A stretch of DNA of 64,000 nt from Octopus vulgaris. Lineage: Eukaryota. Where the stretch lies: assembly GCA_951406725.2 (NCBI GenBank), contig OX597834.1, positions 31,806,001-31,870,000 on the forward strand, read 5' to 3'. Below are positions 1-64,000 of this stretch, piece by piece. How positions within the stretch are numbered: the stretch's first letter is position 1; every line of letters begins with the position of its first letter. Made by a program: the position numbers and the translations under genes. The notes under the pieces were generated by a model. The model was not told the origin of the DNA. It was given only the letters and a program-made list of their open reading frames with translations, and ran no database searches.

Positions 1-610
1 GCGTTGCTCAGGTTTGTGAATAACTATAAAGCATTTTAGAGAGTTATGCAAAAAATAGCAAAAATGGAAAAAAATTATGGTAAATTTTTTTGTAAAAAGG
101 TTGAGTTGCGTCCCTAGACAGTCTGTGGTTGTTTTTTGATTCTCGACCCATGTGAATTTATCGATTTTTCAGAACTGGGTTAACTTTTCAAAATTTTCGC
201 TGCGTTAGTTTTGAATTATGACATTGGCTATGTGTGTAAGTTTATCAGAATCGGTTGAAAGCCGTGGTCAGGGTGAGGTGTGTGTGTGTGTATATATATA
301 TGTGTGTATATATATTTTTTTTTTCTTGTCTCAGTCATTTGACTGCAGTCATGTTGGAGCACAAAGCATTTTTAACATTCTTCAGAAACTGATTGAAGTT
401 TTGTAGACTATTCATGTATTGTATTCATATGTTTAATATATTATTGTCACGTGTGAAGCAACGGGGTGAGAATGGCTACAATTGTTTCGTTTATGCATGT
501 GTGTATTATCTTCGACTTTTTCGGTCGTTGAACGGAGGCCTTGCTGAGGCACAGCATCGAATGGTTTTAGTTGAACAAAACGACCTTTGTAAGTTTTTGT
601 TCTTTAAAAT

Positions 611-1221
611 CTGGTACTTAGTCTATCGATGTCTTATTACCGAACCGCTAAGTTACGTGGACGTAATGAAACCATTACTAGTTGTCAAAACGAGAGCCTG
701 GTACTTAGTCTATCAGTGTCTTATTACCGAACCGCTAAGTTACGTGAACGTAATGAAACCATTACTAGTTGTCAAAACGAGAGCCTGGTACTTAGTCTAT
801 CAGTGTCTTATTGCCGAACCGCTCTAAGTTACGTGGACGTAATGAAACCATTACTAGTTGTCAAAACGAGAGCCTGGTACTTAGTCTATCAGTGTCTTAT
901 TGCCGAACCGCTAAGTTACGTGGACGTAATGAAACCATTACTAGTTGTCAAAACGAGAGCCTGGTACTTAGTCTATCAGTGTCTTATTGCCGAACCGCTA
1001 AGTTACGTGGACGTAATGAAACCATTACTAGTTGTCAAAACGAGAGCCTGGTACTTAGTCTATCAGTGTCTTATTGCCGAACCGCTAAGTTACGTGGACG
1101 TAATGAAACCATTACTAGTTGTCAAAACGAGAGCCTGGTACTTAGTCTATCAGTGTCTTATTGCCGAACCGCTAAGTTACGTGGACGTAATGAAACCGTT
1201 ACTAGTTGTCAAAACGAGAGC
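611..1221. repeat. Tandem array, 7 x 87 bp, amplified from the body of a SINE
   Basis: Units start at 611, 698, 785, 874 (2-bp insertion in unit 3), 961, 1048, 1135; the unit matches the ...gccgaaccgctaagttac...gttgtcaa segment of the SINE found throughout the window. Confidence 0.95.
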
Positions 1222-2802
1222 AGAAAGGCAAACACGCACGCTCGTGCACACACATATACGACGCGCTTCCACGCAGTTTCCGCCTTCTACTAAATTCTCT
1301 CACATGGCTTTGGTCGGAGCTATAGTAGATGACAAAATCGTCCAAGGTGCTATGCAGTAGGACTAAACCAGAAAGCATGTGGGTACAACTCCGTAAATCT
1401 CTGAGCGACACAGTACTCCATAACCGCACAATCATACTTGTTGCACCAATTTTGAAAAAGAAATTACTTATTTATATTTCCACCCAACCCACCAAAGAAT
1501 TTTTAAAAGAAAAAAGGATTTTATACTAATTGCCATCGAGCTTACGATAATTTTTTCCCATCATGTTGATGCGCGTACATGATAATTAAATATCATAATA
1601 ATTAATTACACTCATCAATCACGGACTGTAATCTTAACTTGGCTACGTCCATCATTAGAGCGGCTGCAGCTTAAATGATTTCGTATTTAAACCTGTGTTG
1701 TTGTCTTTGCTTTTTATCAATCACTGACGCAACATCTGGATATCTTTTTCAGAGGGGAAAATATTTAAGACTACACCGTTCCCATTTTACGGAATGTTTG
1801 CTATTGTCCGTGTTTTGTTAGAAAAACGTGACTCTTATATAACGCAGCCGCTACGTGACTGGTTGTTTGATTTGCTAGAAATAACAGCCAAATCTGCTAC
1901 CAACTACTAGGTGTAGGTATGGCTGTGTCGTAAGAAGTTTGCTTCCCAACCACATGGTCCTGGGATTGGCCCCACTGCATGACACCTTCTGCTATAACCC
2001 TGGGCTGATCAAAGTTTTGTGAGTGGATTTGGCAGGCTGAAACTAAAAGCCTGTCGCGCGCGCGTGTGTGTGCATTTGTGTTTATTTGTCCCCTTCCCAC
2101 CGTATGACAACTCGTTTGTTTACAACCCCCGTAACATTAGCAGCTCAACAAAAACCAGTCCTAGGGTCGATTTGTTCGACTAAACTCTTAAAGACGATTT
2201 CCCAGCAGGGCCGCTGTCTAATGACTGATACAAGTAAAAGAAAAAAAAAAAGAAAAGAAGACATTACATACTGAAGTCCTAAATAGACGGGATAGCCACG
2301 GCTAGAATGCCTTTAGAACACAGGTCTGCTTCTTCGCGATTGAACTAGGACAAAACAACGAATACGAAAGTCTCCGTGTATTATTCGTGCGACAATTAAG
2401 CCTTTGTATTACGTATACATTTCTATACTTGCGTCTGTGTGTGAGTGTGTGCTTTCATTTACAGCGTATAATCTACAATTGCATGTATTTACTTCAATAC
2501 AAACAACTCCCGCATGTCAGTAAACATAGGGTTCACGTTGCACAGATACATTTCAGCCTATGTCAAAGACAGTCACTGATAATAGGCAGTTCGTGGCGTC
2601 AGTAAGGGCGCCACAGACTTTAGAACTTCACATTTGAGTCTCCCTAACGGCCTCACGCACGAAATAGGGAATAGTAAAACAGTCGATAACTGACGAGGAG
2701 TTATCTTTTGGTGTTTTGTCCTCTACTTATCTTTCGTGTGCATACCTATTTTTTAATCGTTGATGATGTCCAGTACTTAATGTGTATTTTATATACATAC
2801 AT

Positions 2803-2981
2803 ACCATCGCTGATCTCGAAAAAGGAGAAATAAGCTATATAAAATCTCTAAGCGACATATACACAGTAGCAGTACGGAATCGTAACATATAATTGTCAAT
2901 TATATTCCGTATTGCTACTGTGTATATGTCGCTCAGATATTTTATATAGCTTATTTCTCCTATTTCGAAATCAGCGATGGT
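2803..2981. repeat. Long hairpin (inverted repeat, ~78-bp arms) directly upstream of the hammerhead-bearing element
   Basis: accatcgctgatctcgaaa...tacggaat versus attccgta...tttcgaaatcagcgatggt, few mismatches. Confidence 0.9.
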
Positions 2982-3048
2982 TCGTCGCTGGAAAAAGCAT
3001 ATCGTATTTTGCGAGTGGGGTGACTTTTCATCACTAGCTGGTGATTAA

Positions 3049-3093
3049 CACACGCTGAGGACGGGTAACCACCCAGAAACTCGAGTCCGTATG
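3049..3093 (+). ncRNA. Minimal type-I hammerhead ribozyme motif in a Penelope-like element end
   Basis: cacacg-CTGAGGA-c-gggt(aacc)accc-a-GAAA-ctcgag-TC-cgtatg: conserved CUGANGA and GAAA boxes, stem II gggt/accc, palindromic stem III, GUC triplet, stem I 5 of 6 bp. Confidence 0.7.
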
Positions 3094-5473
3094 TATCACG
3101 TAAGGCTAGAGATGGGAGCGATGACTTTCCCTTGCAAATACTAATCGGACACAGAATGTGTGTCGTTAGCCAGCTGGAAGAGATGTCTTCCTGGGGCTGT
3201 AAACGCCAGTAGCACCGTGCCATATAGGACGCCACACTTGGTTGGTAATTATATATATATATATATATATATTTCTTTTACTTGTTTCAGTCTTTTGACT
3301 GCAACTATGATGGAGCACCACCTTAAGGGGTATTAGTCGAACAAATCGACCCCAGGACTTATTCTTTGTAAGCCTAGTACTTACTCTGTCGGTCTCTTTT
3401 GCTGAACCACTAAGTTACGAGGGCATAAACACACCAGAATCGGTTGTCATGCGATGGCGGTGAGACAAACACACACACACACATATATATATACGACGGG
3501 CTTCTTCCAGTTTCCGTCTACTAAATCCACTCACAAGGCTTTGGTCAGCCCGAGGCTATAGTTAGAAGAATCTTGCCCATGTGCTACACAGTAGGACTGA
3601 ACCCGCAACCATGTGGTTGGGAAGCAAGCTTCTTACCACACAGCCCCGCCTGGATTATTCCAATCCAGTACGTAGATGTTGTCGTTGTTACATTGGTGTG
3701 CGGTACATATTAGAGTTGAAAACTCTGGCAATACTGTTTGCAGAGTTATATAACGAAACAAGAAGTTGGGAAAATTTTCGGTGTTATTTATTCACCACAT
3801 ACATAAAGCATCTTCAGACGTTGGGCCTCGCTGAGGAAATGACGAGGGATCGTCACCTCTGGCGATTTGCTGTATTTGAGAAAGCACAGGTGTGTGCATG
3901 TATGTAAAATCGCGGCCATCCATGCATGCAGGCATATCCTTTATGGTCATGCCCCCACTCCCAGCTGAGAGCTATTCGTCTTGCAGGTGTCAGTGCCACG
4001 TAAAAAGCACCAAGCACACTCTGTTAAGTGGTTGGCATTAGGAAAGGCATCCGACCGTAGAAACCATGCCAAAACAGATGACTGAAGCCTGGACAGCTCT
4101 CTGATTGACCAGCTCCTGTCAAACCCATGCCAGCATGGAAAACGGACGTTAAATGATGGGGATGTGTGGCGGAGGGTGAGTAGTGCATTCTCCTATCGTG
4201 AACGACAAATGGGCTGGACCGTCTTATGGTATGGATATATTGGGCAGTTGCCCACGAGCCGCACTAGTCTAGTCATCGAATTCTGAAATATATATATCTC
4301 GTGGCTTACTGTCAATGAGAAATACTATAGGACCCAGTGCGCTGATTCGCCCGGAAGCCTGTAAAGCTGCTAAAACAGCCGTGAAAATGGGAGTTTCACA
4401 CCGCACCACAAACCAACTGAGAAGGTTTGTTTTTATTCATTGACAATCGAATCATCCAAGTATCTTTATGAACTCACTTGACAATGTTGGTAAAAGTATA
4501 TCTTCGATAACTTCTGATGAAGATGCTTTCATGGAAGCAGCTAACGAATAATGAATTCTCAGATAAGATTAGATACGTACAAAACACTGGGAAGACAGAA
4601 CGTTCGAACTGGAATAGGAAAAGAAACATTTTATGGCACAACCCAATACTTAACCTAGAAGTAAAAAATTAAAATAGCAAGGTGTGAACTTTGAGAGAAT
4701 AATTGAGAATTTTTGTCCAAGCCAGTAATGGTTTACACAAAAGAACGGAACTGTTTGCACCTTATATGCACGGAGCTAAATATCTTTTATGTAAATACCA
4801 GCCTTCTTGAATTTCGTCTTGCTTTGGGCTTCGATTATATTTAAATAATGTATGTATACGTGTGTATCTACCTTATTTGAAGGCGCAAAAAAAACAAAAA
4901 AAAACTTTTTAAAGAATTTAATGTATTAAAGCATATAATATTTGAGGCAACTTGGTATGTGGGACATGAGGTAATTTTTTTGAAGATACTTTTTCTTTTT
5001 AAAAATGTGCATCTTATATGCCATCAAATAGTATTTGTATGTATGTAGATAAATTAAGAAATGGAGTTAAACGCAAGTGTTATTCGAATCTTTATACTTC
5101 CGACATATGTTTCGAAGAAAATGATTACCGCGTATATGAAGGGAACGCTGTCAAGTTATTTTTTGAAAAACCGTTAATAGATTTAACGTCAAAAGTAATT
5201 TAGAAAAAGAGAAGTGGGAGAAAGAAAAAAAGGTAACAGAAAATTAAGAGTGGAGAAATATAGTGCGATAGAAGAGTGGAAATAAAGCTTTAAGGCGTGT
5301 ATTGTATCGTATGTATATGCGTGTGTGTGTATGTGCGTGTAAATGGATGTATGCATATATTTCATATAATAATTTTTTTCTTTACGAATTTTCATTATTT
5401 TTTTTATTGATTCTGTCTTCTGCATGGAATTCTGTCTTTCGCAATGGAATTAATACGATTATCCATTAAAATT

Positions 5474-5674
5474 ACTCTTTACTCTTTTACTTGTTTCAGT
5501 CATTTGACTGCGGCCATGCTGGAGCACCGCCTTTAATCGAGCAACTCGACACCGGGACTTATTCTTTGTAAGCCCAGTACTTATTCTATCGGTCTGTTTT
5601 GCCGAACCGCTAAGTGACGGGGACATAAACACACCAGCATCGGTTGTCAAGCAATGCTAGGGGGACAAACACAA

Positions 5675-5745
<71 letters not shown>

Positions 5746-5906
5746 TACGACGGGCTTCTTTCAGTTTCCGTCTACCAAATCCACTCACAAGGATTTGGTC
5801 GGCCCGAGGCTATAGTAGAAGACACTTGCCCAAGGTGCCGCGCAGTGGGACTGGACCCGGAACCATGTGGTTGGGAAACAAGCTACTTACCACACAGCCA
5901 CTCCTG
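5474..5906 (-). mobile_element. tRNA-derived SINE family 1 (CORE-like ccttgggcaag segment), full length
   Basis: A box tggctgtgtgg, B box ggttcagtcc-like, internal (TA)/(TG) tract, tail gtaaaaga repeats. Confidence 0.9.
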
Positions 5907-6361
5907 TTTTTTTTAATATTCCCCATCTACCCCCTAACTCCACTGTTTTTCTTTTTTTCATAATTTCCCATAATTCCTGGTTTTAAAATGCGATCAGTCC
6001 GATTTTGCCATTCGTTTCTCTTTATAATTTCCAAATAATTTTTTAAATACTTCGAAATCAAAGTCGAAAAAGTTTTAAACAATCGCGCATGCGCACCGCC
6101 TACTATCAGTTCTTGCGTGTTTGTTTTAGAGAAAATTACTTACTAACAGAAAATGTCATGAAAATAAATAATTTGCAACATACCTTTAAATTAAAGCGGA
6201 TGAATTTCCGGTATGTGCTTTATAAACGTATTTGAATTTTTCTCCCAGGCATTGTCCACGAAGTGTACAATCCAGATTTCTATTTGATTGTGATCTCGCT
6301 AGGAGTCACACATTTATTTCTAAAATAACAGTACGTGCCTCGATCAGAACTCCGCCAAATA

Positions 6362-6362
6362 T

Positions 6363-6417
<55 letters not shown>

Positions 6418-6475
6418 CATATACATACATACATATACATACATACATATATATATATATACATATATATATATA

Positions 6476-6536
<61 letters not shown>

Positions 6537-6892
6537 CATACATATACATATATATACATATATATATGTATATGCATATATATATATATATATATATAAC
6601 CACCAGACTTCGTTTTCGTTATCTATTCCTTCTGTTTTGCATATGTGAATTACAGGGTTTGTCGTGCCCGGAGTCCAACTTTGATAGAAATAAGCATTCT
6701 TGACTGCTATTTCTATTTTTTCGGTATGCGGTCAAGCAACCTGTTGCCTGTCCCCTTTTCTTATATACAATATATATACTGAACTTTACAGAAGTTCCTG
6801 CCGGAAATCGGCTATATTTACATACCGAATTCTACCAGTAAATAATTGGGGTTTTTTTAAAAGCCTTTATAGAAATTATTTACTCTTATTAT

Positions 6893-6939
<47 letters not shown>

Positions 6940-7084
6940 CATACATATACATACATATACATATATATATATACATATACATACATACATATACATATAT
7001 ATATATACATATATACATACATATATATACATATACATACATATATACATACATATATACATATATATATACATACATACACAC

Positions 7085-7140
<56 letters not shown>
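6362..7140. repeat. Two compound (TA)n/(TACA)n microsatellites (6362-6598, 6895-7140)
   Basis: Directly visible; source of the YI-repeat ORFs. Confidence 0.98.
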
Positions 7141-7143
<3 letters not shown>

Positions 7144-7676
7144 AATCCTTCGGTATTTGTACATGACGTCATCCACACACTTCCTTCCCTCATGACATAA
7201 AAAGGCAAAGATGAAAAAGAACGTGAATGACGTCGTCTCCTCATACCGACACAATCTGTAGACCAATATCGAAGGACCACCGAAATGAAATAAGTACTGT
7301 TGTCAATTTGTTCGACTAAAATCCTTCAAAGCAGTGTCCCAGCGTGGCCACAGACCAAGGAGGTGCGTGTCTGTACGTATGCATGAGATCGTATAACATG
7401 CGTGTTCGCATTCCTGTCAATGTGTAAGGGTCTTTAAAAGAAAATGATCTGGTTCTGCTGTTTATCTCGCACCCCCTGTAAATTCCTGCAACCGAGCGGT
7501 TCGACATGTAGGGAACGACTGAGTGGGGTGGGTACACTAGCCTGGTCGCAAACTAGGAATAATTAACTCAGTGTCTGTAAAACAAATTTACAAAACATAT
7601 ATACGAATTTACATATACACACATACATACGTCCAAGGTTACGTATGAAGAGATTCGCTTTCTCACAGGCATATTG

Positions 7677-10090
<2,414 letters not shown>

Positions 10091-10603
10091 CAATACGCCT
10101 GTGAGAATGTATGAGAAAGCGAATCTCTACATACGTAACCTTAGACGTATGAATGTGTGTATATGTAAATTCGTATATTTAAGATCGCCAAATATGTGTA
10201 CACTTTTAAATGTGAATATATATATATATATCACATGGTTCCGGGTTCGGTCCCACTGTGTGGTACCTTGGGCAAGTGTCTTCTACTGTAGCCTCGGGCC
10301 GACCAAAGCCTTGTGAGTGGATTTGGTAGACGGAAACTGAAAGAAGCCCGTCGTATATATGTATATTTATATGTTTGTGTGTCTGTGTTTGTCCCCCCTC
10401 CTCCCCAACATCGCTTGACAACCGATTCTGGTGTGTTTACGTCCCTGTAACTTAGTGGTCCCGCAAAAGCGACCGATAGAATAAGTATTAGGCTTACAAA
10501 GAATAAGTCCTAGGGTCGATTTGCCCGACTAAAGGCGGTGCTCCGGCATGACCGCAGTCAAATCACTGAAACAAGTAAAGGAATAAGTGTGTGTAAATTC
10601 GAG

Positions 10604-12448
10604 GGTGCATTTGTGCGTGTAAATGCGAGCGTGTGCATATGTATATACATATGTGTATGTGTGCATTTGTGTTTGTCTGTGTCTGTCGCTTCCAACATGT
10701 AAACGTGCTTTCTATTACAATAGTTGAGAGGCACGTGTAGTACTTTGCGTGTCTCTTTCTGAACAAAGACGGCATCATGGGGTGTATAAAAAATGATTTA
10801 TAACAGATAATAAATAGTGGATAGGAGCTTGAGGGTGAAATGAGGTGGGTAAAGGAAGAGACGGCTGAGGAGTGACAATTGTTTATGTGTCTATGTGAAG
10901 ATAGCCAGAAAGAGGAAGTCCCTGTTGTATTACACTACCTTCTCATCTTTAGTAGGTTGATTGTTGCGGTAAGAAGTCTGCTTCCCAACCACACATTCGT
11001 AGTTCGTTTGCAATTTTCCCCGCCAAATCTGTTTGGCACTGTGCCGTGTCGACCCCTCCTGGCATTTATATAGCTTTCAATGCCAAAATTTGATAATCCC
11101 TTCCAGGATCGTCCAGATGTATATTACTGCACACCTATCCCGTCTTCGCTCCAGGGAGTAGAGTCTTAGCTGTTTCAGCCTTTCCCAGTAGCTGAGTTGT
11201 TGCAATGAGACGATCTTCTTAGTGAAGCTTCGCTGAATTGCTTCAATGCCCGCTGTTAATTTTACACTGTGGAGTGACCATACCTGGGAACAGTAGTCCA
11301 GGCGGCTGAGGATGAATGTCCTCCAGAGGACCATCATGGTTTCCTCCTCTCTGATTCTGAAGGTTCTCAGGATCCAGCCAGCCAGCCATCTGCTCTTTGT
11401 CACCTTGGAAAGAGGTATCATCATTCATGGCGATACCCAGGCCCCGCACTGATTTAGGTTCTGGGATTGTAATCCCCCGTGAGTTTTACGTTCAGTTTCG
11501 GGCGCTGGTAGCGCAAGGCTTGGAACTTTCCAGCATTAAACTGCATATTATTGTCCTCTGCCCATCTGTAAAGTGCAACATCGCTAGGGTTTTGTATTTT
11601 CTGCGAGACATTCGTATCGTCTGCGTAGCTAGCAAGGGTGGCTATCTAGGCAGCTATGAAAAGGAATGGTCCCAAGACAGTACCCTCACTATTTGTGTTT
11701 TCTTTGACGTGGCTCATTGGTCACCACTTCCTGACTTCTATATTTCAGAAAGTCATGTAACCACTCTCCAAGCTTTCCAGCTATGGAAAGTTTTCACGCA
11801 GTTTGTGGAATATCATATTCTGCCTCAATACCTAGTCATAGTCCTATAGGAGCTGCGTCAGGCAGCTCCTACCAGTTCAAAAACCATGCTGGGTATCCCT
11901 GGAGCGAAGACGGGATAGGTGTGCAGTAATATACATCTGGACGATCCTGGAAGGGATTATCAAATTTTGGCATTGAAAGCTATATAAATGCCAGGAGGGG
12001 TCGACACGGCACAGTGCCAAACAGATTTGGCGGGAAAATTGCAAACGAACTACGAATGTGTGGTTGGGAAGCAGACTTCTTACCGCAACAATCAACCTAC
12101 TAAAGATGAGAAGGTAGTGTAATACAACAGGGACTTCCTCTTTCTGACTATCTTCACATAGACACATAAACAATTGTCACTCCTCAGCCGTCTCTTCCTT
12201 TACCCACCTCATTTCACCCTCAAGCTCCTATCCACTATTTATTATCTGTTATAAATCATTTTTTATACACCACATGATGCCGTCTTTGTTCAGAAAGAGA
12301 CACGCAAAGTACTACACGTGCCTCTCAACTATTGTAATAGAAAGCACGTTTATATGTTGGAAGCGACAAACACAGACAAACACAAATGCACACATACACA
12401 TATGTATATACATATGCACACGCTCACATTTACACGCACAAATGCACC
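10604..12448. repeat. Near-perfect ~554-bp inverted duplication (10604-11157 / 11896-12448)
   Basis: Near-identical ORF translations on opposite strands (10563-10778 vs 12274-12489; 10879-11073 vs 11877-12173); junctions mapped by eye. Confidence 0.95.
11020..11896 (-). mobile_element. Degenerate CR1-group LINE, reverse-transcriptase 3' part
   Basis: Minus-strand peptides QHGF..GRSCLTQLL, SYADDT, LSRLDYCSQVWS, LSYWERLKQLRLYSLERRR with stops and frameshifts. Confidence 0.9.
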
Positions 12449-12642
12449 GTATCACTCAGCAATTTGTTTTCATCAAGGAATGCGATTAGTTTCCCTCTGA
12501 CTAATCGTTCCATGATTTTGCTGATGTTTGAAGTCAGAGAGATAGGCCTATAATTATTGGCATCTGCTCTGCTTCCTCCTTTATGGATTGGGAATATTAT
12601 TCCCTCCTTTAGTTTGCTTGCCATTTGCAAGAAAACTCTCAA
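12449..12642 (-). mobile_element. Upstream part of the same CR1-group LINE RT
   Basis: IFPIHKGGSRADANNYRPISLTSNISKIMERLV...LLSDT, which is directly continued by QHGF at about 11890. Confidence 0.9.
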
Positions 12643-13512
12643 AGAGAATCCGTAGTGGTTTCATCTGGGCACGTTGGAGAGAAGTAGAAGAAACATCTTA
12701 GAGTTGAGCGCAGCGTAGAAAAGTGGTGGAATAGCATTGCGCTGAAACGGAGCGAAGGGGTTCAAAGAAATGGAAAGTCGCAAGCATTATCGATTTTATC
12801 GGGAATCCAAGATGTGGCAGCTGGAGAGAGAGAGAGACAGACAGACAGACAAACAGAAAGCTGCACCAGCACTGACTGGCCTGTTACTTATTTTCAACGT
12901 TGTGGACTAATATGAACGACTTTTTCCCAGAGGTGAAAAATGGGCTTGCGTGCCCAAAGGCTATGCATTCTCACATTGAGTGAAACAACAAAGACTTATT
13001 TAAACGATCACCTGAAGAAGTGATGACAGTGACTACGCAACATGTTAATGATATTTCACCAATGTCCTACGAGTGTAAAAACGTGTCGAAACAATTGTGG
13101 TGATTTAAAATAAACAATGTTTTTCAATCCATTTTCTATCTATCTATCTATGCGTGTATCTTTGTGCTTGTCCCTATCACTGCTTGACAACCGGTGCTGG
13201 TTTGTTCGCGTCCCCGTAACTAAGTGGTTTGGCCATGAGAAACCGATAGAATAACTACCAAGTTTACACAGAAAAAAAAATGGAAAAGAAAAATACCTGG
13301 ATCGATTTGTTCGATTTAACAAAAAAAAACAGAAGAAACCTTCAAAGCGGTGCCCCACCATGGCTGCAGTCCAATGACTGAAACAAGTAAAAGAATAAAA
13401 GAAGTACGTCTACTTTTATTGTCATTCCCTTGTTTTTTTAAATATATTTCTTCTTCCTCTTACGCCTCGCCATTACTTCCCTCTCTTCTCGTCTTTCCTT
13501 CATTGTATTATT

Positions 13513-13897
13513 ACTCTTTTCTTACTCTTTTACTTGTTTCAGTCATTTGACTGTGGCCATGCTGGAGCACCGCCTTTAGTCGGGCAAATCGACCCCAGGA
13601 CTTATTCTTTGTAAGCCCAGTACTTATTCTATCGGTCTCTTTTGCCGAACCGCTAAGTGACGGGGACGTAAACACACCAGCATCGGTTGTCAAGCAATGC
13701 TAGGGGAACAAACACACACACACATACATATATATACATATATACGACAGGCTTCTTTCAGTTTCCGTCTACCAAATCCACTCACAAGGCATTGGTCGGC
13801 CCGGGGCTATAGCAGAAGACACTTGCCCAAGATGCCACGCAGTGGGACTGAACCGGAGCCATGTGGTTGGTTAGCAACTACTACCACACAGCCACTC

Positions 13898-13986
<89 letters not shown>

Positions 13987-14143
13987 GACAGGCTTCTTTC
14001 AGTTTCCGTCCAAATCCACTCACAAGGCATTGGTCGGCCCGGGGCTATAGCAGAAGACACTTGCCCAAGATGCCACGCAGTGGGACTGAACCCGGAGCCA
14101 TGTGGTTGGTTAGCAAGCTACTTACCACACAGCCACTCCTGCG
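13513..14143 (-). mobile_element. SINE family 1 copy with tandemly duplicated head separated by (TA)n
   Basis: 13741-13900 is repeated at 13982-14141. Confidence 0.85.
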
Positions 14144-15169
14144 CCTATGTCTCTTTGTTACGTCCTATTTGTCCTCCCTTTTCTTTCATTCATTAATCAC
14201 CTTTCTCTCCACCTTCCTTATTTTTTCATTCCATTACACCTTTCTCCTTCCTGCCTTCCTTCTTTTGTGCCCTAATCTCTATTTTCATCCCAACCCCTTC
14301 CATTCACACACAGCACATCTCCAAAACCGACGCTCTCCCCTACCGCTTCATCTCCATCACGTCCTCATGTTCTCCTGTTTAAACAAAAGCACTCGGCCTA
14401 AATCTGTCCTTCAATCTGTCTTGTTGTTGGTAGTGGGGTGGTCGTAATGGTGGGGTTAATGATCACAGTAACGGTGGGGTTAATGATTGCAGTAACGGTG
14501 GGGTTAATGATCGCAGTAATGGTAGTGGTGGTCGTTGTCGGAGTGGGAGATGTTTCAAATAAGTATCTAATTAATCAACAAGTAGTTTGTTGTCTCATTC
14601 TTTGTGCAAAAAGAAAAGGTCGCGGCAAGTGCTGACCTCCTCCACTTAAAACCAATCAGGATTTACAGTCACGATGGGAATATTTCGTTGATATATAATT
14701 CGTCTGCCGTTACGTCTTGAGTTCGAATTCCGCCGAGGTCGACTTTGCTTTTCATCCTTTCGAGGTCGATTGAATAAGTACCAGTTACGCACTGGGGTCG
14801 ATGTAATCGATTTAATCCCTTTGTCTGTCCTTGTTTGTCCCCTCTATGTTTAGCCCCTTGTGGGCAATAAAGAAATGAGTCTATAACGTCATGAGTGAGT
14901 GTGTGACACTGTGTTTCATCCACTCGACAACATCCCAGCCATGTCCACCCCTGCTCATCTTTCAGGGTTCCTATGGCCCTCAGGGGTTCACATAAGATTT
15001 TGTTATTAAAATTTATCCACAATAAATTGGTTATCCTTCTACAATACACAAATTATTTTTCTACAACTCCTAATAATATTCAATTATAAGCGATATAAAA
15101 AGATTTTTTTTAAACATCAAATGACTGAGGGTCCAATAAGTGGGAAATAGGGACCAAAGAGGTCTATAG

Positions 15170-16014
15170 TGTAGCGTGGACGCGGCTGAAATTCCTCTTT
15201 CCCATTTATTATATATACTACGTGCATTCGAACGTAGTAGGAAACAGCTAACCTTTGACCGCTATTTGGATCCCGTTGTGTCCACTACTCTGATTGGTTG
15301 GTATAGGCGCAATTTGTCTCTTACTCTGTCGCACCAACTTGCCTTGTATAACCAGACGGAGTCCCTAAATAGGATCACGTGGGACAGTCTGTTTACAACC
15401 ATGTTTTTAGCCTACTGTTCCTTATAAAAACTCCGCTTTACCTCGTTTCGAAGTCTTTGGTTCCTGACCTTTTAAGCTCTAGCCACTGACCACAAAGAAA
15501 CAGCCAGTTCTAATGACAACGCCAGACTACCACCACCACAGCAGCTACGTTGAGACTCACCAACTTCGTCCAACAGTATTTCGGCAACCTCCTTCTTCGT
15601 CGCCTCCATCGTGTCCTTAACGTCGTCAACATCGTCTCTCTACGTACACAGCTCAGCAAGCAATTCACCCAGGTTCTAACACTTCACTATTCGTGAATTA
15701 TCTCACTACGGATCAGCAGCGAATATACAACCTGTATGAACTCCTGTGCAAGTGACCCAGGCAGCAGCAGCATCATAGCCACGACTTCATGTACGACATG
15801 CACCCGTAACCGGCTCAGCACCCTTGATGCAGCATTTTAACTACCGTGTACGATTGACTACGAACTGGAATTATTCATCTTTCTTGTGTCTATGAACTTA
15901 CTTCTCACTTCGATGGCTATAGACTCTTTCACTGTCTCCTTCTTCATCATTAAATGTTCTTAACACGCGCATACCTTTTGTTCTCATGACGGCCGTTCTG
16001 TTATTCTGTATACA
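15170..16014 (+). mobile_element. Possible solo LTR
   Basis: TG...CA ends, ATTGG 15293, CACGTG, TATAAAA 15423, ATTAAA 15949, CpG-rich; no TSD identified. Confidence 0.35.
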
Positions 16015-16029
16015 TGACGCACGCGCATT

Positions 16030-16385
16030 TTAGGAGCACTCCGTCGGTTACGACGATGAGGGTCCCAGCTGATACGATCAACGGAACAGCTTGCTCGTGG
16101 AATTAACGTGCAAGTGGCTGAGCATTCCACAGACACGTGTACCCTTAACGTAGTTCTCGAGGAGATTCAGCGTGACACAGAGTGTGACAAGGCTGGCCCT
16201 TTGAAATACAGGTACAACAGAAACAGGAAGAAAGAGTGAGAGAAAGTTGTGGTGAAAGAGTACAGCTTCGTGAAGCTTTAGGTGTTTTCGCTCAATCAAC
16301 ACTCACAATGCCCGGTCTGGGAATCGAAACCGCGATCTTACGACCGCGAGTCCGCTGCCCTAACCACTGGGCCATTGCGCCTCCA
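16030..16385 (-). mobile_element. tRNA-derived SINE family 3 (related copies at about 35150-35455 and 55770-56080)
   Basis: Minus strand ggaggcgcaatggcccagtggttagggcagcggactcgcggtc...ggtttcgattccc has intact A and B boxes followed by a non-tRNA body. Confidence 0.85.
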
Positions 16386-17200
16386 CGACGCACGCACAGA
16401 CACACATGTTAACATATCAATAAATCTCTTAATCATTCGAAGCGGTTGTGTCTCTCTTCCCATCTGGCATTTATTTGTACCATTCATTTCTCGGCCGCGT
16501 GATGTGGTACTAAACAGCCATTCTCGCACCTCCCATCGCACGGTACTTACAATAGAAAAAAAAAAAAAGGGGGTGAGAACCACTGACTTAGACTCACCCT
16601 AATTGCGGCGGCAAATATTTAGGGGTCAAAAGTACACTAAAGCATATGATAAAGGCTCAACTTCGCCTTAGGGACCAAGGGTGATTTTTGGAGGTCTTAT
16701 TTTGAAGAAAAAGCGCATCTTATATGCCATTAAATATGGTAAATTTCGGTATTTGCCCTGGATCTTTACATTATGAATTCAAATCCCGCCGAGGTCAGTT
16801 CTATCTTTCAATCGTTCAATGAGGAGGGGATCAATAAAATAAAGGACCAGTCAAGTACTGAAGGGCGGGGATGGGGGCGTTTAGTCAAAGGCATCGACTA
16901 AATCTTTTTGCTTTAAAATTACTAGACTCGAGCCTAATCTACAAATCATTTTTGAAAGTGGTAAAGAATGATTTGAGAGAGATTTAGCTGCTACTTCTAG
17001 CAAGTCGGGTGGCCAGTTAGAAGTCGGCGCATCAAAAAGGTCTGCGTACCTTAAGTGTCTTTCCAGCTTATCAGACTCCAAAGTTCATGCGAAGTTTTGG
17101 AAAGATAACATTTATAGCAGAAACCTTGTACAATGGCGGGACACTTGAAACTCCTTATAAATCACGTTGTTGTAAATAATAGCGTGGGAATTTTGGGTTA

Positions 17201-17201
17201 T

Positions 17202-17233
<32 letters not shown>

Positions 17234-18185
17234 ATTTGGCTCAAAAGCAAATAGCAAGGCCATGGAGTTAAGTACAGGGTGGTGTTCATGTAAAGAGTTC
17301 AGGCCACTTGAGGTCAAGGGAGGCTTTGAACAAAGCGGTCGTCGGCATCTTCACCATCTCGTCTGGCAGCTTGTTCCACGGATCCGCAACCCGGACGGAG
17401 AAAGCTCCTCTCCTTCGATTGAGATGAAATCGTCGCAGGTAGAGCTTTTCGGAATGACCCCGCAGCCGACGTTGTGGAGCAGGAGTGAAGAACAGCTCTT
17501 TCGAGAGGTTACACTTTCCGCTTATGATGTTGTGGGCGAGAATGAGATCACCACGGCGGCGGCGTTTTTCAAGAGAATAAAGGTCGAGCGTCCTCAGCCT
17601 TTCTTCATAGGACAAATTTTTGAGACCATGAACCATGCAGGTAGCCAGCTTCTGGACTCTTTCGAGGTGCTGTATGTCTTTGAGGAGATAAGGAGAAGAG
17701 GCTTGAATCCCGTACTCCAATATGGGTCTCACCAGCGTGACAGAGTGGTAGGAATATAGCTGCTGTGAGCATTCCGAATGCGTGCTTTGTTGGCAGCATG
17801 GACGCACTGGGCCGAAGGCGAAAAAAAAGAGGAATCCACCAAGACACCCAGGTCCTTTACCTGATCGGTCCTCTCCAGCAGCAGACGACCCGGCTCGAAA
17901 TCAAGTTGCAGGAGGAGAGCCAACAGGCAGATGACAGCACTTTGATACGTTCAGACACAGGTCCCATTCGTTAGACCACTTCCAAATTTGGTGGAGGCAT
18001 CGACGAAGATCCTCTATATCACCGCGAGGAGCGACCAGTTTGATATCGTCGGCAAATAGAAGGGTGTGTTGCGTGAGGTCGTCGGGCAAGTCATTTATGA
18101 AGACTAAGAACAATAAGGGCCCAAGCACTGAACCTTGAGGCACGCCACTGCTCGCACTGGAGACGTCGGACCGCGAACCATTAAC
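17201..18185 (-). mobile_element. 5'-truncated CR1-group LINE with (TAAC)n tail
   Basis: PQGSVLGPLLFLVFINDL, LFADDIKL, KDLGVLVD, LVRPILEYG, LERVQK, LSYEERL..LDLYSLEKRRRRGDLI; stop at 17286; tetranucleotide tail 17201-17232; several frameshifts. Confidence 0.95.
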
Positions 18186-18534
18186 TTGGACTTGGAAGGA
18201 GCGATCTGAGAGGAAGGCACCAACCCATCGTACAATATCCGGATGGAAACTATATGCTTGAAGCTTGACAAAAACCTTTTGGAGAGAAAAAGTCGAAGAT
18301 ATTCCTTCGATTTTCTCTGTTTTAGAAACTTCGTTCCGATCAATGAGAATTGAATGTCATTTGGTCCAATTGTGGAACGTCTCTCATGTTTACAGCTGCG
18401 GATTCGAGTCCAACCTGCGGCCTTCTATTTTTTTTAATATCCAAAAGGATTTCGCTGGTTGCTTGTCGTTTAAATAGCGAAAAAATGAAAATATATTTCG
18501 TTGGCTGCGTGAAGCAAACACGCGAACATTGGGC

Positions 18535-18975
18535 GAAATGCGTAGCCGTATTTCGCCTGCCGTTACGTTCTGAGTTCAAATTCCGCCGAGGTCGACTTTG
18601 CCTTTCATCCTTTCGGGGTCGATAAATTAAGTACCTATTTCTTTATTACCCACAAGGGGCTAAACATAGAGGGGACAAACAAGGACAGACATAGGTATTA
18701 AGTCGATTACATCGACCCCAGTGTGTAACTGGTACTTATTTAATCGACCCTGAAAGGATGAAAGGCAAAGTCGACCTTGGCGGAATTTGAACTCAGAACG
18801 TAGCAGCAGACGAAATACTGCTAAGCATTTCGCCCGGCGTGCTAACGATTCTGCCAGCTCGCCACTTTTAGAAGATAAATTAAGTACCAGTTACGCACTG
18901 GGGTCGATATAATCGACTTAATTCGTTTGTCTGTCCCCTCTGTGTTTAGCCCCTTGTGGGTAGTAAAGAAATAGG
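18535..18975. mobile_element. SINE family 2 nested in inverted orientation inside another family-2 copy
   Basis: 15-bp TSD gataaattaagtacc at 18621-18635 and 18874-18888; central domain gcctttcatcctttcggggtcgataaa resembles the Meta/Sauria-type SINE domain. Confidence 0.85.
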
Positions 18976-19221
18976 TATTTATTGCTGGGAGTATAAATAT
19001 TAGGTATTGGTTATTTACAATGAATAATATAAATAATTAAAAGAAAAACCGCGCCGAATCTGTAGAAGTTACTTATGGGGCATCGTATGAACGTTCAGAA
19101 TGGGTCTGTCCAAGAACTGTCTGTATGGCAAGAGTGGAAGCACGAGACATTCTGCTGCAATTAACTGACCGCCAAACACGGTTGTTATAGACCCTTCGAG
19201 AAAAACCACTATAGACCCTTT

Positions 19222-19670
19222 TTAAAAATAGAAATAATATATTTCTGAATCTCTCAGAGAGATTTTTGCAGTAGCAGCACGATAAAATAAAGTGATAGTA
19301 TGTTGTCAACTTAATGTGACAGTCCCATGAAAGGGAAGGGTGCTACTGTTATTTAGCCCTGGGAAACACCGTTTCCTGTTGGACTTGACACATTTCCTGT
19401 GTCCTTATGTTTTCAAAGGGGAGACAAGCACCTCCATCTAGTAAAGCCAGCATCCAGAGACTAGTTTCAGAGTCATTGCTCATCATTAAGTTGACAACAT
19501 GCTATCACTTTATCCTGCTGTTACTGCATAAATCTCTCTGAGAGATTTAGAAATATATTATTTCTGTTTTCAAAAATCAGTGAATGTATTTCACTTGAAA
19601 TATATATATGTTTTCAAAGGCGGATAGGCATCGACAGCTAGCAAACCATGCTACTCCAGACTGATGATGA
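19222..19670. mobile_element. Penelope-like element remnant with ~95-bp inverted arms and a split hammerhead
   Basis: Arms 19222-19316 / 19484-19573 are reverse complements; internal 19330-19486 is homologous (reverse) to 3055-3220; minus strand reads ATGAtgagcaatgactct-GAAA-ctag-TC-tctgga. Confidence 0.55.
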
Positions 19671-19719
19671 TGATAGATCGGTTTATAGAGTGATTACGTG
19701 AAACTATGGTGGTTCACTT

Positions 19720-20310
19720 GTGATGTCTGACCGATTGGTTTGGGTTTCGAATCACTGGGCGTCCATTTAGGTAAACAACATTCTGTGCCGTATAAATATG
19801 TCCCTCCTTTAAGAAACAGATTGGGTTTATTTACATTTGTGAAGAAAAAAAGATACCATTCCCCCCACCTCTAACCCTAAATCTAAAATAGATTGAAGTG
19901 CAGTAGATCGATACTAGGATCATTTTCTCTAGCGGTGTCATATGAAATTGTCACCCATAATTATGATCCTAGTATCGATCTATTGTATTTCAATCTCTTT
20001 TAGGGTTAGAGGTGGGGGAAGGGTATCTTTTTTTCTTCACAAATGTAAATAAACCCAATCTGTTTCTTAAACGAGGGACATATTCATATGGCACAGAATG
20101 CTTTCACCTCAATAGACGGTCAGTGATTGGTTAAAATTGCCGAAATGCAAGAAATTAGAGACGAAATATGTTACAAACTATAGAATTTTCTCAAGAAAGC
20201 CATAAGAAAATGATGTTTTATAAACACATTCTACCAGAATACGAAATTTAAAATTTTTTTAGTTACCTAGAAATTATGTCGAAAACTGCCGTTCAAACCG
20301 AAAAAATCCA
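19720..20310. mobile_element. Rearranged GGATC-MITE copy (inverted partial plus forward copy, fold-back)
   Basis: 19780-19923 is the reverse complement of 19963-20100; right TIR at about 20283-20309. Confidence 0.8.
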
Positions 20311-20703
20311 ATTCTATCGTTTGTAAGATATTTGATGTTTTGATTTCGACTTTTTTTTAGATGACAAGAAACGTATAGGGCCGACTCGAGCCGGGGTTAA
20401 ATAAACGCAAAAACATCAACTGCTTCACGAAGTATTAACAAGAGTTATCTCCTTTAAGAAGAGTTATTTCCCTTAGCTACAGTCAGCCAAAAGGAAAGAA
20501 TTACGTAAGAAAGCAAAATGAAAATTAAATATGTATTTAGGTGAAACCCGGGGATATTCCACCGAAGAGGCAATTTATACAACATTCTCATCATATTTTT
20601 TTTATTTAAAAAATTCTGCTGTTACGACGTAGAGCTACACGTGAAACGCAACAAAAATTTCTGCTGTTTACATTACTGTAAGATAAATTCTTGTAGTTTT
20701 TTT

Positions 20704-21119
20704 GGATCTTTTCGGTTTGAACGGCAGTTTTTTCTAGCGGTGTCATATGAAATTGTCACCCATAATTATGACCTAGTATCGATCTATTGCATTTCAATCT
20801 GTTTTAGGGTTAGGGTTAGGAGTGGGGGAAGGGTATCTTTTTTATTCAGAAATGTAAATAAACCCAATCTGTTTCTTAAACGAGGGACATATTCATACGG
20901 CACAGAATGTTTTATACCTCAATAGACTTCATTGATTGATTGAAATTGCAGAAATTGAAGAAAAAAAAACAACAAATATCTTACAAACCATAGAATTTTC
21001 TCAATAAAGCCAAAAGAAAAAGATGTTTTATAAACACATTCTACCAGTATACGAAGTTTAAAAGTGTTTAGTTACGTGGAAATTATTTTAAAAAACTGCT
21101 GTTCAAACCGAAAAGATCC
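20704..21119 (+). mobile_element. MITE with ~28-bp TIRs (GGATCTTTTCGGTTTGAACGGCAG) and 8-bp TSD
   Basis: TIRs at both ends; TSD gttttttt on both sides; internal ttagggttagggttagg. Confidence 0.85.
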
Positions 21120-22101
21120 GTTTTTTTTTTTTGGGTGAAAAATTATTCCTGAAGTTGCACTGTAGCTAGATCCTCGCTGGTTAAACCATCATCCCTGTCA
21201 TTAACGGATGGGGTGGGGGAAATGAAAAGCAACAATTGACTTGGATTATTAAATTGAATGCAATAATTTATAAATGCGTGTGTGATTATTAAGGTAGCAA
21301 GCTGACGAAATCCTCAGCACACCAGACAAAATGTTTAGCGGCATTTCGTTCGTCTTTACATTCTGAACTCAAATGCCTCCAGGGGCGACTTTGCCTTTGA
21401 TCCTCTCGGGTTTGATTAAATAAGACCAGTTGAGCACTAGGGCCGATCTAATCGGCTTAGCCTGTCTCCTGAAATTGCTGGCATTGTGCCGAAATTTGAA
21501 ACCAGTATGCATATATAATTTTCGTGTATAAACAAATATATACATTCACTTAAAGACACTCCTTATTTAATTGTAAAGTATATATATGAATATACAGTGC
21601 TCATACGCTAAACTAAATATATGGCACAGATACACTAAAACCAGAAATTGGGAGATGGAACATCATAGTCTGCCATAGTCATCAAAGTGAAGTCACCAGA
21701 ATAAAAGGAAGTGAGAGAAAAAAAATGGTAAGACAACCCCAATTCTCTATTTATGTTCTGGATTGGGTTACCGTTAACTCAGGTGGTAACTTGATCCCAC
21801 CAAAAGAAGTGGGAACCAGGCAGAGTGTGCTGGCTTATGTATGCAGTGACAAGAAGAATGAAAATATGATTTTACCTTTTGCTTTTAACTTATTTCAGTC
21901 ATTGGACTGCGGCCATGCTGGAGCAATATCCTGAAGGGTTTTAGTTGAACAAATTGACTCCAATACTGATTTTTTTTTTTTCAAGAATTGTACTTTAATT
22001 TTTCGTTTTTTTTATAAGGAAAAAGATATAGATATAGTCTTACAGCTGTCTCTGGGATATTATGGATATCCCTATTTACCTCTATTTAACCATCTCACAT
22101 C

Positions 22102-22140
22102 GTCTCTGATGAAGGAATATCCCAGAAACAGCAGTAAGAC
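22102..22140 (+). ncRNA. Minimal type-I hammerhead ribozyme motif
   Basis: gtct-CTGATGA-aggaatatccca-GAAA-cagcag-TA-agac; stem I gtct/agac; the inverted partner copy at 22037-22060 preserves the palindromic stem III cagctg. Confidence 0.65.
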
Positions 22141-22586
22141 TATATCTATATCTTTTTCCCTATAAATATCCTGAAAACTCCTCACAGCCTTGACTTTGTT
22201 ATCTCATTTTGTCTAATATATATATATTCATGCTAATACAAGACCCACGTAACACTCTTCATTCGTATCACTATTGAACCAAGAGTTTAACTACGGTCTG
22301 TCCATAGCACTTACTTAGCGTTACCTGCCACTCTTTGGGTCTTCTAGAAACCAATACCTCCCATATATGTATGTATCAAATTATGAATGTATGTGTATAT
22401 ATATATATATATATATCGCTAGCCTCTACACATTCTTTATTTTCTCTCCTTGTTTCTTTGTTCCTTTCTGTGGAAGAGCATAGGCACGAAAAATTAAAGA
22501 CTTTTTCACTTCCCAAGCATTAAACTAATACATCTGTTTGTTGTCTACACCACCTGTCTTCGTCTTTTGTTTTTTTGTGAATTCTT

Positions 22587-22629
<43 letters not shown>

Positions 22630-22679
22630 TCACACATATATGTATATGGCTGTATGTATAGTACACAAAATTTAACCTA

Positions 22680-23045
22680 CCAAAAACTAAATGTATATTT
22701 ATTAAAGCGTTATACATTGCATTTCAGGTGATCAAAAAAGAAAAGATGGAAAAATGCTGTATCATGAACCTTTAATTTATGTATCAAAACAGAAGATTTG
22801 TAGAATTTTGGGTATTATTTCTTCACCATTTCACATGTTTCATTCACTAATAGGAGTTACAAAATTGCACGTGTAGGATAAACATGTAGGATATCTCCTA
22901 TTAGAAATTCTTCAGTCAGAGAATCAAATAATGTTGTTTGATTCTGTCTGAAGATACTGGAATTGGTCAAATTGATATAAACAACTCTGATCAGAATCGA
23001 ATAATATTCAAAAATTGATTAAGGGTGGTCATCGTTATTTTCAAT
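22680..23045 (-). other. Candidate terminal exon / 3' UTR of the divergent transcript
   Basis: Minus-strand acceptor tgtttctctgcag| at 23045 and AATAAA at 22703-22698; non-repetitive sequence. Confidence 0.3.
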
Positions 23046-24564
23046 CTGCAGAGAAACAGCATGTGAGAGAGTGGGGTGTGGGGGTGTATGTAACAAATTC
23101 TATGTTGATTCAGAAGTTAGCAGGAATGTAATGGATGCTGTGTTACAGATGCATTGGTTATCGGCATAAATGACAAGAACTAAATAACGGTTAAAAAGGC
23201 TTTTATTGACCATTACAAAAGAGAACAACAGCTTCTGAGTTGTTGTTGTTTGTGTAAGTTTTTGTGGTCATTTGTTGGTTACTGCTAAGTGGCCAAAGGA
23301 AGAAAGTGTGAGAGAGAGAGACTAAGAGAATTTACCTCTCTGGGCAGTTAATTAGAGAGAGTGAAAGTTGTGTGTTATCTCGGTGACAGCCTTGAGTAAA
23401 GTGAAAGAGACAGTTTTCTCTATCTGACAATGATGAAAAAATAAAGCCAGGATGCGCTTCTGCCAAATCCTGAGTAAAAGAGAGAAGCATGTTAACACTA
23501 TCAACCGGCAAGTGAAAAGGAAGCATGTACCTCCAGCAAGGTGTCATGTAAAAAGAGGAAGAATTCTATTTTGGTGTTCTGTATCAGTAATAATAAAAGA
23601 GAAATTCTGTCTGTTCGTCTAGGACACCAGTATCTCAGTCTAGATTTACTCTACAAAGACATATTATACCTTTGTGGAATCAGGGTGATCCCAGAGATTG
23701 AAAATCTGCCCTTCATTTGGTTCAGTATATGATTTAAAAGCATTTGGGTTGCTATTTCTAGCAGTAAAGTTTGGCTAATTCATGCCATCTCAGTCGGTGT
23801 TTGTTTGTTGATGTCAGAGATCAAGAGGGACATAAATGGCATTTGCTTTGTTAATTTTATGTTGAGATAAATTGGCCAACAGTTGGGATTTGAACAATAG
23901 AAAGATTGCATTACAGAATTAATTCTCATCCATCCTTAACCTCTAATCAAACTCCACCAGGGTATATAGTCATGCTATTCAGCTCTCCTTAGTTTTGGGT
24001 CACAGGCCAAATTAGCCCTCTGCAGGAGCTAGCATGAAAGTCCACAGGGAGTTCGGGAGTTTTAAAGCTAGTTCATAGCAATTTCCATCATAAAGAAGGT
24101 CAGGAGAACAAAAGATTCTTTGTTGGTTATCTAGGCTGAACTGTTCTTGACCTACATATTCAAACAGTTAACAGATGGTTCACACATTTTTGAGGTGCAG
24201 TTTGACAAAACAAAGGAAAGAAGCTAGCAGGAACATTTGAGCTAAAGGTTCAATTCCTAGTTGAAACTTACCGTTTCATACATGTTTATATCCAATTCAA
24301 TCATAAAGAATTTAACATATATGCATTTATGAGTTGTTTTTTTTTCTCATTGTTTCAGTCATTTGACTGTGGCTATGCTGGAGCACTGCCTTTAGTCAAA
24401 CAAATCGACCCCGGGACTGATTTTTTTCTATTTTTTTTTCTAATAATAATTATATATATATATATATATATATATAGTTAATCCAAACATGAAAACACAA
24501 CAACGCGAGGACATGGAACAAATATAGTATTATTGGACGCTCAGGAAGGAAGGGAAGAAGGAGG

Positions 24565-24599
24565 GTTTAACGTTTCAAGCGGAGCTCTTCGTCGGAAAC
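24565..24599 (-). ncRNA. Variant minimal hammerhead-like motif in a Penelope-like repeat end
   Basis: Minus strand gttt-CCGACGA-agagctccgctt-GAAA-cg-TT-aaac; stem I gttt/aaac; non-canonical C at core position 4. Confidence 0.45.
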
Positions 24600-25219
24600 A
24601 TAGGAGAAGGAAAGATCCAGAGAAGGGAAGACAGAGGGAAAAAAATCGCCAACGGTACACACGCGGTCACATTTTGAATATATATATATATATGACAGGC
24701 TTCTTTCAGTTTCCCTCTACCAAATCAACTCACAAGGCTTTGGTTGGCCCAAGGCTATAACAGAAGACACTTGCCCAAGGTGCCACACCTTGGCTGAAAC
24801 TTCATAAAAAAGTTTAAAAAATAATGGGTTCACTACAGTAAGTTTTATTTTGTGAAAAAACAGTTGCTTTGAATTTACTTGAGAAAGAGGTCTATGTCTG
24901 TGATGGTTAGGTGGGGTGGGGCGCTAGGAACGTGGCCTGGGCGTCAAGAGGGCGGCAACCCGAAAAATTTCGGAACCACAGTTCTAGACCATCTGAAAGG
25001 TATTTGTAGAAATTTCCTTGGCAAAATATCCATTTCTCTGAAATTTATAATGGAACAAAGCTGTGTGTGGGGTACACTTGTGTAGGTATGCACAATTTCT
25101 TTTTTAAAATTCGTCTTTTTTCTTTTGCGAGTGATTAACCAACGCCGCTTAGATTTCCTCCTCTTCCAATGACTAAGAGAAAACAGCATTTCATTTAGAT
25201 TCTTATGCGTGCGTCTTAC

Positions 25220-25305
25220 CTTCCATACTTTCGCCTCAGCTCTGGAGTTTGTTTACACAGATGGAAGTACTTCAAACGAAACGACAAGTTCTTCAATATT
25301 CGCAT
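25220..25305 (-). CDS. Candidate first exon of a small divergently transcribed gene or lncRNA
   Basis: Minus strand ATG at 25305, open frame MRILKNLSFRLKYFHLCKQTPELRRKYG then AG|GTAAGA donor; lies head-to-head with exon A. Coding status uncertain. Confidence 0.35.
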
Positions 25306-25584
25306 CGTTTGACTCGACTAATAAGCTATACGACCGAAAATTGTAAGAGCAGTTAGTGAAATAACGATCAAAGAGAGAGAAGGGGAAAATAAAAAGCGAT
25401 AAGTCATGCACAGTTACTTTTGTATTGCTTAGCTTTGTTTCGAGGACCGTGACCGTTTATTTTTACGTTCCGCAATTTTGTGTCAACCTTAAACCAGCAC
25501 TACATTCGCTGTTGTCCAAGACACACCGGCGGGAGAATCGAACCACTTGAATTTCTGCAAGAATTCTCCGTAAAACCTTTTGCA
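25306..25584. promoter_or_regulatory. Putative (bidirectional) promoter / 5' UTR region
   Basis: Repeat-free, CpG-retaining interval between two outward-facing ATG + donor exons. Confidence 0.5.
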
Positions 25585-25755
25585 ATGGCACAGAAAATGG
25601 ATATCAACGTTATGCCAGTGATCGGTGGAGTGTGCTGTTATTGTATACTGCTTTTATACCTGGGCAAGAAATTCTGGTACTATTTTGATTTCTTCTTGTC
25701 GCTCGTAGCAGGAACAGGTCTGTTGACGCTGGCACCACAGTTTATTAAAACCCAG
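25585..25755 (+). CDS. First coding exon A of a multi-pass membrane protein gene (TP53I11/PIG11-like motif pattern)
   Basis: ATG in good context (gcaATGg) at 25585; 57 codons MAQKMDINVMPVIGGVCCYCILLLYLGKKFWYYFDFFLSLVAGTGLLTLAPQFIKTQ with two hydrophobic segments; consensus donor CAG|GTAAGT in phase 0; non-repetitive, CpG-retaining context. Confidence 0.8.
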
Positions 25756-27076
25756 GTAAGTTCTGCTTTAGATTACTCTCAACACCTGAGTCCAGAGACG
25801 ACGAGGCAACGGGGGAGTGGGGAACCCGGTCTCGTTTCATTTTATATTCTATGTTCTCGAAGTCTCTACATTTCACGATATTGTTAAACCCAAGGGCAGT
25901 CTTCATCCGGTATCCCCCTGTGCGGGGGTATCCCGTCCTATATTTGTATTTTTCAGACATATATCTACAACTACACTCTCCAGTATATTCTTTATATATA
26001 CATATTAAAAAAAAACAATTGGGTGTGGATGTAGAGAGAGCGCGGGAGCTATCACTTGTCTATATTTAGCAGGTCAAACGACGAAGAAGCGGCCTCTTCT
26101 TCCTCGTTAGGTCTGTCTAATTAGTGTTTGCAGCGTGGATGGTCGCATAATATTTAGGGCCGTTGTTATTTAATATACTGCGGAAAACTAGCTGGAATGC
26201 TTTAGCGTTGGTATATAGGGGTAGATTGACAGGTCGAATAAACACAAAATGCGTCTTCACCCAGATAACCAGGCGTGGGTGGCAGATAAGCAAGTTGGCG
26301 CTTTTTTCTTTTTTTTTCAGTTTGTCCATTCGTCTTTGTATTTTAAAATCTATTGATGCCTGGCATTTATATTTTATTTTGTGTATAAAATACAAAACGA
26401 TAATTCTGGTCTCGGGTCCTTATTTAATTCGCCCGGTTCAACTTTTAGTTTCCGATACTATTACAGCATTTCTTATATTAATTTGAAAACTTTATTCTCA
26501 GCTCCTATTGTGTGTATATTTTAAACCGGATAAAGACAACGTAAGAGTCTAAGATGGGTCTTCAGTATCTGACGATGCCGTGACTTTATTTCATGTAATT
26601 TCATGTATCAATATTTGCTTCACTTTTCAATGACGTTATTTTCATGGTCGTTCCATCTCGTTCCATCACGCCTGAAAAAAAAATCGTTATTTTACAAGGT
26701 GCTGCGTACATTTATGTATCTTTTGTCCTTTACTTGTTTGTCATTGGACTGCGGACATCGATCCCAGTAATTACTTTTAAAGCCTGGTACTTCTCCTCGA
26801 TCGGTGTCTTTTTGCCGAACTGCTAAGTTACTGAGACGTAAACAAACTAACACAAGTTGTCAAGCGATGATGGGCGACAAACACAAACACACACATAATT
26901 AATATGACTGGTTCATTCAGTTTCCGTTTATCAAATCAACTCACAAAGCTTTGGTCAACCAAGAATTATAGTAAAGGATACATGCCCGAGGTGCCACACA
27001 ATGGTACTGAACACCAAAGAATACGGTTGGGGAAGCAAACTTCTCACCACACAGCCACACCTGCACCTATATATGT

Positions 27077-27118
<42 letters not shown>

Positions 27119-29450
27119 TTTATTGTTCCGTTGTAGTTAGGATCAATAAAAAAAATTTTTTCCATCCAATGAGAGATAAACATCATTTAATATTCAAAAT
27201 ATTTAAGTAAAAGCTACTGATAGTTTCAGGCAATGGAAACACAATAAAATTTGTAGATTTATACAACTTCTGTCTCTAGACAGTCTTTCACACTCAGTGT
27301 ATTGAGCCTAAAAATTTGTTCGGAAACAGAAGACACGTGGTATAAATTTATCGTGTTTCCACAGCATGAAACTATCTAGCTCTTACGTAATGTGTGTGTT
27401 GCCCTACTTGTTCGTCTGATTAGCCTGTAAATACAATGTGCTAATTAAAAGAAACTTGAGTGAACAATACAATTTCGTTTTTCATTTCATCCTCGGTTTT
27501 ATTTCGCTTTTTCTATTGACAACGCTTTGAAATACTCTCACCCCGCCCCGTCTCTTACGTGTATTAACGACCAACGGACACCTTGTATTAAACAAATTTA
27601 AATGGTTATTTTGTATTTGGAAAAAATAAAGGACCTAAAACTTCAAAAGGAAAGGGATTTATCAAACAACTATCAAAATATAAGCAGCTGTAGTCTAGAC
27701 GTCTTTTGACATAACTAGATAATTGTTTCCTTTGTTTTTGAAGAGCTTCAATAAAGTTGTCTCCCTTCCTTAAACTGACATTTTTCATAAGAATATAGAA
27801 AATCTATTTCGATATTTGACTGGTTGTTATTTTTATTGATGCCATCGAAGGGTGCTGGAAAGAGGTTGGGATGTGAATTTAGAACAACAAAAGACGTAAG
27901 CATTTCGGAAAAGATGAAAATTGAGTGTGAAAAGCTAAATATAATTAAAATGATCTGATGAGATGAGAACCGTAAAAGCTCCCGTTATGCCACGTGGTCG
28001 ATCGCTTGTTATAAATAGCAGCTAAAAAAAAAATTCTCCCTCGAACCACGCCTTTTTTTTTTCTTCTTTAAGAAAAAAGGTGCGACATATTGGATACACT
28101 TCGATACACAGCTCCACTATTTCTCTCGTCGTCCCTCAACACGCACAGAAACCCCTCGGTGGTGGTGGTTGGACATATGCTCTGCTGGGTCGAAGTAAAT
28201 GTCAGTATTTTGAAGACCTTGTGGGTGTAATAATGTAACGGAGATTTTGTGGTTATTACGTTCGAGTGACAGGTGACTGACAAAATCGCGAGATCGTCAG
28301 AAGATACTCAGGGTTCAAATCCTGACAATGTCAGCTACATCTTCCTTTTTTTTTTTTTTTTTTTTGTTAAGGGCCGATAAAATGAGATGGATTTAATATT
28401 CCTAAAAACGTCCTAGAGCTTTTATCTGTTACTTGTTTGAACAACGGCCTTGCTGAAGCACCACCTTGGAGGGCTTAGTCGAACGAATCGACCCCAATAC
28501 TTTTTTTTTAAAGTCCGGTGCTTATAGTCTATCGGTGTCTTTTTTCCGAACCGCTAAGTCACAGGGACGTAAACAAACCATCACCGGTTGTCAAGCGCGC
28601 GACGGGCGTTTTTCAGTTTCCGTCTACCAAATCTACTGACAAGGCTTTGGTCGACCTGGGGCTTTAGTACAAGATGCTATGGAACTGAACTCGGAATCCT
28701 ATGGTTGGAAAGCAAGCTCCCTATCGCACAACCACGCCTTCACCTGTGATGAGAAGACTACAGATAAGACCCTGTGGTATTATTACGTAGGAATTATTAC
28801 CCAGAGGTTATGAGGTTAAGCTGAACAGGTTCTGGTTGACGTGAGAAGCTGTTGGAATTTATAGAGATTGCCATGATACAATCAGGTGTCATCCAAAACC
28901 GAAGAATTCTAATCAATGCATGAAGAATCGTTCTCGGCGGAAATAGAAATTATTTGAATTTTTGTGACGATTTAAAGATTGAACGATTACGATGAGACAA
29001 TTTGAAATATTTCATTTGATCTGAGTTTGCTAACTGGAATGAGAGTCGCCGATCGAGATGTTTACGGTTTTGTTTAAGCGGAGTTGCTATGGATACAGCT
29101 GACCAACCAGATGCATTTGTTTACTTTGCGTTGCTATGTAAACAAACGAATCACGTGACAGCAGTTGATATTGTTTCATGTGGTAACTTCAGCATATTTG
29201 TCCATTGGATGGATGGTCAGAATTGCTGACTCGATCGTTTCTGCCTATACTTTCGTATTTTGTTTGGACTGAGCCACCGGACATTACGTAGTCAACAATT
29301 TCATTATTACTTGCTTGCATAATCTGTATTTAATTATTAGCTTTTTTTTTTATTATCTGACAGTTGTTCGTTAGAGTGTCCGAAAGAAAAATGCGCTATT
29401 TTTTATTATTTTCACGCCCGGCTACCCTTGAGGGTTATATTTTATCTAAG

Positions 29451-29810
29451 ACGCAGGAGTGACTGTGTGGTGGGTAGCTTGCTTACCAACCACATGGCTC
29501 CGGGTTCAGTCCCACTGCGTGGCACCTTGGGCAAGTGTCTTCTACTATAGCCTCGGGCCGACCAAAGCCTTGTGAGTGGATTTGGTGGACGGAAACTGAA
29601 AGAAGCCCGTCGTATATATGTATATTTATATATGTGTGTGTGTTTGTGCCCCCAACATCGCTTGACAACCGATGCTGGTGTGTTTACGTCCCCTTAACTT
29701 AACGGTTCGGCAAAAGAGACCGATAGAATAAGTACTAGGCTTACAAAGAATAAGTCCTGGGGTCGATTTGTTCGACTAAAGGCGGTGTTCCAGCATGGCC
29801 GCAGTCAAAT
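29451..29810 (+). mobile_element. SINE family 1 copy
   Basis: Same head, body and 3' sequence as 5474-5906 on the opposite strand. Confidence 0.9.
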
Positions 29811-32046
29811 GCTTCATTTAGATCACGTTAAACAAGGAAGCTTTTATCATAGGACCAGGGGTGGTCTTGGGTGCGCTGGGGGTCAATAAGGTTACATCAT
29901 AATCACAGGGTACGCTGTAACCCTTTAGCATTCAGATCAATCTGTCAAACGTAATGCTTATTTATTTACGCTGTTTTGAATGAATTGTGTATTATCTCGT
30001 AGCTTTGAGATTTCAATCATATAATCACATTCAGTGCTTGAATTTGCTGTGGGAAAAATAGTTTTTGTTTATAACTACTTCAGGTGATGAACAACCTTCA
30101 AAAATGAATTCATCATCATCATCATCATCGTTTGACGTCCGTTCTCCATGCTAGCATGGGTTGGGCGATTTTGACTGAGGGCTGGCGAACCAGATGGCTG
30201 CACCAGGCTCCAGTCTTATCTGGCAATGTTTCTACAGCTGGATGCCCTTCCTAACACCAACCACTCCGTGAGTGTAGTGGGTGCTTTTTACGTGCCACCT
30301 GCACTGGTGCCAGGCGAGGCTGGCATCGGCCACGGTCGGATTGGTGCATTTTACGTGCCACCTGCACGGAAGCCAGTCGAGGCGGCACTGGCTTCGGCCA
30401 CGATTTGGATGGTGCTTTTTACGTGCCACCGACACGGAAGCCAGTCGAGGCGGCGCTGGCATCGGCCACAATTCGGATAGTGCTTTTTACGTATCTCCAG
30501 TCCAGAGGTCCTGGCATCTGCCGGGTAAAATTCATAAATCAAGATTCCACTGTATTTGTGTTGAGAGTGATGCGTTTCTACATACCTTATTACTTCTAGT
30601 GTTTAACGACATAAGCTCCACTGAAAAACTGTATCTGTGATGAATATGGATTTAACCACAAATACATGAAAATAATGGCTGAAGAGTTATGGTGCAAAAC
30701 ACCAAAAGGTGCTGTTAGATACACTAGTGGTCAAGCGGTCATCAACTATTTGCATATTATTACGATATGTTAGTGGTGTTGTACAATAATTATGAGATGT
30801 AAATTGATTTCTCTAAGCTATTCTGTGGAGTGTGATGGATCCAATTAAAATATTATCATTATTGCTTAACGTCCACTTTTCCATGCTGGCATGGGTTGGA
30901 GGGAGTTTATTATTGAGGCAGATAGATTTTCTACTGCTGGATGCTTTTCATGATTATATTTTCTTGTAGCTTGACATGTTTTCACAGAATATCAGAAATG
31001 AATGACACTGCTTGTATGACAGTGGCACTCACTTACAACGATTGCAGATGTTAAATGATGATGACGACACCATGTCAAAAGGAGATGCAAAGACACACAC
31101 ACACACAGCACATCATGGGTTTCTTCCAATTTCCGTTTGTCAAATCCACTTAAAGTTTGGTTGGCTCATGGCTGCAGTAGAAGACACTTGCCTGCCCAAG
31201 ATGCCCTGTAGTGGGACTGAACCTAGGACTGTCTGGTTGGGGAACAATCTTATTTACATTTGTTACTAATCAATAAGAAAAGTGTTCAGATGCATAAAGT
31301 TGGTATTGCTGTAACTTTTTGTATTGTTTAGGGATCATTCAACCCTAACCCTACTAATACAGTATTTTGGGGTCTAGCATGGATTTCAGCCCTTCAAATG
31401 TAGTAATAGCTGATCCCATAAATTTAACCTTAATTGCCTAAAAAATATTTTTTGACACAGACATATACAGTACTCCATATTCCCTGACATTACTGCTATT
31501 TCTAGCAACCACATATAAACTCTCTCGTTAGTTTGAATTATTAATTAAGAATTTAGGGAGCATGTAAATGAAATGCCTAGATCGGCTCCAATCATTTTCG
31601 TCTCCCTTCTAGCTATCTAGAGTTACTTCCCTTGGCTTTTCTTTTTTTGTGTGTGAAGTGCTGGGGGTTCCTTTCACCTTCATAATTAGCTTATATTTAA
31701 TATTTCTTAAGAATTTCAGGTAGGTCAGCGTCTAATAGAATTTATAAAACATCAGACTTATATATCTTGCAATATTTCGTTTGCTTAAGGCGGCAAGCTG
31801 GCAGAAACACCAGGCAAAATGCTTAGTGGTATTTCGTATGTCTTTACATTCTGAGTTCAAATTACACCGAGGTTGACTTTGCCTTTCATCCTTTCGGGGT
31901 TGATAAATTAAGTACCAGTTGCCTACTGGGTCGATCTAATCAACTGGCCCCCTCCCCAAAAATTTCAGCCCTTGTGTCTAGGGTAGAAAAGAATATTTTT
32001 CCATATCATTCTAAGTTCAAATCCAACCAGGTTCAACTTATAAATT

Positions 32047-32990
32047 CAAGGTGTCCCCCCAAAAAATGTCCACACATTGAATGATTATAAAATCAGTGTT
32101 TATTTTAAACCCATTTCGTTTTCAAACTGACGACTGCTGATAACATGAAGCAAATGGAATCACAATCACCATAAAACGTTTCCATTCAGTATTTGTACAT
32201 ATTTTCGTTTTATGGCTACCCTCAGTTCGTTGAGAGTTGCTCACTTTAAATTTTATCTTTGAAATATCCCTATAAAAAACGTCTATTGATTTGAGGCACA
32301 GTGAACATGGAGAGTATTCTACTGAGTCTGTTTGGCAAAATCTCATCCTAATAGGCCCTTACATTACTACAGTTAGTGTTGGGGTGTTCTCCCACTCACA
32401 CCATCTTGCTGGAAATAAACATGACATCTTCAAAGTATTGAATACTTGGCATGATAGATTGTGACAGTAAGTTCGAATAAATGGGACCAGTCAGAGTATC
32501 ATCAGAAAAGAATGGTCCTGTTAATCCTTTTGATAAGCTGCACCATACTGTAACTCATCCTAAATTAACCTGACGTTCCTCCATTAGTTGCAGGTTCTCA
32601 GATCCCCAGTAGCTGTAATTTTGAGCCATTTCATTTAAATGTAGCCGCATTACTTCAAACAATCTTTGTTTGAAAGTCTACATTTTCTACACATCTTGCT
32701 ACAAGTTCCACTCCCAAAACATCAGTCTTTGGTCAGGATTCATCTTCATTGACAGCATGGAATGTCATTTTTCAAATGGATGCTTCATCTTGAAATTCCT
32801 ATTTCACAGCCCTTTTGCCTAACAGATTTTCTGCAACTCTAGCAATATGTCTCTACTAGTTTTTCTTGCTTTGTTGTGGTCATCAGTGTCTGTACTCTTG
32901 CAGAACATTCCATGTGGACATTTTGAACGGTTCCATCTGCCTCAAACGTATCTCCAGCTTGAATGTTGGGAAGTGGATCTGTTTAAAACT
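32047..32990 (-). mobile_element. Degenerate Tc1/mariner-superfamily transposase relic
   Basis: Minus-strand remnants resembling IVWSDEATF, QNYSYWGSEN and FQQDG motifs; cagggtgtcc-like terminus at about 32047; many stops. Confidence 0.6.
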
Positions 32991-32999
32991 CTCTCCTAA

Positions 33000-33219
33000 C
33001 CCTTTCTTTACTGTATTTATTTTGAGATGCCCTGTGTTACTTTCAATTACTTTAAATGTAACAAAGAATTAAGTAAACTAACTTAGTTATCATTCAGCTA
33101 GTGTTAGGAACATAAACTGTGACTAAGGTTTGGTGGAAGATTTTAATTCAAAACTTATGAAAACAAGACATTTGTACTCAGAGCCAGAGGCGGTTTCAGC
33201 CGGGTTGGTATCAAAAGGG
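33000..33219 (+). mobile_element. piggyBac-type MITE, same family, CTAA target
   Basis: Homologous to 37807-38028; CTAA on both sides. Confidence 0.8.
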
Positions 33220-36200
33220 CTAAACTATTTTTGCACTTTAGCTTCATTTTCACAAAGCTCATTGTGTGTGGGGGTACATGCTTGCCTATACCTCTATGAA
33301 TGCTTACACTTGCCATTTTGCTCTCAACAAATCATTGGATTAGTTTGCACGTTTGAGGATGAGTTGGATGGAAACTACATGACTTCAAAAAACAGGTAAA
33401 GGTTAGCGACAGCGAGAGCATTAAGCTGTAAAAACAATACCTTCAAAGTACGTGTTCGTCTCACCCATGCTGGCATATATGTGTGTGTATAACAGATGAG
33501 AGAAACGGAAACTGGAATTCATGAGATTCTTTATTAATCACAATGGTCGTTTTGACCCATCTTGTATCGATCCCTTGCAGGTGAGATATTGTACAACTGG
33601 TTATGGTGTATCCTTTAGTGCAGATGCGCCTCGTCACATCAGGTGACTTTTCAAAAGGTACCTTATTCAATAAACTCGGTCTCACTTGGTTCAGTTATAC
33701 AGCATGTCGTTATTTGCCTGTAGGGGCTTGCCTAGAGGCTTCATGGTTTAGAATGATATCATCATCATCATTTAGTATCTGTTGTCCATGCCGGCATGGG
33801 TTAAATGGTTTAACTGAAACTGATAGGCTGTAGGGCTACACTAGGTTCCAATCTGATTTGACGGGGTTTCTACAGCTGGACACCCTTCCTAATGCCAACC
33901 ACTCTGAGAGTGTGATGGATGCTTTTTACATGCCACCAGCACAGGTACCAGTTACGTGACACCAGCATCAGCCACAACTACAATTTCACATGGCTTGGTG
34001 GGTCTTCTCAAGCACAGCATATTGCTATGGTTACGGTCATGGTCACTTGCACCATACTTTTATCTTTTACATGTTTCAGGCACTAGACTCCAGTCAGGCT
34101 GGGACAATGCCTTGATGAATTTTTAGTCGCACAAATCAACCCCAGTACCTATTTTTCTGAACATGGTACTTATTCTGTCAGTCTCTTTTGCCGAACTGCA
34201 TGGTTACAGGGAAGTAATCACACCAAGATGTGTGTGCAGGTGTTTGAGATTTGTTTCCTAGTCTTGACTGGATGTGTTAGTTACAAAACGAGTGTCACCT
34301 GCATGCAAGCAGTGTCCTTCATTCACAATCCTCCATGAAAGACATGTCTGGCCATGGGGGAAATATTACCTTGCTTGGACATAGGTGAAGGTTGGTGACA
34401 GGAAGGGCATCCGGCCACAGGAAATCTGCCTCAACAGAGTCAGGTTAACTGCTGTGTGTAGGGATTTTAGAAAGCTTCCCAAACAAATCAGGTTTACACG
34501 CACACACGGTTATGATTGTCCCTTTCTTTGATTCACCCTATTCTCAAGGCTTTGCTGAAAATATCCCCCCCCCTCTCCTCATAAAAAAAGACAGGTAGAA
34601 TATATACTTTAAATAAAAGCAGCAAAGAGAAATTGTGTGTGTGTGTGATGTATCTTTTCTTTTTGTTTTTTTTTTTCTCTTTTTCACTTGTTTCAGTCAT
34701 TAGACTGCGACCATACTGGAGCACCACCTCAAGGAATTTTAGTTGGGTGAATCAACCCCAGCACTTAAGGTTTTTTCAGCCTGACACTTATTCAATTGGT
34801 TTCTTTTGGTGAGCTGCTAAGTTACAGGGACGTAAACAAACTAACACACACACACACATATTTATACTCACATGATAGACTTCTTTCTGTCTCCATCTCC
34901 TAAATTCACTCACAAGGCTTTGGTTGATCCAAGGCTATTGTAGAAGGCACATGTCCAAAGTACCGGGTAGTGGGACTGAACCTGGAACTAAGTGGTTATG
35001 AAGCAAACTCCTTACCTCACTGCCACACCTGCATGTATCATCATCATTATCATCGTTAAACGTCCGCTTTCCATGCTGGCATGGGTCAGACATTTGACAT
35101 GGAGCTAGCTAGCAGGGAGTTGTCCAGACTCCAACTGCATGTGTATATATGATAATAGACTCTCCCATCGTTAGACAATGTATGAGGGTTTGACAATTTC
35201 TTACTGAACAACCACACAGATGATTTGTTTATAGCGATCAAATGTTTGTGTAGACATAAGCTTGCTCCCTCCATCAAATTGACATTACCTGTACAGGTGC
35301 AATGGGTGCCACATGTCAGATGTCGAAATGATTGCAGAGCAATGTGAAATGAAGTGCTTTGCTCAAGAACACAATGCAACGCCCAGTCTGGGAATCGAAC
35401 CCACAATCTCGCAGTCATGAGTGCAACATCTTAACCACTAATCTATGTGCCTTCACTAAGTTACAGGGACATATAGATATATTTATATTTCATGTTGTTT
35501 GCCTTCTATGACATCCTGTACCCATATATGCATGTGTATATACATGTATATGTATGTACATATATGTATGTATACATGCATATATATATTATTTATATTA
35601 TATAATGTATATATATATATATGGCCTGCTCGCTTAGCCAGCGGGGTGGTGTCATTCGAAGGTTAAAACAATGTGAACGCATTGTGACCAGCGATGTGTA
35701 ACAGCATCTGATGGTCTGGTCAGTCACGTGATCATGTGATATATATATATATATATATATATATAAATTACACACATAATTTGCATAATCAGAGCTATCC
35801 TCCCTTATATATATAATGTATATTTATATATATACATACATATACACATGCACACACCCATGTATATCCATACATGCACACACACAAACACACATTATAA
35901 ATATAAATATAATCTAAAGTAACAATGCTAACTACAATGGCAGGGGCATAAGTTTCAGCTTTATCATATGAGAGGGTGGAGAGAGAGAATTTTTTTCAAC
36001 TGGCTTTTAAAAATAAAACAGGCAGCACCAGATCCAAAAGCAGAGACATACACACACGCCGTAGTCAAAATCAGTGATGGGAGTTAGAACAGACTCCCCG
36101 GTGTGATGTGTCTGAATAAATTAAGCCAAGTTTTGCTTGGATGGGGGTTTCTCCTTATATAGGTATAAAGTTAGATAAAGTCCTGCTTTACTGCTTTAGT

Positions 36201-37806
36201 ATTAACTGGGTGCTGGAGACTCCCCCCCCCACCTCCCACCCATTGCTGATGTTCAAATGATAAACTTTTACTAATATCTCAGTGACTTAATCACGCCAGA
36301 ATAGTTTTTGTGTAAGAGGATGGCGAGCCTTGGTGGTGGTGGTGGTGATGGTGATGGTGGGGGCATATATTATCTTTCCTCATTTCCTCCATACTGAGTT
36401 GGTCTCTTTTTATTATTATTATTATTATTTTTTTAAAAATTTTGGGGGGGGAGGTAGTGATGGTGGTGGTGGTGGTGATTACTTTGGGGGTTATAATGAG
36501 ATTTATGTACTTTTATCTAATTAGACATATATATCATTTATTTCAAATGTTGCATGTCTGTCAGATTGACCAGCGGGTGGGGTGGGGGGTGGAGAATCTG
36601 TTTTTGGGTCAGGGCTGGAGTGTGTGTGTGTGTGGGGGGGGTGAATTGATGGGGAGGCCAAAGATAGTGTGCCGATTGTGTTGTTTATTTTTACCCATTC
36701 CACCCCTTGCCCCTTTTTTCTTTCTCCATCAAAAACTGGGGATGCATCAATGTTACTTAATAAAGAAAGCATTGTTATTATTTGCCTTTTATGTTCTGAG
36801 TTCAAGTTCTGCCAAGGTCAGCTTTGCCTTTCATCCTTTCAAGGTCAATAAAATAAGTACCAATTATACACTGGGGGTGGGGGTGTAATCAATTTACTCC
36901 CTCCCCAAAATTTCAGACTTTGTGCCTCTAATAGAAAGGATTATTATTATTATTGAGTGAGAGACCAGTGCATGCCATCAGAGTGACACTGGGGTACAAT
37001 TATACGAAGCCCAATATACCCTTAATGACTACCCGTCTGTTAAGTACAAACCAGGCACATGCATCACAACCATATGTGCACGACATGATGATGTCATATC
37101 TAGATATAAACAGCGCATGACCTTGCAGAAATGCCCATGTTTCCAGTGGTGAATTATCCAAACCCCAAAGAATTCCTTTCAACACATGGCTGTGATGCTC
37201 CCCTACTACTTCTGCTCATGATCAGAGATGCACATATCATCAACCACTAAGGGACATGGTCAACTGGTTGAGGTCAAACAACTGACGAGCTAATCTGTGG
37301 TATTGAGCAGAATATTTGCTCTAGCCCATCTTTTATACCAAGACAAAACAATTTATATGATGACACTTCCAATCAGTTAAGATCAGGAGCCATGAGAACC
37401 ACAGCCTGGTACTGCTACAGGGCATTTATTATTATTATTATTATTTGCACAGAGGTTGTACCATGGCCAATGAGGTAAATCCGAGGCATGGTTATTGCTA
37501 GTTGAAATTATTATTATTATTAGTAGTAGTAGTAGTAAGCTGTCAGAATCATTGGCACACTGGACGATATGCTTAGCGGCACTTTGTCTGTCTGTATGTT
37601 CTGAGTTTAAATTCCGCTGAGGCCAACTTTGTCCTTCATCCTTTCAAGTTTGATAAATTAAGTACCAGTTGAACACTGGGGTCAAAGTGATCAAATTGCC
37701 TCCTCCTCCGAAATTGCTGGCCTTGTGCCAAAATTTGACACCATTATTATTATTATTATTATTATTATTAATACCTCAAGAGAAGTAGATGGGGCAGAAT
37801 CTTTAA

Positions 37807-38028
37807 CCCTTTTGTTACTGTATTTATTTTGAGATGCTCTGTGTTTCTTTCAATTAATTTTAAATATAACAAAGAATTTAGTAAAAATAACTAAGTTATC
37901 ATTCAGCTGGTGTTAGGAAGATAAATTGTGACTAAGGTTTGGTGGAAGATTTTAATACAAAACTTATGAAAACAAGACATTTGTACTCAGAGCCAGAGCT
38001 GGTTTCAGCTGGGTTGGTAACGAAAGGG
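37807..38028 (+). mobile_element. piggyBac-type MITE
   Basis: TTAA-CCCTTT...AAAGGG-TTAA termini. Confidence 0.85.
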
Positions 38029-38382
38029 TTAAAGCATCTGAGAAAGGAAAATTCCTTGTGGCATTTCTGCCAATGCTTTCTTTGCATTGTGAATTTGAAT
38101 TCTGCCAAGGTCAATTTTGTCTTTCATCTCTCTGCTGTTGATAAAATATAGAACCAGAAATGTGTTGGAGTCGATGTAAACCGGCCACCCCACTCCATTC
38201 AAAGTTCTTGTCTTGTTGCCTAAATTAGAAATAATTATTTTTGTGTCATGTCTCTCCGTTTGAAAGTAAAGTACACCCTGGAGAGAATACAAACATCAAC
38301 TGTTATCATAGCAGCTGATGGGTGTGTGTGTGTGTGTATGTAGGTTAGAGCATGAATTTTTAGTCGAATGTATCAACCTCAG

Positions 38383-38784
38383 GGATCTTTTCTGTTTGAA
38401 CAGCAGTTTTTCTAGCGGTGTCATATGAAATTGTCACCCATAATTATGACCCTAGTATCGATCTATTGCATTTCAATGTGTTAGGGTTAGGGGTGGGGGG
38501 AAGGGTATCTTTTTCTTCTTCACAAATGTAAATAAACCGAATCTGTTTCTTAAACGAGTGACATATTCATACGGCACAGAATGTTTTTTACCTCAAGAGA
38601 CGTCAGTGATTGGTTGAAATTGCAGAAAAAAAAACAACAAATGTCTTACAAACTATAGAATTTTCTCAATAAAGCCAAGAGAAAAATATGTTTTATAAAC
38701 ACATTCTACCAGTATACGAAGTTTAAAAGTGTTTAGTTACGTGGAAATTATTTTTAAAAACTGCCGTTCAAACCGAAAAGATCC
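38383..38784 (+). mobile_element. Second copy of the GGATC-TIR MITE, inserted into a SINE
   Basis: TSD aacctcag at 38375-38382 and 38785-38792; highly similar to 20704-21119. Confidence 0.9.
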
Positions 38785-39761
38785 AACCTCAGTACTTATT
38801 CTCTTTTAAAGCCTGGTATTTATTGGTCTCTTTTGCCGAACCACTAAGTTACAGGGGCGCAAACACTCTGGTTGGGTGGGGGACAAAAACAGTCACAAAC
38901 AGATGTGTATATACGGCAGGCTTCTTTCAGTTTCCATCTACCAAATCCACTTACAAGGCGTTGGTTCGCCCGAGACTGTAGCAGGAGATACTTGCCCTAG
39001 GTGTCACGCAGTGGGACTGAACCTGAAACCCCGTGGTTGGCAACCAAACTTCTTACCACACCGCCAAATAGATAATTTCTAAGACGTGTTAAATTGTTTT
39101 ATATATAACTTTACATAAGAGAAAAACACTAAAAACAATAAGCAAACATTAACACACACACACACACACTTATTAGCATAAGTGTTAATAATCTTATAAT
39201 CTTGGGTTGATAATGCGTTTTCCCAGGAAGTAATTCTGAGATCTTTCTATGAAGAACGCACGCATAAACATACACACTCACTCGCACTCACACACAGCCA
39301 TATCCACCCGTATACGCATACCCGCTCATTTATTTCCGCGTTGTTTCTTAATCAACCAGTCAAAACAAATAAACACCAGATTTTTCTTCGTGTGCCGGTG
39401 ATGAAGACGATGGCGGGTGATGCAGACGTGCCATGCCCGTTCGCTCTTCCTCTCTTACACTCTCGCCACTCCCCCTCTCCCTCATCCTCTCCGTTTCCCT
39501 CTCTATTTCTCCTCCCATTTCCCCCCTCTTTCTCCCTTGTTTACTCTCTACCCTACCCCCCCCCCCACGCTGCTAACTTGTAGCATCTTCTAACATTTAC
39601 TATCCGATTCCTCCCTATATATTATTATTATTATTTATTTAGGGATTTAGATTTTCTGTTCAGTGAAGTTTTAAATAAGAAGGGAAAGTGCGAGTGTGGC
39701 GGCGGCGGAGGCGGCTCTTCACCTGTCTATCCTCCCTCCCACGCCTTTGTTTGTAGTTGTC

Positions 39762-39800
<39 letters not shown>

Positions 39801-40121
39801 GGTTAATACTTCGACCTCCTCCTCCGTCTCGCCACTGTTTACAGAGCACCGTCTCCTCTGCGTTACCTGCTTTCGCTTAACTTGCCAATATATATATAAT
39901 AAGGGTAAAATTAATTAATTACTAATTAATAATTTTACCAAGCAGTGTTCAGTGTGTAAAGACCATTTACGGTATATTTAACATTACTTAGTATAGAGTG
40001 CAGCAAAAAATTTACTTCACAACACACCGAACTTTTTGAAATAGCACCCAAAGAATTTAGCTATTTCCTCTTACTATAAGAAGTCTCCCAGACAATGTAT
40101 ACTCAAAAACAATTCACATAG

Positions 40122-40179
<58 letters not shown>

Positions 40180-41561
40180 TCTTTTACTTGTTTCAGTCAT
40201 TTGACTGCGGTCATGCTGGAGCACCGCCTTTAGTCGAGCAACTCGACCCCGGGACTTATTCTTTTTGTAAGCCCAGTACTTATTCTATCGGTCTCTTTTT
40301 GCCGAACCGCTAAGTGACAGGGACGTAAACACACCAGCATATATATATATATATAATGTACACATACACATTCTCTCTCTCACCCACACACATGCAGGTT
40401 TGGTGATGCAAAGAGGGAAATAGAACTCGGAACATGAGTCTGCAATTGGCGGCAGAAGTTATAGAGTGACTCGGGCGCCTAGAGTTTCGGGCATTGGCAC
40501 TTACTAAATTACATATAAAATTTCCATACACTTTTATATATTTATATATATATATATATAATTATCAATAATAAAGGGTGAAATTAATTAATTAATTAAT
40601 TTAGAAATAATCATTAATTTCACCAAGTAGAGTTCGGCATGTAAAAGACCCATTCAAGGAAGGTTTAAGTAATACTAAGTAATTAAGGGATCAGCAACGA
40701 TTTGCCTCACCATACACCGAATTTAGAAATAGCAGTCAAAAAGTTTTGGCTATTCTTTCTACTTAAAAGGGGGATCCCAGTAAAACCAAAGCACTTAAAA
40801 AACAAACGGCGCAGGCAAAAGAGACAGAAATGACGAAAATCATTCTATATTAAGTTACCTACGGACGCATATATATATATAAACTTATGTAGAAGTGCTG
40901 GGTAGATATTTTCTGTTACAGTGTGTTTATCAAGAGATTTATTCCTCCCGTTTTGCATTTCGTCCTTCTTTGCTCCACTTGTCCATAGCACTCGCGCCCA
41001 CCCAAGTAATTTCAGTCTATTTACAATAGCTGAGCACTTTTACTGAGTAATATATATATATATATACGTGAATTATTTTTGAGTAAGCACTTTCAGGGAG
41101 ATTCTTCTTAAAGTAGTAGAAATGGCTAAAGAAAATTTTTTGGGGGGCTGCTATTTCTAAAAATTTCAGTATGTGGCAAAGTAAATTATTTTACTGAGCC
41201 CTTAATTATATAAAGTAATATTTTGAATACGCCTTGAATGGTCCTTTTACATACTGAAAAATACTTGGTGAAATTAATTATTAACTAATTGATTTTACCC
41301 TTAATTATTGATAATATATATATATTAGGGTGGAGTCTTCGACTTGGCCTGAGCATGGACTCAAACTCAAATGAAATGAAATATATATATATATGAGAAT
41401 CCTTCTCAGTATATATGAGTAAAATATGAGCATCCTTCTAAGTTCCTGTAACTCTCATTGACACAGATAGATAGACGGATAGACAGACAGACATACGCAC
41501 GCGCATACATACGGCACTCACACGCGCACATCCATTTAATACACACGTAAGAAGGAAACAG

Positions 41562-41798
41562 ATGCAGTCACCGATGGCTTTCGCCAACTACACGGATTTG
41601 ACTGTGAACTCGGCCGGGTTGGTGGTAACCCCGCTGGGCCACATACCGGTCCCCTATTTCCTCCAAGTGGTTACCGTCATTCTCATTTTCGCTGTTTCCC
41701 TCTCCTCTGGATTTTCGCTATGGATGATGTTCGACCTTTGGAGTATGTTCATCTACGGACTGATCCAGCTATTTTTCCCGTTTGTTTTTATCCCGCAG
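41562..41798 (+). CDS. Alternative (paralogous) first coding exon B of the same membrane-protein locus
   Basis: ATGs at 41562 and 41574 in frame; 79 codons ending ...GFSLWMMFDLWSMFIYGLIQLFFPFVFIPQ; consensus donor CAG|GTGAGT in phase 0; shares W-x-x-F-D-x7-G...FI-x1,2-Q with exon A; no polypyrimidine tract upstream. Confidence 0.72.
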
Positions 41799-43639
41799 GT
41801 GAGTGCCCCTACCCCCACCCATTGCTATTATTATCGTTGTCGTTGTCGTTATTTCATTGCCACATGTTTTAAGTTCAAATCCTGCCTAGGTCGACCCGCT
41901 TGTCATTTCCATTCGGTCCAATTTCGAGTAACTCGACCGAACCGAAGATCTCTGGTCTTCTGCGTATGTTAGAAGTCGTTGTTATTGTATTTAGCTGTTG
42001 TTTAACCACAGGCTGTCTGTGTACCTATGGCCTAGGAGACCTTTGCGTCAAAGACGTTTCAACCGTGGCCACCACCCGCTATTTCTCTCGGACATTGCAT
42101 ATCTCGGACTACATTATAATTTTCCGACGCGTTGCTTTTTCAAGACAAAAAAGGATATAATCTAAGTGTTGTTGTTAACGATAACGACAGTCAAGCCGTG
42201 ACCATCCTGTCTTAAGAGTATATATAGCACTGCATTATCCAGTGTGTCCTTTATTGTTTATGATGGTGAGACTTAAGGGAGCATTGGCTTTTATTTCTAG
42301 CAAGGTGGTCAAGCGGTCGCTTAGAACAGGCTTTTGCAACTTACGAGAAATGGGCCGCATGAGACATGACGCATTATCAAGCGGGCCGCACTACTGAAAA
42401 AAAATTTCAAGGTAATTTTTCGTCGGCGTACTATCAAGAAAGTCCTGCGGGCCGCACTTTACCCATTATTTGGTAGGGGCTCCCCCCACTTCCACCTCTG
42501 CTGGTGTGTAACTGTTACCTCGCTCCATAATAATTAACTCCTTTCATTGCAATAATTAAACCCGGGGTCGTATCAAAATAAATCATTTGTTGGCAACGTT
42601 AGACATAGTTTCGTTCCTTTACGCTCTGAGTTCGAATCCTACCGAAGTCGACTCAGTGACTGTGTGTCTGAGACAAATATGAAAGGAGAGCGTACGAAAG
42701 TCTTGATTATTTAGTTCGGGTGGGTCGGAGATCAAAAGCATTTAATTACGTTTTTTAGTGAGCTGCAATTACGGAGTTTTCGAAGAGACGACGTAATTCA
42801 CCTTTTTGTTTCTACTTTAGTCTCTTTATGTTATGAGGGTAGGTTGTATGGGTGAATGACGTCGTGTACCAATACCGAAGGATTCCCAGAGTATTATTTA
42901 TTTGGGGTAGACTTTGGGGATAGCTACTCGAATTCAAAATCTCATTCTTCATGTGGAAAGGAAACGATCTGCCCGTTACGTTCTGAGTTCGAATTCCGCC
43001 GAGGTCGACTTTGCCTTTCATCCTTTCGGGGTCGATAAATTAAGTACCAGTTACGCACTGGGGTCGATATGATCGACTTAATCCGTTTGTCTGTCCTTGT
43101 TCGTCCTCTCTGTGTTTAGCCCCTTGTGGGTAGTAAAGAAATAGGTATTGAAGGAGGCCGAAATGGTCAATATAAAGATCTTCACTCGTGAACAAAAGAA
43201 TAAATGAACGGTCAAGGAAATGGGACGTGGGGCAACAAACATTTTTAAAATTGAAGAAAAAATACTTTTTTTTTTCAATTTAGAGCCGTCGTTTCCGCTT
43301 TAGAGATTAAATATATATACTAAAACAAAAAGTAAAGAAGGAAACAAAAGAACCCAGACAGGGGCGACCTCCCTCCCGCAACCCCTGTCCCAACAAAAAT
43401 AATTTGTTTTTGTATGTGTGTGTCTGCTTTTCTTGGTAATTTCATTTTCTTTTTACAATACCCATGTGACGAATAACAGGATTATGGTAAATCTAATTGA
43501 TGTGTGGCCTTGTCCATTAAGTTAGATATTGTTGTTGCTGTGGTTATTAATACGTTTGTTTTTTTTGGTTTTTTTTTTCGCTTTTCATGTAAACCCCTCC
43601 TCTCACAATACACACACTGCTTGTTATCTTCCAATATAA

Positions 43640-43873
43640 TTATTTCTTTATTGCCCACAAGGGGCTAAACATAGAGGAGACAAACAAGGACAGACAAACG
43701 GATTAAGTCGATGACATCGACCCCAGTGAGTAACTGGTACTTTATTTAATCGACCCCGAAAGGATGAAAGGCAAAGTCAACCTCGGCGGAATTCGAACTC
43801 AGAATGTAGCGGCAGACGAAATACCGCTAAGCATTTCACCCGAGGCGCTAACGTTTCTGCCAGCTCGCCGCCT
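43640..43873 (-). mobile_element. SINE family 2 full-length copy (others at about 14690, 31788, 42972, 51630, 51892, 57668, 63380)
   Basis: tRNA-like head ggcggcgagctggcagaa...gagttcgaattcc followed by the conserved central domain. Confidence 0.85.
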
Positions 43874-44897
43874 TTATCTTGCAATATAATGTCCCCCCTC
43901 ATCCATCGCTCTTGTAAGGAAGAGAAACATTATTGTTGTTATTATTACTGCTGCTGCTAGTATTACTATTATTACTCTGGCAATTGAATGTTTGAATGCC
44001 TGTAGATGCAGATACCTTGTAGTATTTACATCCGTCCTGCTATGTTCTTGGTTCAAATCGTGTTGTGTTTGATCTTGTGAGTTAATGACAAAGAGATTTG
44101 GTTATTGAGACCCCATTTCATTAAGCTATTTGCGAATGAGGTGTGTGGTAAGAAGCTTGCTTCACAACCACATGGTTCCATGTTCAATCCCACTGCATAG
44201 CATTTTGGACATGTGTCTTCTACTACAGCCTCAGGCTGATCAAAGCCTTGTAATTGAAGTTCACTGATGGAAACTGAAAGAAGCTTGTTCTTCTCTCTTC
44301 TTGTCTTGTAACAGCATCCACCCACATTAAGACTAACTCGTTAATGCTCGTTAACGTACTACAGAACATGTTTATAGATTTGATGGCCAACTTTGATGTA
44401 AACATTGCATCTGTATCTGTGCAAACCTGCTCTTCATATCCATTGTTTTAACATCCCTTTTTCCATCCTTGCCTGGGTCAAGTGGAATTTGTTGAGGCAG
44501 ATTTTCTATGTCCGGATGGCCTTCCTGTCACCAACCCTTGCCTGTTTCCAAGCAAGGTAATATTTCTCCTTGGCCAGACATGTTTTCATAAAAGATGACA
44601 TTCATTTACAGCTGCCATGTGATGTCAAGGCAAAAAGACAGTAACGCATACAGACACACACAGGGGGCTTCTTTCAGTTTCCATCTATCAAATCCACTCA
44701 CAAGGCCTTGGTTGGCTAGCGGGCTACAGTGGAAAGCACTTGCCAAGGTGCAATGCAGTGGGACTAAACCCAAAGGCTTGTGGTTGGAAGCAAACTTCTT
44801 ACCACACAGCCACGTCTGCATAGCTGTATGTATATTTGAAGACTTGTTAGTGTTGTCCTTAGTGGCTGTGGTACCTTCTTCAAGTCGTCCTCTTTAA

Positions 44898-45102
44898 TCC
44901 TTTCGTTACCAGCCTGGCTCTGAGTACAAATGTCTTGTTTTCAAAAGTTCTGAATAGAAATCTTTCACCAAACCTTAGTCATAATCTATGTCCCTAACAC
45001 TAGCTTAATGATAACTAAGTCATTTTTCTAAATTCTTTGTTATATTTAAAAGTATTTGAAAGAAACACATAGCATCCCAAAATAAATACAGTAGCGAAAG
45101 GG
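44898..45102 (-). mobile_element. piggyBac-type MITE, same family, opposite orientation
   Basis: TTAA flanks; reverse complement of 37807-38028. Confidence 0.8.
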
Positions 45103-46161
45103 TTAATATGAAATTTGTTCTGCAAGAGAGAATCACAGATAACTGGAAACTTAGGTGCTTAGTTTAGTGTCTTTTAAAATTAATATCTAATAAACACATC
45201 AGTGACTGCTATCAATTTACTGTCATGACTTCTAGATGATTCTGGGTTAATTGGTCGCAGTCGTATTTTTAGTCATCGTCGTTACACCTTAATTTTCCAC
45301 AGTTTTCCTTAAAAGCACATCAAATGTTAAGAGTACCTTGTCTGAATTACCTGTTTGCTCTATTTTGCAATTTCTTTCTCTCTGGATATAATTCAGATAT
45401 TTTTAAAACTGCAGCATTTTTTTTGTTCATATTACATGTACAGGTATGATTGTGGTTAAAATGTTCATTTGCCAACCATGTCCTTTTTTTTGAGTTCAGT
45501 TCCTCTATGTGACACCTTGGGCAAAGTGCCTTCTAATTTAGCCCTGGGCCAACCAAAGCCTTTTAGGTGGATTTAGGAGATGGAAATTAAAACAAAGCTG
45601 TCGTGTGTGAGAGAGAGAGAGAGCATATATGAGGGGGCGCTGAAAAATTTCTGATTTTAAGGATATGGCAAAGGACCTGGTTGGAGGCCCAGCCTTCTCA
45701 GTTCTTTTATGGCCAAGAAAAACTTCTTACATGGCACTGACACCATCAGTATCATAATTAAAGAAATGACAAGGGGAAGAAATTACATAGTCAACTTCAT
45801 TAGCTTACAGCTGTTTCTGCTACAAGCTGCAGTGCGCTCAGAGCAGAGTATTTGTGCATCATCCTATAGCTTTCTGTTTGTGTGTGTGTGTCTCCATGTC
45901 ATTTCCCCTCTTGACAACAATGATAGTTTGTTTCTGTCACCTTGACTTAGTAATTTGGCAAAAGACAGCAATGAAGTAAGTACTGGCGGTGTATGTGTAT
46001 GGGGGTCAATTTGATCAACTAAATCCTCCATAGCAGTGCTCCAGCATGGTTCTAGTCCAATAACAAACAAGTAAAGGTTTACACTCCATGCTGTTGTCGT
46101 GCAGCTGTCTGGTTACCATGTAAGTCAGCTTATTCAACAACTTTCAGCTTGTAAAACTAAT

Positions 46162-46211
<50 letters not shown>

Positions 46212-46804
46212 TATCTTCTCTCTTTTCTACTTAGTTGCCATCTGTGAGGTCGCACAGGGTCAGCTGAATAATTCAGCTAAGGGGTAACAGATGGCGGCTA
46301 TTTCTCAGATCGTGTCAATGGTGACTGTAACTTAAGCAGGCCGCTGCCAGCAAAAGGCTACCAAATAAAAACAAGAAACCGTTACCTACTGCTGTTTGCT
46401 TATAAACCTTTGTAAACAGGGTCTTACCTGCCGTCCACTACATCACAAAACAAATTTTTTCATCCTCTGTCTTTTACTGTGGCCATGCTGGGGCACTGCC
46501 CTGAAGAGGTTTAGTTGAACAAATCGATTCCACCACTTTTTTTCTTTTTTTTTTTTGCGTTTTAGTCTGGTTACATATGCTATTGGTCTCTTTTGCCAAA
46601 CTGCTAAGTTATGGGGAATGTAATCACACTAATACCAGTTGTTAAGTGGTGGGTGATAAACAAAGACAGGTAAATGAATGTATATATCATCATCATTATC
46701 ATTTAACGTCCACCTTCCATATTGGCACGGGTTGGACGGTTTGACAGGAGTCAGCCAGGTAGACTACCCTGAGCCACTCTGTGTTTGTGTGTGTGTGTGT
46801 GAGA

Positions 46805-46836
<32 letters not shown>

Positions 46837-49800
46837 ATACTTTTTACTCTTTTACTTGTTTCAGTCATTTGACTGCAGCCATGCTGGAGCACCACCTTTA
46901 GTCGAGCAAATCGATCCCAGGACTTATTCTGTGTAAGCCTAGTACTTAATCTATCGGTCTCGTTTGCCGAACCGCTAAGCTATGAGGATGTAAACACACC
47001 AGCATCGGTTGTTAAGTGATGTTGGTGGGACAAACACAGAGACACAAATATATACACATACACACACACATATATACAACGGGCTTCTTTCAGTTTCTGT
47101 CTACCAAATCCACTGACAAGGCTTTGGTCAGCCTGGGACTATAGTAGATGTCTAAGATGCCATGCAGAAGGACTGAACCTGAGACCCATGTAGTTGCAAA
47201 CCACACAGCCATACCATATGGTTATCATAAGACTGGGGCAGATTTATCTCTTATGAATAGCAACTGTGTTCCAGGATTCCAGAGACTGACTGAACCCATC
47301 TGTCAGACTCCATGTTTTAGGGCCTGCCATTTCACTGATAAGCTAGCTTGGTGGTTTTTCTCTTGTGGTTTGTGGGTGTGCTTGTGTGCACACATGGATA
47401 TGTATGTTTGTGTGTATATGTGTGTGAGTATACGTGCTTGTGTTTTTAAATATATGCCGATGTTTGTGTGTAATGCCCTGTGAGTAAGTTTTGTAGACCA
47501 AGACTGTTGAGGCTTGTCTTGTATGTATATGTGTGTAGTGTCTGTGTGTGTAATTGTATTTGCCCTCCCACCATTGAAAAACCTGGTTTTGGTTTCTCTA
47601 TGCCTTCATCCATGACTTAGCAGTTCTGCAAAGAGACTGTTACAATGAATATCAAACTTAACAAAATATGTACTGGGCTTGATTTATGTGACTAAACTCA
47701 CCAAGGCAGTGCCTCAGCATGGCTGCCATCCAGTGACTGAAACAAATAAAACGGTTGTGTGTCTGTGACTATAAAGAATGTCATTCATTCCGTTTTTTAT
47801 CATTTATATAAACTCTACAGATTCTATATAATCCATCATCATCATCATCATCATCATTTAACTTCCACTTTCCATGCTAGCATGGGTTGGACGATTTGAC
47901 TGAGGACTGGCGAACCAGATGGCTGCACCAGGCTCCAATCTGATCTGGCAGGGTTTCTACAGCTTGATGCCCTTCCTAACGCCAACCACTCTGAGAATGT
48001 AGTGGGTGCTTTTACGTGCCACCAGCACAAGGGCCAGTCAGGCAGTACTGGCAACAGCCACTCTCAAATGGTGTTTTTTTTTTTTATGGGCCACCTGCAC
48101 AGGAGCCAGTCCAGCGGCACTAGCAACGACATTGCTCGAATGTTTTTTCATGTGCCAGTAAGGCGACGCAGGTCTGATGTATATATCCAGGAGCAGGAGC
48201 ATTTCCACGGTATGATAACATCAGGTAGCCAATAACTGGAGACAAGCTTTGCATAGCATTCTGCAAAGTTTTGTAGAATCTTATTTAACTAATATGTATA
48301 TATATATGCATGCAAACTAACACACATAGAGATAATGTGTCTGCTACTGGCAAATGAAGGCTACAGACAAAAAAAAACCCCAAATTATTCCTTCTCAGAG
48401 ATCCCCAGAAATTCAAAATTCCACCAACTACTCCAGACATGTCTCTGCAACCCTTTCCTCTGGTGGTCTTGTATATTTTTGCCCTGTGAGATAGGCATGG
48501 CTATCATTACTGTTTTCTGTCACTTCTTTAATCCTTTCCCCCACGAGTTGTGGTGCACCTGAACGTTGCATACAATAAGCTTATTAATATTATAATTATT
48601 ATTATCAGTTATTATTATTATTTAGTGTGTGTGTGTGTGTGCTTTTCACCTCTTTGTTCATTACAGCTATTTATACTTTTTGCAAAACAACTGAACTGGT
48701 CTCCACGCATTCCACCCACACACAACCACATACCACACAGTTGTGATGTCATTAGTTCTCTATTATGTGTAGATATATTTCCATTAATCTCTCTCCCTCT
48801 CTTTCTCATCTTTTTTTTCCTTCTATTCTTTCTCTTCCTTTCTAGTCTCTTTGTCTCTCATTCACTCACTCTCTCCCCTCTCCTTTTCTTCCTTCTATCC
48901 TCTGTCTCTCTCTCTCTCCCTCCCTTTCTTTTCCTCCCTCATCCTGTTTGTGTGGAATAGACTGAAAGCCAGACATACCTGAACAAGTCTTAGTGCAGGC
49001 ACACAGGTAGGCACAACACACACACAACTCCAATGTTGGAAACAGAACAATTTTGGCTTAGGAGACCTGGGCTACTTGTGTGGTTGCTGAACTTGCTAGA
49101 AATAGCAACCAGATAAACCCTCTGAGCTTAAAAAATAGAAAGCTTAGTATATCCTTAGTTATCCTATCAACATTAATCTCTTGGTCTCTCTCTGGCCATC
49201 GACCACCTCTCTCCCCTACTCTGAACTCTGGACTTAGGTTTTATTGGTTTTGGGCTGTCACAGGTGCTTCTCAAACTTTTTTCTCTAGTCGGGGCTATTG
49301 GCCCTACTCAAACCCATTCTCTACTTTTGCAAAGCAGTGGTCCCTATTAATCTGGCCACTGTCCTTTGACTCGTCCAGCATGGAAGGCTCTACTGGGTTC
49401 AAATGTAATTAAATTTTACACACACACACACACACCCATATTGAGGTGTACAGTATTATATGTCCATTGCAGCCAGTCTTACTGGTCAGTTTCACATAGG
49501 GATTCAACAGGGATTGGCCATAATGAGTGTATAATACGTTACATTTCGATTAATATACCCACTCCATGGGCAAATAGATATAAGTGCATTTTCTTCTAAT
49601 TTATGGATGCTTAGAATCTCTGTGTGTGTGTAGAAATAGCACCACTAAACAGTGTTGTAGAACAAACAAACTTTAGGTTGGTCAGAATTTATAATGTCTA
49701 AAGGTAAATTCACTGCTGTTACCATGGGGAAGAAATTCTTGCTTCTTGCAAGTGTTATTCGCTTGTTACATCCTTACACCCCTGCGAAAATATTGTCGCA

Positions 49801-51845
49801 GCCCATCTGTGGCGGGTATTGTTGCTTCTACCTTTAGAATCATTAATATTAAGACTACACCTTAATTCAAAAACAAGAACCTCTTTGAAAGCTCTTCAAG
49901 TCAAGGTCTTGAACAGTCTTCAACAGATCTGTGATCCTGCTGGTTATTTATTTATTTGTTAGGTACAATCTATCTAGGACTACATTGTCTAGTGTCTGTG
50001 CTTTAACCTGCCCAAGACTGCCCCTAATTCCTGTTTGTGATCAAAATTCACATTTCCCATTGAAATTTCATATTTCATTTCCAAACATCTGTTTAATGAG
50101 GTCAAAGCTATTTTTACTACAGTCTTCATTATTTTCCAACTTAATTGACATCAAGAGAATATATTTCAACAAGAATATGCTTACGAAAGGGTTAACGAAG
50201 AAAAGAGAGAAAGCAAAGACTGTCTGTGTAATTTTAGGAAGATTTAACTTCTATTTCTAGCAGTTTGAATGATTGCAAAGTGGTTTCCTCGGTGCCCCTG
50301 GGCTTTCCAGAACGTCATGTTTTGGGTGGTGGTAGTGTGAGAGATAATAAATGTATCAATGAGTGAAGGGGAGGAGGAGGGGCGGTGAAAGATCATGTGA
50401 CAGGAAGGGGAGACAGTAAAAGAGGAAGTTGGTACGAAACTGTGGTATGGGGGAGGGTGGTGGTAGTGTGGCCGTTCTGTGACCCTTTTCTTGCTTGCTT
50501 TTCTCTGCATCACCGCCACTGCTGCCTTCCCCCTCTTCTGACCCAATAGTGGATGACAGCCTAGAGTGGGACTATATAGATGTGTGTGTGTGGTGGTGGT
50601 TTGGGTAGTGTTTTCCCTAAATCACAGTTGAAGATGGGGAGGTGTGTGTTGGTTTCTATCCCCTACTTCCTACCATCACTCAGTGGAGCTAGGTCCCAAG
50701 CATTACTGCAACTGGCTTTATACATTGAATAAAAATATATAAACTTGCAATGAGAGAGAGAAAGAGAGAAAATATTTGTAAAGAATAAAAAATGAAAGGA
50801 AAAGATAGACATTGGTGATTATATGTAAATTGAAACATTTCTCATGGCACCAGCAGACAAAATGGGAAAGGCATTGCCTGGAGGGGCTGGGGGATAACAA
50901 GGGAGATGTTCCACAGGGTTCACATTTGAGGACAGCAATCTCTGTCCGAATAGGGTTGGGCAGGGATGTAATCAGGGAAGAGAGGTGTAGCAAGACTACC
51001 AGAGATATCAACTGTCCTCAAAATGTCTTTAGCCCTGAAGACCACACAAAGAGATAATTATTATTATTATTATTATTATTTTCTTCTCAGAACTCTTGGT
51101 CTTGCTTGCTCTGGTTAATTCTGTTGGAGCAGACAACAACCTGTTGTCAGAAGTCTCTCAGGGTCTCTTTCTGCCAGCTATAAGACTTCGTACTTGAATA
51201 TTAATTATCATGGAAGATGCTCAACACCCAAGCACCAACTTCAAAATCCTAGCTGTCCCCATCATCATCATCATCATCATTTAGCGTCCGTTTTCCATGC
51301 TAGCATGGGTTGGACGGTTCAACTGGTGTCTGTGAAGCCAGAAGGCTGCATCAGGCCCAGTCTGATCTGGTAGTGTTTCTACGGCTGGATGCCCTTCCTA
51401 ACGCCAACCACTCCACAAGTGTAGTGGGTGCTTTTTACGTGCCACCCGCACAGGTGCCAGACGGAGCTGGCAAACGGCCACGAACGGATGGTGCTTTTAC
51501 ATGCCACCAGCATGGAGGCCAGTAGAACAATTTTGGGGACCTGCTCTGCCCTCATATCAATTTCAGGCCTTGTGTCTATAGCAGGAAGGATTAACTATTA
51601 TTGTTATTATTATTATTATAGTTATTATTAAGGCAGCAAGCTGGCGGAATTGTTAGCACGCTGAACAAAATGCTTAGCAGCGTTTTGTCTGTCTTTCTGA
51701 GTTCAAATTCCACTGAGGTCACCTTTGCGTTTCATCCTTTTGGGGGGTTGATAGATTAAGTACCAGTTACACACTGGAGTCAATGTAATCAACTGGTCCC
51801 TACCCCTCAAATTTCAGGCCTTGCATCTATAGCAGGAAGGATTAC

Positions 51846-51882
<37 letters not shown>

Positions 51883-54800
51883 GTTATTATTAAGGCAGCA
51901 AGCTGGCGGAATTGTTAGCACACTGGACAAAATGCTTCGTGGTATTTCCTCTGTTGTTACGTTCTGAGTTCAAATTCCCCTGGGGTTGATTTTACCTTTC
52001 ATCCTTTCAGGGTCAATAAATTAAGTACCAGTCAAGTGCTGGGGCTCGATGTAATCGACTATCCCCCCTTCCACAGGTTTCAGGCCTTGTACCTTTAGTA
52101 GAAAGGATTATCATTATTATTATTATGTTCTCCAGTTCTTGAAAATTGGCTTATAAACACCCTCACCTTCCATGCTGTAATTGTTTTTGTTTCAGCACAT
52201 GATCTCAGATCAGGTCACTTGCTATGCAAGTACATCTCTGTGAAAATAATAAAAATGTTGAACTGTTTTGGCCATGCTGGGGCACTAGTCAAATATTTCG
52301 CTAAATCTCTTTGTAGCTTAGTCTCCCTCTGGTTCCTTGCTCATAATGGTGTGTGTTTCTAGGCTCTGGCACTTCACTTCTAAGACAAAAAAAGGAGTCT
52401 GTTTTGCTCCACCAAATTTAATGCTGTCCACAGAATACTTCAGCAGGGTGTGGTGTACATGTGTGAGCTTTAATTTCTTTATGTTTCCTTTAAAAGTACA
52501 CATGTTTGTGTAAGTGAAACACACAAACATAAAATGTACACATGTGTGTATGCGTGTGTGCATAGGTATTTCTGTGTATGTTTGTGTATATATATGTACG
52601 AATGTGTTTGTGTGTGTGTGTGTGTGTGAGAGCACAGTTATCTTAATCATGTGAGGGGGAAACTTCACTTGTGTTGAAGGGTTGAGCAAGTGGTGGGGTA
52701 TATCTGCTGCCCTTCAGCTAATTTTCTTCTTGTCTCTAGCCAGCTCCCCCTTTCTCTCCCTCCCCCCCTCTCTCTCTCTCTTCCTTTCCTCTATGTATCA
52801 GCTTCCACAGATTACAAAGCTGATGGTGGTGGTGGTGGTGGTGGTGGTAGCAGTGATGGATTTAGTGTGAGAAATACAAAAAAATTCCCTTTCTTTTAGT
52901 AGGGAATTTTGGGTGCTGGCATATTTCAACTGTGAAACTATTATATATTATTTTTATTATTATTATCATTAGTAGTAGTAGTAACATGAAATGTAGTAAA
53001 AATACCTTAGGATGATGTAAGAAATTATTATTATTATTGGTGGTGGTGGTGGTGGTGGTAACTAGGGCAAAATAGGGACCTGTAATGTATGTGACCCATT
53101 TAGGGAGAGAAAGAAAGAGCTGTTTATCACTGTCCCCTCCCCCACATCTACCAACTGTCCTCCTTAATTTAGGGCCCTAGCTGGGGTAGGTTTTGGGTGT
53201 TTGGTGGTAGTGGTGGTGGTGGTGGTGGTAGGGTGTGGTTCTTGAAGTCATCCTACATCATTGGCTCTTCTTATCTATCATCTGACTTTGTTTGTTGGTT
53301 TGTTGTTATATAAAATATCTCTTGTAAACATAATCATCATCATCATAACAACAACTATCATCACCATCCCCACCATCGGCAACATCATCATTATCATTAT
53401 CATGTTACGCCTATTGTTAAGATTCTCATTCAAAGATGCAGAGCTCTGTGTCCGTTAATAATACATAGACACACACATATATGTGTGCATATGCACATAC
53501 ACTTGTGTGTGTGTGTGAGTACTTTGTTTTGGGGTCTGGTTTGCAAGATTCTTTATGTGAATTTGTGTGTTGAAACAAATTTTATTGTGTCTAAGGAGAG
53601 TCATCATGTTAATATAATTAACACACACTCGTTTAATTCCACTCGTTTATTAAATATCTGATTGTTCTATTACATATTTAAAGAAAGAATTTTTTTTTAA
53701 ATGTTATTAACTATTTTTAAAATATTTAGAGAACAGAATGTCACAAACATTTGTGGAAGAAATTGTCTTAAAATACTCCTCAACATGAAAACATCTTCCC
53801 CAATGGATGGTTACAATTTGTTGTCTCAATAATTTTGTTGAGTTAATAACCTTTTAAAAGACAATATTTTTTTAACTGTCATCTAACAAAACCCTTTGAA
53901 ATATACATGGTGACTGAAACCTGGTGCATCTCTCTGGTTTGCCAACCCCCGTCAAACTGTGCTTTCCCGTACTCTGAGTTGCTCAATCCCGATGATTGAT
54001 GATCAGAACTGAGTGAATCTAAGCCTGGGAAATCAGAGCCTTTCAGTTACAGTGTATTAAAGAATACACTTGTAATCATTTCTGGTGACTCAGCAGATAT
54101 GTGTGTTTCAACTGATTTCCCTATGAAGGGATCATCATCGTTTAATGGTTGCACCAGGCTCCAATCTGATCTGGCAGAGTTTCTACAGCTGGATGCCCTT
54201 CCTAATGCCAACCACTCCAAGAGTGTAGTTGGTGCTTTTACATGCCACCGGCATGAGGGCCAGTCAGGTAGTACTGGCAACGTCCACGCTCAAATGGTGT
54301 TTTTTATGTGCCACTTGCACAGGAGTCAGTCCAGCGAAAAAAGCTTGCAGTTTAATGTGATGGAATCTTTATTATTCTTTATTAATTTTGTGAAATGTTT
54401 TCATGAAATTTCTCCAAATATTTCTAAACAAAAGCAGTAATGACACAAGGAAATTTTAGAAATTCATTTGATCAGAGTTAATAAGTTATCAATGATTCCA
54501 TGAAGGAGGTCAGTGATATTATAAGAAACTTGCTAATTCTTGGGGTTTTTTTCATTGTAAGAGCATAAATCCTTCCAGTTGAGGTGTGATGGTCATAAAG
54601 TAAGCAGTAGATTTTCCTGTCATAAACCCCATAGATTGAATTTTGCCACAGTTTCTTGCTGAGCAACATGCACAGACGAATTGTTTATAGTGATGAAATG
54701 CTTGTACATTAGCTCACTCTTAGCTGAAGAGGTTCACATTGTGCCACTTGTCAGAGGTTGAACTGATTGCAGAGCCAAGTGAGACAAAGTGATTTCTTCA

Positions 54801-55010
54801 AGAATGCAATGCATTGCTTAGTACAGGAATTGAAAGCACAACCTTGCAATCGCAAGTGCAACACCCTAAGCACAAGGCCATGTGCCTTCACTATATAATT
54901 AGAACAAGTTATATAACCAGCTCTTTTAAGAGTCTGCACCCATCCTTCCTTCTTCAAAATATGTGACTTTATTATTTTTTTTTTTTACACCTGTTCTGTT
55001 TCATTTACAG

Positions 55011-55154
55011 GTTGAAGTTCGTGTTGATGGCGTTCATCTGTTCATGGTTCGAGCATTTGGTATAATGCTGCTTGGTTCAGCCTATCTTTGGTGGAACGTA
55101 CGCAATTCCAAAGACATCACCGTACACACGACCCTGATGTGGGCCAGGGTGATG
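55011..55154 (+). CDS. Internal coding exon C (shared), transmembrane segment
   Basis: Long pyrimidine tract ending tttacag|; 144 nt, VEVRVDGVHLFMVRAFGIMLLGSAYLWWNVRNSKDITVHTTLMWARVM; donor ATG|GTAAGT; phase 0-0, in frame with exons A and B. Confidence 0.9.
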
Positions 55155-56164
55155 GTAAGTTACTCTATTTTATTTACTATTTATTTTTTCTTATCTATGT
55201 AGGTATCAAGAAATGTTTCAGAAGTTCGCTTCACAACCAAATGGTTTCCAGTTCAGTCCTACTGTGCAGCACTGTACACTCTTGTAACATTACCCCAGGC
55301 TGTCCATTGCCTTGTGAGTGAATTTGGTGGATGGAAACTGTACTGAGGCCCTTCAGCATTGCTTAACATCCGCCTTCTATTCTTAACCACACACTGCCAC
55401 GCCTGTGGTTAGAAGTATGTACAGTGTAATATGATCCGTGTGAGATTGAATGAATGTCTTCTGTTTCATGTGTTGTATAATAAATGTTTGGATTTATTGG
55501 AGAGGAGGCTGAGCTGAATTGGATTGGAAGCAAGGGGGGGCAGCTGTGTTGTTTAACTCTTTTGAAATCACCAACCTACTTGAGAACAGATGCAGGGTGC
55601 ATAAACAGAAAAATGATAACAAACGGTTAATAGGGAGTAAATGAAGTTTATTTATTCTTTTTTTTTTTCCAACAGTCAAACAAGGGTGAATACCCATGAA
55701 TTTTGGCTTACAGGCCACACCCAAGACTGGTAAAATTATCTGCAGATAACAAAATGTAAGAACCAATTCGGTTACGATGACAAGGGTTCCAGCTGATTCA
55801 GATAATGGAACAGCTTGCTTGTGAAATTAACATGCAAGTGGTTGAGTATTCCACAGACACACATACCCTTAACGTTGTTCTCAGGGAGATTCATTGTGAC
55901 ACAGAATGTGACAAACCTGGCCCATTGGCAATACAGGTACACCTCATTTTTGCCAGGTGAGTGGACTGGAGCAAATGAGAAATAAGGTGTCTTGCTCAAG
56001 GACGTACTGTGCCACCAGGAATCGAACTTATGACCTTACAAGTGTAAGCTGAATACCTTAACCACTGTACTAAGTACTTTCACCGAGGGTGTCCATACAC
56101 AAACACACACTCACATGTGTATATCACAGACTCACATGTGTATATACTACTACTACTAATAATA

Positions 56165-56383
56165 ATAATAATAATAAAATATAATAGTTTTACAGTTGAA
56201 ATATGCCAGCACCCAAAATTCCCTACCAAAAGAAAGGGAATTTTTTTGTATTTCTCACACTAAATCCATCACTGCTACCACCACCACCACCATCAGCTTT
56301 GTAATCTGTGGAAGCTGATACATAGAGGAAAGGAAGAGAGGGAAAGAAAGGGGGGAGCTGGCTAGAGACAAGAAGAAAATTAG
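56165..56383 (-). repeat. Inverted local duplicate of about 52719-52960
   Basis: cagttgaaatatgccagcacccaaaattccc...gagacaagaagaaaattag is the reverse complement of 52719-52935. Confidence 0.9.
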
Positions 56384-56614
56384 TAGTGTTTATGATTGTT
56401 ATAAACTGGAAGCATTGATGTAGTTGTTGTCTACTTTATCATCATCATCATCGTTTTAATGTCCATTTTCCCATGCTTGCATGGGTGAAATGGAATTTGT
56501 TGAGGCAGATTTTTTTATGGCCAGATGACCTCATTGTCACCAACCCATACCAGTTTCCGAGCAAGGTAAATGTTTCCCCATGACATCAATTTGCAGCGTC
56601 CCTCCACCTAGTGT

Positions 56615-56662
56615 CTGTGACTGAAGAGGAAGTAATCACTCTGAAATGCTTGTATCTCACAG
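56615..56662 (+). ncRNA. Type-I hammerhead ribozyme motif, first copy in a tandem retrozyme-like repeat
   Basis: ctgtga-CTGAAGA-ggaagt(aatc)actct-GAAA-tgcttgta-TC-tcacag: perfect 6-bp stem I, stem II with one bulge, short stem III, AUC triplet. Confidence 0.7.
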
Positions 56663-56676
56663 TCTGGATAGGTGGT

Positions 56677-57068
56677 AACAATCTGTTTAATGAGGTCAAA
56701 GCTATTTTACTTACAGTCTTCATTATTTTCAAACTTAATTGACATCAAGAGAATATATTTCAACAAGAATAGGGTTACAAAAGAGTTAACGAAGAAAAGA
56801 GAGAAAGCAAAGACTGTCTGTGTAATTTTAGGAAGATTTAACTTCTATTTCTAGCAGTTTGAATGATTGCACAGTGGTTTCCTCGTTGCCCCTGGGCTTT
56901 CTACAACGTTTTGGGTGGTGGTAGTGTGAGAGATAATAAATGTATCAATGAGTGAAGGGGAGGAGGAGGGGCAGTGAAAGACCATGTGACAGGAAGGGGA
57001 GACAGTAAAAGAGGAAGTTGGTATGAAACTGTGGCATGGGGGAGGATGGTGGTAAATTATTGCAGTGT
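56677..57068 (+). repeat. Direct local duplicate of about 50085-50463
   Basis: atctgtttaatgaggtcaaagcta...ggtggta present at both loci with high identity. Confidence 0.9.
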
Positions 57069-57330
57069 GCTGCAAACTGATCTAGGTGTATTTACACCAT
57101 TTGTCTACATCGAGAAATTTTCTCTATGACAAAGCACAGTGAATGTCTCGCTTATAAATTCATACGTGCCACTGGCATATTCAAACGGGTAATAACATTG
57201 CATTTATGCACTTCACTGCTTGGCACTCTCACCTCATAATTTATTTATGGTCAGCCAACATACAATGCCTGGAATAACATAGGAGACATTGTCTCTCTTA
57301 TCAGGTCGCAGCACCACCACCTGGTTTCTT

Positions 57331-57373
57331 TGACTGAAGAGGAGACAACTACCCCAAAATGTTTGCATATTAG
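57331..57373 (+). ncRNA. Degenerate second hammerhead copy of the same tandem repeat
   Basis: tga-CTGAAGA-ggagacaactacccc-AAAA-tgtttgca-TA-tta; GAAA box mutated; same flank (gtctggataggtgg) as the 56615 copy. Confidence 0.5.
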
Positions 57374-60300
57374 TCTGGATAGGTGGCGCTTCAAGCTGAT
57401 TTAGGTATGTTTACACCATACCAAGAAATTTTCTCCACAACATGAGATACTTAATGGCTTGTTTACAAATTCAAACATGCCACAAGCATACTTGAACTGG
57501 TGACAAATTTGTATTTGTACTCATCACTGCTTGGCTCTCCCCTTCCATAACAGGCTTCTTTTGGTTTCCATCAATCAAATTCACTCACAAGGCTTTGGTC
57601 ATGCTTTCCCAAGGTGCCACACAGTGGGACTGAACCCAAAACCATGTGGGTGGAACACAAACTCCTTACCTATTTCTTTACTACACACAAGGGGCTAAAC
57701 ACAGAGAGGACAGACAAACGGATTAAGTCGATTACATCGACCCCAGTACGTAACTGGTCCTTAATTTATCGACCCCGAAAGGATGAAAGGCAAAGTCGAC
57801 CTTGGCGGAATTCGAACTCACAACGTAACGCAGACGAAATACTGCTAAGCATTTCGCCCGGCGTGCTAACGTTTCTGCCAGCTAACGTTTTTACCATGTA
57901 GCCACACCTGCACCTGCTCGATATCTCCTAGGAAAGCAAGAAGATGAAATGAGGGTCTTGAATAGTTTTGTAAGAGAGTAAAACTGCAGTAAAGGTAAGA
58001 ATCTGGAGTGGCAAATTGATTGGAGCAAAATGGGGACAAATATATCGGGGTCCCATTACAGGTTTTTCTTTGCTTTAGAAATTAACTGGTTGTTGAGTAG
58101 GTGTGTAATTTGGAATTGATTATGGTATGTATAATGAATGTGTATGCATGTGTGTGTTTGGGAGTATATATGTATATGGTGTTTTTGTGTGTGAGTATAG
58201 TACATACATATATGCATGTATGGCATGTGGTGGGGACGTGTGTATGTGTTTATATATATATGTGTGTGTGTATGTAATGTGTGGTGGGGGAGTATATATG
58301 CATATACGGTGTTGTGTGTTGTATAACAGTCAATAGTTGTCTATCCAGTTTATGTAACAACTTGCTTGTTGTTTTACACATAAATGTTGCAGAAGGGGGT
58401 AGTGGGGATGGTGTGGTGCTGAGGCGGGGCAGGGTAGAGGGAACAATAACAGGCCAGTATTGGAGTATCTTACAGTGTGATTTCTCTAATTAGTCATCGA
58501 ACGGTCCTATTCCGCTGCCCCTTCTATCACCACCACTGTTACTACTACTACTACTGCACCTTACCAAATACTACCACCCCTGCTACTAACTATTACTAAC
58601 TACCATTACTACTTCTAAAACTATTACTGCAAATCTATCATTATGTTAGTGCAGTCTTTTGTAACATATACATGCATTTGTATTTGGGTGTGTATGGACA
58701 TGAATTCATATATGCACATGTACATACATTTACATATGGATGTGTGTATGTCATCATCATCCGTTTTCCATGCTAGCATGGGTTGGACGGTTCGACCAGG
58801 GTCTGCACCAGGCTCCAGTCTGATCTGGCAGTGTTTCTACAGCTGGATGCCCTTCCTAACGCCAACCACTCCGCGAATGTAGTGAGTGCTTTTTACGTGC
58901 CACCGGCACAGGTGCCAGGGGAGGCTGGCATCGGCCACGATCGGTTGGTGCTTTTAACGTGCCACTGGCACGGAAGCCAGTCAAGGCGGCGCTGGCGTGT
59001 GTAAATATAAATATGTATGTATATGTATGTATATAATTCTTATTATTAAGGTGGTAAGAAGGTAGCAAGCTGGCAGAATTGTTGGCACACTGGACAAAAT
59101 GCTTAGTGGTATTTCATCCATCGCTCTGTTCTGAGCGTACGTATGTATGTATGTATGTATGTATATGTATTATAGTAGGTGGGGAATTCCTGAATCTATA
59201 TAAAAGCCGTCTGTTTTCTCGATGCCACAGTATGACAACAATGGTTTTACATTAAAGAATGGCTTTATCTTTCCTAGCACACTGACTTGGTTCAAGTTTT
59301 GTATCACTGCTGGAACTGAAGTGTGCGGTGATGGCAGTTGTGGCATGGGAAAAGGTTGTGGTGTTTACAGTACTGGAGGGGGGTTGTGCTGGTGGGTATT
59401 ACAATAGCATTGTTGATGTTGGTGTGTGATGGTTTGGGTTGTGTAATATTTGTGTTCTGCTAGTAATGGTGGTTATAATGAAGTTGATGGTGGTGGTGAT
59501 GGTGATAACAATGAAGATCAGGATTGTTGTAGTGGTTGTCATGGCAGCAGTAGAAGCAGGGTTGGGAAGGGGGGACAGTGGTGGTTTCAGTAACAATGCG
59601 GTGGGTGGGCTGTAGAAACATGTCGCTGTTTAGCCCCAGGTCAACCCTGAATGAGCAGACTTACAATCAAAAGAATTCCAGCCATGACCTTCCTAGTTTG
59701 CCAAATCCATTCACAAGGTTTTCGTTTGCTCAGGGTTATAGAAGTCACTTGCTGAAGGTGCTGCACAGAGGGACTGAACCCAAAGCCATGTGGTTGGGAA
59801 GCAACTTCTGCTTTCATAGACATACATTGTCTCATCACTGTGTCCATATATATATATACACATGTGCGTACACGTATACACACTCACATGTCCCTCCCCA
59901 CATATGTATATCATTATTTAATGTGTTTGGCATGGATGGGTTGGACAGTTTGACGAGATCCATCAAGCTACAGTGTTGTGTTGAGCTCCAATGTCAGCTT
60001 TGGCACGGTTTCTATGGCTGGGTGCCATTCCTGATGCCAACCACTTCACAGAGTGTGGACTGAGTGCTTTCTTTCTTGCTAATGGCACAGGTGAGTGTTT
60101 GCCAGGTAACTTGCAAGGCAAGAAAGTACAGTAGAAAGAAAAAGGACCAAAGCCCCTTCATCTAAGCAGGAGGGAAGGGATTGAGGGAGAAGGAGGATGT
60201 GATTATATGCCTGGTGTTGAGGGGCTAAAATATCCGAGGACAGCCCAGGTACCTTGCTATTGAGTAAGCTACATGGCTACCTCACATGTGGTAGACATGT

Positions 60301-60632
60301 AGCTTATAGTGGTGGGTGGGATAAGCTGGAAAGGATATAGAAATGGTGGTGATGAGATGCCAGACCATCTCAAGATACAAGGGGATATGAGGGGAGAGTA
60401 GCAGACCTTTTCGGTTTTTTTTTCTGTTATTTGTTCCAGTCATTAAAGGGTGGCCATGCTGGGGCACCAAAACAAATTGACTCCAGTACTTACCTCTTTA
60501 ACCTTGCTACTTAATTCTATCAGTCTCCTTGCCAAACTGCTAAGTGACAGGATACACACCAGTACCAGTTGTCAAGCAGTGATGAGAGACAAACAGACAC
60601 ACACACACACGTGTGTGTGTGTGTATATATAT

Positions 60633-61040
60633 ATCATCATCATCATCATTTAACGTCCGTTTTCCATGCTAGCATGGGTTGGAAGGTTCAACTGGGGTCT
60701 GGGAAGCCAGAAGGCTGCGCCAAGCCCAGTCTGATCTGGCAGTGTTTCTACAGCTGGATGCCCTTCCTAACGCCAACCACTCCGAGAGTGTAGTGGGTGC
60801 TTTTTATATGCCACCTGCACAGGTACCAGAGGAGGCTGGCAAAACGACCATGATCGGGTGGTGCTTTTTACATGTCACCGGCACGGGGACCAGACGAGGC
60901 TGGCAACGGCCACAATCAGATGGTGCTTTTTACGTGCCACCGGCACGGAGGCCAGTCAGGGCGGCGCTGACAACGGCCACGTTTGGATGGTTCTCTTACG
61001 TGCCACTGGCACTGGTACCACAGCCACAATTTCCATTGAT
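60633..61040 (-). mobile_element. Family 4 short retroposon with (GAT)n tail and internal subrepeats (others at about 30111, 47835, 51260, 54132, 58750)
   Basis: (atc)n-tttaacgtccgttttccatgctagcatggg...ctggatgcccttcctaacgccaacc; resembles RTE-type 3' ends. Confidence 0.75.
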
Positions 61041-61051
61041 GTTGAACGATT

Positions 61052-61095
<44 letters not shown>

Positions 61096-61209
61096 CTTGC
61101 CGCTTTGTGGCCATGAAATATTGAACAGGGAACATGTCTACCATTGCTCTCTGAATAAAACCTATGTCAATTAAATTCTCCCTTTTTTTTATTTTTCCGT
61201 TTTCTTTAG

Positions 61210-61278
61210 GGTGGAGCAGCTGCTTTACTTGCTCAAGGTTTTGCTCAGTTCAACAAAGCCAGTCGTATGACCCAAGAG
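61210..61278 (+). CDS. Internal coding exon D (shared)
   Basis: Strong pyrimidine tract ending ttctttag|; 69 nt, GGAAALLAQGFAQFNKASRMTQE; donor GAG|GTAAGT; phase 0-0, continues the hydrophobic helix begun at the end of exon C. Confidence 0.85.
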
Positions 61279-61649
61279 GTAAGTTGTCAAGTTGTTTGAT
61301 CTTCCTGTTTGAATTTATCTCCTCATCTCCCCATTCTCCTTCTTTGATTTGCTTCTCCACCTTTCTCTCCTTTTGTTTTTTTCTTACATTCATTCTTCCT
61401 TCTTTATGTTTTACAACTTCTCTCTCCTTCTCTCTTCCTCTCTCTCTCCTTCTCTCTCTCTCTCTCTCTCTAGAAAGCCTGACTGTGAGAGAGATATAAG
61501 AGCATAAACATGTCTTCTAATATTTCAAGACTACAAAATGGTGAGCTGGCAGAATCGTTAGCACACCAGGTAAAATGCTTGGTGCACAGCATATCACATC
61601 TTTATGCACTGAGTTCAAATTCCACCAAGGTCGACTTTGCCTTTCATCC

Positions 61650-61940
61650 GACTCGTGGCTGATGCCAGCGCCGCCTCGACTGGCCTCCATGCCGGTGGCA
61701 CGTAAAATACACCAATCCGACCGTGGCTGTTCGCCAGCCTCGTCTGGCACCTGTGCAGGTGGCACGTAAAAAGCACCCACTACACTCACGGAGTGGTTGG
61801 CGTTAGGAAGGGCATCCAGCTGTAGAAACATTGCCAGATAAGACTGGAGCCTGGTGCAGCCTTCTGGCTTCCCAGATCCCCGGTCGAACCGTCCAACCCA
61901 TGCTAGCATGGAGAACAGACGTTAAACGATGATGATGATG
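61650..61940 (+). mobile_element. Family 4 retroposon in opposite orientation
   Basis: Reverse complement of 60633-60960. Confidence 0.8.
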
Positions 61941-62993
61941 AGTTACCTTTCTTCTCACCAAACCACACCCGTTCCCAAACAAGATCATATTTCCTCATGG
62001 CCAGACATGTTCTTCATGGAAGACTAGAAATAAAGACCCCACTTGTAGGGTGGTGACGCTTGTTTACTACAGCCATCATGTGATGTCGAGACAAGGATAC
62101 ACACAAACAGACAGGCTTCTTTCAGTTTTCCTCTACCAAATCCACGCTTGTGACTTTGGTCTGCCTGGAGCTGTAGTAGGAGACACTTCCCCAGGGTGCT
62201 ATGCAGTGGGACAGAATCTGGAGTCACATGACTGGGAAGCAAACTTCTTAATTAGGTTGTAGCACCTGTGTATGAAGAATATTGGTTAATCAATGACTTG
62301 GCTATCCACTACAGTGATAGCCTACTCTATGACTGCTTTATATAAAGGATGAATATTTTATGCTGTTGATTGGGGAAGGAAACCAGATACAACTTCTGTA
62401 TTGGAGAAGCATCTGGGGTAACTGCTCTTGCTCTTTGTTTTATATGAAGTGGAAGTGTTTAGTGGTGTCCTGTGATCCAAACAAAGTTAAAATAATCTCC
62501 TCTCTCTCTTTACTCATCTGTCTGTCTGTTGTTTATACATCTCTCACAGACTTCTCTCTCTGGGCTGTCTGTTTTATCTACTAAAATCTAAATACATTTT
62601 CATACACAATACTACACTCTGATACACACACACACACTCATTGTTCACATTGCACTCGTGATATTCCATTCACACACACACACATCACACACTCAACTCC
62701 ACTTAACATTCACAAGCCCACTCGCCCACACACATCCTCCACAGCAACCGCATCATGTATACACAACACACAATCCACTCAATACTACCCCCTACACACA
62801 GTCTACTACTACTCTACAGAACACACACACATGGCTCAACACAGATCCCATGCACACAAACACACACAATATACTCCACACAGCATTGCCCACCATGCCA
62901 TCCACATCCACCAGCCCAAGTAACAGCACTGGACATTTTTATTTCTTTATTCATGGAGTTATTAATTATATTATTAATAAGGTGGTCTAAGGT

Positions 62994-63380
62994 CTTTTAC
63001 TTGTTTCAGTCATTTGACTGCGGTCATGCTGGAGCACCGCCTTTAATCGAGCAACTCGACCCCAGGACTTATTCTTTTGTAAGCCCAGTACTTATTCTAT
63101 CGGTCTCTTTTGCCGAACTGCTAAGTAACGGGGACATAAACACACCAGCATCAGTTGTCAAGCACTGCTAGGGGGACAAACACAGACACACAAACAAGCA
63201 TATATATATATACATATATACGACGGGCTTCTTTCAGTTTCCGTTTACCAAATCCACTCACAAAGCTTTAGTCAGCCCGAGACTATAGTAGAAGACATTT
63301 GCCCAAGGTGCCACGCAGTGGGACTGAACCCAGAACCATGTGGTTGGTAAACAAGCTACTTACCACACAGCCACTCCTGC
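62994..63380 (-). mobile_element. SINE family 1 copy (others at about 1910, 3275, 10232, 26730, 28425, 34680, 40178, 46840)
   Basis: Same consensus as the copies above. Confidence 0.9.
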
Positions 63381-63959
63381 TGGACGAAATGCTTAACGGT
63401 ATTTCACCCATTGCTACACTCTAAGTTCAAATTCTGCCGAGGTTGACTTTGCCTTTCATCCTTTCGGGATTGATAAAATAAGTACCAGTTAAACACTGGG
63501 GTCGATGTAATCGACTCATCCCCACCTCCCCCAGCTGCCCTTGTGGCAAAAATCTGAAATAATAATTAATAAGGTGATGAGCAGGTAGAATTGTCAGCCA
63601 GCCTTGCCAGACAATTTCATCTGTCATTACATTCTGAGTTCAAATCCCACCAAGGTCTACTTTGCCTTTCATTTTTCCAGGGTCAATAAATTAAGTACCA
63701 AACAAGCAGCCCTGGGGGCCGATGTGATCAAACTTGGCCCCTCCCCCAGTATTTCAGACCCTGTGCCTTACAATAGATACGAATAAAATATTCGTGTTTG
63801 CAGCCTTTTTTATATATGAGTGTGCCTTGTGAATCGTGGGTAACAGAAATATCCTTACCTCACACACAGCGCTACAACCTGTGACCCAAGGAACTGCACT
63901 CAACGATTTTATTTATGTGTTTGTTTATTTGTGTATTTATTATTTTTTGTGTTTGTTTA

Positions 63960-64000
63960 TTTGTGTATTTCTTATTTTTAAAATTATTCTTGTTTTGCAG
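63960..64000 (+). other. 3' splice acceptor for the next exon (exon would start at 64001, outside the window)
   Basis: T-rich tract ending ttcttgttttgcag at the last base of the window. Confidence 0.65.

Follow-up and report, generated by a model that had tools for sequence, protein, structure and literature searches.

An octopus DUF8292 gene in which either of two probable first exons is joined to the same remaining exons

The window analysed here, a stretch of 64,000 nucleotides from Octopus vulgaris, holds two coding first exons, A and B, upstream of exons shared by both transcript forms of a DUF8292 gene. Its features are as follows (positions in the window).

24901 to 30500, no strand: CpG-retaining island around exon A (CpG o/e 1.00 versus 0.32-0.40 on both sides)
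25507 to 25584, plus strand: likely 5' UTR of isoform A, judged from the lengths of three contigs
25585 to 25755, plus strand: coding part of exon A, 57 aa; donor CAG/GTAAGT, phase 0; A-C junction in runs X2, X8, X11 and X13
26249 to 26293, plus strand: possible third first exon, short, non-homologous, 15 codons; matches O. bimaculoides isoform X3
38501 to 43500, no strand: CpG-retaining island around exon B in an otherwise CpG-depleted gene body (CpG o/e 0.98 versus 0.32 and 0.34)
41354 to 41561, plus strand: unspliced stretch ahead of the start codon in B and likely its 5' UTR (contigs of X14 and X13)
41562 to 41798, plus strand: coding part of exon B, 79 aa; donor CAG/GTGAGT, phase 0; B-C junction in runs X13, X14 and X5
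55011 to 55154, plus strand: exon C, first shared exon, 48 aa (translation, junction contigs)
61210 to 61278, plus strand: exon D, shared, 23 aa; C-D junction in X8 and X13
63975 to 64000, plus strand: acceptor of shared exon E, which begins at the first base past the window end

Checked on the sequence, the coordinates, start codons, translations, phase-0 boundaries and two CAG/GTRAGT donors of A and B are as an earlier note on this DNA had given them; the 9-mer CAG/GTRAGT occurs four times on the plus strand of the window. Three further exons, E, F and G, lie just past the window end (L005:501-695, 1949-2095 and 3457-3618). The claim of a single set of downstream constant exons agrees with a search in which the window and loci L001-L010, as 4627 six-frame segments, were compared with a full-length family profile: it found neither a second constant-exon set between A and B (best score there E=0.43) nor a third A/B-like exon. 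Homologous first exons number only two in the window and the 20 kb upstream of it. The candidate at 26249 to 26293 has a weak donor in this genome (CAA/GTTGGC), and this short exon was not among the contig ends listed in the runs examined. Both forms are already present in the NCBI automatic annotation, as isoform X1 (B form, 317 aa) and isoform X2 (A form, 295 aa) of O. sinensis and O. bimaculoides.

The two junctions proposed earlier as a test, 25755>55011 and 41798>55011, are both present in contigs from public runs. A is joined directly to C in all four runs, from four studies, that were compared with exon C, and B to C in three of the four runs compared with exon B, from two studies. Run X13 holds both junctions, and its row is a mixture of A ends and B ends that was reproduced exactly. 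Transcripts with A, B and C in series, which the earlier note regarded as contrary to its model, were not seen among the contig ends listed. These counts come from seven of the 24 runs listed, presumed to be RNA (none is recorded as such) and with tissues given in code; 47 further contig ends on the exon C side and 10 on the exon B side lie beyond those examined. Contigs show presence only and drop rare forms, and a minor A-B-C transcript or an upstream non-coding exon could escape them. Exon B was absent in X2, X8 and X11, and the B-C contig was unbranched in X5, which hints at sample-specific use.

Three isoform A contigs would start at 25507, 25517 and 25522 if unspliced, a weak hint, since contigs cannot show a start. 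At exon B, contigs spanning 41354-41800 (X14) and 41464-41800 (X13) cross the AG at 41560-41561 unspliced. At a depth of 40-42, they extend 208 and 98 bases, respectively, 5' of the B start codon, with pieces at depth 5-7 further up, and X4 and X5 contigs begin only at 41607. Low-depth X14 contigs reach upstream to at least 41100; some of the coverage ahead of B may therefore stem from intronic RNA of transcripts begun at promoter A. The tract upstream of the AG is purine-rich, with a pyrimidine fraction of 0.32 compared to 0.73-0.91 at the acceptors of C, D and E.

That both exons reside in CpG-retaining DNA is borne out by o/e values of 1.00 around A, 0.32 between the exons, 0.98 around B and 0.34 downstream, with segment limits chosen post hoc; CpG is also high in the window's first 22 kb (0.88). 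Each of two paralogous genes on contig C16 has a single first exon, with the same Q/GT end point and a similar CpG-retaining stretch. Octopus methylation, according to the available text of PMC9476566, lies on gene bodies and is scant at promoters. From the CpG pattern and the extent of the contigs, we infer that the two islands are an unmethylated promoter region A and a promoter B. The best local match between the roughly 570 bases upstream of A and of B was equalled by 73 of 200 shuffles, in a comparison of two sequences only that could miss a short motif.

Clusters holding the A and B forms and all coleoid hits carry the precomputed Pfam label DUF8292 (PF26941), and an Atlas feature match of 0.95 was obtained to a mollusc-rich DUF8292 cluster. 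Local Pfam scans, with a copy presumably older than PF26941, assigned no family to the exons, to the full proteins or to 67 of the 69 aligned members. The DUF8292 protein may resemble human TP53I11. Models of the two isoforms (pLDDT 92.7 and 92.0) predict nine membrane helices, and, in line with the proposed swap of the first two transmembrane helices, A and B encode the first two of these and a short surface helix. In the model, exon A comprises TM0 (residues 10-25), TM1 (28-48, with conserved Asp35) and a short helix (50-57), and exon B a sequon at Asn9, a beta-hairpin (20-29) and helices at 30-48, 51-71 and 73-79. The N-terminal sequon (NYT) noted in B and missing from A is indeed confined to B in this species, and every B form retains it. 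N-glycosylation sequons were found in five of five B sequences and one of five A sequences; the Argonauta A form has its own N-terminal sequon, and glycosylation is thus not strictly tied to B. Octopus B lacks the basic residues that follow TM0 in A.

An internal repeat scored 58, a value reached by none of 1000 shuffles, and conserved residues are paired as D35/D171, H66/H203 and R71/R208. Tentatively, the core activity might lie in this putative pseudo-symmetric Asp/His/Arg site, which would bind or handle a small ligand or lipid. No solved relative was found by sequence, and Foldseek gave no match at E<=0.001 for either isoform model. The best fold match was chain O of the Chlamydomonas Ycf2/Orf2971-FtsHi motor (PDB 8XQW, 8XKS; Foldseek TM 0.58, E=0.008). 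VIA-align placed it on the octopus model with a Z of 10.1, within the chance range for helical bundles, and an rmsd of 3.8 over 153 residues, at 14-16% identity. Judged by size and the partial model in the available text of 10.1101/2024.09.02.610899, chain O may be Moc45, itself uncharacterised, so the match gives no function. A literature search of main texts, mostly of non-subscription papers, returned no paper on DUF8292/PF26941, on the gene or protein accessions, or on cephalopod first-exon isoforms from alternative promoters, and a single, unrelated listing on exon duplication with alternative first exons in octopus.

The G/W/FD/G/L/Q pattern from which the kinship of A and B had been deduced is present in both peptides, but the F before D is not kept in decapodiform forms. 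Direct likeness is not significant (BLASTP E=0.25; profile-profile probability by hhalign 0.6%), and no DNA similarity was detected, 198 of 200 shuffles scoring as high. The exons comprise 57 and 79 codons (171 and 237 nt), and their protein identity is 23-24% over about 50 aa, or 16% on the first-exon tree alignment. Their mean local score is 30, whereas the medians of their scores with the other family members are 35 and 40, which places them no closer to each other than to the rest. An N-terminal profile built from 52 segments of family members outside this gene scored A at 28.7 bits and B at 13.3 bits, which none of 1000 shuffles reached in either case. Shuffle maxima were 9.3 (A) and 13.0 (B), so the margin for Octopus B is thin; decapodiform B forms scored 28.8 and 31.3 bits. 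By sequence, A and B can be regarded as homologous, each a version of the ancestral exon 1 of the family, a relationship established only through the family.

Elsewhere in the family a single N-terminal type is found: in 14 of the 15 oyster-cluster members listed (15 of 56), the remaining one being a truncated protein, in both scallop members and in each C16 paralog. The genome search for paralogs used two single proteins, and its list is a lower bound. In a quick tree of the constant region with 65 rows, from which the four B rows had been dropped as duplicates, no ortholog outside the coleoids could be resolved. Within coleoids, two decapodiform-type protein sets contain A/B pairs with identical constant regions (P0011/P0014 and P0017/P0016). 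The A forms, and likewise the B forms, cluster across octopods and decapodiform types with support of 100/98-100, and both exons are 35-51% identical between Octopus and decapodiform types. Since A/B pairs occur in octopods as well as in the decapodiform-type sets, the pair likely predates the octopus-squid split, for which the cited date is 285-340 My, and the two-start arrangement is likely about 300 million years old. A cuttlefish model, P0012, carries a chitin-binding N-terminal extension, which had no match in the window or loci L001-L010; it is probably a fused gene model.

Taken together, we favour, with a probability of roughly three in four, the reading that either first exon of this gene is joined directly to the same remaining exons to give two mRNAs, with likely separate promoters and with A and B homologous and likely duplicated before the octopus-squid split. 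It is most improbable that A, B and C are instead consecutive exons of one longer protein, or that one of the first exons is an unused relic or annotation artefact. The AG directly before the B start codon would preserve the frame of a serial transcript, but it is crossed unspliced, the direct A-C and B-C junctions recur across runs, the two exons never occur together in the 11 coleoid proteins aligned, and the conservation of each exon between Octopus and decapodiform types argues against a relic. Somewhat less remote, though still very unlikely, is that B is an alternative second exon reached from an upstream non-coding exon or from the A promoter, the choice being one of splicing and not of promoters. 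The low-depth X14 cover upstream of 41354 and the late beginning of the X4 and X5 contigs would fit this; the deep unspliced contigs upstream of B do not, nor does its own 5 kb CpG-retaining island, of the kind seen at the true first exons of the paralogs.

The origin of the pair was addressed with first-exon trees of 34 rows (a chosen subset) and 65 rows (segments of >=45 aa) over 52-55 columns. As to the old exon duplication proposed earlier, each exon is homologous to family exon 1; A and B do not come out as sisters in the free trees, and an A+B clade is not rejected (AU p 0.35 and 0.25). A and B likely arose by duplication in place. A derivation of A from the C16 paralog subfamily, hinted at by the 34-row tree, was lost with the 65 rows that include the C16 first exons. 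It is unlikely, yet less so than the splicing alternative, that A and B were the first exons of two once-separate DUF8292 genes, either through tandem duplication of the whole gene followed by loss of the downstream exons from one copy or through capture of a first exon from an older paralog. The divergence between A and B, which equals that between distant family members, and the grouping of A with paralog P0039 (94/93) in the 34-row tree speak for such an origin. Against it, this grouping disappeared with 65 rows, the A+B clade is not rejected, and no trace of a second constant-exon set lies between A and B, although after 300 My one would not be expected. A bolder combination appears more doubtful still, namely that two anciently separate DUF8292 genes merged in the coleoid ancestor and that promoter choice has for ~300 million years switched the ligand specificity or compartment of a putative membrane transporter or enzyme in a cell-type-specific manner; each start would then contribute TM1 together with half of the paired Asp/His/Arg core.

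Under the favoured reading of two first exons on common remaining exons, transcripts from promoter A would skip B because B would lack a usable 3' splice site, and transcripts from promoter B would simply begin downstream of A. Both proteins are predicted to form the same nine-helix membrane bundle, made up of two repeats of four helices each and a single extra helix; the N-terminus would lie on the non-cytosolic side. In the models, the swap would exchange TM0, TM1 and the short surface helix but preserve the conserved aspartate of TM1. B would add a glycosylated hairpin on the luminal or extracellular side. We consider it an evenly balanced possibility that the arrangement serves cell-type-specific expression of two versions with equal core activity and differing trafficking, stability or partners.

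The likeness drawn earlier to UGT1A and clustered protocadherins holds for the layout only: two exons exist here, at about 23% identity, and no common upstream motif was found. Promoter choice in protocadherins is stochastic and CTCF-dependent. Octopus A and B lack the high similarity, near-equal length and many-exon array of UGT1- or protocadherin-type loci. Clustered protocadherins and chelicerate sDscam genes use promoter choice among 5' cassettes that feed constant exons, as the octopus gene probably does; as described in the available text of PMC9258826, they have tens of cassettes and a cell-identity code, whereas the octopus gene has two exons and no array. The sDscam genes make such a layout already known in invertebrates (PMC9258826). 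In vertebrate GCNT2, UGT2A and UGT1, variable first exons are each spliced separately to constant exons, two in UGT2A and one to three in GCNT2, where the variable part includes the N-terminal membrane segment (PMC1885805, available text). Those exons are large, differ little in length and resemble one another closely (64% nucleotide identity in UGT2A), and the UGT1 ones encode a substrate-recognition domain behind a conserved promoter motif (PMC1885805); octopus A and B, in contrast, encode two of nine helices, share no detectable upstream motif and have no protein homology to these loci. In N-terminal substitutions by tandem exon duplication through alternative promoters, homologous 5' coding exons are used one at a time; as far as the available text of PMC8373072 describes them, such substitutions are rare and mostly very old (in human 236 when every type is counted, with an age of at least 425 My for >90%). 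With that class the octopus gene shares homologous N-termini on a common body and exons spliced singly; it differs as a coleoid gene in which A and B have diverged beyond direct detection and duplication in place is only likely. The arrangement belongs to homologous alternative first exons, already known from other animals.

The mechanism is unsurprising, and this gene alone opens no long-standing question. The class has been catalogued mainly in vertebrates, and the octopus gene is an invertebrate addition to it; its importance would grow should variable-first-exon genes turn out to be common in coleoids. That a homologous first-exon pair has persisted in both lineages of coleoids suggests that each isoform is needed in its own right, and with A and B nature has set up a helix-swap experiment on an uncharacterised nine-helix family that is widespread, being found in animals and red algae, with structural look-alikes in prokaryotes.

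The earlier note read the layout of the locus correctly, and the feature is both real and conserved: two alternative first coding exons, A and B, precede shared exons of a gene for a DUF8292 membrane protein. All four proposed exon positions were borne out, with GT/AG ends and phase-0 junctions at A to D.

Coding exons of the gene within the window
25585-25755, plus strand: first coding exon A, 57 residues from the ATG at 25585, donor CAG/GTRAGT
41562-41798, plus strand: first coding exon B, 79 residues from the ATG at 41562, donor CAG/GTRAGT
55011-55154: shared exon C
61210-61278: shared exon D

The window ends at the acceptor of the next shared exon, E, which was found with two more (F and G) in L005, the sequence beyond it. 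Together, these exons give full-length products of 295 (A form) and 317 residues (B form), both letter-identical to NCBI models of Octopus vulgaris and O. sinensis (LOC115222861, whose isoform X1 is the B form and X2 the A form). The O. vulgaris models were left out as independent support, as they may derive from the same assembly. O. bimaculoides LOC106877804 has the same isoform pair, X1 and X2, plus X3 with a short start. The equivalent of the 15-codon first exon of X3 lies at 26249-26293, 500 bases past exon A; it would yield a protein without TM0 and TM1, has a weak donor in O. vulgaris, and was seen in none of the run contigs aligned here. A degenerate partial copy of exon F (L005:2534-2626; 61% identity, 31 amino acids), with no obvious acceptor, lies in the following intron.

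Splicing was followed in assembled contigs of public sequencing runs (7 of 24 listed), which are guessed to be RNA, a guess that the spliced joins in them favor. Both junctions that the earlier note had proposed to check were present. At the 5' end of exon C, read in contigs from four runs of four studies, the overhang consists of the last bases of exon A in X2, X8, and X11; X13 provided two contigs with a mixed consensus (agreement, 0.67), rebuilt exactly, agreement value included, by letter-wise combination of the A and B ends. Exon B was covered by contigs from four runs of three studies, and X13, X14, and X5 join its 3' end to exon C, the X4 contig (41607-41795) stopping short of the junction. 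Transcripts with A, B, and C in series, which the earlier note regarded as speaking against its reading, were looked for and not seen among the loose ends listed for these contigs, which drop rare forms. Contigs of B match the genome from 41354 (X14) and 41464 (X13), unspliced across the AG at 41560-41561, and the tract before this AG is 32% pyrimidine, versus 73 to 91% at acceptors C, D, and E. The contigs also carry C in place of A at 55124 (4/4 runs covering exon C) and T in place of G at 41606 (2/2 runs covering the site), which may be alleles or reflect related species or assembly differences.

Homology of A and B holds by way of the family, but direct comparison of the two gave no significant similarity. 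A profile of 52 N-terminal segments from other family members detected 5/5 A and 4/4 B peptides at 13 to 31 bits, and the Octopus scores were matched by 0 of 1,000 shuffles. Two DUF8292 paralogs face each other on opposite strands of another contig (G000:C16:24941828-25008200; L012-L020, L022, L023, and L027), and their first exons end at the same Q/GT position as A and B. By profile recognition and this common end, A and B are both versions of the family exon 1. Free trees did not join them as sisters, and the AU test left an A+B clade unrejected (p, 0.35 with 34 rows and 0.25 with 65 rows). Grouping of exon A with another DUF8292 subfamily, seen at first, was gone with more rows. Since A and B are adjacent and in the same orientation, we prefer duplication in place, which parsimony favors. 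In the C16 minus-strand paralog, the last exon contains an in-frame TGA, and the first exon is more diverged. A copy of the C16-type paralog that lacks introns and later runs into stops (G000:C24:28542089-28542427; L011 and L031) is probably a processed pseudogene.

Both exon types are probably old. P0011, an A-type related protein that differs little from the named Acanthosepion pharaonis model P0012, shares its constant region unchanged with the B-type P0014. The same is true of P0017 (A) and P0016 (B) from a second protein set, which we take as decapodiform from a four-residue insertion in common with cuttlefish. In trees, A forms cluster together and B forms cluster together across octopod and decapodiform-type lineages with full support; PMC10925132 dates the octopod-decapodiform split to 285 to 340 million years. 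Octopus and cuttlefish-type sequences are 46% identical in A, 51% in B, and 71% in the constant part, both first exons changing faster. The oyster and scallop relatives, putative orthologs at most, and the C16 paralogs have one N-terminal type among the members seen.

CpG observed/expected ratios along the window
24.9-30.5 kb, around exon A: 1.00
30.5-38.5 kb, between the A and B islands: 0.32
38.5-43.5 kb, around exon B: 0.98
43.5 kb onward: 0.34

Octopus DNA methylation falls on gene bodies, with little at promoters (PMC9476566), and on this basis we infer that the exon B island, within a CpG-depleted gene body, would fit an internal promoter. The two C16 paralogs served as a control: the one first exon of each sits in a similar CpG-retaining stretch, depleted about 5 kb into the gene. 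We propose two promoters, one per first exon, each exon with a strong donor; exon B would lack a usable acceptor, so that transcripts from promoter A would skip it.

Just upstream of exon B, 41163-41316 shows eight A>G differences in low-depth X14 contigs and forms inverted repeats with 40561-40659. The cluster has the appearance of A-to-I editing in intronic or 5' RNA, but the contigs may instead derive from other alleles or copies of the repeat. Immediately upstream of the exon A island, 21500-24500 is CpG depleted (observed/expected, 0.2 to 0.6), which may be a methylated element or reflect an undetected neighboring transcript, and 1-21000 is CpG rich. Minus-strand fragments at 10900-12660 and 16900-18360 resemble LINE-type reverse-transcriptase open frames by eye and by their motifs, and a tandem repeat at about 600-1290 (unit, ~75 bases) remains open over long stretches in two phases.

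DUF8292 (PF26941) had 94 matches at E≤0.001 among 50%-identity representatives; the ten looked up included bivalve, chiton, brachiopod, echinoderm, and red-algal members. AlphaFold2 models (pLDDT, 92.7 and 92.0) have nine long and two short helices, a predicted architecture in which two repeats of four helices follow one additional N-terminal helix. The internal repeat score exceeds 1,000/1,000 shuffles, an intron follows the same Q in both repeats, and the conserved residue pairs D35/D171, H66/H203, and R71/R208 are present in 62 to 83% of 60 other members. The sole notable fold match was chain O of the Chlamydomonas import motor, itself uncharacterized, and Atlas structure neighbors were unnamed prokaryotic proteins and DUF4345-like single repeats. 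Exon 1 encodes TM0, TM1 (with D35), and the first short helix, the aspartate being kept in A and B versions. In B there is also a predicted beta-hairpin, whose T-P-L-G turn occurs in all B forms, and the N-terminal N-x-T first noticed in exon B recurs as an N-glycosylation sequon in 5/5 B sequences versus 1/5 A. N-glycosylated segments lie outside the cytosol; by this rule, the sequon in B would imply an N terminus outside the cytosol.

The suggested logic of vertebrate UGT1A or clustered protocadherin loci stands in part. The gene works like GCNT2, UGT2A, and UGT1 (PMC1885805) and sDscam (PMC9258826), but its variable exons are neither highly similar nor arranged in an array. It fits among the homologous alternative N termini that come from duplicated 5' exons (PMC8373072). 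No paper on this gene or the DUF8292 family was found in the literature searched.

According to the models, seven helices and the greater part of the polar core would be the same in both isoforms; the differences would lie at one bundle edge and in a predicted glycosylated luminal hairpin. Isoform choice most likely leaves a common activity in place and changes expression and trafficking, or partners; a bolder alternative would be a change of ligand specificity through TM1.

Follow-up and report, generated by a model that had tools for sequence, protein, structure and literature searches.

The 64,000-nt stretch of Octopus vulgaris DNA analysed here (hereafter the window) carries an aged and split copy of a dispersed, protein-free hammerhead ribozyme family with a unit of about 342 nt, likely copied by a Penelope-type enzyme, and the copy itself is predicted to be inert; this reading, taken as a whole, is given a probability of about 0.82. 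The family belongs to the known class of animal non-LTR retrozymes, of which the locus is an ordinary example. The features of the locus, all on the forward strand and numbered from the first letter of the window, are as follows.

50087..50465, + strand: local source of the later insert, 6.6 kb upstream and on the same strand.
55011..55154, + strand: upstream host exon, encoding a hydrophobic peptide.
55155..61209, + strand: intron of 6055 nt (GT..AG) holding the element in sense; joint seen in contigs of three of four runs.
56586..57545, + strand: whole insertion, about 1.6 to 1.8 units of the 342-nt hammerhead family (unit positions 297 to 19, then 21 through 182 of the next unit).
56603..56675, + strand: outer part of stem I, set off from the inner helix by an internal loop; a family feature.
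56615..56662, + strand: hammerhead 1, type I, every core letter present.
56677..57068, + strand: later insert, seated between unit positions 19 and 21.
57069..57327, + strand: body of unit 1, 89% identical to the family majority over unit positions 21 to 150, with about 18 nt deleted.
57328..57373, + strand: hammerhead 2, with G12 changed to A, a stem II mismatch and a broken stem I; predicted inactive.
57388..57545, + strand: body of unit 2, 78% identical to the majority, stopping about 180 to 195 nt past the cut site.
61210..61278, + strand: downstream host exon, joined in the contigs.

In hammerhead 1, a 6-bp stem I (56615-56620 with 56657-56662) frames CUGAAGA (56621-56627), stem II (56628-56642), GAAA (56643-56646), a short stem III and the terminal AUC, placing the predicted cut 3' of C56656; the coordinates given in the initial annotation are right. 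Stem II carries a basal G.U pair plus an A-C mismatch or bulge, while stem III is made of A-U, U-A and G.U pairs under a CUUG loop, and the outer extension of stem I is likely to supply the loop 1 partner of loop 2. The second hammerhead, which had been annotated as degenerate, is indeed present and mutated in its core: CUGAAGA is intact at 57334-57340, AAAA stands where GAAA is expected, stem II contains a C-C mismatch, and the 3' strand of stem I is short by 2 nt. The two hammerhead blocks (56601-56675 and 57314-57386) are 76% identical, and the bodies that had been proposed as repeats of each other (57069-57230 and 57388-57540) are 71% identical over 57069-57228 versus 57388-57539. The block of hammerhead 1, 91% identical to the family majority, is the best-kept portion of the window copy. 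Neither hammerhead matches a hammerhead family of Rfam, at the gathering threshold or at E values up to 10, and Tandem Repeats Finder makes no call over 56590-57545.

The insertion is 5'-truncated about 30 nt upstream of hammerhead 1, its 3' boundary lies near the longer of two 3' ends that recur in the family, and its interior is split by the later insert. As the body of unit 2 stops near this long end, it includes a 40-nt 'tail'. The cores of the two hammerheads are 713 nt apart, or 321 nt once the 392-nt insert is subtracted; the spacing of about 321 nt initially proposed thus holds at the locus but not as the unit of the family, which is about 342 nt, the window copy being without some 18 to 20 nt of it. 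No inverted arm of the copy is seen in the window and no target duplication is visible around the insertion. Common short repeats adjoin both insertion ends.

The later insert has a recognisable origin. Its portion 56681-57054 is a 94% copy of window positions 50087-50465, the only full-length second copy of the insert among the 40 scored of 387 candidates; the copied piece is followed by a 14-nt tail absent from the source, and GGTGGT is found at the left junction of the insert and again where the copied piece ends. The 392-nt insert is a locally templated insertion, presumably laid down in a repair event. Insert and source differ at 17 of 374 positions, in comparison with 19 of 92 for the two bodies (p 4e-6), and this smaller share of differences places the insertion after the separation of the two bodies.

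Since the two bodies of the window are only 79% alike, the locus could instead have arisen by two separate insertions side by side, or by duplication on the spot, and not from a single insertion of 1.6 to 1.8 units that was later split. Family copies sharing a locus are on average 87.6% identical (34 pairs) versus 81.4% for copies at different loci, as expected of one template, although in only 9 of 62 cases does a copy have its closest relative at its own locus; the window bodies fall below both means, their likeness to the majority (89% and 78%) gives two different age signals, and further local duplications are present nearby. Against this stand the continuity of unit coordinates over both junctions (19 then 21, and a single 504-nt alignment running through hammerhead 2) and an insert of far more recent date than the separation of the bodies, so that a double origin is judged unlikely, though it is the strongest of the alternatives considered here. 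A single insertion, later split, is the preferred history.

The initial annotation saw here an old copy of a retrozyme-type family whose units, a few hundred nucleotides long, each carry a type I hammerhead, and searches of the genome assembly (2.8 Gb, 227 contigs) bear this out. With the hammerhead block as query, all 40 scored of 291 candidates are significant; with the body, 83 matches on many contigs come from the 40 scored of 888 candidates. A pattern joining the core to stem II matches the genome exactly at 123 places and its reversed control at none, an excess beyond chance, and a second exact pattern has 163 versus none; from both counts the family comprises at least several hundred copies. 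Copies are 69 to 93% identical to the family majority (mean 83%), and the family appears old on this divergence. The unit is about 342 nt long with a GC content of 0.41 to 0.44, and no ORF of the majority unit exceeds 62 codons.

The consensus derived from these copies retains the CUGANGA/GAAA/UH core and its pairing. The majority hammerhead consists of a 6-bp helix I followed by an internal loop and an outer helix, a 4-bp helix II with a 7-nt loop, and a short helix III closed by a CUUG or palindromic CAUG loop, a fold that matches the canonical animal type I motif as described in the available text of Cervera and de la Pena (PMC4209133). CUGANGA, GAAA, UH and three helices open at helix I are thus found in the family and in hammerhead 1, and not in hammerhead 2. 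Folded as a circle, the majority unit has a z-score of -3.5 and four natural monomers have -2.2, -3.2, -3.9 and +0.3 (40 shuffles each); the body alone reaches -2.3, and isolated hammerheads (-1.6 to +1.0) are uninformative.

Pairing was assessed on 79 of 85 hammerhead blocks (six were left out), 30 of these 79 rows coming from loci picked by the core pattern. Paired combinations fill 84.7% of cells versus 30 to 50% in slid controls, and double-change cells number 49 versus 28.6 after shuffling (0 of 500 shuffles), mostly in helix I, where both sides have changed in five of six pairs. However, the number of pairs with double changes (15 versus 12.1 shuffled, 53 of 500) is not significant, and slid controls match the double-change cell count (54 and 56 versus 49).

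Membership in the class of animal non-LTR retrozymes follows the published descriptions closely. The class is defined by an ORF-less unit of 150 to 450 nt with GC below 45% and one canonical type I hammerhead, and the octopus unit has all of these; in mussel the units measure 350-390 bp and in axolotl 330/350 bp, according to the text available of Cervera and de la Pena 2020 (PMC7229834). Like those elements, the family has a low-GC, apparently self-pairing unit of 300 to 400 nt with a single hammerhead, occurs as monomers and dimers, and shares its genome with autonomous Penelope-like elements. Unlike them, it shows no long arrays among 80 loci and is old and decaying, and its expression and RNA circles are putative. 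The words 'octopus', 'cephalopod' and 'squid' do not occur in the main text of PMC7229834, whose supplements may list cephalopods; the survey of Li et al. (bioRxiv 10.64898/2026.07.22.740005), as far as its available text goes, covers vertebrates, three insects and a coral only; and the available text of the giant squid genome paper (PMC6962438) reports 235 Rfam Hammerhead_1 matches. No description of an octopus hammerhead family was found in the literature searched, and Repbase-type libraries may already include this one.

The arrangement of the copies departs from the tandem monomers of about 320 nt that had been expected. Architecture was compared at 80 of 92 loci, the window locus included; of the 12 dropped, 11 duplicate a place already represented or stem from a single duplication, and a distinct locus with an inverted pair (L056) lies outside the 80. 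Most of the family is scattered as single units, as partial dimers or as inverted pairs facing head to head, and the 80 loci include no long array: of 139 segments, 27 are longer than a unit, with a maximum of 538 nt, and same-strand hammerheads 330 to 348 nt apart represent true dimers, which provide the head-to-tail junctions characteristic of animal non-LTR retrozymes. Segments passing through the cut site number 89 of 139, a count inflated because most loci were picked by hammerhead likeness, and four begin there.

The ends of the segments are the most informative feature of the family, one that the first reading had missed. Numbered from the cut site, 3' ends cluster at unit positions 151-160 (38 of 139) and 191-200 (26 of 139), about 40 nt apart, whereas 5' ends are scattered. 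Head-to-head inverted pairs occur at 29 of the 80 loci and a tail-to-tail pair at one. A complex inverted array (L048) being excluded from the pair counts, 18 of the remaining 28 pairs can be classed at both ends, and in 17 of them a short end is paired with a long one (expected 49%, p 5e-5), with end windows that were chosen post hoc from the histogram. The family thus displays two 3' ends, a tail on one arm of its inverted pairs and variable 5' truncation, which together make up a Penelope-type footprint. According to the available text of Craig et al. 2021 (PMC8557442), Penelope-like elements are recognised by partial tandems, by a 5'-truncated copy in inverted orientation and by a tail of 30-40 bp at one end. 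In the parts available of Frangieh et al. 2024 (PMC11167929), a Penelope-type enzyme starts at two internal RNA sites bounding a 30-40-nt tail, both target strands are extended, and unprocessed RNA is the main substrate in vitro. Because the end pattern of the family corresponds to this published 'tail' footprint, Penelope-type mobilisation is likely, and the family likely behaves as a Penelope-mobilised passenger. The available text of PMC7229834 and of Li et al. contains no description of an inverted, two-armed arrangement with two 3' ends.

The resemblance extends to the endonuclease-bearing Penelope-like elements themselves (Penelope/Poseidon, Neptune), which likewise show 5' truncation, partial tandems, an inverted 5' copy, a 30-40-nt tail at one end, copies crossing the cut site and two internal starts of reverse transcription downstream of the hammerhead. 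Unlike them, the family has no RT or GIY-YIG ORF, and its hammerhead is canonical where theirs is minimal. GIY-YIG loci are numerous in the genome, some with intact Penelope-like frames of 781 codons and many decayed, and no sequence links the sampled autonomous families to the unit: no DNA or protein likeness was found to 30 GIY-YIG loci and eight longer regions. These 30 were drawn from 150 scored loci (6136 candidates) and belong mostly to one young family, so that an old partner may be missed in so small a sample. No GIY-YIG or RT frame or protein match adjoins the family copies at the 80 to 92 loci, where the sole RT-like match lies about 1 kb away on the opposite strand, and comparison of the flanks reveals nothing beyond the inverted arms of the element and common short repeats. 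Two hammerheads 4 kb apart at one locus (L091) were considered as pseudo-LTRs and rejected, as they belong to a duplication flanking a LINE-type ORF. An octopus Penelope-like wave has been dated to a Jukes-Cantor distance of 0.2 in a paper whose available main text does not mention ribozymes (PMC13282606); the mean identity of 83% to the family majority would fit such a wave.

These same observations bear on whether the copies are a free ORF-less unit at all, or pseudo-LTRs, solo or truncated, left by an autonomous Penelope-like element now extinct. The end pattern is the same as in autonomous elements, decayed GIY-YIG loci are numerous, and in the available text of Li et al. transposon matches are reported for 24 of the 57 retrozyme families of frogs, nearly always to pLTRs. 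A pseudo-LTR origin is nonetheless improbable, more so than a double origin of the locus: the 27 segments longer than a unit join unit to unit with no ORF between, hammerheads recur 330 to 348 nt apart on the same strand, the sole RT-like match is distant and inverted, no RT plus GIY-YIG ORF is found between pseudo-LTRs at the 80 to 92 loci, and the hammerhead, with its 6-bp helix I and 4-bp helix II, is canonical and not of the minimal pLTR type described in the available text of PMC4209133. The protein-free unit therefore stands as the preferred description of the family.

Decay has reached the ribozyme as much as the rest of the unit. In 17 copies picked mainly by their body, core positions are mutated at 8.2% versus 11.3% for non-CpG body positions (p 0.25), an intact core remains in 4 of 17, and 7 of 17 carry a change of G12, the position also altered in hammerhead 2. 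At loci picked by their hammerhead the core appears conserved (4.8% versus 13.5%), a selection bias arising from the choice by hammerhead likeness. Family cores thus appear, on these substitution rates, to decay like the rest of the unit, with no sign of selection. At minimum energy, hammerhead 1 folds otherwise than as a hammerhead, and its active fold lies 8.6 kcal/mol above that minimum, in comparison with 1.0 to 5.8 kcal/mol in seven family copies with intact stems. The true-register stem I has a probability of 0.06, and the penalty is 8.1 to 9.7 kcal/mol in the ensemble and with short prefixes, which bring no rescue. Hammerhead 1 is thus predicted to misfold, at a cost of 8 to 10 kcal/mol, in energy models that omit the tertiary contact and Mg2+, so that it could still cut; hammerhead 2 is predicted to be inactive. 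As release of a circle requires two cuts, a mutated second core makes it unlikely, and the loss of G12, the predicted misfolding and the splitting of the dimer by a younger duplication point the same way: the window copy is unlikely to release a monomer or a circle. It also lacks the two consecutive complete hammerheads by which the available text of Li et al. defines an active copy, a rule that concerns the copy and not the family.

The element lies, as initially annotated, in sense within an intron (55155..61209) of a gene on the forward strand. A joint from 55154 to 61210 is present, at a depth of 43 to 243, in contigs of three of four runs whose RNA status is guessed, which places the element in a sense intron and implies that a spliced message exists. 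The two host exons have no Pfam match and the host gene no atlas match; its identification as TP53I11 is not supported, PF14936 matching another contig (C7) and not the window. Contig depth is low over 57070-57503, which is evidence neither way.

Functional ribozymes do occur in introns, and conserved intronic hammerheads are reported from amniotes. The CPEB3 ribozyme likewise lies in sense inside the intron of an expressed gene and, in the available text of PMC10919898, modulates Cpeb3 mRNA; the window copy differs from ribozymes of this type in its multi-copy, mobile origin, the absence of any sign of selection and its predicted misfolding. The initial annotation had further supposed that self-cleavage would cut the host pre-mRNA between exons, a claim left unsupported by a joint spliced in three of four runs, by the predicted misfolding and by the neutral decay of family cores. 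The idea that hammerhead 1 still cuts this pre-mRNA and tunes splicing or mRNA level in a CPEB3-like manner draws on its complete core, its sense orientation 4553 nt before the acceptor and the good preservation of its block (91%), and is very improbable given weakened stems II and III in a predicted misfold, a core-mutated hammerhead 2 as the only neighbour for a dimeric fold, family cores that show no sign of selection, and the depth of the spliced joint. As the available text of PMC2995048 summarises Dye 2006 and Fong 2009, slow intronic hammerheads permit splicing and fast ribozymes abort it; the spliced mRNA would thus be compatible with some cutting, of a kind that does not block splicing.

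In the proposed scheme, source copies would have been transcribed as multimers, self-cleaved and probably circularised, as in other members of the class. Judging from the ends, cDNA synthesis by a Penelope-type enzyme would then begin at two fixed positions inside the unit, one about 155 nt and the other about 195 nt beyond the cut site, using one target strand or both, and would run back via the ribozyme into the preceding unit. Monomers truncated at the 5' end and partial dimers would result, along with head-to-head pairs of unequal arms, one short and the other long. The window copy landed in sense in its intron, with its end near the long site, then decayed and received the younger, locally templated insert of 392 nt. 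With hammerhead 2 predicted to be unable to cut and hammerhead 1 slow if active at all, no circle should arise and the intron should be spliced. It is tentatively proposed, with somewhat less than even confidence, that the family constitutes a fossil record of a Penelope-type enzyme copying a closed hammerhead RNA circle from two starts, one per target strand; the template may have been such a circle or an uncleaved multimer, as the data fit either.

The locus itself is probably an inert fossil and the significance of the family is modest; the family extends retrozymes to an octopus genome. With two ends and two arms, its insertions correspond to what a Penelope-type enzyme does in vitro and thereby support the hypothesis that retrozymes are mobilised by such enzymes, for the testing of which younger families of the same genome, among them a second one at about 2800-3270 of the window, would be better material. 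If the copying of circles through the ribozyme junction is true, the family would offer direct evidence, in the structure of its copies, for the way in which animal retrozymes have been proposed, though not proven, to spread.

The hammerhead under study has a second counterpart, unrelated to it in sequence, in the window, listed here with the other features discussed below.

Features of the window and of loci elsewhere in the same genome
window 611-1221: tandem repeat of seven near-identical 87-nt units (98% alike)
window 3021-3108, + strand: second type I hammerhead, in an element of roughly 2800-3270
window 37441-37568, + strand: U4 snRNA-like copy, Rfam score above gathering
window 41587-41798 (an exon that we only infer), 55011-55154 and 61210-61278, + strand: exons of the hydrophobic host protein
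L048:590-1808: array of short, alternately inverted pieces of the studied unit's body, adjoining a copy of that family
L133:5200-5270 (same place as L100), + strand: minimal type I hammerhead

The second family, with a unit of ~355 nt (from direct-repeat spacing) and 2049 candidates, comprises copies 86-91% identical to that at 3021-3108; it shares with the family studied the tandem and inverted architecture and an identical loop 2 motif, and is younger and more abundant. Among autonomous Penelope-like elements, the family at L127-L129 (contigs C16 and C17 of G000, the genome holding the window) is young, and many of its copies keep an intact 781-codon frame for RT plus GIY-YIG; when its surroundings were scanned for the core motif, no hammerhead that was clearly of the canonical type turned up. 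The minimal hammerhead of L133/L100 sits downstream of the GIY-YIG end of another Penelope-like lineage.

The U4-like copy is degraded in its 3' part and probably a pseudogene. The host-gene exons, without match in Pfam or atlas searches, encode a hydrophobic product, probably a membrane protein. Besides the 392-nt insert, this gene carries a local inverted duplication (56145-56383 versus 52718-52980, 87% alike), whose former piece lies 200 nt upstream of the studied element; together, these sequences suggest repeated repair from local templates in the host gene.
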